In this document: piece by piece, positions 1 through 64,000 of the stretch
Numbering within the stretch: position 1 is the first letter of the stretch
How the letters are laid out: each line of letters begins with the position of its first letter
Sequence record: NC_070967.1
Length of the DNA stretch: 64,000 nucleotides
Direction: 5' to 3' (one strand)
Position numbers and translations under genes: made by a program
The notes under the pieces: generated by a model
The model's input: only the letters and a program-made list of their open reading frames with translations
The model's database searches: none
Told to the model about the DNA's origin: nothing

Positions 1-26
1 AAATTCAGCATGACTTAACTTCTCGA

Positions 27-63
27 TAGGTTCACTTCACGTCCTTAAGGGATTCTTCTTTGA
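27..63 (+). promoter_or_regulatory. Bipartite promoter-like cassette, copy 1
   Basis: TAGGTTCACTT-N12-GGATTCTTCTTTGA, then SD AAGGAGG and ATG at 84. Confidence 0.8.
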
Positions 64-83
64 AGGGTCGAAGGAGGCCAGCT

Positions 84-356
84 ATGTTTTACACGATCAA
101 GAAGAACTCTGAGAATTCGGACTATAAAATCTCGTCGTTTAACGACTATGAAACTCATCCGAACAATACCTATGAATTGAAAGTCAGAGGTAGAGCAGTC
201 TATTGCAATTGTCCTGCAAGTAGACATGCTTGTCGTCACGTACAAATGTACTGGCGTACTAAAGAACAGAGTCTCCTTGATAAGCCTAACCTCATCGACT
301 TCACTAGCAATAGTGAAATGATTGTCAAACCTATCAAAGCTTTCATCGTGGAGTGA
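84..356 (+). CDS. SWIM-type zinc-finger protein
   Basis: YCNCP...ACRHV (CxC-x-CxH); start moved to ATG 84 behind SD AAGGAGG. Confidence 0.65.
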   Translation: MFYTIKKNSENSDYKISSFNDYETHPNNTYELKVRGRAVYCNCPASRHACRHVQMYWRTKEQSLLDKPNLIDFTSNSEMIVKPIKAFIVE

Positions 357-359
357 ATC

Positions 360-584
360 ATGGCTAAGCATACATGCTGCTGGGTAATCCGTCCTGCTTC
401 CTATAATAAGGAGACTGGTGAATCTGTTAAGGCTATCTATTGTGGTAAGCCTGTACGCTACAAGATTGAAATTGACGACGATATGAATAAACGTCGTAAG
501 TACAACAATCTTTGTGATACTCATCAGAAAGAGTCTGATGAGATTTCTAAGAATAATCCAGATGATGATTGGGATTTTACCTGA
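360..584 (+). CDS. Small Cys/His-containing hypothetical protein
   Basis: ORF packed between neighbours; CC, YCG and CDTH motifs. Confidence 0.6.
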   Translation: MAKHTCCWVIRPASYNKETGESVKAIYCGKPVRYKIEIDDDMNKRRKYNNLCDTHQKESDEISKNNPDDDWDFT

Positions 585-608
585 TCATCTACAGTAAAGG
601 AGAGTAGT

Positions 609-1124
609 GTGAAACTTATCGTAGCTGTTAGTCAGAATGATGTCATAGGTACAGAGTTGAATGGTAGACATATCATTCCCTGGAGTCTACCTTCTGATAT
701 GGCTAGATTTGCAAGATTGACAAGTAATCATACTCTGATATGTGGAAGGAGGACTTATGAATCTCTACCTTCCACTTTTGAATTAGGTAATCGAGATATT
801 ATCATTCTTACTAGAAAGAATAGAATGAAATCTTCTGATCCTCGTATTCGTTATGCGAGTAGTCGAACTGACGTCATGGAAATGATTCAAGGAGAGGAAG
901 ATCGTACTGCAGTCATTGGAGGATCTGAAGTTTATGCTCAGTTCGTCGATGATTGCGACGAGGTATGCATCACATTCGTTCAAGTAGAAGTTGAATACGG
1001 TACAGCATATTTTCCATCGAAGTTCTTGAAGTCAAATGGATGGACTCCGATGCTTACTCATATTGAACGTCATGTTGACGATGAGTACGATACTGTATTC
1101 CAACATTACAAGAGGTCGTCATGA
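609..1124 (+). CDS. folA: Dihydrofolate reductase
   Basis: IVAVSQNDVIG, IPWSLPSDMARFARLT, CGRRTYESLP, LGNR, VIGGSEVY; SD AAGGAG. Confidence 0.95.
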   Translation: MKLIVAVSQNDVIGTELNGRHIIPWSLPSDMARFARLTSNHTLICGRRTYESLPSTFELGNRDIIILTRKNRMKSSDPRIRYASSRTDVMEMIQGEEDRTAVIGGSEVYAQFVDDCDEVCITFVQVEVEYGTAYFPSKFLKSNGWTPMLTHIERHVDDEYDTVFQHYKRSS

Positions 1125-2398
1125 AGTATCATTTAGAGATTTTCAGTTTCATCAACGATCGTGATCGTCTGAAACGCGATAATCCTCTACTTCCTGCAGG
1201 TCCTGTACTGAAAGGAGAAACTCTGTACACTATTCGAGATATCGTGTCTGATCGGTATTTCAATTGGTGCTACATTCACCAGCACTCAGCTGAATTCATC
1301 ATGAAGAAGATGATGGAGAACTGGGAAGCTCATCCTGAGATGGTGGAGAGGAATCTGAAGTCGTCATTCTTACCGACTTATCAGAAATCTGTCCACTCCA
1401 CCCGTACACCTAGTGAATTGGAGGCTACGTTCCATGAAACTGATTAAAGGTAAGGACTACTACGATAGTGCTCTTGCATTCGGACGAGATGAGTCTATCA
1501 TCTTCGTACGTAAGAGTGAGACGCTGAGTCGTAAAGATGCCAGAGAGCGTCAACTATCCTATACAGGTATGCATTGGACTCCTACGATTTACATGAAGAA
1601 TCATCGAGGAGATACCATCAAGAAAGATATGAGCACATGGAAGCATCCTGATGGTCATTCTATAACGATGGATGCGATATCTATACTTCTTGCAGGTAAG
1701 CTTTATCGTGGACTGAAGACCACCAAGAAGGCTCACTGGACTCATGGTAGTCTATCTGACGAGATTGAGATCTTCTGGGCTAAGGACTCTTTCACAAGAT
1801 ACATGAACAAGCACGACATGTATCCGTTTCAGTCTGAGTCCTTCACTCATCCGAATTCTACGATTGACATGTACTTCTTGCCTGACAATCAGACTCAGCA
1901 GAAGACGATGGAGTTTATGATCGAACATAAGATGTCGATCATGACAGTTGACGATAGTGTAGGTGAGTGGCACGATCCTAATGGATATGTCGTCATCGAT
2001 GGAGATAACCTGAAGGACTACTGCTTGCAGAAGATCGTAGGTCCGTATACGGTTATGCAGGAATTGTCAATGTGGATCGGAGGAGTTCTTCCTAAGGATG
2101 GACCTCCTATGGTTCAGATCGAAGATGACAAGACCAAGATCAAGAAGCATGGCATGGATCGTTGGTCATTCAGAAAGATGGGATCTAAATCCAGATGACT
2201 GCAAGTGCACTTTTGAGAATCAAGGATTCGCATCTCGTCATTCCTCATATCATTCATGTATCTTCTGTCAGAGAAGATGGATTTGCTAAGATATATGAGG
2301 TGACGATGTCAAGCGGTTTGAGAATAGATATGCATGATAACATATTAACTAAAGAACGACTCCTAGAGGAGATCGAGGTTTACTGGAGGAATAGATAA
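1121..2398 (+). CDS. Three hypothetical CDS (1121-1447, 1434-2198, 2195-2398)
   Basis: Overlapping start/stop junctions; no recognisable motif. Confidence 0.65.
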
Positions 2399-3048
2399 TG
2401 GAAATTCGTAGGTTTATCGGAGACGTACACGGTAAGTACTCTCAGTACAAGAAGATCCTGAAGGAGTCTCCATATCCTACGATTCAAGTTGGTGATATGG
2501 GAGTAGGCTTCTACGAAAGAGATCGTGTTACTCATGAGATCAAGGCATCTGCCAATCCTCCGTATGATCTCATGGTGAAAGCTGAAGCTAGATTCGAAAG
2601 AGGTAATCATGATAATCCGAGAGTATGTAAGAATCATACTCAGTGGATTCCTGATGGCCATACAGAGACAATCGGTAAGTCTAAGGTCATGTTCATTGGA
2701 GGTGGCCTCAGTATCGATCGTGGAATGCGTATCGAAGGTGAATCTTGGTGGCCGGATGAAGAACTCAGTATGACTGAGTTGTATGATATGGTCGACAAGT
2801 ATGCTGAATATCGTCCAGACGTTATGGTAACTCATGACTGCCCAGACATTATGGCTGCTATTATCTTCGGTGTGACAGATAAAGGTAATTATCCATCACG
2901 TACTCGGCAGGCATTTCAATCTATGTTCGAGATCTATCAACCTAAATTGTGGATCTTTGGTCATTGGCATAGGTCAGCCAGGTATCATCACAACGGAACG
3001 AAATTCATATGCTTAGCAGAATTAGAATACTTGGATATCGAACTTTAA
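2398..3048 (+). CDS. Calcineurin-like metallophosphoesterase
   Basis: GDVHG, QVGDMG, RGNHD, THDCP, FGHWH. Confidence 0.9.
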   Translation: MEIRRFIGDVHGKYSQYKKILKESPYPTIQVGDMGVGFYERDRVTHEIKASANPPYDLMVKAEARFERGNHDNPRVCKNHTQWIPDGHTETIGKSKVMFIGGGLSIDRGMRIEGESWWPDEELSMTELYDMVDKYAEYRPDVMVTHDCPDIMAAIIFGVTDKGNYPSRTRQAFQSMFEIYQPKLWIFGHWHRSARYHHNGTKFICLAELEYLDIEL

Positions 3049-3052
3049 ATGA

Positions 3053-3115
3053 ACTCAGTGAATGCAGATTAGCGATACAGATAATGGCATTGCTAATCTG
3101 CATTGATTTCTGGGT
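3053..3115 (+). other. Long imperfect intergenic hairpin
   Basis: AATGCAGATTAGCGAT pairs with ATTGCTAATCTGCATT; basal ACTCAG/CTGGGT; no U-run. Confidence 0.7.
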
Positions 3116-3142
3116 AGCAGTCCTGAAATATGGTTTCAGACT

Positions 3143-4073
3143 ATGGTGAATAAGATGTTTCAAGACAACGTATCAAAGGTCCTCAAGCCTTCCTCTGAGT
3201 GGAGCGTTCTGAAGAACGTTACTGTTATGGATCCTGATGGATGGGATCGTCAGAACTTCGAGATCAGTTGGGATGAATTGATCTCTGAGGAAGAATTTGA
3301 TCGACGTGCAATGAGGTCAACTGTACTCTTTGTTAGGAAAGACGATGTTCAATCTGACATTAGCTAAATTTGTACTCGAAGCTCATAAGTCTGACAAAGA
3401 TATTACTAGTCGTAATGGATACGGTGGATACAATATCCACAAGGAGTCTTATGGATTTCTTCAGAAGATTGAGAAGAAGTTCGGAGCTAAGAGTGTAGCT
3501 GATCTCGAACGAATGATCAAGAAAGAAGAGACCAGACGTAAGACTCCTGTACCAGATCCTAATCCGATCTACAAGAATCAGCGTGCTCGGTATCGTCTTC
3601 TCAGAGACTATCTTGGAAATAGTTCAGACCTGAATGTTTACATCAGCAGCCAGGAATGGGACGTACATAACTATTTAGGTCAAGGATGGGTTGAGAAATT
3701 TAAGAGTGATTCCATTCTCCACCGTTGGTGCTGGAATGTGATGAAGCTCCAGTTTGATCTCGATGCTTTGATCATTAAGGTACGTACTCATTCTAATGTT
3801 GTAGGCTTCGAGAAAACTAATGAAGAGAATGATATCACCTGGACCGAGTTCGTCCTAGGTGAGCAAGCTCTCGATAAGTATATTGAAGTCCTAGAGATCC
3901 GTGCTAATCGTAAAGCTGAACGTGAGTACGAAGAGCATCAAGAATATCTTCGTCGTCTAGCTATTGAAGACTGGAAACGTGAACAGTTAGCTAAGATTCG
4001 TCTCGTACAGATCAGAGACGATGTCAAGGACAAATCTCGAGCTGACAAAAGGAAGAGGAGAGTAGCAGTATGA
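3143..4073 (+). CDS. Two hypothetical CDS (3143-3367, 3345-4073)
   Basis: Tight packing; the second has a charged, coiled-coil-like C-terminus. Confidence 0.65.
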
Positions 4074-4762
4074 CTAAGATTCGACATATTTCTTTCGACG
4101 TATGGAATACTCTAGTAATTCCTAATCCAGATTATGCCAGAGCACGATCCATGTACCTTGGTAAGGTATTCAATATGGTCTCGGAGGATGCTGCTAAGCT
4201 CTATTCGAGAGTTAAGAAATGGATCGATGAACTTGCTGTTCAGACTGGTATGGGTCCTGATGCTGAGAGCAATGTACTCATGCTTCTGAATATGGCTGAT
4301 CGTTATGCAGATCCTCAGGAGATCCTCATTAACTTTGAGAATCTTTTCTTCAAGTATCCTCCGATTATTCATCATGCAGTACGTGATGGACTTCGTGCAC
4401 TGAAGCATCATGGATATACGTTCTCTATCGCTAGCAATAGCAATTTCATATCTGGCAGAACGATGACTAAGTTCATTCATGCTGAATTTGGATGCATGGC
4501 TTATGAAGTTTACTCTGATCTCGAAGGTTATGCTAAGCCTCATCTCAGATTCTTTGAAGAAGTATTTCATGGTGCGAGGTTACAAGGTCTCGCAGACTAC
4601 TCGAGTGAAATTCTACATGTCGGAGATCACGAGATCTGTGATGTGAAGGGTGCAAACGACTACGGATTTAAGTCATTACTTTTCACCAATCCTGAAGATA
4701 TGTCCAAAGTTATTAAGAGAGTCCAGCAAAATGAACAACCACCAAGTGTATTATGCGCATAA
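4070..4762 (+). CDS. HAD-superfamily hydrolase
   Basis: Motif I FDVWNTL, motif II ASNS, AKP lysine, motif IV HVGDHEICD. Confidence 0.9.
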   Translation: MTKIRHISFDVWNTLVIPNPDYARARSMYLGKVFNMVSEDAAKLYSRVKKWIDELAVQTGMGPDAESNVLMLLNMADRYADPQEILINFENLFFKYPPIIHHAVRDGLRALKHHGYTFSIASNSNFISGRTMTKFIHAEFGCMAYEVYSDLEGYAKPHLRFFEEVFHGARLQGLADYSSEILHVGDHEICDVKGANDYGFKSLLFTNPEDMSKVIKRVQQNEQPPSVLCA

Positions 4763-5585
4763 ATTTACTTCGATGGAAGATCTTCCATTCGATGCTGTAG
4801 ACTATTGTGCTCTTAAGTTCGGATCTGACGAGGTAGCTCGTCGATTTGGATATGAATTAGCTGAGAAGTTCTTCGAGGAACATTCCAGTCGAATCGTGAC
4901 GAATCATTGTGCAGTGATTCCATCTCCTTATAACTTCGTACCTAATGCAGCAACCATTCTATCGAAGCATTTCATTAATCGTCTGAATGAACTCATCGTT
5001 GAGGTCAATGGCGATTACGTTGACTACGTTAGAATCCATCGTAAGGTCACATATACTGGTGACTTTGGTAAGCTCAATGAGGATGCTCGTCGAAAGCTTA
5101 TTGGACAGGATTCATTCTATGTCAACAAGCAGATTCTGAAGAATAAGCTCCTGATCTACTTGGACGACGTGATCATTACTGGTGCTCACGAAGATCGTCT
5201 CAAGGAAGTCATGGTCAAGAACAAGATGAAGAATGATTGTTTCTTCGTCTACTATGGTAAGTACTTCGGTACTGAACCTACGATCGAGAATAAGATCAAC
5301 TTCGGAGGTATTGAAACTGTCGAAGATTATGTTAATTTTATTACCGATCGAGATCATCTCATTGTTCGTCCGATCAAGTACCTTCTAAGTCTACCTAATG
5401 AACAATTTAAGTTCTATCTCAACAAGACAAGTAGAACTCGTCTTGAGGAACTATTCCACTCATGCTTAGGTGAAGGGTACAATCGTATTCCTCAGTACCA
5501 GGAGAATTTTGTAGCTCTGAGAGATCAGGTCAAGTATCTGTCTGAAGAGAATAGAGTATCTCGAATTTATGACAAGGTAGGTTAA
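4731..5585 (+). CDS. Phosphoribosyltransferase (ComF-related, PRTase_3-like)
   Basis: PRPP-binding loop LLIYLDDVIITGAH; N-terminal YCALKFGSD; VIPSPY; start placed at ATG 4731. Confidence 0.75.
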   Translation: MNNHQVYYAHKFTSMEDLPFDAVDYCALKFGSDEVARRFGYELAEKFFEEHSSRIVTNHCAVIPSPYNFVPNAATILSKHFINRLNELIVEVNGDYVDYVRIHRKVTYTGDFGKLNEDARRKLIGQDSFYVNKQILKNKLLIYLDDVIITGAHEDRLKEVMVKNKMKNDCFFVYYGKYFGTEPTIENKINFGGIETVEDYVNFITDRDHLIVRPIKYLLSLPNEQFKFYLNKTSRTRLEELFHSCLGEGYNRIPQYQENFVALRDQVKYLSEENRVSRIYDKVG

Positions 5586-5773
5586 TGATTAATAAAATTG
5601 AGATCACTGAGCAGGAGTCAATAGAATTCAAACTTGAATTCGATCTTGCTGAAGTACGTAAATCTAACTATGTTATGGTCCCTATCAGTCTAGCTCGTAA
5701 GATTGATGCGTACTTCACAGAGGAGTTCAAGCGTAATCCTACGTTTGATCCTACGACTAACACCTTCAAGTAA
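5585..5773 (+). CDS. Hypothetical protein
   Basis: TAATG overlap with the PRTase gene; followed by a terminator. Confidence 0.6.
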   Translation: MINKIEITEQESIEFKLEFDLAEVRKSNYVMVPISLARKIDAYFTEEFKRNPTFDPTTNTFK

Positions 5774-5779
5774 TCATCG

Positions 5780-5814
5780 GCCCTCATCTATGAAAGTAGG
5801 TGAGGGCTATTTTC
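5780..5814 (+). terminator. Putative intrinsic terminator
   Basis: GCCCTCATCTA-TGAAAG-TAGGTGAGGGC followed by TATTTTC. Confidence 0.7.
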
Positions 5815-5833
5815 ATGCATCATAGGTGGAACC

Positions 5834-6406
5834 ATGATCTTTAGTCTTAGTAATTCAGAATACTTCAGTCTTGCAGATGCAGTATGCACAGCTGAAGACT
5901 CTCAAGGTCGAGTACCTGTTGACAAGCACATTGTCAAGAAGCTCATTGCATATCTGGAAGCAGACAAGTACTTTAATCTCGGTACAGTATGTGTAGCATT
6001 ACTTCCTGTTGAGGATGGTCTTCTATTGATTCGTCGTAATCGTCAAGGTGACCCTGGATTCGGTATGCTAGCACTACCTGGAGGATTTCAGAAGGGTAGT
6101 AAAGCTCAGAATATGTACGATGCTGTCGTCGAAGAGGTACTGGAAGAGACTCGTATCCAAACTAAGCGAGATGACTACATACTCATGGATGGCGATACTG
6201 ATGAGTACGAACATAATGTTCTATTCTTCAGGCATATCGGTCTGCCAGGTAAAGCAGAAGACTACATCAAAGACTTTGTACCTCTTGACGATGAGGTATC
6301 TGAACTTGTTCATATCAAGAAGACTGTCGAGACAGCTTTCCCTATGCATACTCGAGCAATCGATAGATTCTTTCAGGACGAATTCATTAAAGATTTCCTC
6401 CCTTGA
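5834..6406 (+). CDS. Nudix hydrolase
   Basis: LLLIRR, ALPGGF and a variant Nudix box (VVEEVLEETRI). Confidence 0.85.
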   Translation: MIFSLSNSEYFSLADAVCTAEDSQGRVPVDKHIVKKLIAYLEADKYFNLGTVCVALLPVEDGLLLIRRNRQGDPGFGMLALPGGFQKGSKAQNMYDAVVEEVLEETRIQTKRDDYILMDGDTDEYEHNVLFFRHIGLPGKAEDYIKDFVPLDDEVSELVHIKKTVETAFPMHTRAIDRFFQDEFIKDFLP

Positions 6407-6407
6407 A

Positions 6408-6444
6408 TAGGTGCAGTTAGGTCCTTCGAAGGCTTCTTCTTTGT
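6408..6444 (+). promoter_or_regulatory. Promoter-like cassette, copy 2
   Basis: TAGGTGCAGTT-N12-GGCTTCTTCTTTGT, hairpin AAGGC/GCCTT, SD GCAGGAG, ATG 6494. Confidence 0.75.
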
Positions 6445-6493
6445 AAGGCCTTCGAGCCTTCTCCGTCATCGTCTTAAATCGCAGGAGATTGAA

Positions 6494-7860
6494 ATGAGCA
6501 TGCAGTTGGATACCTTGTTCCCGTATAAATTCCTTCACGACTACTGGTACTCTCAAGGGAGTATCATTCACTTCGGTCGTCAGTACTGGAAGCAGTACGG
6601 ATTCTGGAAGGTCGACGGTAAGATTCTTGTACGCGTCGATATGGAAGGTCAGGAGATACTTCCTCTCGAGACAGATACCATTCCTACGAATCCACGAGGA
6701 TGGCATCTCGTCCATAAGGTACCGAATCGGTTTATCGTCCAACCTGCTCTGATCTCCTACAATGCTAAGGCACTCGAGATCTATATGCTCGAGCCTGATG
6801 AAGTCGTCATTGAACGTGAACGACTTGCAGAAGAAGATCGTCAACGTAGAGTTCGTGAGTACGATGAATGGTACGCATCTGCTACTCCTCTGATGAGAAA
6901 GATGAGATCATTCGACTGGTCATTCAAGATGGCTGATCAGTCATACCCTGACAAGTATCGTCAGGAAGATGAAATCATCGCGGAGCTCGAGACTCTTCCA
7001 TACGAAGAAGCACTTGATCTCATGGCTAAGTATGGTGGAGGTCAGACTGATGGATCTGATAAGCCAGATTATCGTAAGTGCCCTGGATTTAAGTATCCAG
7101 ATGTAGCTCTTGTATCCTATAGTTACAAGGATCACAAGAAGGATTGCTGGGATAAGTGGTCTCTGGTTCGTAATGGAGTTGAGGATGTGATCTATGATGG
7201 TCCAGCTCGTCGCTACAAGTACGAGACAGATCATCTTGGGATCATCTTTGAGAAGTATCTCAAAACTGGTCTCATCACTCTCGATACTCCAATCTTCACT
7301 GATGGTCGTCAGTGGCTGACCGTAGGTGGACTTGAACAATTCAAGAAGAAGGATCAAGCAGCATGAGTCTCGCATCTCAAGCACATGCGGATAAGGTCAT
7401 TACTGAAGATGCTTATGGTAAGCCTCCAGTGAAGAATGAATTCATCGAATTCCTCGATGCTAGTAGCAAGGCAGTATCTGCTCCAGCTTTCTGGCATGCT
7501 CGAGGTATCGGATGCGAGTGGAATCTTCCATGCTTGGTCACAGGAGAGTATGATAAAGATGCTCTCATGGAGAACATCAGTGGATTCGTATCCACTCGTG
7601 AAGAAGGATATCGTGTCGTCAACATGTTCTTCGGTGGACGTGCTCGACTCGATGTGCGTAAGCATGAGCCTAACTATCTTCAGGTGAAGGTAGGAGTCAA
7701 GAAGGAACATCGAGAAGTTCTTGAACGACTCATGAAGGCTAATATAATCTCTGGTGGTATTCTTACCGTCAAGAATGTTATGTGGGCTATCGATCCTGAG
7801 AATCATCCAGGATACGATCCCATCAAGAAGCTCTTACAGACAGCGGAGTACTATAAATGA
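6494..7860 (+). CDS. Two hypothetical CDS (6494-7366, 7363-7860)
   Basis: SD, ATGA overlap, long ORFs with a phage-like codon pattern. Confidence 0.75.
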
Positions 7861-7937
7861 TTTAGATCTGAGAAAACTCGTCAACTCAACCTCAGTGAAA
7901 ATGTTAATAAATCTCAAGTGATTCAAGGAGAATCCAA

Positions 7938-8729
7938 ATGAATAATCCTTTCAGCAAATCCATGATGGATCGTATGTTCAAGCAGGTCGACGGTGTCGTC
8001 TGGGATCTGATGTCTGGTTCGAAGATCGGCATCAAGACGAAGGAAGGTATCGCTACCGTCGATCTCAATCTCGAAGAAGAGACTGTATCAGTAGCTCCTG
8101 TCAAGACGACTCGTCGTAAGGCAGGTGCAGAACCTGTAGCTCCTCTCGCTATTCCGACTCCGTCTCCGATCATGGAAGCTCCGGATGCTCAGGTCTCGAT
8201 CAATCTGTTCGATGACTTCGGTATGGCTCTGCCTGCATTCGCTCAGTCGACTCCTGTCGAGGCTATCGGTCTCGGTGATATGATCTGGAACTCTGCTCAG
8301 AATCGTGTCATGGGATGGGTCGTCAAGGTCAGTCCCAATCGTAAGAGCTTCAAGGTCCTCAAGACGGATGGTACTCGTAGCGAGTGGTCTCCTCCGAAGG
8401 TCAATGTACTCGGATTCGAGACTGGTACGATGGTCGTACGTTCTCTGATCAACATGCTTCCTGGTGGAGCTACTGGTCAGAATGGTCTGGAAGGCATGCA
8501 GTCGTCTCTCGGTCAGATGCTCATGATGTCGTCCATGATGGGTGGCAGTGAAGGTGACTCTGAGAACATGCTCAAGGACATCATGCCGATGATGCTCATG
8601 TCGCAGATGGGCATCGGTGGTGCTCAAGGTGGTATGGGTCAGATGATGCAGACCATGATGATGATGAAAATGATGGGTGGTATGAATCGCGGTAGCGGTG
8701 GTACCAAGCGTAGTTTTTTCGACAACTAA
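7938..8729 (+). CDS. Protein with Met/Gly-rich low-complexity C-terminal tail
   Basis: SD AAGGAG; tail GGMGQMMQTMMMMKMMGG; ends ...KRSFFDN* across a slippery site. Confidence 0.85.
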   Translation: MNNPFSKSMMDRMFKQVDGVVWDLMSGSKIGIKTKEGIATVDLNLEEETVSVAPVKTTRRKAGAEPVAPLAIPTPSPIMEAPDAQVSINLFDDFGMALPAFAQSTPVEAIGLGDMIWNSAQNRVMGWVVKVSPNRKSFKVLKTDGTRSEWSPPKVNVLGFETGTMVVRSLINMLPGGATGQNGLEGMQSSLGQMLMMSSMMGGSEGDSENMLKDIMPMMLMSQMGIGGAQGGMGQMMQTMMMMKMMGGMNRGSGGTKRSFFDN

Positions 8730-8790
8730 GCTCTGATTCTGGAGAGGATGGATCTCGGATTAGACTCCGAGATCTGTCTTCGGAGCTTAG
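8714..8790 (+). promoter_or_regulatory. Candidate programmed -1 ribosomal frameshift signal
   Basis: In-frame heptamer T TTT TTC (8714-8720), spacer GACAA, then hairpin 8726-8790 (about 11 bp outer and 14 bp inner stem, loop TTAGAC). Confidence 0.7.
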
Positions 8791-9157
8791 ACATCTCCGT
8801 ATCGTAGGAGAGACATATAGATCACGGTATGCACAGAATGTGTATCGTGATGTTAAAGAAAATGATCCAGTCATCCTCGAATGGGAGAAGACCAATCGTA
8901 TGGATGGATGTGCTCATAAGGTCTTCGTCTACGATCCAATGAATGAACGAGGTACCCATGTAGGGTATATCGATCGAAATCAAGCAGCTAGGATTGTTAG
9001 TGAACTTGCCAAGTATAAATACACTGAGAAGACTCATCGTATTGTTGGTAAGATCACGAGAGACAATCCTGGTAAGTACAACGAAATCGAGATACTAGGA
9101 CTCATCAGCACTACAGAGTCTGAACAGCATCTCAAAGATTATTATAGAAGGAAATAA
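8714..9157 (+). CDS. HIRAN-domain module, probably expressed as the -1 frameshift extension of 7938-8729
   Basis: -1 frame open from 8714: LRIVGETYR...VKENDPVILEWEKTNRMDGCAHKV...HVGYIDRNQAARI matches the HIRAN pattern; the ORF-track start GTG 8840 cuts off the first HIRAN strand. Confidence 0.7.
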   Translation, partial: FFRQLSSDSGEDGSRIRLRDLSSELRHLRIVGETYRSRYAQNVYRDVKENDPVILEWEKTNRMDGCAHKVFVYDPMNERGTHVGYIDRNQAARIVSELAKYKYTEKTHRIVGKITRDNPGKYNEIEILGLISTTESEQHLKDYYRRK

Positions 9158-9161
9158 CCAC

Positions 9162-10085
9162 ATGGGTGGCGGACGTTTTGATACTAATGCATATGCAAGC
9201 CTGTCGACTGCTCGTACAGTTCGTACTGACGGTACCCGTATGCATCACACTGAAGTCTTCAGGGCTAAGGTCGTGGATAGCAAGTTCTCTCCTCGTAGCA
9301 TCAAGGTACGTGAGTCGGTTGACTCGGAGACATCTCCGAATTCTCGTCCGATCATCGTCGGTCTTGACTTCAGTGGATCGATGGGATCGATTGCAGGTGA
9401 GATGGCTAACAATCAGCTTGGTAAGCTGATGGAGAATGTCGTTGGTACGAAGGCAGTAGCTGATCCTCATCTGCTGTTCCTCGGTATCGATGACGTTCAT
9501 GCATCCTTCTCGTCTGAATCTCTTCAGGCTACTCAGTTCGAAGCTGATATTCGTATCGCTGAACAGCTGACTGAACTGAAGAATATCGGTCGAGGTGGAG
9601 GTAATGGATTCGAATCCTACAATCTCGCATGGTACTTCGCTGCATACAAGACGAAGATCGACTCCTTCAAGAAGCGTGGTAAGAAGGGACTCCTCTTCAC
9701 TATCGGCGATGAAGGTGTACCTGCAGATCTGAATGCATCTCATCTTGAGACTGTCTTCGGATCAGGTGATCTTCCTGTTCTCAGCAACGATACTCTCCTG
9801 AGCACTGTTCGTCAGGAATGGGATGTATTCCACATCATTGCTGAGGAAGGTGACTACTGCAGAAATGGTAGTAGCCATGTCAGCAGGCAGTGGTATGGTC
9901 TCCTCGGCAATCGTGCTATTCTGATGAGCGACTATCGCTACGTCTCGGATATCATCGTTGCTACGATCGCTGTCAATGAAGGTCGTGATCCGGATGATCT
10001 CCTGTCTTCTTACGAGGACAAGGAAGCTCGTAAGGTTATCGAGCGTGCACTCTACGGTATGCGAGATTTCGCTAAGTCTCTGTAA
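9162..10085 (+). CDS. vWA-domain protein
   Basis: MIDAS-like IIVGLDFSGSMG, GGGGNGFESY, LFTIGDE; N-terminal MGGGRF. Confidence 0.85.
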   Translation: MGGGRFDTNAYASLSTARTVRTDGTRMHHTEVFRAKVVDSKFSPRSIKVRESVDSETSPNSRPIIVGLDFSGSMGSIAGEMANNQLGKLMENVVGTKAVADPHLLFLGIDDVHASFSSESLQATQFEADIRIAEQLTELKNIGRGGGNGFESYNLAWYFAAYKTKIDSFKKRGKKGLLFTIGDEGVPADLNASHLETVFGSGDLPVLSNDTLLSTVRQEWDVFHIIAEEGDYCRNGSSHVSRQWYGLLGNRAILMSDYRYVSDIIVATIAVNEGRDPDDLLSSYEDKEARKVIERALYGMRDFAKSL

Positions 10086-10110
10086 TCTGCTCCAATAATC
10101 TTGGACTGAA

Positions 10111-10152
10111 TAGGTGAACTAGAGCTCCCTAAGAGATTTCTTCTTAGGGAGC
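10111..10152 (+). promoter_or_regulatory. Degenerate cassette copy overlapping a perfect 10-bp inverted repeat
   Basis: TAGGTGAACTA-N12-AGATTTCTTC; GCTCCCTAAG (10124-33) / CTTAGGGAGC (10143-52). Confidence 0.55.
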
Positions 10153-10185
10153 AATCCCGTTTAACTCAACTAGGATTTCACTACT

Positions 10186-11436
10186 ATGAAGAATGCTCAT
10201 ATCGTTATTGGTGCACAATACGGAGATGAAGGCAAGGGTGCCACTGTGAATCTCCTTGCTCAGAAATATCCAGATGCATTGAATGTCCGATTCAATGGTG
10301 GAGCTCAAGCAGGACATACTGTGACACTTGAGGATGGTCGTCGTCACGTATTCTCTCACTTTGGATCAGGTACTCTCCAAGGACTGGATACGTATTTCAA
10401 CGAGTCCTCCATCGTGAATCCTTGGAGATTCAAGGATGAGCATACTGTAATCATGAGTGAATTCGGTCTGAGTCCTCTTGTTTTTGTACATGAGAATGCT
10501 CTGGTCACATCGCCTTACGATATGGCAATCAATCAACTCTGGGAGACTTGCCGTAGTGGAGATCGTCATGGATCCTGCGGTATGGGTATTTATGAGACAA
10601 TCCTGAGATCTCGTAAGCCTGAATCTCTTGTACGAGTCCATGAACTAGTTTATCATGTATTTGAAGACATCAATGATCGGTACAAAGAATATGCGTATCG
10701 TAGACTTCAGGATGTCAGGGATTTTCATCCTGATTGTGAAGAGTTCATTAAGGATACTGAGAAATTTATTGATAGTGAAGATGTTACTCGTCAGTTCTTT
10801 CTTGACTACTCATTCTTCATGTCAATGATTAATGTCGTTAAAGACGATATTAATATCTATCCGCAGTACGATACTGTGATCTTCGAAGGAGCTCAAGGTC
10901 TCCAACTCGACCAGAATTATGTTGAGTATCTAGGTAATCTGCCTCATGCTACTCCATCCAATCCTGGACTAGGTAACAAGTCACTCCACGATGCATTCGA
11001 GAAGTATGGTCTCACTGAAGACCATATTCACGTGTACTATCTGACGAGATTCTATCAGACTCGTCACGGTAATGGACCATTCGATCGTGAGGTTAATCCT
11101 GACGCTCTAGGCGACATTGTTGATCTCACCAATATCGACAATCCTCATCAAGGATCGATTCGGTATGCTCCACTCAATGTCTTTAGTCTACTCGAAGCAG
11201 TACTGTTCGATCTTCAGTATATCGATAACTGCAGACCTTATCTGGTGGTCACATGTGTTGACCAAATTGTCAACGATGAAGTTGTCATCAAAGCACTGCA
11301 TGATGACAGTCACGTTAAGATTCCATTCGAGGATTTGAAGATGATCCTACGTGATAACTTTGAACTCATGTACGGCATCTTCTACTCTGATGGAAAGTCT
11401 ATGAAGTACGAGGAACATCTTTATGACGCAGCATAA
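10186..11436 (+). CDS. purA: Adenylosuccinate synthetase-like protein (divergent PurA family)
   Basis: GAQYGDEGKG, RFNGGAQAGHTV, IFEGAQG, TRHGNGPF; the canonical GTT-x-GIGP loop is replaced by GSCGMGIYET. Confidence 0.85.
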   Translation: MKNAHIVIGAQYGDEGKGATVNLLAQKYPDALNVRFNGGAQAGHTVTLEDGRRHVFSHFGSGTLQGLDTYFNESSIVNPWRFKDEHTVIMSEFGLSPLVFVHENALVTSPYDMAINQLWETCRSGDRHGSCGMGIYETILRSRKPESLVRVHELVYHVFEDINDRYKEYAYRRLQDVRDFHPDCEEFIKDTEKFIDSEDVTRQFFLDYSFFMSMINVVKDDINIYPQYDTVIFEGAQGLQLDQNYVEYLGNLPHATPSNPGLGNKSLHDAFEKYGLTEDHIHVYYLTRFYQTRHGNGPFDREVNPDALGDIVDLTNIDNPHQGSIRYAPLNVFSLLEAVLFDLQYIDNCRPYLVVTCVDQIVNDEVVIKALHDDSHVKIPFEDLKMILRDNFELMYGIFYSDGKSMKYEEHLYDAA

Positions 11437-13917
11437 ATCTGAAGGAGATCAGCTCGAAGAAGCTATCGCTGAGTACTTCACGCAGAAGCGTCAGGGAACG
11501 GAATTTGATACCAAGAATCCATTCAAGAAGGAGATTCAATTCGAGAAGAAGACTAAGACTATCTGCATTGCTGAGGATGTAGCCCATCGTGGAGGAATGA
11601 CAATCTGGTATGACGAGGATCAGATGATTCCTAATATACGTCAACTCTCCATTCGAGAAATCGAGAATCTCGAGAAGAGTCTCGGAGCAAGATTATTCGT
11701 ATCCTCTCAAGAGCATGCTGATGCAGTCATCCGCCCTAATCTCGATAAGTGCAGAAGATACCTATCTGTGATGCTTCATCCTAATAAGGCTATGGAGTAT
11801 CTAGGTCAGCTTCTCCTGTATCTTCAAGATCTCCATCCGGATGATCATTGTAGAGCTTATGAAGATGCTCTCTCATTTTATAATCATCATAATCCGTATC
11901 AGAGAGTAGAACCTACTGGTCTAGGCTTTACTCGTCTCGTACAACCTTCCTTGTTAGGAGATGATAGTGAATCGCGTTGATAAGATTAAAGCATTGGATA
12001 ATGCTACTGAATGCAAGTGGTACGTCGATATAGCATTTGATGCAGGTACTGCAGAAGCTCGTACCATGATGTACGGTTCAGAAATGAATCGATGGAAGTT
12101 CAGTGGATCACCTGATGATCTTGACGAACTTATCGACAATTCTCTCCAAGCTGCTTATGAAGAAGTAGTAGAGCATAAAGTTAAGCTGTACTCTGATATG
12201 CCTTGTCATGATTTTCTACCAGATGATCGTAATCTGATGAACTCATACGATAATGCATCTTTCCATAATCTTGAACATCTGTGGGTAGGACTATGAGCGA
12301 ATTTGAACGTATTAAACCTGAGGATATTGATGTCGGTGTATACATCTGGTACGGTGGACAGATGTCAGTATCTGGATGGGACTGCCCAGGTATCATCTAT
12401 GAGGTCAATGAAGAGGAGCAATGGTTCCGTATCCAATCTCTAGACGATCTCAATAAGAATGAACAGAAGTATGAGTTCGTACCTGATGACCGTAGTGCTA
12501 CGTCAAGTCGCACGATCCGTAAGATCGATCCTCGAGATGCTCTCGACTACGTTCGTAAGATGAAAGATCGTCGTCACTCTGATGTAGGTGACGCTGAAGA
12601 ACGTCTTCGTAAGGCTAAAGAGTCAGCACTGACGTTCCAGGTATTCTTTGATAATATGAAGAAAGAGATTGAGCATGCTGAATCTGTCTGAGGTTAAGGT
12701 AGGAGACTACCTATGGATGGAATTTGAATTCGAAGATGACTATCCTGGACGAGAGGATATTGATGAACCTCTCAGAATTATGGCAATCAATGGAAATGTT
12801 CTTCTAGTAATGTACTTGAAGAGTCTCTCAGGTACCTTACGATCGATTGATCTCGATACGATTCATTCTCGTACTAAATTGTACAAACCTACTACTGACA
12901 AATTGAGATCATTCTTACTTCATCTTGCTGCTAAGACGAGAGATCGTATTGAGGCTCTGAAGAAAGAGAAGAGTGACAACGATGTTCTCCTCAATAATAC
13001 TCGTAGCATTCTCAAAGAATTGATGGAATCAGATGATGCAAGCAAAGCTACCGTATGATCTTGTGATTGACAATGACACTATGTGGTTCGCAGGAGATGA
13101 TGTCAAGTTTGAATGCCATGTATGGAGTGACGGATCTATGTCCATCATGATACATCGAGGTACTGAATCTGTTCTTCTCCATTTTGATAACATCAGTGAA
13201 GCTGAAAAGTCAGGATGGAATGTATGATGTATAATACGAATCTCGGATTTTGGGTAGATCTTAATCAGATCGCTATGGTTAGTGAGTTTCTCAAAGGACG
13301 AGATCATCATTCGATTAAATTCTGCATATTGTACAAATATAGCTCTCAAGAAATATGGTACGAGTACGGAGTATTTGGTGACTCTACTCCGTACTTTATT
13401 CAGAAGAAGATGTATGAAGCATACAGGAAACTGAATGAAGCTTACGATTACAATGAGATACCGAAGTTTACGACTGAGTTCTACCTCGAGATGTTTGAAG
13501 ACTTGGTAGAGTCTATCGAAGAGCATCTTATCAACCTCATCAATGAAAAGATTAAGCACGATGCTAAGTAAGAGATTCTATGATACTGGGATGGGATTCT
13601 ATGTGGATCTCGAGCATATCCAAGCAGTTTCTAATGCTCAGGATACTCATCGATATGGTGAAGTGTGTTTCTCGATAAAGTACATGATGGGTGCAGGTAA
13701 TCACACATTGTATAACTTTAGTACATACTATGGTGATACTGAATTCGAGAAGGAAGTACTCGCAGCTACCAGAGCACTTTCAGACTCTCCTGAATGGAGA
13801 AAGCTTACTCAGGATCCTGACAAGAGGAGAATGCTAAGTAGAGTTACGATACCTATTCTCCAAAAGTACATTGACAGGATGTGGGAAGCTAAGAGCGAAT
13901 TCCTCTCATCACAATAG
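11423..13917 (+). CDS. Run of seven hypothetical CDS (11423-11980, 11961-12296, 12293-12691, 12675-13058, 13033-13227, 13215-13571, 13561-13917)
   Basis: Overlapping junctions; the last two share an N-terminal motif. Confidence 0.7.
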
Positions 13918-13951
13918 GTTCACTTAGGGTCCTAAGAGGATTCTTCTTTGA
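13915..13951 (+). promoter_or_regulatory. Promoter-like cassette, copy 3
   Basis: TAGGTTCACTT-N12-GGATTCTTCTTTGA; the TAG is the upstream stop codon; hairpin GGGTGC/GCATCC. Confidence 0.8.
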
Positions 13952-13990
13952 AGGGTGCGAGGGCATCCGAAATTCAACGGAGAAAAGATT

Positions 13991-14569
13991 ATGACGCAGA
14001 TTGCAGAAGAATTCCAGAAGATTGGTCTCATCTCGGAGAAGATGAAGAACGATCTCGAACTCGATCTTGACGAGCAGTTCATGGTCGGTCTGGAACTTGG
14101 TAACAAGTACGACCTCGTGAGCTGGGGATCCTTCAATGAGTTCATCAAACCGACTCTGAAGAATTTCTTCAAGGAGTACGTCAACTATCGGTTCTCGATC
14201 GGGATCGTAATCCTCCGTGAAGATCTCGAAAGGATCCTGATTCGGATTCTTGAGGAGCGCTGCAAGGGAGTTATCGCAACGACCTGCAAGGCTAAGAAAA
14301 TCAATCCCTTCCAGATTCGAGAAATCGAGAAGGATAAGGGATTGACGATGGGAATCGTCCGAGGCATTCGTGTCTTCAAGAAGCGTCGTAAGTTGATCGT
14401 GAAAGAAGACCAGATCCTCCAGTACGATTCTCAGCTTCGCTCGGTCAACATCGTCTACCTCTGGGAGATGGTGAAGAAGGTCCGTCAGGATATGGAGAAG
14501 GCTAATCGCGATCTCGTCGCATCCTTCGATCCTTCCAAGATCACTCGAGTAGAAGTGGCTAAGAAGTAA
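13991..14569 (+). CDS. Hypothetical early protein
   Basis: First gene after the cassette; C-ending codon bias. Confidence 0.75.
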   Translation: MTQIAEEFQKIGLISEKMKNDLELDLDEQFMVGLELGNKYDLVSWGSFNEFIKPTLKNFFKEYVNYRFSIGIVILREDLERILIRILEERCKGVIATTCKAKKINPFQIREIEKDKGLTMGIVRGIRVFKKRRKLIVKEDQILQYDSQLRSVNIVYLWEMVKKVRQDMEKANRDLVASFDPSKITRVEVAKK

Positions 14570-14597
14570 ACGTGGAGAAGTAGTAAAGGAGTCGCAC

Positions 14598-17139
14598 GTG
14601 AATGAAGTGAAATCAGAGATCTCCCTATCGGACAAGTCTGTTAAGGAGATCGACCAGATCATTCTTGAGAGATGTCACGAGATCGAGAGTGAACATGATG
14701 GAATCGACCATGATGTAGCTCTAGCTCAAGCGACTGAAGAGATCGTCAAGAAACTGTCTGAAGAATTTCGAGCAGTCTAATGCTGGAAGTGCTCAGCTTT
14801 AAACTAGTAGCTACGGGTATTTATTATATCCGTAGCAGAGGTACCGAAAGAGTAGGTAGTAGATTCTACGACACATCATATGTCAATGAGTCTACTGCCA
14901 ATCTTTTAAAGGATTTTCTCATCAAACGATGGGAAGAATGTCCAATTGAGCGAATTACCGACCTAAGAGACTTCTTTGTTATACCTCATGGGCATATCTC
15001 CTTCTCATCTATGACACCTAAGGAATTATTTGACTCACAATTTAGTCGATTCAAATTTGGTACATCTAAGATGAAGAGAAACGTTATGAAACATCTAATT
15101 GGATTGTATCCAGATTTGAAATAGTACTAATGAGCTTTACGCATAAAATTATCTTTATTGTAGTTATAGTTTTGACGATTGGATTTACTTCATTGTTCCT
15201 GTTCGACGAATCCATGTACTACCCATCAAATAGGTTGAGACAAGTATGTAGACCTGTTTCCCAGAACAAGTGTGCGATTTATATCTACGAGGTCAAATAA
15301 TGAAAGCTAAGCATGTCTCTGATGAACGTAAGCTCTATGATCTCTGTAAGGAATTCATCGAGGAGCAATTTATCCATGACAAGGATGATGCTGAATGGGT
15401 CACTGAAGATGACAAATTTAAGTTCATCATGAAAGTTTGTGAGATCGTAGGATTCAAGGAATTGGTGAAATGAAATTACTAGGTGAGACTATCGAAGTCA
15501 CTACATCAACTGTCTTCAAGGGTGAGCTAGGTACTGTTATCGAACAGTCGAGAACTACTCTGACAGTAGACTTCGATGGTCGCATCGGTAAGTATGATCT
15601 GTTCAAGAATGAGTTCATCGTCTACAAGAACTTCAAACTCGAGAGACCAGTCGAATTGATCAGTCTCAAATCTATCGAAGGAGAACCAGTCTATGCAAAG
15701 TACTCAGAACGAGTCGTGCGACCGATTAAGTGTTAAGAGACCTGATCCTATGGTCTCTCCTAGTCGTCCTCTCACGAATGATGAGAGATACCATCTCATC
15801 AAAGCTTCTCAGAGGACTCAGTCGGATTATCCTAAGGTACGTCTCTGGTATGAATACTTCAGAGACAGTGGTCAGTGCAGCATGATGGATACTCAATACG
15901 TTATCTCGATCGCTATCACAGCGATGATCCAAGATGAGCTCGAATCCAATGAAGTATGATCAGAATTTATACAGCAAATACGGATACTGGATTAAGTCCG
16001 ACGGTACAATTCTATACTTGGACTCGATCTACGGTCACAACGATCTCGCTAAGGAGAGTGGTGACTTCGATCCAAGTATGTCTGGTCATGACTGCTATTC
16101 TGCAGCTATCGACAGTGGATGGATTCGGATCAATATCAGTGCGTATACTGCAACATGGGGACTTCATTGGAACTATGCTGAAGCCAAGATCACTGATGAA
16201 GCAGTCAAGGGATTCAAGCATCTGATTAGATTGCATGGACCTCATGAAGTCGATACTGGTGTAGCTCTCCAGATTCACTACAAAGATGCGATCGAACTTA
16301 TGCAAGGTCGGATGAGCATCGATCAATTGAATGAGAAAATCAAGAAGAAGGAAGATGAATATTACTGACACTATTTCATGGTATCTCACGTTTGTTACTA
16401 CTGTATCTTATTTGATGATACTGGTTGTAATGCGAGTCCATTACATTCATAATTATTCAAGAGATACAAGATGGTACTATGCATCGATGATGATCATCTT
16501 TAGTATTCAAGGTACGGTCGGATTGATGCTTCTCATGATTCACAATGGAGTTATTAGATGAAAAGATACAGAGAGTGGCGATATGGATTCCGAATAGGTA
16601 CCAACTATTCGGAGTTATCCAATGTCAAGTCAAAGTGGAGGATCTGGATTCGTATGTGAGTCCATGAGTCCTCAGCGCATGCCTAATATGAAGGCATTCA
16701 AACCATTCTGCTTGTGCTGTGTAGGTAAGGTATATCGTAAGGGATACGTTCTCAGCAAAGCTAAGTCTCGATTTAAGAATCGTCGACTTCATCGCGGTAA
16801 GCCTCGTTATAAGGATCATCGCGCATAATGTCTAGGACCACGAGACTCTGCAAACCTTATATCATTTACTACAATTACCATAACCTCGGAGATCCTGATC
16901 CTCGAGATGCGTCTCAAAATGGACGTGATGGTAGTAAGTACAAGAGTGCACTGTACGACGATTACATTAAACAACCTGGATGGTCTCGAGATCATTATGT
17001 TGGCATGAGTATTCGTCGTAGTTGCAAGAAATCTGCTCGTCGTCATCGTCGACGTGAAGATCTTCAGACTGTCTGCAAGGAGATTCTGGAGTACTTTCAT
17101 GACGACGAATTCAGCGTTGATGAGCCTTCCTCTTTGTAA
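14598..17139 (+). CDS. Run of small hypothetical CDS (14598-14780, 14780-15124, 15130-15300 membrane, 15300-15473, 15470-15736, about 15750-15959, 15949-16368, 16355-16561 membrane, about 16622-16828, 16828-17139)
   Basis: Tight stop/start coupling; some starts uncertain. Confidence 0.6.
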
Positions 17140-17156
17140 GTAAGAATATATTTTAT

Positions 17157-17199
17157 AGGCCTCATTTAGTAGAAATGCTAGATGAGGCCTTTTCTTTTA
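17157..17199 (+). terminator. Intrinsic terminator
   Basis: AGGCCTCATTTAGTA-GAAA-TGCTAGATGAGGCCT followed by TTTCTTTT. Confidence 0.85.
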
Positions 17200-17215
17200 C
17201 CTTATTGGAGCATCA

Positions 17216-17791
17216 ATGAATTACAACATTGACACGACTGAAGCAGAGCTACGAGAACAGCTTCAGCAGAAGAATCGTGAGATAGATCTGAAGTCACCTG
17301 ATCTTCCCGATTTCACAATCAGCAAGAACATGAAGAAAGATCGGGATGATCTCAAGAAGTATCTTTACTTCTTGATCAGTAATCAATCCGATTTTGTCAA
17401 GACACTTTACAAATACAGTGACAAGACTATGGAGATGACAGTCTCTTCAGACGAGTGTGGATGGAGACCTAAGTCACATATCTCTCGTGTCGTATGTAAC
17501 TTGAATCTGAAGACTCTTAAAGTCACGTACGAAGCATATGAGACTTCATTTGGTATTCTCAATTCATATGCGAATCGTCCAGTTGAACATAAACTTATAT
17601 TCAAGTACAAGTTTATTATTCCTCCATCTGCACTAATGAAGCTTACTGAAAGATTCGAGAATGCTGCATGTGAGTGTATGAAGAAGCTCGAGATCGATCG
17701 TGAGATTGCTAAGAAGAAGCAAGATGAGAAGGATCGTCTACTCGGACTGATTGACTTTGAGGTAGAGCAACAATTAAATCGTAAGTCGTAG
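17216..17791 (+). CDS. Hypothetical protein
   Basis: SD GGAG; its stop is the TAG of cassette 4. Confidence 0.7.
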   Translation: MNYNIDTTEAELREQLQQKNREIDLKSPDLPDFTISKNMKKDRDDLKKYLYFLISNQSDFVKTLYKYSDKTMEMTVSSDECGWRPKSHISRVVCNLNLKTLKVTYEAYETSFGILNSYANRPVEHKLIFKYKFIIPPSALMKLTERFENAACECMKKLEIDREIAKKKQDEKDRLLGLIDFEVEQQLNRKS

Positions 17792-17825
17792 GTGCAGTTA
17801 GAGTTCTCGAGGGATTCTTCTTTGA
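17789..17825 (+). promoter_or_regulatory. Promoter-like cassette, copy 4
   Basis: TAGGTGCAGTT-N12-GGATTCTTCTTTGA; hairpin CTCCGA/TCGGAG; SD AAGGAG. Confidence 0.8.
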
Positions 17826-17858
17826 AGGCTCCGAAGGTCGGAGTTCAAGGAGAATGAT

Positions 17859-19102
17859 ATGTCGACTTCTGTTACAACTGCGACGTACTACGTAGCCAAG
17901 ACGAAGGCTACTCGTACTCGTGACGATCAGGTACTCAAGCACAATATCGGTGATGAGTTCACTCTCGTCGCTGGTGAGTGGATTGGTATGGATGGTTATC
18001 GTATGCCTGGATGGACTGAGTATCTTCCTGCCAAGTTCCCTCTCCTCATCAATGCGATGGATTACGTCAAGAATCTTCCAGGAGAGATGTACGGATTCAA
18101 GGTGATCCCTGATACGGTCAGTTTCAGTAAGGTCACAGTAACAACTACGACTGAAGAAGAGGAGGTCACTCTCGATGCCTAGCAAGGAAATGCTAGAGAT
18201 TCAGAAGAGATGGAATGACAAGTATGGTCATCTGTCTCTCGAGGATCGTGAAGCACTGATCAAGAGGGAGACTGAAGAAGGTCTCCGTCGATTGAAAGAT
18301 GCAGGCATTGTACCTACGATGACTGCTGATGAACTCATGAAACTCACGAGGGATCGATAATGGCATACGGAGACTATAACGGACCTAACAAGCCTGATAA
18401 AGGTCAGGAGAATGGTAGCTGTAATCGTACCAGATGTCAGTGCTCTCCTGCAATCTGGTACAATCATGGATCATTTTCATGGTATTGTACCGAGTGTAAG
18501 AACGATATATGGAATGCTAACAAGCATACCTTCCATATCGATATGCCGAATGTCAAGCATCCGATGTTCGAGACTCGTGAGATGATGAATTCTCGAGGTG
18601 TTAAGAAGGAGTCTGCATAATGGCATATGGTGAATATCGTGGTCAGACTCTTGGTCGCATCATGCACTTCTTGTACAAGATGGACTTCAACTCCGACTCA
18701 TGGGCTCGGATCGGATTCGATAAGGAGAAAGGTAAGATTGTAATCTACAATACTTACTTCTCTCACCCTGACAATCTTCGATTCGAATCTAAGGACTCGC
18801 ACCCTGATGGTCGTATCTTCGGATACATCACATGGGAGAACGATGGCGACTCCGACTATCCTATCCTTGAACTCGACCCGTTCTTCAAGGAGGATATTCA
18901 TAATGCCTGGCAGGAGAGATGGGACGAGGCAGTCAGACGCATCAAGCAGACTGACAAGTATCTCGATCGTCCAATGTACTCCAAGAAGGAAGACGATTAT
19001 CGTAAGCGTATCAAGGATATGACCGATAGAGCTCATCTGACAGCAGGTGTCTTCGAGTATCCTTACTCTAAGGTCGTTCAGCAGATACGTGTATCATCTT
19101 AA
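17859..19102 (+). CDS. Four hypothetical CDS (17859-18182, 18175-18360, 18360-18620 Cys-rich zinc-binding, 18620-19102)
   Basis: Coupled junctions; CNRTRCQC...YCTEC in 18360-18620. Confidence 0.7.
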
Positions 19103-19132
19103 TTAGCATTATCTTTTATAAAACGAGGAACA

Positions 19133-19666
19133 GTGAATATGCATGAATTTTCTGGTACGTTTGCATGGCTTCATCCGGATCGTGAGACTCTCATCAAGAT
19201 GCTCGAATGGCTTGAAGATAATGAAGTCGAGGAGCCTTGCATTACTCAGTATGGTCGTCATCTGCATACGACTATCTACAATCATGGCTACGAGATTTTT
19301 GTACCTCGTAAGAAACTCGAGAAGCCTATCGTAATCAATCCTGATCAAATGAGGTACGCTAATCGTCAAGGTAAGTTCATGGTTGAGTTCACTACTCCGA
19401 CCATTCGTAACTATGCTAAGAAGTTTGTATGTCAGATTCCAGGAATCGACATGGAGGACTGGGAATCTAAATGGATCCCTCATATGCTTCTCAGCATTCG
19501 TCCTCGTAGGACTCCTATGAAGAAGCCTATTGATTTTCCGATCACCTTCGTAGGTCAGAATTCAAGTCCTCGTATCAAGACTAAGGCAGATTACATTGAA
19601 GAGACGATCTCTCGTAATGTACCTCAGTCTCGCAAGAATCACATTGTCAAACTCATGGAGAGCTGA
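19133..19666 (+). CDS. 2H phosphodiesterase, Acb1 (T4 57B)-like
   Basis: GTFAWL...ETL, HLHTTIY (HxT) and WIPHMLLS (second, degenerate HxT) with Acb1-like spacing. Confidence 0.7.
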   Translation: MNMHEFSGTFAWLHPDRETLIKMLEWLEDNEVEEPCITQYGRHLHTTIYNHGYEIFVPRKKLEKPIVINPDQMRYANRQGKFMVEFTTPTIRNYAKKFVCQIPGIDMEDWESKWIPHMLLSIRPRRTPMKKPIDFPITFVGQNSSPRIKTKADYIEETISRNVPQSRKNHIVKLMES

Positions 19667-19879
19667 GTTGTTCAAGACATGGACGTTCTTTGGATTAAGG
19701 TTCCAGATACACATCTTACCTAGATTCAAAGTACGTCTATATTTTGACTCAGGTAAATATTGGAGAAAGAATGAATGATTGTATGTGTGGTAGTATTCAC
19801 GATCGTCGCTCATTTTCTGTCAGGTCGACGTAGACGTTACTGGAAAGTACTCTAAGAATTATTTAATGGAGTCGGATTT

Positions 19880-20594
19880 GTGATCATTCAGCATGAAGAG
19901 AAATGGTGGATCAAGATCGTTCAAGATATTTATCCTGAACAAGATGATGTCTTCTACGTGTACGAAGGTAACTTTGATACAGAAGATGTCAAGAACATGA
20001 TCGCCATTGGATTCATTAGTCCCAATCGTACGATTCGAGGATTGAAGATCATCAAAGAACTTGGTACTCTAGAGGATTGGAAGATCGTCTGTGAGGCTGT
20101 TGAGAGGATTATACTGAATGTCAAGCATTAGTTTTGAAGATATGGATCGTTATGAGAAGATGATCCTCAGTAATCTCACTCTTCCTGAGAGTGAGAGGAA
20201 AGATCTGTGGACCGAGATTGCTCGTGAGCGTCTAGGTAAACAGGATATCTCTATCGAAGAACGTCGAGCAGTTAAGCTATTGTACTGGCAGACTGCTTAT
20301 GGTATCGAGAAGAAGCCTCCATCCGAAGCTTATGAACTTCTCGATATCAAAGTCAAGTCTCTCGTACTAGGATCTGTTGCATGTCCATCAGCATGGGACA
20401 TCGTTGATGAGAATGGCAAGAAATACTATGCGAGGTATCGTGGAGCGACTCTTCGAGTATATGAAGATCCTGCTCATAATGAGATCTTCAAGATAGTTGT
20501 CAGTGACATCCCACTTGATGGTATGATGCCGACAATCGTGATGCTTAATCTGACAGGTATGGAACTCGTCGATGGAGCTACTGTCGAAATCTGA
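19880..20594 (+). CDS. Two hypothetical CDS (19880-20131, 20118-20594)
   Basis: SD GGAG; the second has CPSAWD...YYARYR. Confidence 0.65.
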
Positions 20595-20633
20595 GAAAAT
20601 AAAACGCCGATTATTGCAAATAAAAGAAAAAGA

Positions 20634-20670
20634 TGGGTGCAGTTGTGGGCTCAGAAGGATTCTTCTTTGA
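20634..20670 (+). promoter_or_regulatory. Promoter-like cassette, copy 5
   Basis: TGGGTGCAGTT-N12-GGATTCTTCTTTGA, A-rich upstream tract, two leader hairpins, SD AAGGAG. Confidence 0.8.
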
Positions 20671-20756
20671 AGGGGCTGGAATGGTTCTACCCTTCTGGTA
20701 AGCTCCATCTTACGCACAGGATGGAGTAGATTGTTGATTGTGCGTTAACAAGGAGA

Positions 20757-21089
20757 ATGGAAATGTTCGCAGTTTATGCTCGTACGACGAAGGATGGTAC
20801 CGATCATATCGAAATGTATGAACGGAAGCAGGATCGCAACTTCGTCGAGACCATGGACCAGATGTCCAAAAACTATGGTCACAAGATGCACAAGGCTCAG
20901 GTCTTCGAATCGGAGGAGAATCTCCGTGAGTGGGTCAAGAAGGAGCTCGGTGCTAACTGGATCACGCTCCTGGACAAGACGATCGAAGATCAGAAGAAGG
21001 ACCATCGTCTGAAGGGCAATCGTGGTGATACGGCTCCTCAGAAGGCAGCTGATGCCAAGAAGGATTCTGGTCAGTCTGCAAGCAGGTGA
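20757..21089 (+). CDS. Hypothetical early protein (single-gene unit)
   Basis: Lies between cassette 5 and a terminator. Confidence 0.75.
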   Translation: MEMFAVYARTTKDGTDHIEMYERKQDRNFVETMDQMSKNYGHKMHKAQVFESEENLREWVKKELGANWITLLDKTIEDQKKDHRLKGNRGDTAPQKAADAKKDSGQSASR

Positions 21090-21113
21090 TCCTGACCAGG
21101 ACTCAGCAATATC

Positions 21114-21151
21114 GCCTAGTGGAGAGCAATCTTCACTAGGCCTTTTCTTTT
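21114..21151 (+). terminator. Intrinsic terminator
   Basis: GCCTAGTGGAGA-GCAA-TCTTCACTAGGC followed by CTTTTCTTTT. Confidence 0.85.
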
Positions 21152-21166
21152 ATCTAAACGTGACAT

Positions 21167-21654
21167 ATGATATTTCTTGAAGATACTGACATTGATACAG
21201 TCAATACAACATCCACTCACTTTGAGAAACTGGAAGGACCATTCTTTCAGATCACTCACAATACTGCATATACTCGTGCGACTTATACGATTAAGAGAGC
21301 ACTCATTATCAAGAAGAGTCTTGAAGAGAAGAAGGTCGATAAGAGACCATTTCACATTCGCATGAAAGATCATCCTAGTAGCAGGAAACATAAATAATGG
21401 CATATGACTTGAATATTCTTGATGATGGTGAGACAGAGATCGTCGCTAATGTCATGGGAAATCTAGGTCTCGAAGAGGGAGACGATGATGACCATGAGAA
21501 ATTCGTCAAGTTTCTAGAGACTGCTGACGAATTCGACATCCTGGATAAGTATCTCACATGGATCGGTATCATCGGATTCACTAACGAGATCCTTGATGTG
21601 ATCGAGAAGATCCGTGAAGCTAAGATCAAGACTGAGGACGAATCTAGTGATTGA
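21167..21654 (+). CDS. Two small CDS (21167-21397; 21397-21654 very acidic)
   Basis: TAATG coupling; the second has about 25 D/E versus 7 K/R in 85 aa. Confidence 0.65.
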
Positions 21655-22603
21655 AGAGAATCAGAATGTAGCTAATCATCTTAATCGTCTTGTCTCATTC
21701 TACAAGATCGCAGGTGAGACTAATAAGGCTACATCATTCGCTAAGGCTGCTGCGTCTATCCTTGCTATGGATGAATCTGTTCAAGGATATGACTTCTGGA
21801 AGAATAAGATTCCAGGGATTGGCGGATCGACGATTAAAGAGATCAGTGAGTATCTGAAATGGGGTACGACTGAGAGAATGAAGGATCTAGAATCCAAGCA
21901 TGCGACTCGTAATCCTGATCTTGCAGGACTTCAGACGATTCCTGGAGTAGGGATCATGAAAGCTCTGGAGCTATGGAAGAAGTATGGAGTAGCTGACGTC
22001 ATCGAAGCTATCAAAGCTGCTCAGAATGGACGTATTCCTGATGAAGAGCTCAAGAATAATATCCTCTCAATGGCAATTCAGCAGGATACTCTTGTTTACA
22101 GTGATGTGATTATCGCTGCTCAAGATCTATGCAATGCTATAGGTAAGATCAACGGATATGCACATACTCAATTCGTAGGATCAATCCGACGTAAGATCGA
22201 GACGTTGACAGAGATTGAGATCTTGTCAACGATTGAGGATGGAGATCTCATTCAAGTTCTGAGTAGTCGAGGTATTGACAAGATCGAATGGGTTGATCAG
22301 AGTCATGCTCGATTCAATCTACCTATTGGTGACAAGAGCATCACTACTTCCATCTATCTCACAACTCCTGAAGAGTACTACACAGGATTGTTGTACCGTA
22401 CTGGTCCTAAATCGTTCATCAAAGCTATCCAATCCTTCGCTAAGGAGAGGGGATGGAAGATGAATGAGCATCGACTTTTGTTGATCAGTGATCCTAAGAT
22501 CTCTCGACATATGCCTACTGAAGAACTACTGTTCAGATTCCTAGGACTTGAATACGTAGCTCCTGAAGATCGAGTTGATGAAACCTCAATCAAGAAGATA
22601 TGA
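21647..22603 (+). CDS. polX: Family X DNA polymerase-like protein, catalytic residues altered, no PHP domain
   Basis: KATSFAKAA, HhH motifs IPGIG and IPGVG, VGSIRRKIETLTEIEIL, LLYRTGPK, LGLEYVAPEDR. Confidence 0.85.
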   Translation: MIEENQNVANHLNRLVSFYKIAGETNKATSFAKAAASILAMDESVQGYDFWKNKIPGIGGSTIKEISEYLKWGTTERMKDLESKHATRNPDLAGLQTIPGVGIMKALELWKKYGVADVIEAIKAAQNGRIPDEELKNNILSMAIQQDTLVYSDVIIAAQDLCNAIGKINGYAHTQFVGSIRRKIETLTEIEILSTIEDGDLIQVLSSRGIDKIEWVDQSHARFNLPIGDKSITTSIYLTTPEEYYTGLLYRTGPKSFIKAIQSFAKERGWKMNEHRLLLISDPKISRHMPTEELLFRFLGLEYVAPEDRVDETSIKKI

Positions 22604-23672
22604 AGATGATTATAAATAATGTCCTTCAGTCCTTAGATAAGATACCTGAAGCAATATTTGAGTATCTGCTAGTTGATTTGAATGTATTTCATGGCAAAGG
22701 ATATCTTGACGTAGAAAGGATGATGAATGACTATCTGCGTCAAGCTAAGTATCAGCGTAAGCTGCTAGTCATCACAATTCCTGCAGCTGATCTCAAAGTC
22801 AGATGGAAGATCGATGCTTACAATGCTAGAGACTATGAGATTCCTTTATGGACAGCACCGTATTCTCGATCTGTGTATCAGTTAGCTCATATCGTTGTAG
22901 CTTATGGTGACAGGATTGTTCTCATCAAAGGTCGACCTGATCGTAGACATGATGAGAGAATCAAGTACGAGATTCATCAACAGATAAAGATGCTTCAAGA
23001 TAATTCTAATTAAGCCAATTCAGCGGTCAGGAGCCTTCCTCGTTGTGAGGTTCCCTATGGAGACTATCTGTGACTCTTTCCATTCATCCTAGAATCATTT
23101 ACTTTCAGAACATTGTAGCAGAACATCATTCGAATCTCGAAAATGATTGCTCTATGTACAGAGTCATCAATGGAGATTTCTACATTAAGGTAGATCATAA
23201 GACCAATGAGGTATATGATATTCCGAGAGGTGACGGTACATCTCGTAAAGACAGATTGAAGATTGAGTATACAGGTCCATTCCCTACATGGTATGACTAC
23301 AATGGATTGCTAGCTCATGCTAAGAAAGCACTGATTGATGATAGTGTCAATGATGCTTATCGTAAGTACGAGAATGGTGAACCTATCTGTACTCAGAAGA
23401 ATTTCGTTGAGACTAATGAGTATTTCACACTCCACGGTATGATCGGAGCATCTAAAGTTTACTATGGTGCTCGTGGATACGAAGCAGTAGAGTGGTCAGC
23501 GTATGTAACACCATATCCATTCAGGACTGCTGAAGAAGCTCAGTCTACTTTGACAGGTAAGTATGCTGATCCTCCTCCTAAGAAGATAAGAGATATCGTT
23601 ATTACTCATGTCAAACGACGGACTACGAAGACTGTCGAGACTGAGACATCAATCATTAAGGTTAAATCATGA
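22600..23672 (+). CDS. Two hypothetical CDS (22600-23013, 23070-23672)
   Basis: Coupled or SD-preceded ORFs. Confidence 0.65.
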
Positions 23673-23950
23673 CAACTCATACCGTAAAGAGCTGGTCTCA
23701 CTTTTATGATGAGATCGTCGCAGGTCGTAAAATGCACGATATGCGAGACATGAAGGATCGAGACTACAAGGTAGGTGATTTCCTTGATCTTCAGAGATAT
23801 GATAACGTGAATGGTAAGTATACTGGCGAGAGTGCTCTCGTAGAGATTACTTATATCACATCAAGAAATACTCCATGTGCATTCAGTAGTTCTGCACTGG
23901 ATCGAGACTATTGCATTCTGAGTCTGAAACTCGTACCTGACGGAGAGTAA
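23669..23950 (+). CDS. DUF3850/ASCH-like (PUA-fold) protein
   Basis: HTVKSWSHFYDEIVAGRK..DMR..DRDYKVGD.L.L..Y...YTG...ITYI. Confidence 0.8.
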   Translation: MTTHTVKSWSHFYDEIVAGRKMHDMRDMKDRDYKVGDFLDLQRYDNVNGKYTGESALVEITYITSRNTPCAFSSSALDRDYCILSLKLVPDGE

Positions 23951-23951
23951 A

Positions 23952-25401
23952 GTGAATAGAATCGAGATTATGTTTGACATGGAACTGAAGAAGCCTGCAT
24001 GTGTATTGCTACAAGCTGCACATGGATGTAGTGAAGCACGATCACTAGTAGGTACTCTTGTTGATCCAGGACTATGGCTACTTGCACCTACTGAGCATAT
24101 GCAGAAATTCTCTGGTCCTTATGATCTGATCAGACAGAATCTCGAACAATTGAATGACTATCATAATAATCTGAAGGATTCATCCTGTGAAGTTCGAACC
24201 TAGACAATTTTCAGACGTCACTAAAGACGATCCGTACAGTATTCTTAATTATGTTAAGTCCACGTACATTCAATTTTGCAGATTGACGAGATGGAAGACT
24301 CTGAGTGAAAGTAATGAGACAATCGCTCAATTGAATAAAGATATCGGCAATGTCATCAACGTTGTAGGTATCGGAACATATGACCAAGCTGAGTGCTATC
24401 GTCATTACTTGAATGACTTCAATTCTGCATTGAGGATCATTCGAGATGATTGGTTCCATATTAGTCATCTCGAAATGTCTTATATACCTACAGTAGGGTC
24501 TGTCGTATCTAATTCCAAAATGTATGACGATAGTGGTCGACCAATCTCCTTCAGGACTCTTGTAGATCTTGATGTTGATCATTCTGTAGAGCTGTCGAGA
24601 GATATTGTAGATGTATATCTACAAGCATGTCTAGGTTACATGATTAGTATTACTGCACGTATCAGTCTGAAGGATAAAATCTTCCAAAGTTCATTAGGTC
24701 CTACCATCGTCTCCAAGAATGGTAGATATTATAAATTACCTCACGATCTATACTTTGACGTGGAAGGTCTTCGTCCTCGTACTCGAGAAGATCGTGGTGG
24801 AGTTAATCCTGCAACATACGCAGGAGGAGTCAGAGTTAATAGCAATGGATACTTTGAAATCTGAGAATGTAAGAAGACTGTTGAATGCAGTTGAGTCAGC
24901 AGTCGAGCCTTATCTTGACCATCCGATTCATGAGGTAGTCAAGGAAGATTATGGTCCTGACCCAATTGATCATCGATTCTACGCCAGAAAATCTCAGACA
25001 AGGACTCATCCAACATCCGTTAAGAAAGGACGATGAATAGACTTGTAATTATCCTTGCTATCTCAGGAGCTATTGCTACTGCTAACTTCACTCGTGCACG
25101 AGGATCGAGTCTGGAGACAGATGCATATGCCTGGGAGATCTGTCAGATGATGCAGTCTACCTACAATGAGTTTGTTGGTGAGGTAGACAACAATGTGACT
25201 GATGAGAAGATCATGTCTCGCATTCAGATTAAGCTAGATAAAGATTATGTTTATCCTGGTATCTTCTACAATGCGACAGTAGTAACTGAACGTATTGATA
25301 ATAACCACAAGGAATTTGTAGTCCTAGCTAAGTTGAATGAAGGTCCTGCATGGATTGAGATTCGTGCATCCGATCCTGAGTGTATTGAATTTCCAAGATA
25401 A
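23952..25401 (+). CDS. Hypothetical CDS run (23952-24203, 24187-24864, about 24848-25036, 25033-25401 with signal peptide)
   Basis: Packing; MNRLVIILAISGAIATA signal-like N-terminus in the last. Confidence 0.6.
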
Positions 25402-25414
25402 TTGAGATATAAAG

Positions 25415-25834
25415 TTGACTACAGTCGCATATCGTAATGGTATTTTAGCAGCAGACTCATTAATCAACGTATCAGGTACTCGTGTAGGGAAGATAGTTAA
25501 GGTACGTCGTATTAATGACTACCTCGTAGGGTTCTCAGGTGATGTGGCTTGTTCCATGAGATTTATCAGAGGATTTGAGCTATCTGAATTTAAGTATCCA
25601 GTCCCTAGTGATATGACTGCACTGATCGTTGATCGTAAAAACAGAGTCATGAGAGTCGAGGGTGGAGAGTTCTTTGAATTTCTAAGAACTGACTATGACT
25701 CTATTGGTAGTGGATTTAACTTTGCACTAGGTGCTATGGCTCATGGAGCTAATGCAGTAGATGCTGTTAAATGTGCTATGAAGCATGACGTATATACAGG
25801 TGGACGCATTATGTCTATCTCGTTTAAGGACTGA
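25415..25834 (+). CDS. HslV/20S-proteasome-like Ntn-hydrolase peptidase
   Basis: N-terminal (M)TTVAY nucleophile, LAADS, KV, VGFSGD, SIGSG.NFALGAM..GA.AVDAV..A.K.DVYTGG. Confidence 0.85.
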   Translation: MTTVAYRNGILAADSLINVSGTRVGKIVKVRRINDYLVGFSGDVACSMRFIRGFELSEFKYPVPSDMTALIVDRKNRVMRVEGGEFFEFLRTDYDSIGSGFNFALGAMAHGANAVDAVKCAMKHDVYTGGRIMSISFKD

Positions 25835-25835
25835 T

Positions 25836-26288
25836 ATGGATCGCAGACTATTTTTAACTTCATTAGCTTCTACATTATTACTTTCTTCATCTCCTGCATT
25901 TTCTATTCTAGAAAACAATATGGTCGAGGTACCTGAACTCAGAAAGTTAAGATACCGACAGATCATTAATCGCATTAGAGATGCTATCCTCACATCCTAC
26001 CTCGATACAGAGGAAGAGTCAGATAAGACTCAGAAGCGTAAGTATATTGCGAGTTACGCTACCAATTTCCTGAACTACTACAAAGACAATCGCATCATCC
26101 ACAACTACGGAGCACTTGTCTACAATACGGTTCAATACGGTACTTTCACTCCAATGAGTGAGGAGACTGTCGTATCAATCTGTGTTGAGCTGGTGAAAGA
26201 TGTTAAAGTCTACATGATATTTGCTCCGTACTATGTCGAAAGAGATCCTGATCTTGTACTAGCTGAGCAATATACCTCGACACAATAG
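25836..26288 (+). CDS. Twin-arginine signal peptide protein with a tail-sheath C-terminal-like segment
   Basis: MDRRLFLTSLASTLLLSSSPAFS; NFLNYYKDNRIIHNY...VSICVELVKDVKVYMIF. Confidence 0.55.
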   Translation: MDRRLFLTSLASTLLLSSSPAFSILENNMVEVPELRKLRYRQIINRIRDAILTSYLDTEEESDKTQKRKYIASYATNFLNYYKDNRIIHNYGALVYNTVQYGTFTPMSEETVVSICVELVKDVKVYMIFAPYYVERDPDLVLAEQYTSTQ

Positions 26289-26322
26289 GTTCAGTTAGCG
26301 TCCTGAAGGGATTCTTCTTTGA
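26286..26322 (+). promoter_or_regulatory. Promoter-like cassette, copy 6
   Basis: TAGGTTCAGTT-N12-GGATTCTTCTTTGA; TAG is the upstream stop; SD AAGGAG, ATG 26357. Confidence 0.8.
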
Positions 26323-26356
26323 GTGAGGGTTGGCCTTGCGATTAAAGGAGAGTCAA

Positions 26357-26960
26357 ATGTCAGGTAGTGTGTTCGTATTTAAAGCAGGAGTCAAGGAATT
26401 CGAGAGTCTGTGCGAGCAGATGGAAACTCAGGATGTTGACTTCGTCGTCCGTGTCGATATCAATCAGAACAAGACTCTGCTTGTTGATGATCTGATCATC
26501 GCTCACCTTGTAGGTGAGGAATCTCACATCTACCTTAACATCTGAGGAGACGGTCATGGCACTTGGTCATACGATCTTCGAGTACTCTGCATTTGTACTC
26601 GAGAGAAACAAGATGAAACTCTCGAATGTAGATCTTGCGACTACACTTCAGCAGATTTACTATACGGATCTGACTGTCTACGGATACACTGGAGTTCTGC
26701 TCAAGGACGAGAATGAGAAGGATGTCATTATCCACGATATCATTCTCCAGGATGAGCAGTCGTTCTTCAATCACACAGGATATGTCCGACTTCCTGAACT
26801 ACTCTCAAAATATCACAGTCTCTTGAATAAGACAATTGGACATGATTTCGTCAAGTTGCATTATCGAGACGGAAGATGGTATGATCCTGCTGAGCTTACA
26901 AGCATGCCAGGATACGTTGATGGCGCTCTACTGGAGCATCTGAGAAAATGTGACTATTAA
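26357..26960 (+). CDS. Two hypothetical CDS (26357-26545, 26556-26960)
   Basis: SD-preceded ATGs; followed by a terminator. Confidence 0.7.
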
Positions 26961-26964
26961 CGCT

Positions 26965-27008
26965 ATGCCGTATCTGGGATGAGGGTCCTAGGTACGGCAT
27001 TTATTTTT
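26965..27008 (+). terminator. Intrinsic terminator
   Basis: ATGCCGTATCTGGGAT-GAGG-GTCCTAGGTACGGCAT followed by TTATTTTT. Confidence 0.8.
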
Positions 27009-27035
27009 GCCTATATGAACCTGAGGGAGTTTGAA

Positions 27036-27696
27036 ATGAATACTCGTATGGTCGATATCAAATGGCCTAGCGGTAAAGTCGAAGCTTATCCATTCGACGA
27101 GGTAGAGTATCCGACAAGATATGGACCTCTACCTGTACTCATGCCACCTGAGATTGCTGGATGGAAGATCCGTAATACTGGTGCAGAGTGGATTGCAATT
27201 GCTGATGAGGATTATGTGAATGAAGACTCGTGAAGAAGATCTTGAGCAAGCATTGAAGTGGACTCTTGAGTATATCGATGCGATCCCTAAGGATATCGTT
27301 CTACCTACGATGCCAGGATTCGATCGAGATTATGTTGATAGTCTTCTGACTCCTGTTATCGTACCAAGATACAATCAAGACCTGACTCTTCAAGACAAGA
27401 TGGCATTGATTCAGGACATCGATGTAAATGCTTGCATCGAGAAAGGAGTGGCTCACGGATACTATCATTTCAGTTCTAGGATTAGTCTCTGGAATGAGCA
27501 TAGTGAGAAGATGGTACCTTATCCATTCAGACTAGTACCTCAAGCAGTCACGTATGACGTGTTTGAATTGATGACGAATAAGTATATAGTTCTTTCATTC
27601 AGACGACAAGTCAATGAGAATATCTCATGCTTCAAATGGAATGGTGAAAGATTCATCAAAGTATCTCGCAACAAGTACAAGTGGATGGATAGATGA
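27036..27696 (+). CDS. Two hypothetical CDS (27036-27233, 27220-27696)
   Basis: SD GGGAG; overlapping junction. Confidence 0.65.
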
Positions 27697-27844
27697 GTGA
27701 AGCTCAGAAAGAATTAGCTCGGAAGGTCATGGAGATGAAACATGGTGGTAGGTACAACATCATGGGACTCTTCAAGAGGAAGCCTCAGTGGGTAGAAAAT
27801 AAAGAGCTACCGAATCGATTCAGGACTAAGAAGAGGAAGAGTTA

Positions 27845-28648
27845 ATGTACTGGATTCTGCAGGACTTCGAGGACAATCATAAACTCGGAGACGTTCTCGA
27901 GAGAATGGGTAAGGAGTATTCCTACCACAAGGTCGTACCATTCGTAGGTGAGCTCATGCCTAAGCCTACGGACATTGTTGAACTCGACCGTGTGGTCATG
28001 TTTGGGTCATATAGTCTGAGACATTACGCTAAGAAGCATGGATATACTCCAGGAGTATTTAAACTCAATCCGTACTTCGATGAATCAAGATGGTGGCCAT
28101 ATCTTCTGAATGGTCCTCACAATATGAAGACTGCTGAGCTCAGAGATTTGTTGTATGAACTTCAGATCAATCCTCAGGAAGCATACTTCATACGTCCTGT
28201 CGAGGATAGTAAGGAGATTGCAGGTCGAGTAATGGATCGTCAAGAGATCATCGACATGGTTGAAGGAGTACTAGCTCTCGAACCTAATGAGTTGATCGGA
28301 GGGTCTCTCGCTCCTCAGACAAGAATGATGTTCGGTGAACCTCAGAAGATCACTCGTGAGTGGAGACTCTGGGTAGTTAACGATAAGATCATTACTGCAA
28401 GTCTCTACAAGGAAGGATCTCGTGTAGTCTATCGAGAAGAACTGGATCCGTATGCTGAGGAGTTCGCTAAGTTCGTTATCTCTCTGAATCCTAAGTACTC
28501 TCCTGCATATGTTCTTGACATTTGTCGTACGAGAGATAGCTACAAGATCATTGAGACGAACTGCATCAATGCTGCAGGATTCTATGCTGCTGATCTTCAG
28601 AAACTAGTGATGGCTATCGAAGATCTCAACCATTGGGATATCACATGA
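27845..28648 (+). CDS. ATP-grasp domain protein (DUF4343/R2K-like)
   Basis: YFIRPVEDSKEIAG, EWRLWVV..KIITASLY, AYVLDIC, YKIIETNCINAAGFY. Confidence 0.85.
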   Translation: MYWILQDFEDNHKLGDVLERMGKEYSYHKVVPFVGELMPKPTDIVELDRVVMFGSYSLRHYAKKHGYTPGVFKLNPYFDESRWWPYLLNGPHNMKTAELRDLLYELQINPQEAYFIRPVEDSKEIAGRVMDRQEIIDMVEGVLALEPNELIGGSLAPQTRMMFGEPQKITREWRLWVVNDKIITASLYKEGSRVVYREELDPYAEEFAKFVISLNPKYSPAYVLDICRTRDSYKIIETNCINAAGFYAADLQKLVMAIEDLNHWDIT

Positions 28649-28968
28649 ATCGTCGATCATTTCTGCTAGGTCTCTTAGGTACGACTGTCTCAGCGTCTCT
28701 ACCTAAGATTCCATCTGCGCCTATATCAGGTGATGTAGGTATGTTCTACTGTCCGTATATTCCAGATCTTACAGGAATGTACTTATCTGATGTACCACCT
28801 GTAACGTACATCACTAGTTTATCTCAATTCGTCAGTCTGTATGGACGTCCAACTAGTAATGTCACATACGTCTTAGATCTTGAGACTAACAAATTAGAAC
28901 TAGAAAATTATATGGAAGAAAGAGGATATGAGAAAGTCATTGCAGAATCGAGTCATGGAAGGACTTGA
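28645..28968 (+). CDS. Twin-arginine signal peptide protein with capsid-like and sheath-like motifs
   Basis: MNRRSFLLGLLG; DVGMFYCPYIP; YITSLSQFVSLYGRPT. Confidence 0.6.
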   Translation: MNRRSFLLGLLGTTVSASLPKIPSAPISGDVGMFYCPYIPDLTGMYLSDVPPVTYITSLSQFVSLYGRPTSNVTYVLDLETNKLELENYMEERGYEKVIAESSHGRT

Positions 28969-29218
28969 TAATCTCCGTCGAAACATCGCTAGCTACCCAT
29001 TCATCTGCTATACAAAAGGATTGACATATCCTCCTCGATCTGTAGAGGTAGATTTTTCTCCATGTAAGCGATTTGAATTGAGTAATCGTGTCGTATGGAT
29101 GTTCAAAACTCCTGATGAGATGCGTCAATTCAAGAGAACATACGTCACTATTGACAATAGTATGGGGAATTATTCTCCTGAATCAGCGTATTATCCGAAT
29201 GAGGATAGGTGCAGTTAA
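28955..29218 (+). CDS. Hypothetical protein
   Basis: Runs into cassette 7. Confidence 0.55.
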   Translation: MEGLDNLRRNIASYPFICYTKGLTYPPRSVEVDFSPCKRFELSNRVVWMFKTPDEMRQFKRTYVTIDNSMGNYSPESAYYPNEDRCS

Positions 29219-29242
29219 GGTGTATAAAGGATTCTTCTTCAG
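29206..29242 (+). promoter_or_regulatory. Promoter-like cassette, copy 7
   Basis: TAGGTGCAGTT-N12-GGATTCTTCTTCAG; hairpin AGGAAG/CTTCCT; ATG 29293. Confidence 0.8.
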
Positions 29243-29292
29243 GAAGCGTCGTGGGGATGCCTTCCTAACCATCAAGCATTAAAGGACATAAG

Positions 29293-31427
29293 ATGCTTAA
29301 ACTCATTGAAGCTCAGAATTCCACCAACTTCGTCAACGAGATCATCGCTGGTATCTTCCAGTCGAATGTGGTGGAGTCTGATCTGCAAGAAGAACTGAGT
29401 GCGCTGAGTGATGAGTTCGCGACTTCGTTCTTCTGCATGGCAGTTGAGGGACTGTCTTTCTGGACGTACGTAGGGACTCGTAAGTCCTGGGAGATCTGCG
29501 GTCATACGATTCTGACCAAGGAGATTCTAGGGATTCTGAATTCCTAAGTTCGATCGTTAATGCTCCCTATCAATCCTGGTAGGGAGTTGTCCCTCTAACT
29601 TTCTAAGGTAAGATGATGCAATTAGATGTTGCTCTATTTGAATCCCACCGTATCGCTGTCATAACGAAGGCGATCATCGATTGTGGTCGAGTTAATGGAG
29701 CATTGATGTTCCAATTGATCGACTCTGAGGAAGAGTTTCTCATTGTCGATCCGCAGTTGATCATTACCGTAGGTCCTCATCGTCTCTCCGGAGTTGATGA
29801 AATGACCTGCGTACGTAACTATGACGCTCTGAAAGTCAACTTGAATACTCTCCGAGTCGTCCACGTCCACTAATCCTGTAATCCTCCAAACCCATTTAAC
29901 TCATAGGAGAATTAAAATGTCGAAATGGAATTCACTCGCAGGTCTCATCCAGGACCATGGTCTCCAGAATCTCCGATTCTTCTTCGAGACAACGATGCCT
30001 ACGAAGAAGTTCTTCGGACTGGTCACGATCTCTGAGCCATTCAGTCAGAGGTACGTCGTCGAAGGTCGAGCTATTCGTTCGATCAAAGATGGGAAGATCT
30101 TCCTCCGTACTCTCGACAAGAAGTACGCATCTCTGAACTTCCATGTCTCGGATCTGGAGATGCTCAGTTCATCATTCCCTGATCGTTACTACGTGATGGT
30201 CGGGAATGTCAAGTACAATCTCGGAGAGGATCTCACTCTTCCAGTTCTTGAGGAGGCATGAAATGTCTGCAGTAGTCGCTCGTCTCAAGTCGATCGATAT
30301 CGACAATACGGACAATCTCTTCTCAGGAGCATTCAAGCTTCTGATCGCAGGAGTAGGATTCCGTACTGAAGATAACAAGTTCTATGAAGTCTTCTCGCAC
30401 TATGGAGATTACTGCGGGAAGATACCGACCTACATGGTCAACTCTCTTCAAGCTCATCTGAAGAGACAGTACCAATTACTGTCTGAGAAGATTCCGTACA
30501 ATCCTTCTCATGAACGTGATAACCTGACGTACGGATGGATGAATCTTGTTCCATTCGATAAGGTCGAAGATATGATGGAATTTTATGCTGACAAGCCACT
30601 GGAGATCGCATAATGTCTGCTTCATTCACAGGTCTGGACTTCCTCATCAATGGTCTCAAGGATCAGATCCTTGGTCGTCAGCCTACTCGTCGTACGGACA
30701 ATCCGTGCTTCATCGTATGCTTCGATACTCGTACGTCGGATCATGGATACGATCCTAACGATGGTAACAAGCAATTGTACGATGAGATCAGCGATGCTCG
30801 ATCCTTCTACTTCGTCTTCTGCAACAATACGACTGTATGGTCGCTCGTACGTAAGGATGAGATCTTTCCTGATCCTAAGGATCTCGAATACATCCGAGAT
30901 CACGCTACGATGAATATACTTCTTCCTGCATTCAAGCATGAGAGCGATCATGATTCATGCTGGAGAAGTATTACAAGTGATGTTCTCTTCAAACATCACT
31001 GCGAGATCTATGAAAAGCTCTCAGTTCATCGTCTAGCTGCTGGAGAGAAGATCGTTCCTAACGATTATACTCCTTTCATCACCAACTTCAAGATCGCTAC
31101 TGGTACTCTTGACTATGAGTACCATGGCTATGATAAGCCTGTCAATGGTAATACGTCGACTCTCCTGAAGGTGACTGTCGATGATGTTATCACCAATAGG
31201 AAAATCGAACGATGAGAGTCCATCGAGCTACATCTATCACTCGACGTTGTTCTGCGTATTCTGTTGAGTACTACATCGACGTATCTGTGAGTGGATTTGA
31301 AGCTCGAGGTACCTTATTCTACAAGGGTAGTTTGATCAGATCATTTCAAGCGATCAAGATCAAGAACAATAAGTTCTCAGTCACGACTGGTATGAATGGT
31401 CACAAGGCTACATTCGTAGTCACGTAG
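29293..31427 (+). CDS. Six hypothetical CDS (29293-29547, 29613-29873, 29917-30261, 30263-30613, 30613-31215, 31212-31427)
   Basis: SD sites and coupled junctions. Confidence 0.7.
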
Positions 31428-31461
31428 GTTCAGTTAGCTTCTTGGAAGGATTCTTCCTTGA
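31425..31461 (+). promoter_or_regulatory. Promoter-like cassette, copy 8
   Basis: TAGGTTCAGTT-N12-GGATTCTTCCTTGA; TAG is the upstream stop; inverted repeat GCTTCTT/AAGAAGC spans the element. Confidence 0.8.
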
Positions 31462-31481
31462 AGAAGCCAAGGAGAATTGTC

Positions 31482-31739
31482 GTGGAAATTGCAGATTTAA
31501 AGTTCGTTGACAAGGAAGTCAACAATTGGATGTATGAGTGGGGACGTAATTGTGCCACCATGTTGTACTCCAAGGAGACTACTCAGAAAGTCCTCGAAGG
31601 ATGGCAGACTGAGACTCATAAGTTCAGTGCTGACGATGTTGATCAGTACTGGGTAGGATTTAACGATGGTCCTCGTGAGACGCAGGAGATCTTGGTGATC
31701 CCTCCTCACGTGACTCCAGGTATCAATAAGGAGATTTGA
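31482..31739 (+). CDS. Hypothetical early protein
   Basis: GTG start after SD AAGGAG. Confidence 0.65.
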   Translation: MEIADLKFVDKEVNNWMYEWGRNCATMLYSKETTQKVLEGWQTETHKFSADDVDQYWVGFNDGPRETQEILVIPPHVTPGINKEI

Positions 31740-31740
31740 A

Positions 31741-31917
31741 ATGCGCAAGTATCGTAAAGTCTGTGAGAAGTGCAACGGTGATGGATACGTCTCCAAGACT
31801 GATTGGGGATATACTATAGCCACCATCGGTATGGCATTCCTGTTCGGAGCTCATCAAGATCATGAGCGATGCAAGGTATGCACAGGTAACGGATACATCG
31901 TCGTGGAGGAGTGCTGA
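31741..31917 (+). CDS. Small DnaJ-type zinc-finger protein (not in the ORF track)
   Basis: MRKYRKVCEKCNGDG...hydrophobic stretch...RCKVCTGNG, two CxxCxGxG repeats; SD AAGGAG. Confidence 0.7.
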   Translation: MRKYRKVCEKCNGDGYVSKTDWGYTIATIGMAFLFGAHQDHERCKVCTGNGYIVVEEC

Positions 31918-31919
31918 TC

Positions 31920-33602
31920 ATGCGTTACGAAGTTGGTCAGAAATACCCATTCATCGACGTCAAATTTCATGCACGTGATGGAGTTATGAATCCGTTCATG
32001 AATCTCTTTCATCCTCAGTATCATGAACTCGACTCGATCGAAGTCAAGATGCTTGAAGTCACTGAGCATCATAAGGTACCTATCGAGTACTCAGATGCTA
32101 CTACTGACGGATTTATCCTGAAGGAAGTCAAGGGGTCTGAGATCGATCGTATCTGGTACAATCAGTATCCGACTGCTCACTACGGTCAGATCAGTACTGA
32201 TAATGACTGGATGGTCAATCGTCATCTCACAGATGATGAAGGTAAGCGTGTCGATCAGATGTCCAATCAAGAGATTGACTATCTCGTTGAGCGATGGGAC
32301 TATGCTCTATCCTTCGTAGGATCGATCTTTCGTGCACTCAATGGTCCTGCTAATCAGAGGTTGACTCTGACATCTGAGGTTCGATCGGCATTCGTCACGT
32401 ATCTGGATCAGGTCGTCGAGAAGATCGAGGATGCAACTGAGATGAAGGTTATCTTCGAAGAACTCACGATGAAGAAGATCGACGGTACCTTCACTGAGCC
32501 AGTTCCTCTCTACTGGATCGCTCGTCTCGTTAAGGTCGAGGATAGGAAGGCAGCATAATGTCTGAGAAACATCTCGATCTTGAGCGTATCCAGATGATCT
32601 GTAATGCGATCATTATGTCTCGAGGTCTTCCTGATGGACGTGTACAATTCACTCATGTGGATGGATACGTTGTAGTCCTGAAGGATCCTGAGCTCCATGT
32701 GAGTCACGCACTCAATCGAATCTCTGGGAAGGGTCCTTTCAAGACGACTAAGTCGTACGACATTTGGGAGATCAAGCGAGATACTATTCAAATCCTTAGT
32801 GCAGGACAAGTCGTATGAGTTTCGAACAGGCTATGAAGAGACCTAAGAACTACTTCAAACTCGGAAGTGGTGAGCAATGGTTTATCGATAAGGAACTTGG
32901 CATCCTTGACTGGGATGGCAGGATGACTAAGGAACAAGAAGATCAGATGTATGAACATTTCAATCTGAAAAGGAGACGTCGTGAAGATCCTATCGTACAA
33001 GGATAGCATGTATCCTGAAGACAATCGCATCCTTGGTATCTTCGACGACGATACTGATGAAAGTATCCTCAACGAGATGGTCAAGGATGAGATCCTTTCG
33101 AGCATCATGGCAATAGGTCGTCGTGAAGGATTTCATAAGCAGAACGAGATGTACTATCATATCGAGTACGATGTCCCGTATCTCGGTAATAAATTGAAGG
33201 AGGATGAAGATGACGAAACGTCAATGGCGTAGGTATCGAGGTAAGATCATTGCTAACGGTAATGGTCTTGAGAATCTTCGTAATGTGAGATTCTCCTCGA
33301 TGGTCATGACTGACCTCACTAATGTGTTCCACTTCAAGACTGAGTCTAAGTGGCACCTCGATTTCTGGTATCAATAACAGGAGAGTAAAATGGCTATTTA
33401 TCAAGTACGTAAGAGTGGTGGTGGATGGGAAACTGTCACTAAGAAGCAGTGGATCGAAGAAGAACGTGCATGTGGATTTCGTCCGAAAGATATCTCTGGT
33501 AGCGATCCTGACTACTGGACAACATGTGCTACTGCAGGATTCTCGTGCACTCGTGGAGGATCCTCGGTAGAAGGTCAGATCCTCGAAGATGATCAATCTT
33601 GA
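31920..33602 (+). CDS. Run of hypothetical CDS (31920-32558, 32558-32818, 32815-33006, about 32981-33232, 33390-33602)
   Basis: Coupled junctions. Confidence 0.65.
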
Positions 33603-33736
33603 AGCATATGTCAACGACGAATGGATTGTCTTAAAGTTTAAGATTCTCTATTCAAGAGTTGACGGATTTGGTAGGAAATGGCTAGTCTGTTACAATAAAG
33701 AATGGGACAGACTCGTTATGGTCAAGGAGAGATTAA

Positions 33737-34171
33737 ATGGAATTGTCAAGACGTAATCTGATTGTCGGATCTGCTGCAGTACTTGCTATGAGTGCAGTAC
33801 CTGTAGTAGCAACTGAGATCGTAGAGAGAAAGATCAGTCCTGATCTTATTGTACCTGATGTCATGAAACTATCGATCAGTCGTGACGAGTACAGGTTCGC
33901 TAACTATGAGATGAACACTTGGACCTATGTCTACGACTGGATGGAGAGATGGTTTCTTGACGAGAATGGTAAGATCATATCTATCCAATCCGTCCATCGT
34001 ATTCGAGATAAAGAAATCTACGATCGATGGGTTTATGAAACAGGTCGATGGAATATTCCTCCTCATATTGTATTCGGTGGAGCCATCGTAGCAGGTGAAG
34101 GTGACTTTCTTTTCTATCAGAAATGGGAAGATCATACCAAGATGCTTCTACGTACTGGACAACTATCTTAA
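33737..34171 (+). CDS. Twin-arginine signal peptide protein
   Basis: MELSRRNLIVGSAAVLAMSAVPVVA; SD AAGGAG. Confidence 0.65.
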   Translation: MELSRRNLIVGSAAVLAMSAVPVVATEIVERKISPDLIVPDVMKLSISRDEYRFANYEMNTWTYVYDWMERWFLDENGKIISIQSVHRIRDKEIYDRWVYETGRWNIPPHIVFGGAIVAGEGDFLFYQKWEDHTKMLLRTGQLS

Positions 34172-34178
34172 ACCTGGA

Positions 34179-34215
34179 TAGGTTCACTTAAGGTGAAGGA
34201 AGGATTCTTTCTCAG
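34179..34215 (+). promoter_or_regulatory. Promoter-like cassette, copy 9
   Basis: TAGGTTCACTT-N12-GGATTCTTTCTCAG; hairpin AGGGA/TCCCT; SD AAGGAG, ATG 34252. Confidence 0.75.
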
Positions 34216-34251
34216 GGAAGAAGGTTGTCCCTAACTTTAAGGAGAAATAAG

Positions 34252-35107
34252 ATGCAAGTTGTAATTCGCGATGATGGCAAGGAGAGGGATCAGAGCTTCG
34301 AGGCAACTATCGAGTTGTCAGATTCTGAGTATGAAGGTTCTGCTACTTTCACTGCGACTGGATATGGATCCAGTGAGATCGAAGCTCGATCCAACCTCCT
34401 CGCTATCGTAATGAGAATGCATGCTCAGATTGGTCAACTGGAGATCGGCTAGTGGAATATCAGACTGAAGAAAAGGTCTTGGCTACGATGGCTAGGGCAC
34501 TCGATGCTCATCGGAATAAAGGATTCGATGGCAAGGAGCATCCTGAATTGATCCCGGAGATCAAGACGATGTTCAGTAGTGTCTACCCATTCAAGGTCGA
34601 ACATATCGCAGCTATCCTGAACGGAGGGAAGATCATATGATGATTACTGTAGTCGAAGTCGAGGTTAATGAAGACTTCATCAAGCATCCTGCTACTCTCA
34701 GTACATCTGAGGTATACTTTCTGAAGGATGGTAAGATCGTCGGAGAAGGTCGTATCGGTGGTCGTTATATGGGGATAGTAAATGTCTACCCTACTAACGA
34801 TCAAGCATTCGAGTTCTTCAAAGATGACATCATTCTTCAGACTCTCGATATACTAGAGACTGATGAACGTAAGAAGTGGATACACTTCAAGTTCCATCAG
34901 TACACTGGAGAGTATGCAGGTACATTCAGTGATGAACCTGAGAATCGAGGAGAAGGTCTGTCAGTCGTCGACAAGTTCTACTTCGACTTCGGTATTCATT
35001 CGAAGAGGTACGAGCATATCGAAGGATTTGGTAAGACGAATACTGCTCGATCTCAGAATGTTACTCAGGAATCTCTTCAGGCACTGGCAGATCGATTCAA
35101 CAACTGA
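34252..35107 (+). CDS. Three hypothetical CDS (34252-34452, 34452-34640, 34637-35107)
   Basis: Coupled junctions. Confidence 0.7.
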
Positions 35108-35180
35108 AGTCACTGTGTGATAGGAAGTCAGAGTCCTATCCTACGGTCACTTCCGACCGATTTCCTAGAAAGGGATATTA

Positions 35181-35942
35181 ATGCGTAAGTATAATATTGC
35201 ACTGGCAGCTGCATACTCGCTCTCTGCCGTACTCTTTTCCTCAACTGCATCTGCTGCCACATGTGGTGGTCAGGCATGGTCCTGGGAATCCTTCCTGAGT
35301 GGAGCATGTAAGTCTACAGGAGTCTCCAATCCTGGAGATAACAAGCCTCAGCCTGGAGTACGTGGATCAGTACGTACTGTCTCGAGTGGATTCGCTCCTT
35401 CGAATGGATCATCTCCGTCGACATCTCCATCGACTGGCGTCTCTGATCCTGGTACCGATAATCCTGGTGACAATCATGGCAATCCTGGAGATGATAATCC
35501 TGGTCACGAGAATCCAGGTGATGATACTCCTGGTGGCGATGATCATGGAAATGATAATCCCGGACATGACAATCCGGGTGGTGATCACAATGACGATGGT
35601 CACAACGATAATGGCGACAATGGTAACCATGACAACGACGATAATGGGAACCATAACGATGACGACAATGGTCACAATAATGATCATGGAGATCATGATG
35701 GTGACAATGACTCTGGCAACAATGGTCATAACAATGATCATGACGGTCCATCTGGTGATCATAACAATGATGGTCATAACGACAATGGCCAGGATAATGG
35801 TCACAATCAGGATCAGTCTGGTAACGACGATAATGGCGGCGATCAGCCTTCTAATAATGAAGGCTCGAACAGTGATCACGACAACGATCACAACGACAAT
35901 GGTCATGGTAATGATGGTAAGGGACCAGGCAAAGGTAAGTAG
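35181..35942 (+). CDS. Secreted low-complexity Asp/Asn/Gly/His-rich protein
   Basis: Signal peptide ...LFSSTASA; repeated NPG(D/H)D and DGHN(D/N) units. Confidence 0.85.
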   Translation: MRKYNIALAAAYSLSAVLFSSTASAATCGGQAWSWESFLSGACKSTGVSNPGDNKPQPGVRGSVRTVSSGFAPSNGSSPSTSPSTGVSDPGTDNPGDNHGNPGDDNPGHENPGDDTPGGDDHGNDNPGHDNPGGDHNDDGHNDNGDNGNHDNDDNGNHNDDDNGHNNDHGDHDGDNDSGNNGHNNDHDGPSGDHNNDGHNDNGQDNGHNQDQSGNDDNGGDQPSNNEGSNSDHDNDHNDNGHGNDGKGPGKGK

Positions 35943-35959
35943 TACCTGAGTCCGATGAT

Positions 35960-35997
35960 GTGGGAGGTATCAGAAATGGTATCTCCCACTTTTATTT
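35960..35997 (+). terminator. Intrinsic terminator
   Basis: GTGGGAGGTATCA-GAAA-TGGTATCTCCCAC followed by TTTATTTT. Confidence 0.85.
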
Positions 35998-36011
35998 TGT
36001 CTGGAGGTCAT

Positions 36012-36654
36012 ATGAGAATAATAATGGTGGTAGTATACGTCCTCATATCATTAGGATTCTATACTACGCTTGGTACGATTGATCCGTCTAAGCAGACTGA
36101 GGCAGTTATCCGATCACTACTCTGGCCATTGGAATTTGGTAGACAGATTGGTGAGAAATCGAAGGAGTATCGAAATGTGGATGGAAACGATTAAAGCTAT
36201 CGGAATGTTTATCATACTACCGGTAGTTCTACTCATGGTAGGTGCAGTGATAATTCAGAGTATACCTCAAGCTGATGCTGCATCAGGATCTGTTCAGATT
36301 CTCACAGTACCTGGTCAGTCGAATATCGTTTGCATGACCAGAGGTGGTAATACTCTTTCATGTGTGAAGGTCTAATCAATGCAAGATGTCACTCAGACTA
36401 ACATGTGGAAGATCAAGGCTATGAAGCTCCAAGCTGATATCCTGATGATGGACATGTTCAAACAATTGATCGAGACTCAGGATGAATTTGGTAATCCTAT
36501 TCGAATCATCCAACCTCAGATTCTCACGACCTACGAACATTTTACGATCATAGGTGTTGATGAGAAAGCACTATTAGAAGAAGGACGTGAAGAGCCTATC
36601 ATGCTTTATCATGACTGGTACATGACGTATGAAGTTAAGGATAGAATTCTGTGA
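36012..36654 (+). CDS. Three small CDS (36012-36194 membrane, 36175-36375 secreted/membrane, 36379-36654)
   Basis: Hydrophobic N-termini in the first two. Confidence 0.6.
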
Positions 36655-36926
36655 AAAATCTTATTTTAGTATCTCTCGTTCTACTTGCAGGATGTGAAGT
36701 TCATATCGGAGGATATCCTGAAGGTTCTAAGACCGAGACTAAAGCTAGTGTCGATCGTACAGTTGTACCATTTCCGTATGATACCAAGATCTATTACTTC
36801 AAAGATCCTCGTACATCAGTATGTTTCGCAGTTAGTGGGTATCAGGATAATCGGATGTTAACTACAGTACCTTGCAGTGATGATGTACTGAAAGCTATTG
36901 ACGATGATGAAATAAGGGCACGATAA
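36651..36926 (+). CDS. Putative lipoprotein
   Basis: MKNLILVSLVLLAGC lipobox. Confidence 0.75.
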   Translation: MKNLILVSLVLLAGCEVHIGGYPEGSKTETKASVDRTVVPFPYDTKIYYFKDPRTSVCFAVSGYQDNRMLTTVPCSDDVLKAIDDDEIRAR

Positions 36927-37519
36927 TGAAATGGGTACTCGCTGATCCTCATCTTTTCCACAAGAAGATTGTAACACACTTTATGTTCAGACCTTATGCA
37001 TCTGTCGAGGAGATGAATGAGGACATCATCGATACCATTAATCAATATGTCAAAGAGAGTCATACTCTGTATCTCTTAGGTGATATCTCTTTTGAGTACG
37101 ATCCAGATAAGAATCTCGAGATTCTCAAGAAGATTAATTGTAAGAATATTCACTTAGTTGTAGGTAACCATGATCACACAGAGATGCGTGAACTTCCGAT
37201 CTGGAAGTCTGTCAATCATTATCTCGAAGTCAAGAACGATAAGAAATTCTTTGTACTGTGTCACTACCCATTCGAGAGTTGGAACAGATCCTCTAAAGGA
37301 TCCATTATGGTCCACGGACATTGCCATGGATCTTCTAAGAAAGTCCCTAATCGATTCGACGTCGGTTGGGATGTCAGAGGTAGACCAGTCTCGCTCGATG
37401 AGTTGATCCTTGAATGGAATGACAATCCTGACTCTTGGGTTGATCATCATGCTCATGAATCTGATGGAACTGTGAAGAGTCTCTGGAAGAGAATCTCTAA
37501 TCTAATAGGAATGAAATAA
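36926..37519 (+). CDS. Calcineurin-like metallophosphoesterase (phage type)
   Basis: ADPHLFH, YLLGDI, VGNHD, LCHYP, HGHCHG. Confidence 0.9.
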   Translation: MKWVLADPHLFHKKIVTHFMFRPYASVEEMNEDIIDTINQYVKESHTLYLLGDISFEYDPDKNLEILKKINCKNIHLVVGNHDHTEMRELPIWKSVNHYLEVKNDKKFFVLCHYPFESWNRSSKGSIMVHGHCHGSSKKVPNRFDVGWDVRGRPVSLDELILEWNDNPDSWVDHHAHESDGTVKSLWKRISNLIGMK

Positions 37520-37788
37520 TGCGTAATGTTCTTGTAGTAGCATCTCTTGCTGTAGTACTAGTATCCTGTGGTAAGTCTCCTGAGGACCTTCAGACGGACA
37601 AAATGAATATTGATCGTCAGCTACCAGAGGGATGTGAGTTTCACTTCTATGGTTGGTACGACAACATGAGAGTAGCTGCTATCGTCTGCGATAATGCTAA
37701 CGTAACCAATACTAATGTCAGATGGTCCGAAGGTAGTGGTAAGAATGAGACAATTCATAATGGTCTCGTAGCAAAGATTGAGAAGTAA
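37519..37788 (+). CDS. Putative lipoprotein
   Basis: MRNVLVVASLAVVLVSC lipobox. Confidence 0.7.
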   Translation: MRNVLVVASLAVVLVSCGKSPEDLQTDKMNIDRQLPEGCEFHFYGWYDNMRVAAIVCDNANVTNTNVRWSEGSGKNETIHNGLVAKIEK

Positions 37789-38965
37789 GATGGGAAGCCT
37801 GCATAACGATCTAGCATCCTGGGCTAGTAAAGCTAATGCTCAAGGTCAAGATAGGATTGAGATCACTAACGAGACTGCACTGAAGATTGCTGATCAGATA
37901 GTTGAGATGGCTACTCGTATCGAAGAATTAGAGTATCATGTTCGTAATCCTCGTCATCCTGCGTACAAGGACCTGACAGATTATCAGTACGGTCTCAATC
38001 CATGGCGTAGATTCAGACCATACAAGCCAGATCAGATCCGTATCGAACGAGGTGAGGATTATCGAGCTGGTACTCATACGATCTGTGACCATTGTGGATG
38101 TGAATATGCAGACCACGAACCGGTCGTAGGGTACGAATTCTTGAACAGAATATGCAATGGAAATCTGGTAAAGCTATGAATAGCTGGATTAAATGGAATG
38201 GTGGAGTAGGTGGATTTCGAGGTCCAGTACGAGATGACGATCTTGTTGAGACTAAGCTACGAGATGGTACCATAATGAAACCATACCCTGGTGAAGGTCT
38301 CATCTGGACCCACTATGGACAATCGACTGATATTGTAGAATATCGAATCGTAGGTAATGTCAATGTCTGAAGAACGTAAATGTCCTCCTGGAATCACATG
38401 GAGAGATCCTGAGTACTTGAAGTTCTATACTCCTTGTGATGTCTGCAAGAAGTACGGTGACGAAGGATCTCCAATCCATTGGGTAGGAGGATCTAGTTGT
38501 ACCGTATGTTCTCGACCTGAATGTGAAGAGATCGCTAAAGGATGGTACGAGGATACTGCTCGTCATGTTGAAGAGCAGATGGAAGAACGTCGACGTCAAT
38601 TCTATAGTGATGAGGATGAATAACATGTGGAGTGACTGGTTTCATCTAATTCCTAAACAGACTCTTGGTGAGGAGATACGTCGGAAGATCTTATTGGTCG
38701 GATTCATTCTCTCATTAACTCTACCGTGGATCTACGGTGCGTACACATTCTACAGGGATTATGTGCAATGAGTCCTGTACGTGTCATTCAAACATTCATT
38801 CGAGTATGTGCTGACTGTCCACATTGTACTTATTACTCAGGTGGGATGAGTCATTGTACTTTGACAGAAGCACTCATTCGACCAGATGATAAAGCATACT
38901 CGATTCATGAGAATTGTCCACTACCGTATGCTGGTCCACCAGTAATTAGGAATACGAATGACTGA
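37778..38965 (+). CDS. Run of small, often Cys-rich hypothetical CDS (37778-38179, 38176-38370, about 38357-38623, about 38625-38771, 38768-38965)
   Basis: CxxC pairs; 38176-38370 has the WNG...PV...VE...RDG...W.H...DIVEYR small phage-domain pattern. Confidence 0.6.
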
Positions 38966-39341
38966 GTCTTTTGAACTACGATTAAGTAATTATGAATTAG
39001 GTACATGGTTTCACGTACATAACATTGATGAGATGGAGAAGTTCTATCTGTCTCGTCTACCTGCAATCAGATCAGCTGCTCGTCAGTTAGGATACGCTAT
39101 CGGAGTCCATGGATCTTGTCGACGAGACTTTGATCTGATGGCTATGAGATGGACAGATAAGTATGCTGACAAGGATACTCTAGCTCGAGCTATCCAGAAT
39201 GCAGCATGTGGGATTATGTCATCCAGATATACGTGGGAGACCAAGCCTAGTGGACGAGTAGCTACCTCTATGGCTATCTGCTGGCCTGAGTGGTATGAGA
39301 TGATCGGTGCAGGTACGATCGATCTTTCGATTCTAGAGTAA
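38958..39341 (+). CDS. Possible minimal nucleotidyltransferase-fold protein
   Basis: GYAIGVHGSCRRDFDLMA (GS + DxD). Confidence 0.45.
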   Translation: MTESFELRLSNYELGTWFHVHNIDEMEKFYLSRLPAIRSAARQLGYAIGVHGSCRRDFDLMAMRWTDKYADKDTLARAIQNAACGIMSSRYTWETKPSGRVATSMAICWPEWYEMIGAGTIDLSILE

Positions 39342-39352
39342 GGATTCTATTC

Positions 39353-40880
39353 ATGTTTTATCAACAAATACCGATGGGAGCAGGAGATCATTCATCTGCT
39401 CAATGTTTCAGATTGACATCTTTGTTGCATGATACTCTGAATGATATCTCAACTCTTCAACAAGCAGGTGGAAGAGATCCTTCATTTGATAACGATTATG
39501 ATCTCCGTATCAAAGTGGCTGCATGTGAGATCTTTCTGAAGTTGACAGGTTACAAGATCAGTGACATTAAATTGTTAGATCTATTGAAGGAATATGAATA
39601 ATGTCTGAGAATGTATTTGACTACGGATTCATGGTACCTCTGAAAGAGAAGATGTCCGACGATGATCGATATGACCTATCTGAGAGACTCTGGGATGAGA
39701 ATACAGGATATCATATTAACAATGAAGGTACAATACTCTACTCTGCAATCCGAGGATGTGAGTATGGCATCAGATTTACGAAGACTTCTGAGACAAATCC
39801 ATCTACGTTCATTAGTTCCATTCCTGATTATGTACCTGAAATCGATGAGACGATGATCAGAGGGTACTCATGCTACTGGTACAATGGTACTGATAGTGAC
39901 ATGAGTTGCATGACTCTGGAGAGATATAAGGAGAACCTCAATGACTGAGAAACGTGATCGACTAAAGATGACTCTCCGAGAAGAAGTAGCATTCGTCTTC
40001 GGAGGAGTAATGACTATCAATCCTGAGTGGTACAAACAAGCACTCGAGATGATAGCGAAGAATCAGAATGTATCTGTCGATGAGGTGAAGAAAGCCGTCG
40101 AGAGCCTTCCTTCTGAGGACTTCGACTGAATCAATTTAAAGGAGAGGGTGACATGACTTCTGAATTGACAGTATCCCAGGTCTGGGGAATCGATCTGACT
40201 AAGGTCGATGATATGTGCAAGATACTCACATGGTATGAGTATCGTAGAAATATGGCAATCAATGCATTGCTACCAGATAGGATGACTGAAGATGATCTTC
40301 GATGGAAGGATGTCACTCTCACAAGAGATCGTAGACAAGCAGATAGAGTCGTACGAGTAACTCTCTGTTTGAAAGATGAGAATCATACTCGGATCAGTCA
40401 CAAGTTTACTCAGAATGAATTCTTCTCTGACGGAGATCTGAAAGAGATTTATCGTAAGCATCTAGCTGAAGAGAAAGAACGTAAAGCTGCTGAGAAGAGA
40501 GAACAGGAGAAGATATTTGCACTGTCTGAGGAGAGTAAACGAGAGAAGGAACTAGAGCATCTCAGAGGTCTCATGAAGAAGTATCCTCTCGAGATCGATG
40601 AGGAAATCAAACGTCGTCAACGTGAAATAGATCTGGATGATTAATTATGAAACATGAAATCCGTATTGTAGTCGATACTTCTGAAATCGATGATAAGTTT
40701 GATAACTTCGATGCTGAGTCACTACTGAGAGATTTGTACTTTCACAAGGTAGTTCAGAATATCAATGAGATCAATCGAGTTGCTCAGATGACCTCCTCTT
40801 CGACAGGAGGTAATCCATACATGCTTGCTCTGAAGAACATGGTCACGTATGCTGGTATTAACATCACGAGGATTGACTGA
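39353..40880 (+). CDS. Five hypothetical CDS (39353-39601, 39601-39948, 39941-40129, 40153-40644, 40647-40880)
   Basis: Coupled junctions. Confidence 0.65.
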
Positions 40881-41371
40881 TGAAACCTGAGTATGAAGCA
40901 TATCTCCGAGAGCTTATCGACGAGGATAAGAAACGTACCCATTATCTAGGCTACGATGAGAAGGGTCCTCCTGACTCTGCAGTACTACGTGCTAAGTGCA
41001 TGGAATACACTAAGAAGTTCATCGAGAAGTTCCCTCATCTTAAGAGAGTGAGTGGATTTATTGCTAACAAGGATTTCATCTTCAATCCTGAGGAAGATGT
41101 ATCTCCAGGTACTGAACATTGGTGGTGTGTTGACGTAGATGGGACGATTGTTGACCCTACTCGAGGTCAGTTCACTCGTAATGTTGAACTTAAGTACATT
41201 GAATTTGATGAGAAGATCCATCAGATCCAGATTGGTAAGTGTCCTAATTGTGGCATGGAGATCTACGGTCTCGTATCTGATGCAGGTAAGCACGGTGGAC
41301 TCTGCTCAGAAGAATGCTTCGATGATTACTCAGAGTATATGAATGGTGAAATGAAGTCATGTCGATCTTGA
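40880..41371 (+). CDS. Papain/transglutaminase-like Cys-His-Asp protein with C-terminal Cys cluster
   Basis: AKCMEYT, EHWWC, IVDPTRGQF; CPNCG...CSEEC. Confidence 0.5.
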   Translation: MKPEYEAYLRELIDEDKKRTHYLGYDEKGPPDSAVLRAKCMEYTKKFIEKFPHLKRVSGFIANKDFIFNPEEDVSPGTEHWWCVDVDGTIVDPTRGQFTRNVELKYIEFDEKIHQIQIGKCPNCGMEIYGLVSDAGKHGGLCSEECFDDYSEYMNGEMKSCRS

Positions 41372-41865
41372 ATACTGAAAATGTTAAGTCTCTCAATTGG
41401 TCTACTCTCCAGGAGAATGGTATTAAATATGCATGGTCTCCATTCGGAGGTATCTACTCAATCCATGTAAATCCTGAAGGATCGTGTACTGTTAACTTCC
41501 GTAATGATAAGTATGAGAATTACGATAGTCTTGAAGATGGAATCGTAGCTGCTCAGAATCATCACGTTTCTAAGATCAAGGATCTATTTCAGCTACCTGA
41601 TCCTAATGCTGAACCTACATGGAATATTTAGATGTCTACTAATTTAAGTACAGTATATTATGCTATCAAAGATCCTGTCACTGATACTCTGCAATGCGGG
41701 TACACATCTCTGACGAATGGATTGTACTCAACTCCAGGTAAGGCTCAGTCGTACATCGATCGTAAGATCAGACGTTCTCGATATCCATCTCAGTCTGAAG
41801 AGTATAAGAAATGGAAGATCGTACCTGTCAAGATCGTGGAGGTGACTGAAGATGAAGTTAACTGA
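41359..41865 (+). CDS. Two hypothetical CDS (41359-41631, 41632-41865)
   Basis: Packing. Confidence 0.6.
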
Positions 41866-42400
41866 TTACATTATGGTACTTGACAATGTCCTGGATCATC
41901 AGACATGTCATCAGATCATTGATAAGTTTCAGAGTCATGGTGAGCTAGAGTCTCAGAGACGAGAGGGATTGTACCAGTTTGATCAACTCAATCTCAATAC
42001 TGCTGGACCTAACTGGGATGGTGAGCTACGTACGATCATTACTGCTCTACGAGGATCACTGACCACCTATCGTCAGGAAGTACCTACATCTGGATGGCCT
42101 CAACAATTCGGATGGGAGCAGGTACGTATGAAGAGATATCTCCCTAACGATAACGATCAGTTCCCTGTACATGTAGACGTAGCTGACTACAAGTCTGCTC
42201 GACGATTCCTAGTATTCTTCATGTACCTGAACGATGTTGATGAAGGTGGAGAGACTACGTTCCCAGAGTTGAATGTAGCAGTTAAGCCTAAGGCTGGACG
42301 AGTACTCATCTTCCCTCCGATGTGGCAATATCCTCATACTGGTGAGAAGCCTATCTCTGCTCCTAAGTTCATCATCGGGAGTTATCTCCATTATGTGTGA
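41852..42400 (+). CDS. 2OG-Fe(II) oxygenase (prolyl-4-hydroxylase-like)
   Basis: HVD (HxD), YLNDVDEGGETTF, PKAGRVLIFPP.W.YPH, KFIIGSY. Confidence 0.92.
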   Translation: MKLTDYIMVLDNVLDHQTCHQIIDKFQSHGELESQRREGLYQFDQLNLNTAGPNWDGELRTIITALRGSLTTYRQEVPTSGWPQQFGWEQVRMKRYLPNDNDQFPVHVDVADYKSARRFLVFFMYLNDVDEGGETTFPELNVAVKPKAGRVLIFPPMWQYPHTGEKPISAPKFIIGSYLHYV

Positions 42401-42406
42401 GTCGAC

Positions 42407-43337
42407 ATGTTAAATATCAACAGGACATATTATGCTCTGATCACAGAGAGTGGAGACATTCTCAAGGGATCTCAATCAATGCTGAATGGATTGTATGACT
42501 CTCATGCTAAAGCTACTAGGTACAAGAAATCTCTCATTGATAAAGCTAAGCCGTTCAGTAGTCAAAGTACTAGTCCTCACAAACATCTGTGGGATCCTAG
42601 GAATACAGCAGAGTGGGATAAGACTCTGGAGACGTATGAGTCTCTTGAAGTCACTCCTGTCAAGATTGTAAAGGATAAGGTAGAATGATCCGAGGACGTA
42701 AGAGTATCAAGAATGCAGCGACTGATGCATGGATGACAGAGTATGGTAGTCTAGAAGGACCTGGATATCCTGTCTGGAAGTTGTACGACATTCCTGAGAT
42801 CATGAGTACTGCTAGTCGAATCATGGACGCTACTCGTAAGGAGTTTGTCAAGAAGTCGAAGAGTAGTGAGCTACCACAAGTATCATATATGCTGCAAGCT
42901 AATGATGAAGGTGTGTACATAGAATACGAAATTAGATAGGAACAGATATGTCTGAATATAAATCTCCAAGCACTATCATTAAAGAAATTAACTCCTCAAA
43001 TGAGTCTGCTGTAAAAGACTGGGTTGAATTTCAATCTGGTGTAAATACTAGTCGTCTCATGAATGCAGGATTTACACCTAACAATGAGACGTATCAAGCA
43101 GCATTGAAGTACTTCAATCTAAGTCCTGTGATTCCAGATTGAGAGATTAATATGTGCGTACCTAAAGATGAACATGAGACTGCATACAAGCTAGCTCGCA
43201 AGCACTACGAGGCTCAGGATCCTACTGAACGAGACTCATTCCAGAAGCATCTAGGTGATGCGTACCAACATCTCTTGTCGAAACGAAGAGGTCCTGGTGA
43301 GGAGAGTGATCCATATGCATACAATAGCTTCTGGTGA
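42407..43337 (+). CDS. Four hypothetical CDS (42407-42688, 42685-42939, 42948-43142, 43152-43337)
   Basis: Packing and SD sites. Confidence 0.6.
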
Positions 43338-43359
43338 GGAAAATAAAGTCGTAGCAAAA

Positions 43360-43398
43360 TGGGGTCGATCGACGTCTTCGAGAGATTCTTCCTTGGAG
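43360..43398 (+). promoter_or_regulatory. Degenerate promoter-like cassette
   Basis: TGGGGTCGATC-N12-AGATTCTTCCTTGG with A-rich upstream tract and downstream GAGAATTGT, as in other copies. Confidence 0.5.
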
Positions 43399-43445
43399 GG
43401 TCGTGGTTGGTCCTTCTTGAGAATTGTTTTTGACTGGAGATTGTG

Positions 43446-44054
43446 ATGTCTGTCTTGCTTGAGATTGTTGGTCCTCCGATTGGATCCAAGAAATCTTGGT
43501 TGACTCTGGATCTGGAAACTGAAAAGATCTTCGGATCCTTCAAGTGGGGATCTGGTGAGAAGAATGGTCGTCGATGGCGACCCTATGCTTGTGGAATTGG
43601 TCATCAATCGGACAATCGTCTTGAGATCTGGGTCAAATCTTCGTTCGATGAATCGGAGTTGATGGACTGGATTGCTGAAACTCTCCTCGTCTGCGGATCC
43701 AATGTTCGTGATGTGGTCTTTCAGAATTCGAGAAATCGATTTGATGAAATGGTCTGTGCTGGACGTTTCATTAATGCTCGTCGTCCTCCGACTCGTCTCC
43801 CTGGATCCTGGCCGATCCTTGAGATTGATCCTCCGATGGTCTGGAAGAAAACTCCTCGGACCGATCGGATTGAGATTCCGAGAAATGAGGTCGACGGGAT
43901 TGGTGGTTCTGCTGATCTTGTTCGTCGTGGAGATCTCGATCCTCTCCGCCATTGTGGTCGGGATGTTCTTGAGAATCTCTGGAATCTCGAGGATTGTCCT
44001 TCTCTTCCTCCTGAGTGGGTCGACTTCTGGAAATCTCCATTCTCTGCTTCCTGA
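43446..44054 (+). CDS. Hypothetical protein in a TA-depleted island
   Basis: SD GGAG before GTG/ATG; longest + frame; only two TA dinucleotides seen in the ORF. Confidence 0.65.
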   Translation: MSVLLEIVGPPIGSKKSWLTLDLETEKIFGSFKWGSGEKNGRRWRPYACGIGHQSDNRLEIWVKSSFDESELMDWIAETLLVCGSNVRDVVFQNSRNRFDEMVCAGRFINARRPPTRLPGSWPILEIDPPMVWKKTPRTDRIEIPRNEVDGIGGSADLVRRGDLDPLRHCGRDVLENLWNLEDCPSLPPEWVDFWKSPFSAS

Positions 44055-44114
44055 TTCTGAGTCCTGGGCCATGACTTAAAACTGGTCCCTATTTTCATAG
44101 CTAAAGGTAAGATC

Positions 44115-44591
44115 ATGACACTTGAAGAAGTCCTTGAGACTAAGAAATATTATATCAATTCTCTTCGTGAGTATTCTCGTAAGCAGGTAGATCTATGGAG
44201 ACAGGTACCATGGCTAGCTCTGCAGGCTCAAGGTAGATCTGGATGGTCTGACGCATATGGTCGATGTATCCGTAATGGTATCTGGACAATTAACTCTGCT
44301 ACCAATGGAGGATACTGTGCTACGTCAGTCGACTGTGATTCAGGTGAGTTGATGTACTTCAATAAGCCTATGGGTGATAACTGTAAAGAGTTGATGCTGA
44401 TCGATCCTAAGGAACTAGATGCAAGTCTTGTAATCGCTTATCTGAATCAGCGTATTCTGAGTGACAAGGAGGATCACTCAATTAAGCAGAAGGGTTCTAC
44501 GTGGAGAAAGGATACTGCTGAGGAGCTAGGTATTGAGAGAATATATCATAGGACTCGTACGATCCCTGAACCGTCATGGAGTTACGACTAA
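44115..44591 (+). CDS. Hypothetical protein
   Basis: SD-like AAAGG; ORF fills the gap up to cassette 10. Confidence 0.65.
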   Translation: MTLEEVLETKKYYINSLREYSRKQVDLWRQVPWLALQAQGRSGWSDAYGRCIRNGIWTINSATNGGYCATSVDCDSGELMYFNKPMGDNCKELMLIDPKELDASLVIAYLNQRILSDKEDHSIKQKGSTWRKDTAEELGIERIYHRTRTIPEPSWSYD

Positions 44592-44610
44592 CGAATTTAC
44601 CTCGAGGAGA

Positions 44611-44647
44611 TAGGTTCACTTAGCCTCCTCGAGGGATTCTTCTTTAG
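44611..44647 (+). promoter_or_regulatory. Promoter-like cassette, copy 10
   Basis: TAGGTTCACTT-N12-GGATTCTTCTTTAG; hairpin AGAGG/CCTCT; SD AAGGAG. Confidence 0.8.
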
Positions 44648-44688
44648 AGGGTCCGGATCGTCTGGGTCCTCTGGAAAAGGAGAATCGT

Positions 44689-45571
44689 ATGTCAATGGCT
44701 GTGTCTCTGTATCGTGCTAAGTATTCTAGCAAGTTCGCAGGATCTGGTGAGTTCCCGATCTATGCTTTGAACCTGAAGGATGCTGAGGATCGTGCTGAGA
44801 AGATCTTCTTCCTCATGAATGTGAAGGTCGATGGTGATACCTTCACATCTGAAGTCGCTCTGGTTGAATTCTGAGGAGAACGATCTTGTACATTAATGGT
44901 TGGATGACCAATGTCAATGTGAGTGAGATTGCTCAGACCAAGAAGTTCATCGAGGAGAACGATGGTCTCGATCTCAAGGTCGATACGACTGGTGCTAATG
45001 GTCCTGAGTACAAGTGGACCCAGTACTGCGATGACGATGAGGACATGGTCAAGATCGCTGCGGTCATGATGTTCTACAACGATCGTAGTCCTGAGCAGAT
45101 CGAGGAGTTCAAATCTGATCTCCGTGAACTGATGAAGAAATACGAGAGGATCTAAGATGCTGAGTTCAGTCGAGAAGAATATCGTCGACAACTACCGTCA
45201 CCTGTACGGTAGGACCTACGGATCGATGCCTCCTGCTCTCCTGACAGATGAGAGGATCTGGGAGATCTACGACAAGGAGATAGGTGTGATGCCTACTGGT
45301 CAGATCCAGGATGAGGAAGTCCTGATGTCAATGCGAGAGGATCTGAATCTGGATGCAAGTCGTCCTGATCTCGGATGGAAGCCTATCGCTAAGAAGACTC
45401 GACTTTCTAGAAAGGGATCATCCAATGTCTAAAGATTTCTTTGGAGATGGTCTTGTAGCAGATGAGATGCGTTCTCGATACGGTAGCGTATGGGACAATC
45501 TTCCATCTGTCCTCAAGACATCCATCATCGCAGGACTGATCATCGGCATCTGTGCAGGATTGATCAGCTAA
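44689..45571 (+). CDS. Four small CDS (44689-44874, 44886-45155, 45157-45432, 45425-45571 membrane)
   Basis: SD sites; ends at a terminator. Confidence 0.65.
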
Positions 45572-45578
45572 CAACTAT

Positions 45579-45614
45579 GGGTAGTATGCCGAGAGGTATG
45601 CTACCCTATTTTTA
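45579..45614 (+). terminator. Intrinsic terminator
   Basis: GGGTAGTATGCC-GAGA-GGTATGCTACCC followed by TATTTTT. Confidence 0.8.
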
Positions 45615-45633
45615 TGCCTAAAGGAGACATGAG

Positions 45634-46226
45634 ATGAGGGCATCATCAATCAAGCATGAGACTAAATTGTTCATCGTCAAGAATCTGGAGATGAGTCGTA
45701 CTCTGATTCTTGACAGTACGGAGACAGAGTACATTCTCATCGATGATCTCAAGATCAAGAATGGTACGGTCGATGGTACGATCGTCGTCGGATCTACTCG
45801 TGATCAAGTTTCTCAGGTATTCAGATTCATTGATGACTCTGAGAAACCTAACATGAAGATCGTCGAGGTACAAGCATCGATGAGGATTTATCCTGCTCCG
45901 AGGGATCTACTCTAATGTCGTATGAAGGATACGGAGAGTACATCTGCTTGAGTGGTCACTATGTGAAGGCTCGAGACATCTTTGATCATCCTGAGACTGA
46001 ATGTGCTATCTGCAAGTCAGGAATGAAGTACTACCACTCAGTCGATGTAACCAATGGTTATGATGAGTCACGAGAAGATTCATGTGATGCTCCGAAGACC
46101 GTGATCGGATCTGATGACTGGTGGCAGACTGATCATTATGATAATCGATACGCTCAGAGGATCCATCTGTATGGAATTCCTGAAGGTATGAATCCATGGA
46201 TCGATTTACAATCGTCAGAATCCTAA
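45634..46226 (+). CDS. Two CDS (45634-45915; 45915-46226 zinc-ribbon-like)
   Basis: CLSGH...CAIC in the second. Confidence 0.65.
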
Positions 46227-46420
46227 TATGTTGAGGGGTACAGGATTCTGATGGTCGACCTGAGCATGTCGTTATAAAGGCTCATCAATTTCATAGGAGA
46301 CACATTATGAATCATGAGAAACTCTATCGTCGACTTCTGATCCTCAAGATAGTCGGACTATCACTCGTAGCTATCGGATTAATATGGCTACCTAAACTAC
46401 CTAATTAATTCTCAAACAAA

Positions 46421-46457
46421 TAGGTGCACTTGAGGTCGTAAAAGGATTCTTCTTCAG
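46421..46457 (+). promoter_or_regulatory. Promoter-like cassette, copy 11
   Basis: TAGGTGCACTT-N12-GGATTCTTCTTCAG; hairpin; GAGAATTGTCTTTAAGGAGAA leader. Confidence 0.8.
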
Positions 46458-46503
46458 GAAGGGTTGCCCTGGTAGGGAACTCGAGAATTGTCTTTAAGGA
46501 GAA

Positions 46504-46926
46504 ATGAAAATGTTCGCTATCATTGCTGCTAATGAAAGATCCTCTCAGCCGATCCGCAAGACTGGTCAGGAGACAATCTGGGGACTCGATGATGTGAAGA
46601 GGATCAAGCAGTTCAAGACTGCTAAGAAGGCTCAAGAGTTCATCGACGAGAAGTTATCCTGGGATGGGTACTCCTTCGAGGTTGTACCGATGTCTGAAGT
46701 TCACAAGTACTACTGGATCAATCGTGAACTCAGTCAGGACGCTTCGATGGTAGCAATGTTCTCCGACAAGATCAAGAAGTTCCGTGAGCTGGTCGAGGAT
46801 GCTACCAAGCAAGGTGATGTGAATCGTGCTGCCTATCTCAATAGCGTTATCCGCGACAGTCTCTTCCGGATCATCGGATCTGGTCAGACTGAAGAGGAAT
46901 TCCACTACTCCGGTATCGCTCGCTAA
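46504..46926 (+). CDS. Hypothetical early protein (single gene between two cassettes)
   Basis: SD AAGGAG. Confidence 0.75.
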   Translation: MKMFAIIAANERSSQPIRKTGQETIWGLDDVKRIKQFKTAKKAQEFIDEKLSWDGYSFEVVPMSEVHKYYWINRELSQDASMVAMFSDKIKKFRELVEDATKQGDVNRAAYLNSVIRDSLFRIIGSGQTEEEFHYSGIAR

Positions 46927-46996
46927 GAATACCTCCTGAGCCATGAGGTTAAACTGGCTCCATTTCTTGTATCTGAACGTAATAGTTACTACGAGA

Positions 46997-47033
46997 TAGG
47001 TTCAGTTAGGGTCCTAAGAGGATTCTTCTTCAG
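46997..47033 (+). promoter_or_regulatory. Promoter-like cassette, copy 12
   Basis: TAGGTTCAGTT-N12-GGATTCTTCTTCAG; hairpin GGGCT/AGCCC; same leader as copy 11. Confidence 0.8.
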
Positions 47034-47081
47034 GAGGGCTTGAAGAACCAGCCCAGAGAATTGTCTTTAAGGAGAAATGCA

Positions 47082-50000
47082 ATGAACAAGATTTCTGAAG
47101 TAGTCCGCGATGTTGAGTTCACCTTCTATTGCACTGGTGGATTCCGTACGAAGGACATGACAATCTTCGCTAAAATTGATCAGCATTTCTTCAATGAAAT
47201 CTGTGCTCGTCAGTACGCTAACTTTCCTAAGCAGCTTCCTCTGAAAGGTAAGGAGACTGCAGATGGCGTACTGATCGGATGGCTCGACTACAAGAAGAAT
47301 CGGTACCATGCTGAAACGACTATCGGTCATGCAATGTACTACAATCGCCTTCGCGATACAATCTAAGGAGAATATGTAATGGCTGACAAGTCAAGGGATA
47401 AGGATCGTGAGAAGAGATCTCGTCGTTATGCTGATCTCGTTTCGAGGTTCTACTCTCGTCAGGTAGAAGGAGACTTGGATAAGTCTCTGGTGAATGCTTA
47501 CATCTCCAGTCAGTCTGCTCCGTCGATGGATCTCGTTGACGTGATGGATGCTATTGTCGCGTATGGTGATGCGAGAGTAGCTGAAGCTAAGCAGAAATGG
47601 AAAGGATCTAAGTGATGGCTAAGAAACGTTCTCGTAGCGACGTAGTCTACTCGATCGCTAATCTCTTGATCGTACTCGGTCAGGAGAAATCAATTGTGGA
47701 TCTGATGAATCAGGTTCTCGCCTATCAGGACGTGACAACGGACGATGATCTCGAGATTCATCTCAGAGCGATGATCAAGCCTGTCGAGTCTGACTGGAAA
47801 CTCAAAGGATCCAAGACGAAGATGGACGATGAAGTAATCGTCGAAGTCGATCCTTATCTCGAAGGGATTAAGGATCGTGGTCAGTAATAAAACGAATCTC
47901 GTAGCAGAATCTCCTGAAGAGAAGATGGAGAATCTCGCTCATGAAATCTGGGCAGTAGCTCAGACATCTCCAGGTGAAGGTATCGAGGATGGAGTACAGC
48001 GTATCCTCGATCTTCTGAAGGAGACTGTCATCATGAAGATGGATGACAAGGATATGGATATCGAGAACGATCCTACATGGGATGAGTTCGAGATCCCTCG
48101 TCCTCCTAAGGAGTGGAAGTGATGGCCAATCGGATTAATCGTGGGATCTACAAGTTCACATACAAGAATATCAAATTTGAACTGGAGAGATATCCTGATA
48201 GATCCTGGCATCTTTTCTACGAAGATGAGTCTTGTCCTCGTGAGTGGATTAATGACTACAGTACTAAGAGACTAGCAATCACTCGAGCTAAGGAGATGGC
48301 AGACAATGGCTCACTCAGTTGATCGTCAGGAAGATGGTACCATTGTTGTCACATGGGACAATGGACGTAAGACCGTACGTACTGCTAAGTTCAGCAGTGA
48401 TTCTATCATGCGTACGGATCCTCTTGGTGGACTAGTGAAGGATCATACGGACGATGAGATCTTCGCCTATGCTCAGTACTCCATCAAGGCGATCCGTAGA
48501 ATGAAGAGATCAATGAAGGGATTATTGTAATGGTTTATCATGCAACTGAGGCTCATCGAATGGCATGTCAATATGCTAATGAGATGACGGATATTGAGTA
48601 TCCGGATGTTGCTCGAGCTAGTGATACGAGTGACTCTCATGAGTACTGGCTGAAGATGTACGACGAGAAGATTCTGGAGCAGATGAAGAAGTCTGTCATG
48701 GAGGAGAATAACAATGGCTGACTATATCCGACTCTATCGTCCTGAAGGTAAGGGAGTATGTCTCGAGTTTGCTCGTGCGAACGACTACGAGACTGCTACC
48801 AAGTTCGCTGATCTCTTCAAGGAGATCATGCCTAAGAAGTTCAACTGGTTTCATCAAGGTGGGACTAACTTCAACAATGAACCGTCGGACTGGCATCTCT
48901 TTGAATTCTGGGGATACGATAGTAATCCTCTCAGGATTCGATGCTACTGTGTAGTCCTGGCAGACATGTTGGGACTATCGCTGATGATCCATGACTCTGC
49001 AGGAGATGAGGTGACGATATGATCAAGATATATGTTCAACGTATAGGTTCTCAGAGCGGTGAGCACCTTATTCAGGAGATTCCTGAAGAGATGATGATCA
49101 AGGATTGTCATATGGATCTCGAGAAATTGATCCAGAGTGTCTATAATCTTGGTCGACGTGATGAACGTGATGAGATCAATAGCGACCTCATTCAATTAAT
49201 GAACAGGAGACGTTAAGATGATTTATCGTGTATGGTACTGGTCGTCCAAGGGATACTGGAAGCACTTTCAGGATCAGGAGAATCTGGAGTATGCTCAGGC
49301 ATCTCAGACTATTCTGTTCAAGAATAGCAAGGCATCGATCATGCAGATCGTTCCTAAGAATCATCCGTTCACTGATCGTGTCATCGACATGACGGACAAC
49401 ATGTATGTTCCTGATGAAGATGACGATCCAGTTGTCGAATTCCACAATGCTGTTAATGCATTCAATCTGAAACACAGTGGTGTTAGTCCATGACTGGTGA
49501 AGTCCATAAGAATCATCCTGGAGTGACTGCTAGTGAATGTCCTGCCAGGATCACTGTTAATGCTCAGCCATCTTCCAACCATGGCAGTGGATACGCATGT
49601 AGTGTAACTGGTAGTCATTGCATACCATCATCCGACTGTGATGCTCGGAGAAAGATCTGGAGGGACCATAATGAAGTTCAAACGTGAATTCTATACTGTT
49701 GAGGATAGCACAGGTAAGCTGATCCTCATTCGAGATGAGATCGGATCGTACATCTTCATGTTGAAGGAAGTGATCGAACGTCTCGAACTCCAGGATCAGA
49801 TCGTAATGGATTCTGATCGTCGGCATCTTGTAGGAGTCTGTGTAGATTGGCATCTACCTACTCCGAAGATCGTACCTGTGTCCGTCGAAGTTGAGATCGT
49901 TGTCAAGGAGTCTGCATAATGTGGAAGTGGCTATGTGGATTCTTTGGTTCATTCGAGGATCCTATTGTTGCATCAGAGGATCCGTCTGTTCCGACATTCG

Positions 50001-52000
50001 TCACATGTTCGTACAACTACGTGCATCGTGACAATTCGAATAAGATCCATTTCTGGAGTCATCCGTACAGACATCCGTATCAAGTCTATGGTGGTCCTCA
50101 TCATCCTGAACCTAGTACTGCTACTCAGTCTGAGAGAAGACAGATATGGACTAATGTCTACGATCTGCCAGGATATGAGCTCATCGAGGATGACTATACG
50201 GATCGTCTGTATCTCGTATGGAGACATGAAGGATATGTCAACGAGTACGAGCCATATGCTAGTGCATTCGGGTCACGTAGGAAGAAGGTAGCACTGGCAT
50301 GAGCGGACCTCGAATGAAGTACGTGACTGTAGCAGGTTATGGTGAGGATGAGATATACATCTTCAATGAGACATTGTCTCATCAGAACTTCTGCTTCAGG
50401 ATGAACATCGATCCTAAAGATGTTATGACTGCAGGATTCTTCACTGTCGATCCTAGTAATGGTCCGAAGTTCTTCGGTAAGTCGACTACTCTGAGAAGAG
50501 AGTCGAGTCCTGCTGATCTGATAATCTTCAAACGTCATTGTGGATGGGACGATTAAGATGAATGACTTATTCACATCTAACAAATTCAGTGAGCTTAAGT
50601 CGACTGGACTGAGTCTCACTAAGAAAGAGACCGTTGTCGTACATAAGTATGTATCGATCGGAGGAGTCTCATTCGATGTCGAGGAGTTGTTAGATTTCTT
50701 TGATGACATCGACTCGAATGTATGGACTGTCGAGAAGACTGGTAAGATTCTTATCGAGTACGGAATCCTCAAGGATCTCGGTAGTCAGAGGTGGATGACA
50801 GGTGCTGGTAAAGGACCTAACTTCGACGAATTTCAATCTATGTTAAGGAATATTGCAGATGAATGACTTGATCGAATCACTTCAGATCTTCTCGAAGTAT
50901 TTCAGAGCAGATAGCTTTGCTCCGACTCATTGTGAGCATGACATCCTGATGTTATGTGTAGCAGATGTGGAGGTCTTTAATCATATCGACCATACTGATG
51001 CTAATCGAGTTATCGAGTTAGGATGGCACTGGTCAAATGAATTCAACTGCTGGTGCTCATTCAGGTATGGGAGTTGCTGATATGTCCCAGAGAGTATCTG
51101 AGTTGATGAAGAAAGAACTACCTCATGTCGAGGACCATGGATCTGTGAAGATTACCTATTCACTCAGTCCGAATGGATTGATCCTTGGTATCCATGCTGG
51201 TTATCTTACCTTCATGATGGATAAGAAAGCAGTAGGTGAGTTTGTCGATGAACTTACTGATCAGTACAGAAAGATGAAGGAAGAATAAGATGCGCATTGC
51301 AGATGTCCTCGTAGGTCAGCATTTCACATTCGATCTTGCCAGAGGTCGATTCACCTACGAGAAACTCAAGAAGGGATATGTTCGATCAGATGGATTGAAG
51401 ATCCGTAAGGCTCAGTGGCTACCTGACTTCGAAGTAGAACTTGTACAGACTCCTCGTGGGATCGAAGAGCTTCACTCTCATTCTGATGAGAATGGATCTG
51501 TCCGAGTACTGAAGGTACCGATCGAGAATGTCCAGATGATCGTCCAGATGCACTTTGCAGGTATGAAGGATGGAGTCAAGTCAAACATCCTTGTGAAGTC
51601 ATCTGATGGCAAGGATCTAGAAGTGGATCATATGCTCGTATTCCTGGAGCAGAGAGTGTGACTGAGTCAGATAAACCTATCAGACCTACTGGTAAATCAA
51701 TCTCAACTGGTAAGTCTATGAGTTCTCTCGAATATATGAAGATATACGAGGAGACTGTCAAAGTCGTTGTAGTTGATCATCGGAGGAGATTCTATGAAAG
51801 ATCAGAAACCTAGACTAGGTGAGATCATCGAAGATTGCTATCTCTATGGACATACAACATTGTTGACAGGATTCGTTGTAAGGATTCTCGAGATCGACGG
51901 TGATGATGTCTCGATTGAATTCGAGGATTATCGAGACAATACTATCAACTGGACTATCAAGTCGAATTTCATTAAGGAGATTACTGATGAAACAACTTGA
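47082..52000 (+). CDS. Run of about 21 small hypothetical CDS (47082-47366, 47379-47615, 47612-47887, 47877-48122, 48122-48322, 48306-48530, 48530-48721, 48714-49022, 49019-49216, 49218-49493, 49490-49687, about 49671-49919, 49919-50302, 50299-50556, 50540-50866, about 50859-51080, about 51082-51288, 51290-51661, about 51794-52000 and others)
   Basis: Continuous stop/start coupling on the + strand; no recognisable motifs. Confidence 0.65.
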
Positions 52001-52283
52001 TCTGACTCCTGAGCAGATTGAGTTCCGAGATCTACTCCTGGAGAATATCTATCAGAGTTATCCAGACGACTGGAAGACATGGACGATCGATGAGAAGGTA
52101 CGTAATCGTTGTGGGAATATCTCTCCTCCATTCTCTAAGTTCTTCGGTTTGACAATTGCATCAGGATTCTGTAATGATCAACCTCACTTCTGGTGTAAGG
52201 ATAGTGAAGGTAATATCATCGATCCTACACGTGAACAATTTGGTCCTGGACCATACGAATATGAGGAGAATGCACATGACTGA
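51987..52283 (+). CDS. Papain/transglutaminase-like Cys-His-Asp protein (paralog of 40880-41371)
   Basis: NRCGNIS, PHFWC, IIDPTREQF; SD AAGGAG, ATG 51987. Confidence 0.5.
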   Translation: MKQLDLTPEQIEFRDLLLENIYQSYPDDWKTWTIDEKVRNRCGNISPPFSKFFGLTIASGFCNDQPHFWCKDSEGNIIDPTREQFGPGPYEYEENAHD

Positions 52284-53274
52284 ACATAATCATCGTCGAG
52301 GTACGAAATCAACAACTCGACATACTAAAGAATCGGTCGAGAGCAGACTGTACACTCGAGCAGATATCGGTGGATTCAATAAGTTCTTGAATCGATTCAT
52401 TACACCTAACTGTGGACTTGAAGTGATTGAGAGAGGTAAGGTAGGACTAGCTCACTCTAAAGCTGGTGCTAAGAAGTACGTCAGATCTCGTACTCGATTC
52501 CATGAGAATGCTGCTACTCGTCAATTAGCTAAGGAAATCAGTGATGACTGAAGTCGTAATGAATACCACATACTACACGATGATGGATGAGGACAAGAAG
52601 ATGGTCCTCACTGACTATCAAGGTCGACGTATGTTCATGTTAATGAGTGAGCTCATCCAACGTAATATCGAGGACATGATTGTACTTGGTGATCAGGATA
52701 GCTTGTACGAAGAGTCCAAGCACTTCACAGGTATTAAGATCATCATCGTACCTGTTGCTACGACAATGAGGATTCAGGTATGAGTGAACCTACCTACGCG
52801 ATTCATGTCCTGGATACTCTGAAGTCATCATATCATTGTTCATACAATGAGGCTATGGTAAGGGGTCAGACGATCAGTCGTAGTCGAGGTTTTACGAAGA
52901 TCGATGATCGTACCATAGCATTCTTCGATAAAGAAGGATCTCTGAAGGTACTCGTTCAACGAGAATAACGATTCAGCTTATTCCAGTGGGATAAGCCTTC
53001 CTAGTTGTGAAGGAATATGGAGACTACAATGGGTATGTTTAATGAAGTCATCATCAAATGTCCTAAGTGTGAAGGTACATTCATCGAGCAGACTAAGTCA
53101 GGTTCATGTTCGTTGAAGACATTCAGATTAGAATGTGCTCCTGCAGAAGAGCTCAGTGGACTACTGACAGATGACGGTAGCATATGGTGTCAGAACTGTG
53201 GAGCCAAGCTAGGTCTTCAGATTCAGGTACGTGTCGTAGAGAAAGATAGTGAAGATGGATGGAGAAGCATCTGA
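52276..53274 (+). CDS. Four small CDS (52276-52551, 52541-52783, 52780-52968, 53017-53274 zinc finger)
   Basis: CPKC...CQNC in the last. Confidence 0.65.
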
Positions 53275-53635
53275 GGATCTCGAAGAGATTACTCGGAGTA
53301 TGCATGCTGATGCTCGAAGGATTCTGAAGGATCGACCTAAGAGATTCAAGATTCCTCGTGCTAAGATCATTGACCCTATCGAGAAGATTATCATGGATGG
53401 TCTCGATAAGGCTAACATTAAATACATTCATGACAGTAACAATCCTAAGCATCATCGTCTGGATTTCTATCTTCCAACCATAGGAATCTTTATTGAAGTT
53501 AAACAATTTCATTCAATGAGAATTGCTGAGCAGATGGCACGAGTTGAGAATGTGATTGTAATCCAAGGTCGTCATGCAGCAGAGATGTTTGTCAAGATGA
53601 TCAACTCTTCAACTGACATTAAGGATTACGACTGA
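53255..53635 (+). CDS. PD-(D/E)XK-like nuclease-fold protein
   Basis: RLDFYLP..GIFIEVK. Confidence 0.55.
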   Translation: MDGEASEDLEEITRSMHADARRILKDRPKRFKIPRAKIIDPIEKIIMDGLDKANIKYIHDSNNPKHHRLDFYLPTIGIFIEVKQFHSMRIAEQMARVENVIVIQGRHAAEMFVKMINSSTDIKDYD

Positions 53636-53928
53636 TGAGATGGGGACGACATAATCAGAGTGACTGGTATAAGGATAGTGGACTGTATGTCCTGGAGTTA
53701 TGTGGATCTTACTACATGACTGTATGGAGTAAGGATTCACTACCTCAGGCTCTACGTACTCTGAGTAACTGGAATAGTGAAGTCATCTCCGTAGTAAGAT
53801 CTGACGAGGATGGATGGGAGTTCACCTATACGATTGTATCGAAGGTATCTCATCGAGTAGCAGATCAGAATAAAGTACAGTTTCACTTGATGGAGACTCT
53901 CAAGAATGTAGGTCACTATGAGGGATAG
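53635..53928 (+). CDS. Hypothetical protein
   Basis: TGATG coupling. Confidence 0.6.
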   Translation: MRWGRHNQSDWYKDSGLYVLELCGSYYMTVWSKDSLPQALRTLSNWNSEVISVVRSDEDGWEFTYTIVSKVSHRVADQNKVQFHLMETLKNVGHYEG

Positions 53929-54073
53929 GTTGATGCGATACGAAGAAGCATTGAGTATGCGTAAGGATGGTCAGTACATCTATCGTGCAAGTGAGAAGTA
54001 CGTCAAGTACTATTCTGGCGATGAGGTACCGGATATCTATAAGGGTGCATCTGATTGGAAGATAGGGAATTAA

Positions 54074-55477
54074 ATGGATAAGATTACTGGCGATACTTTG
54101 ATCCAGATGGGATACTTTCCAGGATCATGGTTCAAGAAGACTATCGAAGCTGCTGACAATATGTTGAAAGCTGGATGGACTATGGAGATGATCGAGCAGT
54201 ACATTGGAGAATGTGCTCCTAAGGCTACTCCTGTAATCCCTGCTCAGATGGCTGGAGATGTACCGATCTTCTTCAACATTGATGCAGAGACGGATTACGA
54301 GATCGATAATCTGGCTAAGGTCAGAGAGCATATGGATGAGATTGCACGCATCCCTACCATCCGAGCACTATCAGTTATGCCTGATGCATGTCCGTCAGGT
54401 AAGGAATTAGGCACTATCCCAGTAGGAGGAGTAGCAGTTGCTCATAATGCCATACATCCTGGAATGCACAGTAATGATGTCTGCTGCTCTGTCGCTATAT
54501 CAGTTTTTCCATCCGAGACCGATCCCACATCCATACTCGACGCTGGTATGGTCATCTCTCACTTTGGTCCAGGTGGTCGTACTTATTCTAATGACATGCA
54601 GGTATCATCAGATCTTCTAGCACGATTCGAGAGTAATCGATACTTGAAGATGCTCACTGGTATCGCTCAGAAGCATATGGCTACTCAGGGAGATGGTAAT
54701 CACTTCTTCTACGTAGGAAGACTGCAGAGTACTGGTCAAGTAGCACTAGTTACCCATCATGGATCTCGTGGAGTAGGTGCAGCATTATATAAGCTAGGCA
54801 TCGAAGCAGCACATAAGCAGACCCAGGAGAGGGCTCCGTGGATGAGTAAGCTCAACTCATGGTTGGATGCTGATTCTGAAGAAGGAGAGGAATACTGGGA
54901 GGCATTGCAGATCGTACGCCTATGGACGAAGAAGAATCACTTCAATATTCATGATGCAGTCGCTAAAGCAGTGAATGCCAAGCTAAAGGATCGTTATTGG
55001 AACGAGCATAACTTCGTATTCAAGCGTGGAGACATGTTCTACCATGCTAAGGGAGCTACTCCGAACTACTACGGATTCTCTCCTGAATACGGTGATAAGT
55101 GCTTGATCCCTCTCAACATGGCTGAACCTATTCTCATTACGAAAGTGCACGAGAATGAATGGTATGGTGAAGCTCCTATGACTCCATCTTTAGGATTCTG
55201 TCCTCACGGTGCTGGTCGTAACTTCTCACGTACTCAGTTCATGAAGAATCTTGAAGAGCAGAAGATCTCTCCGAAGAAGATGATCGAAGACATGACGAGT
55301 AAGTACGATATCCGTGCATACTCTGGTAAGTATGATATCTCTGAGTTCCCGATGGCTTACAAAGATCACAAGCAGATCATTGCAGGTATTGAGAAATACA
55401 AACTCACTGAGATCGTTGATCAGGTCATCCCGTATGGTTCGATCATGGCAGGTCATAGCAAGTTCACGAGACGATAA
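54074..55477 (+). CDS. rtcB: RtcB family RNA ligase
   Basis: MPDAC, IPVGGV, DVCCS, GDGNHF, THHGSRG, NEHNF, HAKGATP, IPLNM, PHGAGR. Confidence 0.95.
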   Translation: MDKITGDTLIQMGYFPGSWFKKTIEAADNMLKAGWTMEMIEQYIGECAPKATPVIPAQMAGDVPIFFNIDAETDYEIDNLAKVREHMDEIARIPTIRALSVMPDACPSGKELGTIPVGGVAVAHNAIHPGMHSNDVCCSVAISVFPSETDPTSILDAGMVISHFGPGGRTYSNDMQVSSDLLARFESNRYLKMLTGIAQKHMATQGDGNHFFYVGRLQSTGQVALVTHHGSRGVGAALYKLGIEAAHKQTQERAPWMSKLNSWLDADSEEGEEYWEALQIVRLWTKKNHFNIHDAVAKAVNAKLKDRYWNEHNFVFKRGDMFYHAKGATPNYYGFSPEYGDKCLIPLNMAEPILITKVHENEWYGEAPMTPSLGFCPHGAGRNFSRTQFMKNLEEQKISPKKMIEDMTSKYDIRAYSGKYDISEFPMAYKDHKQIIAGIEKYKLTEIVDQVIPYGSIMAGHSKFTRR

Positions 55478-58305
55478 TGAGCGACAAAGATTCAGATGAA
55501 AACGATCCAGTAGGATGCATAGTAATCATAGCTATCATCTTTCTGTCAGCTGGTGCAGGATCCTTCTTTAAGAGTGCATCTTTAGGATGCATGATTTTCG
55601 GATCACTCTCCTGTTATGGGTTGTCATCCATAGCATGATGTCGTACCTTAATAAATCTTCTAAATAACTTAACATAGAAAGTCAAGACAATGAAATATTT
55701 CCAATGCGATCTCTCCCAAGGTACTGGACGTACTACTGCTTACATTGAAGAGCGTGGCGCTAAGGTAGGAGCATTCGTAGAAGTGAAGGATGAGAACTTC
55801 AATGGACTCTGGAGAGTCGATCAGGTCTCGGATCATGGAGTAGAAGGTGAACATCTTCGTGATCTCCAGAAGAACAATCGTAACATCTTTGGCTCTATTG
55901 CTCCGAGGACTTAATCAATGAACGATCGTGGCAAGGCACTCTGGAAAATCCTAGAGGATGCAAGAGATAATACCGAACAACGTCTCAGGGAACATGGATT
56001 CGCAGGTAACTTGATTGCTATACGTGCTAAGAAATGTCTCGTCAAGGGGTGTATGAACGAGTCTGATCAAGGTACATTCATAGGAGATCTCTGCTTACCT
56101 TGCCACGATATGATTACTACTGGTAAGATTCATCATACGAATCCTACTTTTATCGGTGATCTTCAACGTCAGATAGGAAAGTATGACAAGATTGCTAAAT
56201 TTCATCAACAATTCATGGAGGTAATGAAGGATGAGTGATCGATTTGTTGCACTCAGACATGTTCTGAACGCTATGATCAACAATGAGAATACGGACTGGT
56301 GTGTCAGTGAACGTAGTGCAAATACTGCTATGAAACTGATCGATGTTCTGGAATTTGCTAATGCTGAAGCACCTTTGATCTTACCTGAGGATGGAATAGT
56401 CGTTCTCACGTACACAGATCGTACTAAGAAATACTTCATCCGATGTGATGAGGATATAGATATTCAGGTATTGGAGAAATCAAATGTCAGATCAAACTGA
56501 AGAGAAGCTACTGGAACGATCTGAGTATTACAAGGTCGAAGTACGTACTTGGCACCTTCATGATATCGGAATCCAACACGAAGTGAATGAGGATGTCTGG
56601 AATGACTCCATCTGGCATCTTCTACCTGATAGTCCTATGAATGTCTATTCTGACAAGGACGAAGCTATTGACGTATTTAGACGTCTGATAACTGAAGCCT
56701 ACATCCCTTCAGACGACATTCGAGTAACTAGAATTATACATGAAGTACTGGATATTGAATGAAAATCTCATCCATGAAACCTCTGATGAGTACAGAGGAT
56801 CTTAAAGATTACAATTACTCTATCGCAGCTATCACTACTGAAAGTGTAATGGTGATGGCAGATCTATTTCAATTTCCTCCATCTGAAGATGATATCATTG
56901 ATTTCATCAAGAAGGTTGAAGAAGATCCTGATATGGTTCAATACGGTGAACTCACTGTAGGTCTAGGTGACCAAGAGTTTACTGAATGGGTACGATCAAT
57001 CGTCAGTGATCGTTTCGATGAAGTCACGATGGAAGATCATAAACGATTGAACTAACTTAGGTCGCTAGAGCCTTCCTAGTTACTAGCGATCTTATTGGAT
57101 ATAGTAATGACAAATATTAAAGGATACCTACCAGGATTCCTGATTCTAGCCGTATGTTTAACGATTACTTTCGTAGCTAAACATTATTATAATCCTGCTC
57201 CTGTGCAGGTATTTGATTATACGAAGAAGGAATCATCGAATGGATGCTCATAGTCATCTCGAAATGCTCATACAAGAAATCATTTATGAGCATGGAGGAT
57301 TCATCAAATCAGTTAATCTCGTATCTCAAGTCTACGGTCGACTGTCAACGACTTTTAGTAAGGACATCATTACAGAAGAGATGTTCAAGGAGCTTACTGA
57401 AATCAATCTTGTCGAGAAGTTGAATCAGATGGTCACTGACAAGAAACTAGGTGAGATTGAGTACTCAGATATGAACTTAGCTTATCGTATCAAATCTGTT
57501 TACTATAATCCTGAGATTACTAAAGATGTTAGGATTGTCCAGTGAGCGATCAAAGTAAGAATCTGAAATGGCCTGAGGATCATGACCCTAACAAATTTCT
57601 ATTCTCTGTGCATGGAGTATTTGCACTAGCACCTGATGGTTATATCCAGAGGAAATATAATGGTATCAAAACTCGTGACTCTGATAGCCTTGTGCATGAT
57701 CATCTATGTGATAGTGATGGTAAGGTAGACATGATGAAGCTGAAGCAACTTCTGATTGAAGCACGTCAGCACGGTTATGCGACCGCTAAGAATGAAGTCA
57801 CGTATGCTATTACACGTACGACATTCAAAGGAGTACCAGGACTTGACACAGACTGAATCATTCTATTTACTCGTAGGACAACCTGTCGAACGTAATCCTA
57901 AGTTCAAGATCTGGGAATATGACAATCGTCCACGTCTGAATTTCTTTAAGAAGAAGCCATCATCAGATGAGATAGCTCGGATTCTCGGTATCAATCATGC
58001 CACATGTAATGATGAGACATTGTTAGCGATAGCTAAGATCCATCGAACTAACAATATTGTTGAGATCAAGGACTTCTCGTACATTCTACAAGAAGTAGGA
58101 TTCTCATCGCATGAGTGACAACCTTAAACTAGCTCAACCTGGAGATCAACCTCATCGAGTATGGGTCATTATTTATGAAGATGCAGATATGAGTACTGCA
58201 GTCTTTACAGGACCTGATGCAGAGAAGGAGGCTCGTGAGCAGTATGAACGTAGTAAGATCGGATGGAATTGTTATCTGATGTGTACTGCATATGAGGAAG
58301 CATAA
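55477..58305 (+). CDS. Run of small hypothetical CDS (55477-55638 membrane, 55690-55914, 55918-56238, 56231-56500, 56484-56762, 56759-57055, 57240-57545, 57542-57856, about 57810-58118, 58111-58305)
   Basis: Coupled junctions. Confidence 0.65.
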
Positions 58306-58556
58306 TGCCTGCATCATATTTAAATGATACTATCCATCGAAAGAGTTATCATCGAGTAGCTCAACTCCGTGCTACTCATGGATACACTCAGAAACAAGTA
58401 GCTGAAGCTATCAACATGAGTCGTGACCATCTTGCATCTATCGAGTCGGGTCGTTGTTGGATGAGTACTAAATCACTCGTCAATCTCTCAAGATTCTATG
58501 GTGTCTCGACTGACTATCTACTAGGACTCTCTGATGTGAGGACTAGAGCAGCATGA
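58305..58556 (+). CDS. XRE/Cro-C1-family helix-turn-helix transcriptional regulator
   Basis: LRATHGYTQKQVAEAINMSRDHLASIESGR...LSRFYGVSTDYLLG. Confidence 0.9.
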   Translation: MPASYLNDTIHRKSYHRVAQLRATHGYTQKQVAEAINMSRDHLASIESGRCWMSTKSLVNLSRFYGVSTDYLLGLSDVRTRAA

Positions 58557-58695
58557 CATTAACAGGTACTGACGCATTAATAATTTCATCCATTATTGCT
58601 ATTGTTCTAGCTATCTTGTATATCATGATCAAGATAGGATTTCTAGACTGTCTGGCTATGCTTGTAGTAGCCATCATCGAGAGTATATTTGATTA

Positions 58696-58950
58696 ATGTC
58701 ATCCATTCATTTAGTTGTAGTTACAATTCAACCTACGTATGTCGAGTCACGTATAAGAATGTGGCAGAGACGACTAGGTGCAGACCGTGATCTCAAGCCT
58801 GGTGCTACATTCTCCTTGTACAAGATTGTCGAGTCTGAGAATGATTACATTAAAGTGATGGGCACATTAGATGTTTATGTTCAGAGACATCTTCATCTCA
58901 AACCTTATCGAGAGAACATTCCACCATTCAGACTATCTTTAGTCCAGTGA
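58696..58950 (+). CDS. Hypothetical protein
   Basis: Ends just before a terminator. Confidence 0.55.
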   Translation: MSSIHLVVVTIQPTYVESRIRMWQRRLGADRDLKPGATFSLYKIVESENDYIKVMGTLDVYVQRHLHLKPYRENIPPFRLSLVQ

Positions 58951-58954
58951 TATT

Positions 58955-58992
58955 AGGCCTACTAGGAGAGATCTTAGTAGGCCTTTTCTTTT
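58955..58992 (+). terminator. Intrinsic terminator immediately upstream of cassette 13
   Basis: AGGCCTACTAGGA-GAGA-TCTTAGTAGGCCT followed by TTTCTTTT. Confidence 0.85.
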
Positions 58993-59000
58993 ACCCTCAG

Positions 59001-59037
59001 TAGGTTCACTTAAGGTCCTGGAGGGATTCTTCTTTGA
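59001..59037 (+). promoter_or_regulatory. Promoter-like cassette, copy 13
   Basis: TAGGTTCACTT-N12-GGATTCTTCTTTGA; hairpin GGAGC/GCTCC; SD AAGGAG. Confidence 0.8.
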
Positions 59038-59075
59038 AGGGAGCGTTGTGCTCCGAGTCTTTAAGGAGAATTGTC

Positions 59076-61859
59076 TTGAGGTACAAGTTCGAGCATCAGT
59101 CCGTAATTCCTGAATCCGACTTTGATCCGGATGGACTGGACATTATCTGGATCGACGATACCTATGCGTCGGCAGATAGCTTGGATACGATTTCCAAGTA
59201 CATGTGCTGCGAAGTCGATGAGATCCAGCAGTATACTTCTGTTGAGGAGATCTGAGATGGCTAAGCTTGATCGTGCAAAATGGCCTACTCTGGCTAAAGC
59301 ATTTGATGACTACGGACATTCGTATAAGTTCGACGATATGTTCGATGCGAAGGTACGTAGCGACAGTAACTACGTAGTCCTCTGCTGGAAGATCGACGAG
59401 GATTTCTATGAGATGGCTGATCTCGCTAGTGATGGGAATGGTAATTGGGAGATGCAGAACGACATGTTCGATGGCATCAGTCTCAAGCAGTGGAAGTCCC
59501 TGAAGATCACTCCTCAGTGTGACTGGTTTACTTACGATGGGGACGGTAACTAAGATGATTCTTCTCGTTAGAATGTTCTTATTCTCAGTTCGGATCTATG
59601 AGTTCTTCACTGGAGACAAGTCAGGTCTCGAAGTCCTCATCAAGGTACGTGAGGATAAGTGGGACAAGTATAAGTCTGATCTCCTGAAGGATGGATTCGT
59701 CTTTCATGAGATCGATGGAACAATTCGTGTGACCAATGTAAAGTTCAATGGACGATACGTTGAGGTCATTGCTACGAGAGAGGATGCAGCATGAATGGTC
59801 TCGAGAAACGTCGAAGAGATGCAGTGACGTATCGTGTCAAGTATGAGAATGCACTTGATCCTCGTAAGATCAAACGATACGAAGCTCATCATACTGATCC
59901 AGTACATTGGGCGTACGTCGAAGGATGTGATGCTGGATACTTCAAGTATGGTAATCGTAATCCCTATCCTCCTGGTCGTCGTCATGACGAATACAATCGT
60001 GGATATGAAATCTCAAAGGATGAAGCATAATGGCTAAGAATAAGCAGGACAAGAATAATACTCTTGTCAACTTCATGGATGTCTTCAATGATATCTCTGA
60101 GGAGAATCGTCGGAAGGATAATGAGTATCTCAAGCTTCGTACTGAGTCGTTTGATAGTGACTGCGAAGACATTATCAAAATGAGCGACTTTGATCTCATC
60201 GACTACCTCAGCTCTTATCGAGGATATAGCGATCCTCGTATCGTTGAGATTGAAGGTAAGCTTAAGGAGGTAGCATTCAATGAAGCACTCAGGAGGATGA
60301 AACGTGGCGATCAAGCTTGATGCTCGTATGGGAGAGTATACTGGTCGTCAGGGTATCTCCTATCTGTTCAAAGATGAGAAGGGATATCCTCACCGTCTTG
60401 CAGCAGCTGAGATTAAGGACATTGATCTCAGTGATCTCGTACCTGGTCATAAGGTATGGCTGGAGAACTGGAAACATCATGGTGGCATCACTCAATGGTA
60501 TGCTACTCCTAGACACATATAAGGAGACTATCATGCAACATCGTTATGTGAATGAACGTAGGATACCTGAACCAGTCACAGGATCGGATATGGTATCTGC
60601 ACTCATGAGCTATTGTGAGGAGTACAATGTCGAGATCGAAGATATCGTCATCCTCGCAGATAAGATGGATGCTGATGTAGGTCATATAGCTGATGCTATC
60701 ATTATCTGCACTCGTCATCTCGGAGACGAGGTGGATCCCTCCTAGTCCCCAGGAGGACCCTTCGTGGAAACTAACTCAAAATAAAGCATAAAAGGAGCAA
60801 AGAAATGTCTTTCATCATGGCGTGGGTCACATTGATCCTCGTCTTCCTTCTGTACTGCGTAGGTATCATAACAGCGGTAGCTATCTTCTTTCTACCATAT
60901 ATTTTGATCGGTATCGTTTCTTATTTAGTCGTAAGAATCCTTACTAAAGCTGCCAAGTAGGAGACGTGGATGAGCATGAAATTTCAGGAAGGTATGCACT
61001 TCAAATTGGAAGGAGCTACTCTGAAAGGTAAGAATAGGATTCGCGATAACGGATCTGAATGGCAAGTAGTCAGTGTCAAGGATGGAGAAGTCCTGTTCGA
61101 ATCTGTTCTGACAAGCTATCTGAAATGGCATCCTCTCAATGAAGAATCTGACTTCACTGTAGTTGAGAGAATGCAGGATGTCGAAGATATGAATGACTCG
61201 ATCGAAATCGAAGGTCATTTCCTATAAGGAGTAACGAAATGCAATTCGAAGTCAATCTGAATAACTATCCTGTTATGCGTAAGGCATTTCAGTTCATCGA
61301 GGTAGACAATGGTGCAGGCATTATTCCTGGAGTACCTCTGAAGAATTCATATGTCGTTGATCTGAGTGATGAGTCTGCACTCGAAGAGATGTACGGTATG
61401 CAGTCATTCTCTGATAATGGTGCAGGTGCTCTCATGAATGCTGTTGAGGTCACTCTTGCTCAGATGAGTGATGATGAACTCCTCACTTTCTGTACAGGTG
61501 GTGATCATGAAGTCAAGATGATTGCTGAGAAGTACGAGTATGGCGCTATAGCTAGTGAGTTTCTGGATGCATGGTTCGAAGGTCACTTCGATGAAACTCC
61601 GAGATTCACATGGCATCAGGTCTGGTACTTCACTAAAGTTTATCCTGAGACTGTTACTCCGGATGAAGCATATGAAGCATGGGTCAAGGAGAATCCTGAC
61701 CCTAATGGCATGACAACCTACAACGAGGAAATATGGGAGGGTGATGAGTCCTGGGTTAAGTCAGTTTGTAGACTACTTCGAGTTGAACTGACTGATTACA
61801 TTCCACCACCAAAGGATGAAGGTGATGAACCGATCAATACTGAGAAGGTTAACCAGTGA
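59076..61859 (+). CDS. Run of hypothetical CDS (59076-59255 acidic, 59257-59553, about 59556-59794, 59791-60030, 60030-60320, 60304-60522, 60533-60745, 60805-60960 membrane, 60970-61227, 61239-61859)
   Basis: SD sites and coupling. Confidence 0.65.
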
Positions 61860-62053
61860 GGAGTACGAAATATCTGGTCCAGAGAAATACTGGATGAGAT
61901 TGTACATATTGCCGATAGCTTCTATCTATTTTATATCGGCAATACTTCTATTTCCATTCTATGGACCGTCTATTTTCAGGACGGTCCAGGATATGATCAA
62001 GAGTCACTTCAATAGTTAGTAACGAGTTGATGCGTTTGAGTATTTGAATAAGT

Positions 62054-62092
62054 GGCTCTAGGCGAATCATTGTGCCTAGAGCCTTCCTTTTT
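62054..62092 (+). terminator. Intrinsic terminator
   Basis: GGCTCTAGGC / GCCTAGAGCC followed by TTCCTTTTT. Confidence 0.75.
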
Positions 62093-62117
62093 ATTAGAAT
62101 AACATTGAAAGTTTAAA

Positions 62118-62636
62118 ATGCAGTCTTTTGGATATACAATACTAGCTCTCGTAGTAATTCTTATTCTCTACAAGATCATCAGATCACTTATCGTTCATGA
62201 GCAGAAAGCATCTGAATCAACCATTGACAATGGATACAATCTTCCGATCAAAGAAGCAGTTGATACGTCGATCAGTACGAGGACTACGACGTCTACTGCT
62301 ATACGTCGTCAACCTGAGCATCGTAGACAGGAAGTCAAGTCTGAGAAACGTCAGTCATATGACAATGATACGGTTGCCACTTCATACGATGATAATTCGG
62401 ATACTGTAACTGCTGCAGTTATCTCAACGATCCTCTCGATTGAATCCAACAATTCTAGCTCGTCTCATTCAGATCATTCAAGTAGCTCGTCGTCTTCTCA
62501 CTCAGATACCTCGAGTAGTTGGTCGTCATCTCACTCGGATAGTTCATCTTCTCACTCATCGTCTTACGACTCAGGATCGTCCAGCTCATACGACTCTGGT
62601 AGTAGCACGTCAGACTCTGGTGGTGGAGGATGGTAG
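62118..62636 (+). CDS. Membrane-anchored protein with Ser-rich low-complexity tail
   Basis: N-terminal hydrophobic helix; SSSHSD/SSSYDSG repeats ending GGGGW. Confidence 0.8.
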   Translation: MQSFGYTILALVVILILYKIIRSLIVHEQKASESTIDNGYNLPIKEAVDTSISTRTTTSTAIRRQPEHRRQEVKSEKRQSYDNDTVATSYDDNSDTVTAAVISTILSIESNNSSSSHSDHSSSSSSSHSDTSSSWSSSHSDSSSSHSSSYDSGSSSSYDSGSSTSDSGGGGW

Positions 62637-62655
62637 GCGAATTTATTTTAACGAA

Positions 62656-62692
62656 TAGGTTCACTTGAGGTCGTTAAGGGATTCTTCTCTGA
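62656..62692 (+). promoter_or_regulatory. Promoter-like cassette, copy 14
   Basis: TAGGTTCACTT-N12-GGATTCTTCTCTGA; hairpin; SD TAGGAG, ATG 62730. Confidence 0.8.
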
Positions 62693-62729
62693 AGGGTCGG
62701 GTGGTCCGTCCCTCCTAGGAGAATTTAAA

Positions 62730-63805
62730 ATGAAACTCGCTGCTCTTGTTCTGCTTTCAGTTGGTCTCGGTTGGTACTTGATGGGTTCGACTCAGTCGGA
62801 TGCAATCAATAAGTGCCTTCAGAAGTTCTCTGAATCGACGTGCATTAATCAATACCGTTAAGTTCACTCCATCAAAAGAGGGGAATCAAGATGGTAATGT
62901 TCGGTGTATCGAAAGATCCCATCGTACGTAAAGGATTTGAGGTACTGGCTCATCAAGCTGGTACCTCAGCAGCAAGAGATAATGAGCAGAGGGTAGTACC
63001 TGATCCGTGGATAGGTTTTGAGGACCACTGGAAATCTGGATACGACTCCTTTGTTAAAGGAGTTATGAGTTACGACTTCCTTCGACGTACGTAACTGGTG
63101 AATTGTCTGGGATACTTGCTTAGGTAGGTATCCCAGATTACTTGTTTCTAGACTAACTCTGAGGATCGTAAGATCCGATGAGGGATGCATTATTATTACA
63201 CGGACCCCTCCCTTGGAGATTGTTAATGACTAAGACATATGAGACTCGAGAGATTAGTCCAGGTCAATCTGTATCTGTTGACAAGGCTAAGTTTACATTC
63301 TACAAGGAATCAGGAAAGTATTACACAGAGGGTGAGGGTATTGCTCCATTGTACTCTCATTATGACAACTCTCGTGAAGCTCTCATGAAGTTGAATGGAG
63401 GTAAGATGCCAGGACTCAGTGGTCCAGGAAATGATTTCTATCTTGTAATCTATCCTCTCAATGACGAGAGCGATATTGTCCCACGTTTACTGAAACCAGG
63501 AGAGTAGTATGAGTGACGTGCGTCTTCAGGAATTGGATGAGATAGTTGAAGTTTCTCGTCAATCGAACACTCTGGATATCACATATCCAGTTTCACATAT
63601 TCTGAGATACTATCATGAAGACTCAGATAAATATGATGTGGATCAGATGCTCGAGATCTTCAACAAATGGCTTGATAGTTATCTGCGCACTCATATAAAT
63701 TCTGAAATGCACATACTCTCGATTGATGCTATTCTTGTGAAATTCTTTGAAGATCACAAGGTAGAATTTCCATCGTACCTCATTTCTAACAAGGACCTTG
63801 ACTAG
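62730..63805 (+). CDS. Small CDS (62730-62861 secreted/membrane, not in the track; 62891-63094; 63226-63507; 63509-63805)
   Basis: SD sites; FYKESGKYY motif in 63226-63507. Confidence 0.6.
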
Positions 63806-64000
63806 CATGAGAGACTATAATCTTAGATATGATCAGGATGCACTGGTATCGGTAAAATTGAAGAAGGGTAACGATCGTAGAGATCGTAATTCTAGATCTC
63901 TTAAAGAACTGACTGGTAAGATTAAACTAGTCATTCCATCTGGTGCAGATGAGTACACTTATCTGAGATATAAAGGTTTAGTAAAGAGGCCTCGGAGGAA

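Follow-up and report, generated by a model that had tools for sequence, protein, structure and literature searches.

Phage-specific promoter classes are a known idea. Bacillus phage SPO1 runs several temporal promoter classes through its gp28 and gp33/34 sigma factors, and its early promoters are of the host type. The middle promoters of T4 pair a phage-specific upstream box, the MotA box, with the canonical TAnnnT -10 element of sigma70 (sigma appropriation). The jumbo phages phiKZ and AR9 encode split sets of beta and beta-prime subunits and use short, AT-rich promoters, which in AR9 are read on the template strand (PMC7598289, PMC5449584). In T4-type phages, the promoter-early stem-loop (PeSL) cassettes carry near-consensus sigma70 promoters (TTGACA-N17-TATAAT or close variants) preceded by an AT-rich stretch. 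Their stem-loops, which lie between the -35 and -10 elements or over the -10, have been shown to terminate transcription, and the cassettes cluster in hyperplastic ORFan regions and where close relatives differ by indels (Arbiol et al. 2010, PMC2839356; Comeau et al. 2014, PMC4122927).

Here we describe a family of two-box elements in Rhizobium phage RHph_Y65 (Kleczkowskaviridae). The DNA analysed (the window) comprises positions 1-64000 of the 206.8-kb genome, and an earlier note had likened 16 copies in it to PeSL cassettes. The likeness holds for the layout, as both families consist of repeated intergenic cassettes of ~40-100 bp that occupy an early region rich in ORFans, point the same way as the genes and finish with a ribosome-binding site and start codon. 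In addition, some copies in RHph_Y65 have a stem-loop between the boxes or enclosing the downstream box, and a few indels adjoin copies. However, the likeness does not extend to the near-consensus sigma70 promoters or to the type of phage. The boxes TAGGTK and GGATTC are not sigma70-like, a stem encloses the downstream box in 4-6 of the 19 copies found genome-wide with the T run missing from most, and RHph_Y65 is not T4-type and has a PolA-type DNA polymerase.

With SPO1, the family shares the standard two-box geometry, boxes wholly unlike the host consensus and T-rich elements in the -10 position, but no sigma factor was found among the proteins tested, and the class of the early arm is non-canonical. 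Like T4 middle promoters, it has class-specific upstream boxes at a fixed distance, one box possibly serving conserved machinery and the other a phage-specific factor; unlike them, it has a non-canonical downstream box that is nevertheless kept in different lineages, and no MotA or AsiA homologue was seen. Like phiKZ and AR9, the phage encodes a relative of a catalytic subunit of cellular RNA polymerase and has non-sigma70 promoter motifs. In contrast to theirs, its one beta-prime is unsplit; no beta was found among the proteins tested, and the motif is long and two-boxed. The motif, its sister class and the phage group carrying them are undescribed in the literature that we searched.

Extent of the motif family

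The two-box pattern, scanned with up to three mismatches, gave 13 matches, all on the + strand, against 0.00 expected from 100 shuffles. A weight matrix added copy 34179 and the two degenerate ones, 10111 and 43360, and all 16 coordinates of the earlier note proved correct. Scanning of the whole genome with the matrix yielded 19 copies of this class (class 1), every one on the + strand and in the direction of the genes. Three of them fall outside the window, at 107830, 141881 and 153447; they had been missed earlier, as had a second motif family and the fact that distant relatives conserve both. Over the whole genome, no weight-matrix match was found on the - strand and none with a score between 10 and 17 bits. 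Sixteen of the 19 copies fall within the first 63 kb, and the late arm is free of class-1 copies.

In each of the 17 copies whose two boxes match with no more than one mismatch, the spacer measures exactly 12 nt, and the degenerate copies 10111 and 43360 show the same box offset in the matrix alignment. All scored copies lie in intergenic gaps, which make up ~7% of the window as summed from the annotation tables, or overlap merely the last codons of the upstream gene. Single boxes occur inside genes on both strands at about chance frequency, but the two-box motif does not show the equal occurrence in both orientations and inside genes that had been named beforehand as an argument against such a signal. 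Together with the shuffles and the invariant spacer, this bears out the claim of a strand-specific, gene-proximal two-part signal with rigid spacing. As had also been claimed, each copy is followed by a gene with its Shine-Dalgarno site: the start codon lies 21-93 nt after the motif end (median 39), a range that requires one unannotated TTG ORF (59076-59255) after copy 59001. In Rhizobium and other bacterial genomes the motif is absent beyond chance singletons and is therefore not a host promoter class.

Arrangement of the copies in the early arm

All features of the window described here are on the + strand. Copy 27..63 (0 mismatches, 63 bits) lies upstream of gp001, whose ATG is at 84. It directly follows the AT-rich end of the genome record. 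Copy 6408..6444 (2 mismatches) precedes gp014, and its spacer pairs with the post-motif sequence at -13.3 kcal/mol. The degenerate copy 10111..10147 (17 bits, outside the training set) precedes the adenylosuccinate-synthetase-like gp019, and a stem of ~12 bp encloses its downstream box. In five copies the motif supplies the TAG stop codon of the upstream gene, among them 13915..13951 (0 mismatches; stop of gp026, upstream of gp027), 17789..17825 (0 mismatches; stop of gp037, upstream of gp038, with a 5' hairpin after the motif), 26286..26322 (0 mismatches; stop of gp057) and 31425..31461 (1 mismatch; stop of gp071, upstream of gp072). Copy 29206..29242 (3 mismatches), upstream of gp066, contains the gp065 stop codon within the motif.

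Three copies begin units that run from the motif through genes to an intrinsic terminator. Copy 20634..20670 (1 mismatch) heads the one-gene unit gp045, ended at 21114..21141 by a 12-bp stem and a T run; copy 26286 heads gp058-gp059, ended at 26965..27000 by a 16-bp stem and TTTATTTTT; and copy 44611..44647 (2 mismatches), which is followed by a strong 5' hairpin of -15 kcal/mol, heads gp112-gp115, ended at 45579..45606 by a 12-bp stem and TATTTTTAT. The remaining copies are 34179..34215 (46 bits) upstream of gp081, the degenerate 43360..43396 (35 bits, outside the training set) upstream of gp110, 46421..46457 and 46997..47033 (3 mismatches each) upstream of gp118 and gp119, 59001..59037 (0 mismatches) upstream of the unannotated ORF of 59 aa and with a terminator just 5' of it, and 62656..62692 (1 mismatch) upstream of gp170.

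Box geometry and known promoter classes

The motif consists of TAGGTK (positions 1-6), 17 bp, and GGATTC (positions 24-29, continuing TTC), with a G/A 6-7 nt further on. This geometry is that of a sigma-type promoter, and the terminal G/A, proposed before as the +1, would fit as its start; the boxes themselves are not sigma70-, sigma54- or ECF-like. For a housekeeping sigma70 promoter the 17-bp spacing fits, but the hexamers are not TTGACA/TATAAT-like. An A at -11 and a T at -7 are typical of sigma70-family recognition, and GGATTC in the -10 position has neither, unless, in RHph_Y65 alone, the register is offset by one base. A scan of the window for consensus sigma70 sites gave no enrichment (43 matches against an expectation of 48.5). 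The operons must therefore be driven in some other way, in line with the earlier exclusion of a sigma70 or sigma54 pair. A sigma54 promoter would have GG at -24 and GC at -12, 10 nt apart, whereas here the variable spacer lies 12 nt after the GG of positions 3-4. Neither box fits an ECF-sigma promoter, with its AAC-containing -35 and CGT-type -10.

The motif also differs from T7-type promoters, which form one block of ~20 bp (-17 to +6), in having two boxes across a variable 12-nt spacer, and neither the annotation nor the tests of large ORFs revealed a T7-like RNA polymerase gene. The hairpin promoters of the N4 virion RNA polymerase (5-7 bp, 3-nt loop) offer no match either. A spacer palindrome of at least 6 bp is present in 7 of the 19 copies against 20% expected (p = 0.065), so that the mini-palindromes claimed earlier are marginal and not significant; a giant virion RNA polymerase gene was not found, and no ORF exceeds ~1200 aa.

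A second family and conservation in relatives

A sister family in the genome, AGCGAA-N13-AGCCTTCCT, is built in the same way. It has ~20 copies, which precede replication genes and, directly, tRNA genes. The position 10-17 nt before tRNA genes (128654, 136584) argues for a promoter and against translational control. In overlapping loci (L035, L040-L042; ~49 kb) of one 41% relative, the AGCCTTCCT box occurs eight times on the + strand and not on the - strand, and it also precedes the DNA polymerase operon in a 55% relative.

RHph_Y65 and phage TM61 are 96.4% identical overall. Between them, none of the 320 positions in the two boxes has changed and the spacer differs at 2 of 192, while the flanks differ by 5-9% (P = 7e-6); purifying selection acts on the motif. 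Both families recur at orthologous sites in relatives known from metagenomes only, with 40-55% beta-prime identity, where the two-box element precedes the operon of the gp337-like and beta-prime genes, the ligase gene and the gyrase gene. The boxes there are 17 bp apart, or 18 bp in a single case. Across lineages, the downstream box stays recognisably related (GGATTC, CGGTTC, GGGCTT), whereas the upstream hexamer depends on the lineage (TAGGTK, TGGGGT, TAGGGT and, in one distant clade, TTGACG).

RNA polymerase gene and putative reader

The phage encodes a single, full-length bacterial-type RNA polymerase beta-prime, gp335 (1127 aa), which is intact, with the NADFDGD motif and the zinc sites present. 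No sigma hit was obtained by Pfam and PHROGs for 10 early proteins, by Pfam for the other proteins tested, or by PDB sequence search for gp337 and gp333. Among the proteins tested, neither a sigma factor nor a beta subunit nor a single-subunit RNA polymerase was detected, and a check of the large unassigned proteins turned up no beta. Of the candidate readers named earlier, a phage RNA polymerase gains from the beta-prime gene, while a phage or ECF-like sigma factor does not, as no sigma was detected among the proteins tested and ECF boxes do not fit. In all the metagenomic relatives, one and the same small set of genes surrounds a lone beta-prime that, by its sequence, looks catalytically intact. 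This conserved module would be the first candidate for reading the conserved downstream box.

Proposed promoter class

We propose that the copies probably form one promoter class of RHph_Y65, an early class with 5' leader hairpins and phage-determined specificity. Such specificity, put forward before, is the best fit for a strand-specific, rigid two-part signal that is neither sigma70- nor sigma54-like. The 16 copies of the early, ORFan-rich arm would head its operons, and the other three would head replication-arm operons, namely those of gp251, DNA ligase and beta-prime. GGATTC would be followed by a discriminator-like TTCTTT, with the start predicted at the G/A of positions 36-37 or 2-3 nt beyond. 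Transcripts would start with GAAGGG and in most cases immediately form a 5' hairpin before a strong ribosome-binding site, and these hairpins may stabilise the transcript 5' end. The 32 nt after the motif have a mean folding energy of -8.4 kcal/mol, compared with -5.0 in GC-matched genome windows (p = 6e-6), and 13 of the 19 copies reach -6 or lower, as expected from the hairpins noted after most copies. However, the z-score against dinucleotide shuffles is weak (-0.43 for copies, -0.16 for controls, p = 0.08), so much of this stability is compositional, and no common fold was found across copies.

The reader would be RNA polymerase whose specificity factor is determined by the phage, and not the unaltered sigma70 holoenzyme of the host. 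If the early genes need a phage factor, it must be injected or made from another promoter. More speculatively, and in our view rather improbably, the soil-phage clade of Cuauhnahuacvirus and its uncultured relatives might take over transcription by replacing one subunit: a phage beta-prime without beta would join host beta, alpha and omega and, with the gp337 and gp333 families, which are conserved neighbours of unknown fold, read two new promoter classes with the conserved pyrimidine-rich -10 boxes GGATTCTTC and AGCCTTCCT. Class 1 would then be a lineage-specific early or auto-amplifying class, because it also drives the beta-prime operon. The conserved downstream boxes and the lone beta-prime module across relatives with 40-55% identity make it testable whether a phage remodels the RNA polymerase of its host by supplying its own beta-prime together with a new subunit for specificity. 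In addition, the motifs yield an operon map for ~180 ORFan genes and compact, orthogonal expression signals for Rhizobium.

Alternative explanations

Early phage genes normally rely on the host RNA polymerase, and immediate-early genes would be expected to need no phage factor. The copies might accordingly be promoters read by the unmodified host holoenzyme, through a lax Rhizobium sigma70 or a host alternative sigma. The hexamer, 17 bp, hexamer geometry is exactly right for this, the TTGACG of the distant clade is a canonical -35, and an 18-bp register gives RHph_Y65 the hexamer GATTCT with A at -11 and T at -7. However, TAGGTK and TTGACA agree at 2 of 6 positions, a search of Rhizobium genomes did not find the motif, and to our knowledge its invariant bases match no host consensus. 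The upstream box also varies between phage lineages, whereas the sigma70 region of the host that reads the -35 is highly conserved. We therefore consider reading by the host holoenzyme unlikely, compared with a promoter class of phage-determined specificity.

A role at the RNA level, as a processing or stability signal or as an anti-Shine-Dalgarno-like pyrimidine box masking the ribosome-binding site in read-through transcripts, seems very unlikely, although some pairing exists. UUCUUCUU is able to pair with AAGGAGAA, and in several minimum-energy folds the pyrimidine-rich box is paired with purine-rich downstream sequence including the ribosome-binding site. A subset of copies has spacers complementary to the post-motif sequence (matched versus mismatched pairs, p = 0.009), and one such stem is kept in a relative (63% protein identity) that carries a compensatory change. 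Against this stand the lack of a common fold and of any match in an Rfam search, and the sister family directly before tRNA genes, where control of translation would be meaningless; two conserved boxes at a fixed distance around a variable spacer are the signature of a protein-DNA contact. We regard it as most unlikely that the copies are recombination linkers, ends of mobile cassettes (in the PeSL or moron sense) or operators, with promoter activity incidental or absent. A TM61 deletion does end exactly at 46420, adjoining copy 46421, an insertion specific to RHph_Y65 stops 21 nt short of copy 43360, phage TM39 lacks the unit formed by that copy and gp110, and the stop codons supplied by the motif in five copies could be read in the same way. 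However, only 2 of the 22 breakpoints between RHph_Y65 and TM61 are near a copy, against 0.47 expected (p = 0.08), and no indel among them is flanked by two copies. The copies before the ligase gene and the beta-prime operon are kept across deep divergence, which favours expression signals.

A strand-specific two-box motif with an invariant spacer

The genome of Rhizobium phage RHph_Y65 (NC_070967.1; family Kleczkowskaviridae, genus Cuauhnahuacvirus; host Rhizobium phaseoli) has 206,821 bp, and its positions 1-64000 are identical to the window. The genes of roughly the first 158.7 kb are on the + strand, starting with about 180 small, mostly unassigned genes followed by those for nucleotide metabolism, replication and tRNAs. 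The - strand carries the structural and lysis genes, which span 158.7-206.7 kb and are read towards lower coordinates.

Searching with the pattern from the earlier note gave 13 matches at three or fewer mismatches; every one is on the + strand, and shuffles predict none. A weight matrix trained on 14 of the copies of this 37-nt motif (class 1; copies are named by start coordinate) recovered all 16 positions listed in the window. A whole-genome scan revealed three further copies, at 107830, 141881 and 153447, again on the + strand, with no match on the - strand of the Y65 genome and none scoring 10-17 bits. Isolated boxes are found within genes, on both strands and at about chance frequency. 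The spacer between the two boxes is exactly 12 nt in 17/17 copies with both boxes matching within one mismatch, as the earlier note had claimed; the two degenerate copies also fit this offset when aligned.

All copies lie in an intergenic gap or overlap only the end of the upstream gene, the TAG of the motif being the stop codon of that gene in five of them (13915, 17789, 26286, 31425 and 107830). The next start codon follows 21-93 nt after the motif (median 39). Copy 59001 falls within this range only if an unannotated 59-codon ORF directly 3' of it is counted (window 59076-59255, + strand), which begins with TTG and has AAGGAGA as its ribosome-binding site; the related phage TM61 keeps this stretch. 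Around the ribosome-binding site, several class-1 leaders also share GAGAATTGTCTTTAAGGAGAA as an additional conserved module (window 46480-46500, 47050-47075, 59055-59075, 43415-43440 and 31465-31480), with which the repeated cassette reaches about 90 nt.

Comparison of Y65 against TM61 (96.4% identity overall) over 16 orthologous class-1 copies revealed changes at 0/320 box positions and 2/192 spacer positions, against 5-9% in the flanks (P = 7e-6). Evidence for a role of the copies in gene shuffling is thin: 2 of the 22 breakpoints between the two phages adjoin a class-1 copy (p = 0.08), and no indel has copies at both ends. Degenerate copy 43360 and gp110 together form a unit (window 43319-44105) that is present in Y65 and TM61 and missing from a further related phage, TM39. 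At other sites, following gp005 and RtcB, TM39 and TM61 carry inserted genes for Seg-like homing endonucleases.

Structure of the class-1 leaders

The 32 nt after the motif have a mean folding energy of -8.4 kcal/mol, compared with -5.0 kcal/mol in GC-matched genome windows (p = 6e-6). Shuffles of the same sequences fold nearly as well (z = -0.43 vs -0.16, p = 0.08). The leaders are clearly more structured than the genome windows compared, and their stems vary in place and size between copies. A single conserved RNA fold was rejected since each copy folds differently, and an Rfam scan of the window yielded no family match. In a subset of copies (153447, 107830, 10111 and 6408) the spacer is complementary to the post-motif sequence, forming a stem that encloses the downstream box; matched pairs of spacer and post-motif sequence are more stable than mismatched ones (p = 0.009). 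Perfect palindromes are not significantly enriched in class-1 spacers, and the mini-palindromes suggested for them were not upheld. Pairing of TTCTTC with GAAGGG, considered as a conserved mini-hairpin, is inseparable from plain conservation of the initial transcribed sequence. A terminator directly before the motif was found in only 2/19 copies and was dropped as a general feature.

A second box family and intrinsic terminators

Counting of k-mers revealed a second family (class 2), in which AGCCTTCCT lies exactly 13 nt after AGCGAA. This AGCGAA-N13-AGCCTTCCT arrangement occurs about 20 times, nearly always on the + strand in the 62-149 kb region. Weaker copies are found in the window at 17104-17131 (17123), 23013-23040 (23032) and 62061-62088 (62080), with still weaker ones at 52994 and 57069, and about 17 more lie outside it, at 64-149 kb together with single copies at 159903 (- strand) and 206574. 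Class-2 copies precede replication genes, among them the gyrase gene and the DNA polymerase operon. The copies are also located 10-17 nt before tRNA genes, a position that fits a promoter starting a few bases past the box and rules out a translation signal. The late-gene gaps contain TATAAT- or TAAGTAAT-like boxes instead, and consensus sigma70 sites are not enriched.

Intrinsic terminators, with long GC-rich stems followed by T runs, are present in the window at 5779-5808, 17157-17190, 21114-21141, 26965-27000 and 45579-45606, and in the genome at about 65750-65795. Gaps that lack both motifs often contain such clear terminators, giving units of motif, genes and terminator, and none of the terminators overlaps a class-1 copy. 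They reveal an early arm divided into short units. Immediately 5' of window position 1, the segment at genome 206690-206821 (L005:6690-6821) is very AT-rich and internally palindromic. Within it, upstream of the first class-1 copy, is CTGACT-17 nt-TATTAT, which may be a host-type promoter or a signal for replication or packaging.

A lone RNA polymerase beta-prime and its relatives

The earlier note had proposed searching the genome for sigma or RNA polymerase genes. Outside the window, gp335 (genome 154425-157808; L004:4425-7808) was found to be a full-length bacterial-type RNA polymerase beta-prime of 1127 aa, matching bacterial beta-prime in the PDB with E = 5e-152 and about 33% identity, with the NADFDGD motif and the zinc sites present. 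Class-1 copy 153447 heads its operon. The search for a partner gave no sigma factor or beta subunit among the proteins covered: neither by Pfam and PHROGs on 10 early proteins, nor by Pfam on the beta-prime neighbours and 10 more, mostly large unassigned proteins, nor by PDB sequence search of gp337 and gp333. A structure model of the gp337 family (mean pLDDT 62) matches no fold in the PDB at E ≤0.001, and that of the gp333 family (pLDDT 37) is unusable. The proteins adjoining beta-prime are the obvious candidates for specificity factors; they have neither a detectable family nor a confident fold match. The homologues that relatives have of gp333 (genome 158125-158715) extend about 40 residues further at the N-terminus. 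In Y65 a 115-nt gap precedes the gene, whose start may have been annotated too far downstream.

A protein-anchored search of IMG/VR with beta-prime gave no match, and homologues of this short beta-prime at 55, 53, 50, 41 and 40% identity were found only on Logan and ENA contigs; walking outward along the contig of the 55% relative gave no extension. The relatives have a conserved gene order of DNA polymerase A, a 215-248 aa protein (gp337 family), beta-prime, a protein of about 65 aa and one of about 230 aa, followed by convergent late genes; beta-prime belongs to a conserved four-gene module common to Y65 and these uncultured phages. Related two-box elements are found in the relatives before the gp337-like gene, at the site orthologous to 153447. 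The element is TGGGTGCAGTT-N12-GGATTCTTA in Y65, TGGGGTAACTA-N12-GGATTCTTC in locus L029 (63% gp337 identity), where the enclosing stem is kept via a compensatory change, TAGGGTCTACT-N13-CGGTTCTTG in L030, and TTGACG-N17-GGGCTTC in L040 and L037. The relative with 41% beta-prime identity carries further copies before a ligase gene (compare Y65 141881) and before gyrase B. In addition, the AGCCTTCCT box is kept in three lineages (41-55% beta-prime identity), including before the DNA polymerase operon, with eight + strand and no - strand occurrences in the 41% relative (about 49 kb covered by L035 and L040-L042, which overlap). Both box families are therefore old features of this phage clade. 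In both, it is the downstream box that is conserved, the upstream box being specific to the lineage.

Reading of the class-1 elements

Counted as hexamers, the motif comprises TAGGTK, 17 bp, GGATTC and a conserved G/A 6-7 nt further, which is the geometry of sigma-family promoters. The box sequences are not of the sigma70, sigma54 or ECF type, consistent with the earlier exclusion of sigma70 and sigma54 pairs and speaking against the ECF-like factor offered as a candidate. Class-1 copies are probably promoters that form a single class, temporal or functional, and have structured 5' leaders; we infer promoter activity itself, the start position and the reader. The class-1 motif gave no match in IMG/VR, and its singletons (11 in metagenome contigs and 10 in GTDB genome contigs) are in unrelated taxa at chance level, with none in Rhizobium, so class 1 is no host promoter class. 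Since the upstream box varies by phage lineage whereas the host domain that reads the -35 box is conserved, and since host genomes lack the motif, we favour phage-determined specificity over the plain host holoenzyme.

Similar to the promoter-early stem-loop (PeSL) cassettes of T4-type phages, class-1 elements are repeated intergenic cassettes in an ORFan region, with a ribosome-binding site at the end and, in some copies, a stem-loop within or over the promoter. PeSLs are defined by a sigma70 consensus and a T4-type context (PMC2839356; PMC4122927), whereas class-1 elements lack that consensus and lie in a phage that is not T4-type, so the resemblance drawn earlier holds for layout only. Nothing was found in the searchable literature on transcription in this phage family. 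Phage-specific promoter classes are already known and class 1 is a new instance of that kind; what sets it apart is the module with a lone beta-prime, together with downstream boxes that are deeply conserved.

Among other genes in the window, gp084 (35181-35942), annotated as transcription termination factor Rho protein, is without Pfam support at E <0.01. The RefSeq name of gp019 (10186-11436) is 2-aminooxy adenylosuccinate synthetase (PurZ-like); a PDB search did not distinguish PurZ from PurA, and as an anchor for the early regions of relatives this gene gave no close relative in the database. An HD-type deoxynucleotidase gene adjoins the PolA-type DNA polymerase gene (genome 148349-152349). 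The PurZ-like name and the deoxynucleotidase gene hint at modified (2-aminoadenine) DNA, which, if true, would bear on promoter melting.

Follow-up and report, generated by a model that had tools for sequence, protein, structure and literature searches.

The window analyzed here comprises the first 64 kb of the genome of Rhizobium phage RHph_Y65 (NC_070967.1). No tRNA genes were found in the window. The locus that is the subject of this study contains gp016, an open reading frame annotated as gp017, and gp018 (Table 1). The gene neighbors of gp016 are a phosphoribosyltransferase-like gene, an NMN adenylyltransferase/NUDIX gene, the gene of a vWA protein, and the gene of a PurZ-type synthetase. 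In several phages, PurZ adjoins the pair formed by a gp016-family gene and a vWA gene.

Table 1. Genes and sequence elements of the gp016–gp018 locus of phage RHph_Y65.
Feature	Position (nt)	Strand	Basis
gp016 (PQC17_gp016), 0-frame product, 263 aa	7938..8729	+	
Slippery heptamer T TTT TTC in the X XXY YYZ register, on the Phe-Phe codon pair of the conserved aromatic tip	8714..8720	+	
Predicted frameshift-stimulating stem-loop, 5 nt 3' of the heptamer	8726..8790	+	
ORF of the -1 frame, open from the heptamer, 147 codons and a stop; linker of ~30 residues, then HIRAN	8714..9157	+	
Pfam HIRAN match inside the -1 ORF	8807-9040	+	
gp017 according to GenBank/RefSeq, GTG start, 105 aa	8840..9157	+	
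gp018, vWA domain protein with a MIDAS-type D-x-S-G-S motif	9162..10085	+	

The N-terminal domain of the gp016 protein is beta-rich and is followed by a helical tail, rich in Met and Gly, and by an aromatic C-terminal tip, both tail and tip being conserved. The protein is a member of a large family of roughly 400 or more proteins, which is found only in phages. The tip motif, Phe-Phe or Pro-Phe, is present throughout this family, including those members that lack HIRAN. Searches of Pfam, PHROG, NCBIfam, and PDB with gp016 gave no match, and a search of BFVD retrieved only uncharacterized phage proteins. The assignment of gp016 as an SSB-like protein, whose tail would be disordered and whose tip would serve for docking, is unsupported, as no PDB match was obtained either by profile or by fold (best E 0.18). 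Neither could gp016 be assigned as a tail assembly chaperone of the G/GT type, as it is not placed between tail tube and tape-measure genes, its neighbors being of the metabolic type, and it matches no chaperone of PHROG or Pfam.

The usual downstream neighbor of a gp016-family gene is a vWA/MIDAS gene, represented in RHph_Y65 by gp018. The gp018 protein has no match in Pfam or NCBIfam. Its AlphaFold model (pLDDT 91, pTM 0.90) shows a Rossmann-like vWA fold and was matched by Foldseek, with a probability of 1.00, to integrin I-like domains, the vWA domains of Ku80 and Rpn10, and the MIDAS domain of RGLG1, and its metal-site motif reads D-F-S-G-S. The representative of its UniRef cluster, a 96% identical protein of phage RHph_TM39, bears the name 'VWA domain-containing protein'. 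Probably, gp018 acts together with gp016.

The 0-frame ORF of gp016 ends with CGT AGT TTT TTC GAC AAC TAA, and a check of this sequence bore out the in-register T TTT TTC heptamer to which the initial annotation had drawn attention. The hairpin that had been placed 5 nt past the heptamer, with stems of about 11 and 14 bp, was recovered by folding as a two-part structure of 65 nt. Its outer stem of 11 bp (8726-8736 paired with 8780-8790) encloses a 9-nt internal loop on the 5' side (8737-8745) and an inner stem of 14 bp (8746-8759 paired with 8766-8779), which is closed by an apical loop of 6 nt (8760-8765). The TAA stop codon of the 0 frame (8727-8729) sits within the outer stem. The fold energy of the hairpin is -41.3 kcal/mol (z -4.3), none of 200 shuffled sequences was equally stable, and in a ranking of 6392 80-nt segments of the plus strand of the 64-kb window the hairpin is the third most stable. 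In canonical -1 cassettes, the stable structure begins about 5-9 nt past the heptamer, and the 5-nt spacer of RHph_Y65 falls within this range.

The -1 frame had been described as open from the heptamer, directly after a TAG codon, and it is: TAG 8711-8713 closes it just 5' of the heptamer, and the next stop of this frame is at 9155-9157. The absence of ATG and GTG from the -1 frame before position 8840, which had been noted earlier, was likewise confirmed and extends to TTG, the first of these three codons being GTG 8840. This GTG is not preceded by a Shine-Dalgarno (SD) sequence, and its pairing with the anti-SD sequence is the weakest of those of 10 neighboring starts (-3.0 vs. -4.0 to -8.5 kcal/mol). 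The Pfam HIRAN profile (PF08797, cut-off 24.7 bits) aligns with residues 32-109 of the -1 peptide through its positions 6-76, with a score of 35.2 bits, while its match to the version that starts at GTG 8840 begins only at profile position 17 and scores 30.8 bits. The latter indicates that HIRAN starts upstream of 8840, in agreement with the earlier proposal that its first strand lies 5' of this codon, and that the annotation of gp017 truncates the beginning of the domain. PHROG 8026 matches the -1 peptide from residue 28, and both the first-strand and the central HIRAN motifs are common to this domain and its relatives. A PDB sequence search with the HIRAN piece gave noise only. The product sizes that had been derived from the two frames, 263 aa and about 406 aa, are arithmetically correct, although they remain predictions without protein data.

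All eight Cuauhnahuacvirus phages have kept the cassette. Four representative genomes show a single change among them, located in the loop, and 10 of 10 database records encode an intact -1 peptide. These data bear on the possibility that the two ORFs are really one gene, or the remains of a decayed one, and that their separation reflects a sequencing error, a pseudogene, or transcriptional slippage on the T-run. A site of six T, such as that of RHph_Y65, is prone both to indel errors and to polymerase slippage. However, the ten records, which represent 8 phages isolated independently, have an identical run, the HIRAN ORF is conserved and uninterrupted, and the heptamer of most lineages other than the Y65 type is the non-homopolymeric C CCT TTC. 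Moreover, no in-frame fusion of gp016 and HIRAN was found among the 24 lineages described below or among the 120 best family matches. An artifact or a polymerase-level event of this kind is scarcely credible.

Two further lineages, L010 and L012, are only 40-50% identical in HIRAN, yet they carry the same heptamer in register. It is followed in both by the same spacer of 5-6 nt and by the same two-part stem-loop, built from a different sequence (z -4.5 and -4.7). The codon that precedes the tip codons in RHph_Y65, L010, and L012 encodes Ser, Asp, or Pro and always ends with T.

The HIRAN subfamily encoded in the -1 frame is too divergent to be traced alone, as the searches with it gave little or nothing. 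The HIRAN piece by itself and an alignment of HIRAN from three lineages found nothing in IMG/VR, the alignment retrieved only L010 again from JGI metagenomes and only two clusters from a set of 5.8 billion proteins, and a search of all representatives with HIRAN yielded 5 matches. The lineages were found by searching with the upstream gp016 protein family rather than with HIRAN. A scan of bacterial genomes revealed only 4 short MAG contigs, one of them with the cassette. The survey set comprised 24 non-redundant gp016-family loci with a HIRAN ORF and 27 loci without HIRAN. The cassette is thus present in at least 24 divergent lineages, which include jumbo phages of 230-360 kb, Ralstonia phage RP13, and Roseobacter phage RDJL3. 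Pfam HIRAN was confirmed in the extensions of RP13, RDJL3, and several uncultivated phages, with E values down to 1.8e-12.

In all 24 loci, the HIRAN ORF is in the -1 frame relative to the gp016 homolog, while none of these ORFs occupies the 0 or +1 frame and no in-frame fusion occurs. Within the last five codons of the homolog, 23 of the loci have a heptamer of the X XXY YYZ type in register, the remaining one carrying T CCT TTT instead of a canonical heptamer, as compared with 3 of the 27 HIRAN-less loci (Fisher p = 3e-10), in which its occurrence is due to chance. The heptamers in use are five (T TTT TTC, C CCT TTC, C CCT TTT, G GGT TTT, and G GGT TTC), and such a variety, as far as sequences can tell, argues for ribosomal slippage over slippage on a homopolymer. 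Stem sequences are unrelated between lineages. When examined on one fixed structure, covariation is only moderate: 72% of cells are paired, as compared with 31-47% when the controls are slid, and the 5 sequences show 5 double-sided changes. RNAalifold applied to MAFFT alignments recovered the outer stem only, or nothing, because the helices differ in length and register. The homologous loci, to which the initial annotation had pointed as a check on its proposal, show a recurrent heptamer, spacer, and stem-loop in nearly all cases where HIRAN is encoded, and no in-frame fusions.

In phage mRNAs, long and imperfect hairpins between genes commonly serve as sites of processing. The stem-loop could, in principle, serve RNase III-type processing, stabilize the mRNA, or act as an attenuator, and lie close to the heptamer by coincidence. 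A second, comparable hairpin is located inside gp018 (9428-9505) without any frameshift context, and the hairpin of the gp016 locus matches no Rfam family, both of which are compatible with such a role. Nevertheless, the distance between heptamer and hairpin is 4-7 nt in most HIRAN lineages, and the hairpin is present only where the -1 HIRAN ORF follows. For the 80 nt downstream, the median fold energy is -36.3 kcal/mol in HIRAN loci vs. -12.2 in HIRAN-less loci (p = 5e-9), and the median z is -3.7 vs. +0.15 (p = 3e-7). Furthermore, much of the hairpin lies within the coding sequence of the -1 frame. A function as a terminator was rejected in view of the absence of a T-tract and of a terminator call. 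We regard a role of the stem-loop that is unconnected with the heptamer as extremely unlikely.

The region between the heptamer and HIRAN provides evidence of another kind. In the linker 5' of the first start codon, the ratio of synonymous to non-synonymous changes is 41/102 in the -1 frame vs. 25/121 and 13/133 in the others, and stops are absent from the -1 frame, as compared with 1-4. By these measures, the linker is a sequence that evolves as coding in the -1 frame. Eight lineages have no ATG, GTG, or TTG between the heptamer and the first HIRAN strand. In the case of phage RDJL3, the first ATG splits a zinc-finger domain that precedes HIRAN.

It has to be considered whether HIRAN is produced only as a separate protein, from a weak or non-canonical internal start (ATT 8759, CTG 8774, or, in a truncated form, GTG 8840), perhaps by re-initiation after TAA 8727, in which case the heptamer would merely result from the Phe-Phe tip. 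ATT 8759, at the edge of the apical loop, is located 10 nt past the SD-like GGAGAGGA (anti-SD pairing of -8.2 kcal/mol), and an in-frame ATT or ATA is present in the apical loop of RHph_Y65, L012, and L010. However, the SD-like element is not conserved, and the candidate starts are buried in a helix of -41 kcal/mol. CTG 8774 aligns with the ATG that lies ahead of HIRAN in L010, but L012 has CTA at this position. As to the tip, it is a protein motif that is conserved even in the absence of HIRAN, and the heptamer is therefore, as judged from this pattern, partly kept for protein reasons. What such a constraint leaves unexplained is the base before the tip codons, which does not change even though the residue does (Ser, Asp, Pro), and the choice of codons in the Pro-Phe tips, which are almost always written C CCT TTY in loci with HIRAN and contain CCG, CCA, or CCC in loci without it. 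Separate synthesis would also leave unexplained the location of the HIRAN ORF in the -1 frame in every one of the surveyed lineages, despite many linker indels, and the coding character of the linker from the heptamer onwards. Taken as the only way of producing HIRAN, it is very unlikely.

Several lineages, however, have a canonical start with a fair SD sequence ahead of HIRAN (ATG in L010 and RP13, GTG in L015, TTG in L048), and in these a free HIRAN protein may also be produced. Homologs with a conventional start for a stand-alone HIRAN gene, and without a conserved slippery site, had been named as an observation that would refute frameshifting. Homologs with a conventional ATG for HIRAN do exist (L010 and RP13), but they retain the heptamer and the hairpin, and their -1 frame is open. 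Therefore, they do not refute the frameshift and only leave room for an additional, independent initiation in those lineages.

The proposal that a programmed -1 frameshift at T TTT TTC adds HIRAN to a fraction of gp016, so that two isoforms arise at a ratio set by the RNA, is strongly supported by the occurrence of the same arrangement in 24 non-redundant loci, though without proof at the protein level, and we consider it highly probable. What has been observed is the signal, its conservation, and the fact that the linker is coding, while the slippage itself and its efficiency are inferred; the efficiency could be low, as there is no evidence from proteins or ribosome profiling. According to the proposed mechanism, the 65-nt stem-loop would sit at the mRNA entry channel when the ribosome is positioned on the heptamer. 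Most ribosomes would stay in frame and stop at TAA, giving the shorter protein. A fraction would move back by one base at the pair of Phe codons and translate the -1 frame as far as 9157, giving a product composed of the whole gp016 body, the linker, and a C-terminal HIRAN, and the RNA signal would set the ratio of the two isoforms. HIRAN domains bind 3'-OH single-stranded DNA ends, as established for HLTF. On this ground, it can be inferred that, through the long isoform, a minority of the gp016 subunits would be anchored to 3' ends of DNA.

The HIRAN fusion had been regarded as an unusual feature of an accessory module. While the frameshift part of this view is supported, the arrangement is not peculiar to one module. 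The surveyed lineages show it to be an old trait, shared across the family, of a conserved pair of genes composed of a gp016-family gene and its vWA/MIDAS partner. It is tempting to speculate that the two proteins form a DNA-end-handling assembly, in which the basic-aromatic tip of gp016 docks on the vWA protein and the frameshift sets the stoichiometry of the subunits equipped with a HIRAN arm for 3' ends. This would make gp016 an ancient, family-wide recoded gene of phage DNA metabolism, of a breadth similar to that of the tail-chaperone frameshift. The vWA domain of Ku80, at which short peptide motifs dock, may serve as a model of the proposed docking. Such an assembly would possibly be linked to the replication or protection of modified-base genomes, as suggested by the proximity of PurZ to the gene pair. 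We put this forward only tentatively and consider it doubtful. The inferred connection of the uncharacterized gp016 family and its vWA partner with DNA ends offers a concrete handle on their function.

In every public record inspected (RHph_Y65 and three relatives, RP13, and RDJL3), the two ORFs are annotated separately. The annotated start of the HIRAN gene falls inside the domain in the records of the Y65 group and inside the preceding zinc-finger domain in that of RDJL3. The annotation of these records and the domain inventories based on them are therefore incorrect. The natural cassettes, with their five heptamers and many unrelated stem-loops, constitute a comparative data set on bacterial -1 frameshift signals.

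A search of the literature revealed no HIRAN domain reached by ribosomal frameshifting and no description of the gp016 family. HIRAN proteins known so far, such as HLTF and the stand-alone proteins matching PF08797, either stand alone or are joined in frame to modules of the helicase, nuclease, or RING type. The extension of gp016 resembles them in scoring above the curated threshold but would be attached via a frameshift. The OrfA/OrfAB system of IS3-family elements (IS911 type) is similar in that a downstream structure stimulates a -1 slip, by which a small upstream protein is joined to a functional domain that lacks an efficient start of its own. However, its product is a transposase of a mobile element, while the gp016 locus contains neither inverted repeats nor transposase domains. 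In the case of E. coli dnaX (tau/gamma), the similarities concern the heptamer, the spacer of about 5-6 nt, and the stable stem-loop, as well as the production, at a set ratio, of a protein of DNA metabolism in two isoforms distinguished by their C-terminal domains. Frameshifting yields the shorter product in dnaX and would yield the longer one in gp016, and dnaX frameshifting is stimulated also by an upstream SD-like element, a conserved counterpart of which was not found for gp016. The G/GT system of phage lambda shares with gp016 the X XXY YYZ heptamer for a -1 slip, located a few codons ahead of the point where the upstream ORF terminates, and the minor, C-terminally extended isoform made at a fixed ratio. 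Like the equivalents of G/GT in other tailed phages, it also shares the conservation of the signal across widely diverged proteins and the avoidance of in-frame fusions. The gp016 system differs from it in the gene family, in its non-structural function near genes of nucleotide and DNA metabolism, in HIRAN as the appended domain, and in the very stable stem-loop that follows the heptamer and is conserved wherever the extension exists. As predicted from sequence comparisons, gp016 uses a -1 programmed frameshift of the classical type, in a gene family that is new, conserved, and unannotated, and this frameshift would represent a second broadly conserved recoding event in phage biology, located outside structural genes.

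The sequence analyzed here is identical to bases 1-64000 of the genome of Rhizobium phage RHph_Y65 (Acc. No. NC_070967 / MN988525), a 206.8-kb phage of the Cuauhnahuacvirus genus (Kleczkowskaviridae). Results of our analysis indicate that the expression of its gp016 gene very probably involves a classical -1 programmed ribosomal frameshift: ribosomes slipping at the gp016 shift site would produce an isoform of about 406 aa, ending with a HIRAN domain, beside the 263 aa isoform. The shift signal and its conservation are observed directly, while the slippage and its efficiency are inferred, with no protein-level data. The genes surrounding gp016 and gp017 include a phosphoribosyltransferase-like gene, an NMN adenylyltransferase/NUDIX gene, gp018, and the gene of a PurZ-type adenylosuccinate synthetase. 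This is an early region of nucleotide and DNA metabolism rather than a tail module, and none of its genes was judged broken (breaks = 0). The PurZ-type synthetase suggests a genome with 2-aminoadenine; a gp016-family gene paired with a vWA gene is likewise found near PurZ in Vibrio phage pv27 and one metagenome contig (L009).

Features of the gp016-gp018 region of RHph_Y65
Feature	Position	Strand	Description
gp016	7938-8729	+	'hypothetical protein' in the record
TAG closing the -1 frame upstream	8711-8713		
Slippery heptamer T TTT TTC	8714-8720		
Open -1 frame	8714-9157		147 codons
Two-part stem-loop	8726-8790	+	-41.3 kcal/mol, z -4.3
0-frame ORF within the hairpin	8748-8807	+	19 codons from ATG
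gp017 (annotated)	8840-9157	+	'hypothetical protein' in the record
gp018	9162-10085	+	predicted vWA domain with MIDAS-type motif
Hairpin within gp018	9428-9505	+	-37.7 kcal/mol, z -5.2
PurZ-type adenylosuccinate synthetase	10186-11436	+	

All elements that the initial annotation had read from the sequence alone, namely the heptamer, the hairpin, the open -1 frame, the HIRAN domain, and its late start, were confirmed. The 0-frame ORF ends with CGT AGT TTT TTC GAC AAC TAA, in which the heptamer is in the correct X XXY YYZ register, and the -1 frame is open directly after its upstream stop codon. The stem-loop begins 5 nt 3' of the heptamer and ranks third in stability among 6392 80-nt windows of the + strand. 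Its 11-bp outer stem is separated by a 9-nt internal loop from the 14-bp inner stem, which is capped by a 6-nt loop. The stem-loop matched no Rfam family, and no terminator-like character was found in it. The shape of five other most stable + strand 80-nt folds (44601-44680, 63061-63140, 45531-45610, 35921-36000, and 26921-27000) resembles tandem hairpins of terminators or intergenic elements. The short ORF that starts inside the hairpin, just 3' of the gp016 stop codon, is probably meaningless. The earliest ATG, GTG, or TTG codon of the -1 frame is the annotated GTG of gp017, whose anti-Shine-Dalgarno pairing is the weakest among ten neighbouring starts. The Pfam HIRAN match covers residues 32-109 of the -1 peptide, from profile position 6, and a protein started at this GTG lacks profile positions 6-16.

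The same layout is present in all eight Cuauhnahuacvirus phages (93-100% identity across 3.5 kb). Four representative genomes differ at eight positions of the 261-nt junction region, only one of which falls in the cassette of heptamer, spacer, and stem-loop, namely in the apical loop, and the -1 peptide is intact from the heptamer onwards in 10 of 10 records. The cassette and the intact -1 peptide across these relatives exclude a one-off sequencing error. The segment 8400-8800 is the least variable of the region (1-2 variable columns per 200 nt vs. a mean of about 22), in part because Met residues are encoded by a single codon. The second very stable hairpin, within the gp018 coding region, has no frameshift context; in the 91 aligned nt around it (9420-9510), the four genomes differ at two positions, both in one genome.

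Conservation of the heptamer, spacer, and hairpin in homologous loci extends to two divergent lineages whose HIRAN belongs to the subfamily seen in RHph_Y65: a JGI metagenome contig (L010), with a gp016 homologue of 60% identity, and an ENA contig (L012), with a HIRAN of about 40% identity. Upstream ORFs of both end with an in-register T TTT TTC, preceded by a codon for Asp or Pro instead of Ser but with its final T retained, and the HIRAN ORF occupies the -1 frame, open from the heptamer. A two-part stem-loop of like architecture and different sequence starts 6 nt downstream (-37.7 and -38.1 kcal/mol, z -4.7 and -4.5). As in RHph_Y65, no canonical start precedes the first HIRAN strand in L012, while in L010 an ATG does, buried in the inner stem.

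The gp016 family has over 400 metagenomic members, about 225 aa long and lacking any Pfam domain; conserved among them are an N-terminal domain, a Met-rich region, and the aromatic tip at the C terminus. A search of IMG/VR with the family alignment yielded 49 loci, to which GenBank phages and metagenome contigs were added. At each locus, the homologue was extended to its stop codon, and in-register heptamers, the -1 frame length, and the folding of the following 80 nt were scored; a six-frame scan was done with a profile of the extensions. A HIRAN-like ORF follows the gp016 homologue at 28 loci (24 non-redundant), always in the -1 frame, as proposed for the single locus; the scan of these loci found no HIRAN in the 0 or +1 frame or fused in frame. 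As the profile was made from -1 peptides, it matches them by construction, and the informative part is the lack of matches in other frames and loci. Pfam confirmed HIRAN in Ralstonia phage RP13 (1.8e-12), Roseobacter phage RDJL3 (1.6e-10), and several uncultivated phages. One MAG contig provided an additional case of the HIRAN cassette. In a rough tree of N-terminal domains, HIRAN-bearing members occur on both deep and shallow branches, which indicates that the extension is old and was repeatedly lost or gained, always together with the cassette.

An in-register heptamer lies within the last five codons at 23 of 24 loci with HIRAN and at 3 of 27 without it (Fisher p = 3e-10); the remaining HIRAN locus carries T CCT TTT. 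Five heptamers were seen (T TTT TTC, C CCT TTC, C CCT TTT, G GGT TTT, and G GGT TTC). Transcriptional slippage, a sequencing error, or a pseudogene can hardly be upheld, being incompatible with the non-homopolymer heptamers and with ten concordant records. The Pro-Phe tip is encoded by C CCT TTY where HIRAN is present, and with CCG, CCA, or CCC in HIRAN-less tips. The next 80 nt fold more stably at HIRAN loci (median -36.3 vs. -12.2 kcal/mol, Mann-Whitney p = 5e-9; z -3.7 vs. +0.15, p = 3e-7), with the stem onset mostly 4-7 nt past the heptamer and the 0-frame stop usually inside the stem. That the hairpin has another function and is near the heptamer by coincidence is very improbable, as it leaves unexplained the tight association of hairpin, heptamer, and -1 ORF. 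Taken singly, every lineage forms a stable helix at a suitable distance from the heptamer, although a single consensus is hard to impose: RNAalifold on MAFFT alignments gives the outer stem only, or nothing. For a fixed structure in five gap-free sequences, 72% of cells are paired, as compared with 31-47% in slid controls, and five changes are double-sided, so that the support is real but modest. No upstream SD-like element proved to be conserved. At three IMG/VR loci (L034, L036, and L037; about 2097-2345), A AAA AAG at the extreme end of the gp016 homologue is followed by an 82-codon non-HIRAN -1 ORF with ATG as its eighth codon and a weak fold (-5.8 kcal/mol); this ORF is probably merely the overlapping next gene.

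To judge from substitutions in four gap-free relatives, the linker that runs from the 0-frame stop to the earliest start codon is translated in the -1 frame. Differences at third positions of this frame number 106 vs. 76 and 67 at the other positions, the share of synonymous codon changes is the highest in this frame (synonymous/non-synonymous 41/102 vs. 25/121 and 13/133 in the other frames), and stops are absent vs. 1-4 in the others. Across lineages, the linker length ranges between about 30 and about 160 residues, with differences that are always multiples of three nucleotides. A conventional SD/ATG start of a stand-alone HIRAN gene, which together with the lack of a conserved slippery site was regarded in the initial annotation as evidence against frameshifting, is not absent from all lineages: eight lineages have no ATG, GTG, or TTG ahead of the domain, while RP13, L010, and two further loci (L015 and L048) have a start with a fair SD, and free HIRAN protein may be an extra product there. 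In RDJL3 (3573-4385), the 270-codon -1 extension contains a DnaJ-type CXXCXGXG zinc finger followed by HIRAN, and the first ATG, which is the annotated one, splits the finger. The synthesis of HIRAN solely by internal initiation seems unlikely, since it explains neither the frame conservation nor the codon choices.

In the gp016 model, the N-terminal domain is beta-rich (core pLDDT about 90), and the Met-rich tail forms three helices. Neither the sequence profile nor the fold of gp016 matched any PDB entry, and its BFVD matches are uncharacterised phage proteins only. Residues ~45-80 of RHph_Y65 gp016 (8035-8140) form a Pro/Ala/Val-rich insertion of about 35 residues relative to all other aligned family members. 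The HIRAN domain of HLTF binds to DNA 3' ends; by inference from this role, the long isoform would tether gp016 to DNA 3' ends. Another link of the family to DNA is the N-terminal topoisomerase-type C4 zinc finger (PF01396) of P0049, a 302 aa member encoded on a 22-kb Logan contig. The vWA assignment of gp018 rests on its model (pLDDT 91), for which Foldseek found integrin I-like domains and vWA domains of Ku80, Rpn10, and RGLG1. A gp018 homologue is downstream of the gp016-family gene at 42 of 57 loci, whether or not HIRAN lies in between.

None of the inspected GenBank/RefSeq records joins the two ORFs, full-text literature searches found no description of a HIRAN frameshift or of the gp016 family, and there is no mention of HIRAN in the PRFect paper. 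These findings are relevant to those working on recoding and phage annotation. The proposed mechanism is the same as that of lambda G/GT, dnaX, and the IS3-family frameshifts; new here are the gene family, the domain added to it, and a conservation this broad beyond structural genes.

Follow-up and report, generated by a model that had tools for sequence, protein, structure and literature searches.

TerY-type vWA proteins occur together with a kinase and a phosphatase in Ter-associated triads, the chaperonin GroEL carries Gly-Gly-Met tails, and the known cassettes for programmed -1 frameshifting include, in bacteria and phages, those of dnaX (tau/gamma) and of the lambda tail chaperone G/GT. 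In E. coli PurA, R131 and T300/T301 are residues which we take to have aspartate-binding roles. Such a role has been described for R303 of the same enzyme (PMC8342488), and the PurA homolog PurZ, in which a Ser replaces the catalytic-loop Asp (bioRxiv 10.1101/2025.10.22.683976), still uses aspartate despite the changes in its Asp loop (PMC8342488).

The window analyzed here, a stretch of 64,000 nucleotides, represents bases 1-64000 of Rhizobium phage RHph_Y65 (NC_070967.1) and contains four consecutive plus-strand ORFs (7938-8729, 8840-9157, 9162-10085 and 10186-11436). The sequence-only reading had described them as one block encoding a low-complexity MG-rich protein, its HIRAN extension, a MIDAS-bearing vWA protein and an adenylosuccinate-synthetase-like enzyme, and these are indeed real genes, gp016 to gp019, with the domains proposed. 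We consider the best explanation to be that gp016-gp019 represent, in the phage, a conserved and self-contained module with an invariant core of a MIDAS-type vWA protein and a PurA-paralogous ligase and with an interchangeable upstream adaptor, a reading to which, as a whole, we assign a probability of roughly 50%. Its features are as follows.

7938-8729, plus strand: gp016, an intact gene (ORF and annotation)
about 7965-8462, plus strand: conserved N-terminal domain of gp016, with a lineage-specific Pro/Ala-rich insert of ~40 aa
about 8463-8726, plus strand: Met/Gly-rich tail of gp016, with an aromatic-aromatic-Asp motif at its end
8714-9157, plus strand: open stretch in the -1 frame (linker, then HIRAN at about 8807-9040), beginning at a U/C heptamer of the X_XXY_YYZ type
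8726-8790, plus strand: stem-loop, putative frameshift stimulator (11-bp outer stem, internal loop, 14-bp hairpin)
8840-9157, plus strand: gp017 as annotated, HIRAN, GTG start at 8840
9162-10085, plus strand: gp018, vWA fold with a MIDAS-like DxSGS...D motif
10186-11436, plus strand: gp019, ligase of the PurA superfamily, distinct subfamily
10222-10239, plus strand: P-loop GDEGKG of gp019, conserved motif

The uniform C-ending codon usage that had been ascribed to this block did not prove distinctive, with C3 values of 0.25, 0.20 and 0.26 for gp016, gp017 and gp018, respectively, versus 0.13-0.27 for the neighboring genes and 0.33 for one of them. The corresponding GC3 values were 0.58, 0.38 and 0.47, the high value of gp016 being mainly due to G-ending codons, which we attribute to ATG and GGN. 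As noted earlier for the window, the annotation of the record shows no further purine-pathway gene, PurB included, within bases 1-80000. A NUDIX gene is located 1.5 kb upstream of the module. At a distance of 3-5 kb on the same side are PRTase_3 and HAD genes, presumably of a type associated with Ter clusters; they are not conserved across loci.

Of 164 evaluable loci, 163 had relatives of gp018 and gp019 next to each other. The loci had been gathered via the vWA gene, taking from each collection the best 80 out of over 560 matches. By set, 86 of the 89 loci from viral or GenBank phage sequences showed this adjacency, as did 77 of the 80 from bacteria, and among the six exceptions five were loci truncated by a contig end. 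The frequency of the PurA-like subfamily without a vWA partner can be gauged only roughly, from 238 versus 219 GenBank phage records. The pair occurs side by side in Vibrio phages, faecal phages, ~200 Mycobacterium cluster-C phages and metagenomic contigs, and in Clostridium carboxidivorans the triad is embedded among ordinary chromosomal genes. The gene-neighborhood check of vWA and PurA-like pairs thus confirmed their adjacency in unrelated phages as well as in bacterial chromosomes. In addition, the gene immediately 5' of the vWA gene was a homolog of gp016 not only in the window but in 25 other viral loci, 26 in total. This co-occurrence elsewhere, of the pair in 163 of 164 loci and of the MG-rich gene in 25 viral loci besides the window, therefore supports the earlier proposal of one uncharacterized system.

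Unbiased clustering of the neighboring genes returned only four recurrent families. The third gene, upstream of the pair, encodes either a J-domain/pseudokinase protein (95 loci, mostly bacterial) or an MG-rich protein (26 loci, all viral), and both together were found in none. These counts show that synteny of the pair extends across bacteria and phages and that the two adaptor types are mutually exclusive. In the J protein, the HPD motif is invariant, profile searches match DnaJ J-domains and Ser/Thr kinases, and the aligned catalytic-loop positions of its kinase-like domain are without the HRD Asp. The MG-rich character of gp016 was confirmed for its tail, the last 88 residues containing 22 Met and 20 Gly (48%) as compared to 13% in the first 175 residues. 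The condensate role that had been suggested for this tail found no support and is putative at most. According to the family alignment, the Met-rich part also holds conserved motifs, and the gp016 family, with 167 relatives, had no match in Pfam, PHROG or PDB. The module is widespread in bacteria and large phages and previously unstudied. The module may have a counter-defense role, as suggested earlier; PADLOC 2.0 gave no match for gp016, gp018, gp019 and two typical J proteins, while the J protein from mycobacteriophages had generic kinase matches only and HIRAN had weak ones to PDC-M03B.

The AlphaFold model of gp018 (pLDDT 91, pTM 0.90) matched, with a Foldseek probability of 1.0, vWA, integrin beta-I, CD11b I, Ku80, Rpn10 and NorD vWA domains, while its sequence gave no match in Pfam, including the vWA models, or NCBIfam (E up to 10) or in PDB. 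Alignments of the family (1764 relatives; 2193 clusters at 50% identity) revealed conservation of D69-x-S/T-G72-S73 and D183, where the DxSxS...T...D pattern was compared without its Thr, and of the family-specific motifs RESxDS, QFEAD and GGGGNxxESY. The predicted vWA fold agrees with the earlier description of a vWA protein, and the conserved DxSGS...D motif is MIDAS-like. Moreover, Met-Gly forms the start of all 86 distinct sequences compared, the profile matches begin at residue 1, and no fusions were found among the best 150 members.

For gp019, the similarity to adenylosuccinate synthetase was evident from a match to Pfam Adenylsucc_synt (PF00709; E 2.4e-34, profile positions 1-278 only) and from a model with the full-length PurA fold (AlphaFold and Foldseek, TM 0.65-0.74). 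D14, K17, H44, Q237 and T256 are kept, and the first four, which correspond to the catalytic Asp13/Lys16, His41 and Gln224 in E. coli PurA numbering, are invariant in 150 distinct members. The alignments show that gp019 keeps all residues predicted to be required if an IMP-like nucleotide is to be phosphorylated on its 6-oxo group at the expense of an NTP. However, a second set of residues is specific to the subfamily (Q41, S130-C131, H294, T315-N316, Q322, R326 and T356-C357-x-D359), and the positions aligned to E. coli R303 and R131 are occupied by S/T/K/A (324) and V/L/I/M (133), respectively, and thus not by Arg. The Asp loop is replaced by an invariant D313-x-T315-N316...Q322...R326, although this part aligns to E. 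coli PurA with low posterior probability. Likewise, T356-C/H357-x-D359 and S401-x-G403 are found at the (N/T)KxD and SxG sites, with the Asp kept and the Lys lost, as matched by motif position without a significant alignment. With the curated PurA models NF002223 and TIGR00184 of NCBIfam, gp019 scored 100.2 and 89 bits, far below their equivalog cut-offs of 402 and 395.6. Judged by sequence, it is neither a PurA equivalog nor a PurZ.

The identity of the ligase can nevertheless be read in several ways. A PurZ identity of gp019, with 2-aminoadenine taking the place of adenine in the phage, would agree with its match to PHROG phrog_1211 (E 3.8e-54) and with its RefSeq product name, "2-aminooxy adenylosuccinate synthetase", but we give this next to no credence. 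Asp, and not the Ser of PurZ, is present in 147 of 147 aligned residues, the score against the NCBIfam PurZ model NF038379 is 36.7 bits at a cut-off of 300, the family profile matches PurA (E 1e-39) far better than PurZ structures (E 2e-8) in PDB, and the same subfamily is found in bacterial chromosomes. Moreover, datZ, mazZ and dpoZ were neither annotated in 1-80 kb nor present among the recurrent neighbors. A PurZ identity was rejected in view of the kept Asp, the 36.7-bit score and the lack of datZ, mazZ and dpoZ in 1-80 kb, and the PurZ-type label in RefSeq looks wrong. An ordinary auxiliary metabolic PurA, raising the supply of AMP or dATP next to functionally unrelated genes, would be in line with the intact PurA fold and catalytic residues, with a location among the many genes of nucleotide metabolism in the early region and with the GenBank name purA. 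The adjacent vWA gene in nearly all loci including bacterial chromosomes, a score of 100 bits where a purA equivalog needs 402, and the invariant residues of its own in a family without Arg at the E. coli R131/R303 positions make it quite improbable. As to the earlier suggestion of a function other than AMP supply, gp019 does diverge from housekeeping PurA (100 versus 402 bits, remodeled Asp loop). On the other hand, plain adenylosuccinate synthesis may still be its reaction, since PurZ uses aspartate despite its loop changes and the alignment of the Asp loop is weak.

Another view, a ligase with new chemistry, supposes that free aspartate is not the amine. Its place could be taken by a different amino acid or by an amine on a protein, for example that of the invariant glycine at the N-terminus of the vWA protein, and the product, serving phage-host conflict, would be a nucleotide that is modified or acts in signaling, or else an adduct of protein and nucleotide. 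An amine-binding loop that is remodeled yet invariant, a new invariant His and Cys at the E. coli active-site positions V273 and T129, the obligatory vWA partner with its Met-Gly start in 86 of 86 sequences, and the presence of the module in bacteria and lytic phages alike would fit such a role. We regard it as unlikely, given that PADLOC found no match, that the conserved R326, T315 and N316 could still bind aspartate and that the loop changes of PurZ are compatible with aspartate use (PMC8342488). A more far-reaching version, in which the PurA-like protein forms a third functional branch beside PurA and PurZ, is speculative and in our view decidedly doubtful: the vWA partner would supply or itself be the amine (e.g. 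through its N-terminal glycine), and a phage-host conflict linked to NAD/ADP-ribose would involve the product, either an adenine nucleotide with a new N6 substituent or an adduct of protein and nucleotide. Depending on which adaptor is swapped in (J-domain, MG tail or frameshifted HIRAN), the enzyme would be sent to chaperones or to DNA ends.

Returning to a conserved vWA-ligase module with an exchangeable adaptor, its surroundings may indicate a metabolic context. A gene of the NrtR family (NUDIX and NrtR_WHD), a membership determined by Pfam on one representative, adjoins ~42 of 80 bacterial modules, and NAMPT or NMNAT-NUDIX genes are located near the viral modules of several phages. As a repressor, NrtR controls NAD genes and responds to ADP-ribose (PMC2330246). 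Since NrtR flanks bacterial modules and NAD-salvage genes lie near phage modules, we infer a link to the NAD/adenylate economy, and the module probably serves the adenine-nucleotide/NAD economy. In T4-like phages the proximity of NAD genes may, however, reflect a mere clustering of early nucleotide-metabolism genes, and PurA-like, vWA and HIRAN genes are unmentioned in the NrtR regulon paper (PMC2330246) and the NARP3 paper. In the proposed mechanism, the gp019 enzyme would convert an IMP-like substrate with GTP to adenylosuccinate or another N6-substituted adenine nucleotide while acting in complex with the vWA protein. The adaptor would target or regulate this complex, via Hsp70 in the J-type modules and via the Met/Gly tail in RHph_Y65, where a frameshifted fraction of gp016 would gain HIRAN and thereby bind DNA 3' ends. 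In the phage, the module may sustain the adenine-nucleotide/NAD pool during infection.

The HIRAN domain was recognized in annotated gp017 (PF08797; E 2.7e-7, 30.8 bits, cut-off 24.7, profile 17-77) and more completely in the open -1-frame stretch (E 1.1e-8, 35.2 bits, same cut-off, profile 6-76). Upstream of 8840 the HIRAN frame contains no ATG, GTG or TTG. The heptamer is located within the final five codons of gp016 and is separated by a 5-nt spacer from the stem-loop, which has a dG of -43.9 kcal/mol (z -4.76) and was equaled by none of 200 shuffles; no U-tract terminator was called in it and it had no Rfam match. Comparable structures (dG -35 to -47.5, z -3.1 to -5.6) were found 3' of the heptamer in the five other, divergent HIRAN-linked loci, and the distance between heptamer and structure across loci is 1-7 nt. 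An X_XXY_YYZ heptamer near the stop is present in all six HIRAN-linked MG-rich genes versus 1 of 17 others (Fisher p 7e-5), and in all six loci HIRAN lies in the -1 frame with no stop between, in a stretch open for 145-215 codons. These observations fit a conserved programmed -1 frameshift cassette in HIRAN-linked MG-rich genes, as predicted from sequence features. The stem-loops of the loci were not alignable for covariation, and Rhizobium phage relatives are near-identical across the region. Alternatively, there may be no frameshift, so that HIRAN is translated separately, in the window from the GTG at 8840, and the stem-loop is an element of processing, attenuation or translational coupling. 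Four of the six loci have an own ATG 5' of the entire domain, with the structure overlapping that start, RefSeq annotates two genes, and the heptamers, U_UUU_UUC or C_CCU_UUC, need not slip efficiently in these hosts. We still consider separate translation rather unlikely, because in the window and in locus L016 the HIRAN homology, with its first strand, begins 5' of the first start codon, in addition to the distribution of the heptamer, the uninterrupted -1 frame and the short distance to the structure. The earlier notion of a HIRAN extension is hence supported with respect to a frameshift signal, but HIRAN is a separate -1-frame ORF and not an in-frame extension. Of the 26 MG-type loci only 6 have HIRAN, and of the 95 J-type loci none, so that it is accessory; a core function exerted at DNA ends is not supported.

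In comparison with known systems, the module resembles the TerY triads in having a vWA protein beside a kinase-like protein, but it has no PP2C phosphatase, its kinase-like domain is without the catalytic Asp, and gp018 has no Pfam vWA match. The flexible Met/Gly-rich tail of gp016 resembles the GroEL chaperonin tails. Similar to dnaX and lambda G/GT, gp016 has a zero-frame X_XXY_YYZ heptamer near its stop, a short spacer and a stable 3' structure, and its longer -1 product is predicted to gain a domain. In contrast to these cassettes, the putative one of gp016 is found in a non-structural gene, adds HIRAN and has U/C-rich heptamers, and its downstream ORF could start independently in four loci. 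Among the NARP1-3 pathways, by which phages reconstitute NAD+, the NARP2 enzymes NAMPT and NMNAT-NUDIX are those encoded near several phage modules. With PurZ/PurZ0 (6fm1, 7odx, 7vf6) gp019 shares its nature as a phage-borne PurA homolog, an altered third-substrate/ribose loop and a common PHROG, whereas PurZ is characterized by Ser for Asp, ATP/dATP use, a short archaeal-type protein and the company of datZ/mazZ, each of which gp019 is predicted to lack. PurA itself (EC 6.3.4.4; E. coli 1ade) and gp019 have in common the full-length fold, the P-loop Asp/Lys, the catalytic His, and the IMP-contacting Gln and Thr; judged by motif position, T-x-x-D and S-x-G of gp019 may correspond to the motifs with which PurA reads guanine. 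Relative to the E. coli enzyme, N38 is changed to Gln, T129 to Cys, V273 to His, R131 to a hydrophobic and R303 to a variable residue, and unlike PurA, the gp019 type is paired with a vWA gene and is also found as a cassette in bacterial chromosomes.

The gp016-gp019 block of Rhizobium phage RHph_Y65 is a genuine conserved module that, as far as we could find, has not been described: PADLOC contains no model for it and nothing was found in the literature. All four open reading frames put forward by the sequence-only reading are present:

7938-8729 (+), gp016, MG-rich protein
8840-9157 (+), gp017, HIRAN domain protein
9162-10085 (+), gp018, vWA protein
10186-11436 (+), gp019, PurA-like ligase

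RefSeq names three of them hypothetical proteins and gp019 '2-aminooxy adenylosuccinate synthetase'. The C-ending codon usage that had been thought to mark the block proved not to be distinctive. Bases 7900-11500 match RHph_Y65 (NC_070967.1; Kleczkowskaviridae, 206.8 kb) with 100% identity and unchanged coordinates, and nine related Rhizobium phage records carry the block with 96-98% identity. Promoter and intrinsic-terminator scans of the block gave results at chance level. A perfect 12-bp hairpin at ~10124-10152, with no U-tract after it, lies in the 100 nt that separate gp018 from gp019, a stretch that as a whole folds with a z of -2.3; vWA/PurA-like gaps of 50-120 nt are common in other loci as well. 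Throughout the window (1-64000) every annotated gene lies on the plus strand, the cumulative GC skew climbs steadily and no tRNA genes were found. Annotated genes elsewhere in the window include:

21647-22603 (+), PolX
25415-25834 (+), HslV-like peptidase
35181-35942 (+), Rho-like protein
41852-42400 (+), 2OG-Fe(II) oxygenase
54074-55477 (+), RtcB

Searches of Pfam (E up to 10), NCBIfam and the PDB (by phmmer and by profile) assigned no family to gp018, and its vWA fold was revealed by the structure model only, which has a pLDDT of 91 and matches vWA domains with a Foldseek probability of 1.0. Together with the DxSGS and a later Asp of a MIDAS-like site, both kept in the family, this match bears out the earlier assignment of gp018 as a vWA protein. 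The family comprises 2193 clusters at 50% identity, with matches beginning at residue 1 and an N-terminal Met-Gly in all 86 distinct sequences checked, and it is represented in over 570 species-representative bacterial genomes, over 560 viral contigs and ~220 GenBank phages, including Bxz1-like mycobacteriophages. The proposed association of vWA and PurA-like genes also recurs. Among loci collected via the vWA gene (the best 80 of more than 560 matches in each collection), the PurA-like gene adjoins the vWA gene in 86 of 89 viral and phage loci (80 from IMG/VR and 9 others) and in 77 of 80 loci from species-representative bacterial genomes, and five of the six loci lacking this adjacency are explained by contig ends. 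The sole evaluable exception, the collected locus L056, holds vWA and J-domain genes with no PurA-like gene within 6 kb. A tblastn search of GenBank phages found relatives of gp018 in 219 records and of gp019 in 238, and the two are neighbours in Vibrio Va1-like phages, one faecal phage and ~200 Bxz1-like mycobacteriophages. Their order is unchanged in metagenomic contigs, and no fusions of the two were present among the best 150 representatives. At one locus, L060, the usual order is reversed, and the PurA-like gene is found upstream of the vWA gene. In Clostridium carboxidivorans P7 the cassette is set among ordinary chromosomal genes, and its three members are named 'J domain-containing protein', 'hypothetical protein' and 'adenylosuccinate synthase' by NCBI. 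The Bxz1-like mycobacteriophages have an 88-aa ORF without a family match between the vWA and PurA-like genes (L003:6017-6283, MoMoMixon gp258), and their J-kinase gene has a polynucleotide kinase gene upstream of it at a distance of 1.5 kb.

When all neighbouring ORFs of the viral loci were clustered, the only recurrent families were the vWA protein, the PurA-like protein, a ~340-aa protein and the MG-rich protein. The ~340-aa protein is called here a J-domain pseudokinase, since its HPD J-domain motif is invariant, while in the consensus of its kinase-like core the position aligned to the catalytic loop has no HRD Asp, and, on our reading of the alignment, the DFG Asp has apparently been lost too. 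The MG-type adaptor was found in 26 loci, all viral, and the J-type in 95, and in no locus do they occur together. The best-supported reading is that the module consists of a PurA paralogue partnered by a vWA protein and served by interchangeable adaptors, and that the adaptor in RHph_Y65 is the MG-rich protein with HIRAN added by putative frameshifting. If confirmed, this would define a large and apparently unstudied family, with ~2200 clusters at 50% identity on the vWA side. In five bacterial loci (L112, L119, L125, L132 and L139; e.g. L132:5125-5799) a GDSL/SGNH-type hydrolase of ~220 aa replaces the J protein directly upstream of the vWA gene and may represent a third sort of adaptor or partner. 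A C-terminal docking motif shared by the J-type and MG-type adaptors was considered and dropped; the pattern, present in 56 of 90 and 119 of 141 sequences, was loose and its support weak. The last 88 residues of gp016 contain 22 Met and 20 Gly, in agreement with its description as MG-rich; this tail goes beyond low complexity, as several Met-rich motifs are kept across 39 relatives. Its N-domain had no matches in Pfam, PHROG or PDB-profile searches, and the MG-rich family did not grow past 24 loci with Jackhmmer. In Rhizobium phages this N-domain carries a Pro/Ala/Thr-rich insert of ~40 residues (window ~8070-8192) that is missing in all other aligned relatives.

The HIRAN domain of gp017 is read in the -1 frame relative to gp016. 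The sequence-only reading had regarded it as an extension of the MG-rich protein, whereas the annotation gives it as a separate ORF; such an extension is nevertheless likely to arise through frameshifting, as judged from a heptamer, an open frame and a stem-loop. The -1 frame is open from 8714, within the final five codons of gp016, and this single-frame stretch gives a better HIRAN match (E 1.1e-8), which begins at profile position 6, eleven profile positions ahead of the annotated GTG, with no ATG, GTG or TTG before that GTG. An X_XXY_YYZ heptamer opens the stretch and is followed 5 nt on by a stem-loop (dG -43.9 kcal/mol, z -4.76 in the window). The genes of the block contain no internal stops or disrupting frameshifts, and the shift of frame from gp016 to gp017 is read as recoding rather than damage. 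The remaining MG-rich genes with HIRAN after them (loci L016, L020, L033, L040 and L050, on uncultured IMG/VR contigs) all show the same layout, although the vWA proteins of these loci are only 37-44% identical to that of the window. In these five the heptamer lies 2-4 codons ahead of the stop, HIRAN is in the -1 frame with no stop between, and strong structure (z -3.1 to -5.6) begins 1-7 nt past the heptamer. Among MG-rich genes without HIRAN only 1 of 17 has the heptamer, and there the -1 frame closes at once (Fisher p 7e-5). Considering the conserved heptamer, frame relation and structure, we rate a conserved programmed -1 frameshift in HIRAN-linked MG-rich genes as likely, at roughly three chances in four. 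The putative frameshift would yield gp016 alone together with a minor gp016-HIRAN form. Natural in-frame fusions of the two were absent among longer gp016 relatives, whose added length is N-terminal. In the Rhizobium phage relatives the element is identical save for one hairpin-loop change, and RNAalifold gave no result on the six elements because MAFFT was unable to align them. If confirmed, a -1 frameshift adding a DNA-end-binding domain would be a rare, comparatively supported case beyond phage tail genes.

Depletion of NAD and of nucleotides is a central theme in phage defence, and PRTase_3 is found paired with HAD proteins in Ter-associated 'nucleoside-like metabolite' clusters. Upstream of the module in the window lie a NUDIX gene at 1.5 kb and HAD and PRTase_3 genes at 3-5 kb:

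4070-6406 (+), gp010 HAD hydrolase, gp011 PRTase_3 and gp013 NUDIX

The assignment of gp011 is to PF15610 (E 9e-46), while gp013 is annotated as NMNAT/NUDIX and has only the NUDIX domain in Pfam; these neighbours are not kept beside the module in other loci. Viral modules often have NAMPT (9 loci) or NMNAT-NUDIX (5-6 loci) nearby. An NrtR-family gene, encoding NUDIX and the NrtR winged helix, adjoins ~42 of the 80 bacterial modules (among L097-L171; e.g. L164:4131-4817, minus strand), mostly divergent from the J gene or, where this is absent, from the vWA gene. NrtR proteins repress NAD synthesis genes in an ADP-ribose-responsive manner (PMC2330246). PurA-like, vWA and HIRAN genes go unmentioned in the NARP3 paper, as do purA, adenylosuccinate and DnaJ in the NrtR regulon paper (PMC2330246); given this silence, shared by PADLOC, we infer a link of the module to the NAD/adenylate economy from gene neighbourhood only. 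The NrtR and NAD-salvage surroundings provide a concrete lead to its role.

The enzyme gp019 is PurA-like, as had been proposed: its predicted structure shows a PurA fold over the full length, and its Pfam match covers profile positions 1-278. Against the PDB, the family profile matched PurA with an E of 1e-39, PurZ with 2e-8 and PurZ0 with 9e-4, and the NCBIfam scores of gp019 fell well under the purA and PurZ cut-offs alike. Among 150 distinct sequences of the family there is no variation in the catalytic Asp, Lys and His or in the IMP-contacting Gln and Thr, and from these conserved residues gp019 is predicted to be an active ligase that applies PurA-type chemistry to an IMP-like nucleotide. 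Identity with PurZ was rejected, since the Asp that is exchanged for Ser in PurZ is always present in these sequences and both profile and NCBIfam scores for PurZ are low. The RefSeq name '2-aminooxy adenylosuccinate synthetase', which the gp019 subfamily inherited from the name of PHROG 1211, is thus probably wrong, as far as sequence can tell. It is also found on subfamily members in Rhizobium, Vibrio and Bxz1-like mycobacteriophage records, and the PurZ-type label stands on 13 listed RefSeq mycobacteriophage records whose GenBank copies read 'PurA-like'. Confirmation would correct this label, which wrongly implies 2-aminoadenine genomes. Compared with E. coli PurA, the invariant residues of the family include Gln in place of N38, Ser-Cys in place of T128-T129 and His in place of V273, and, judged by motif position, T-C/H-x-D and S-x-G stand at the sites where PurA reads guanine. 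In place of the aspartate-closing loop of PurA the family has a longer loop that is just as invariant, in a weakly aligned region, and Arg is missing at the positions aligned to R131 and R303; in PurA, R303 makes contact with aspartate as well as with the ribose 2'-OH (PMC8342488). If confirmed, the PurA/PurZ enzyme family would gain a third branch.
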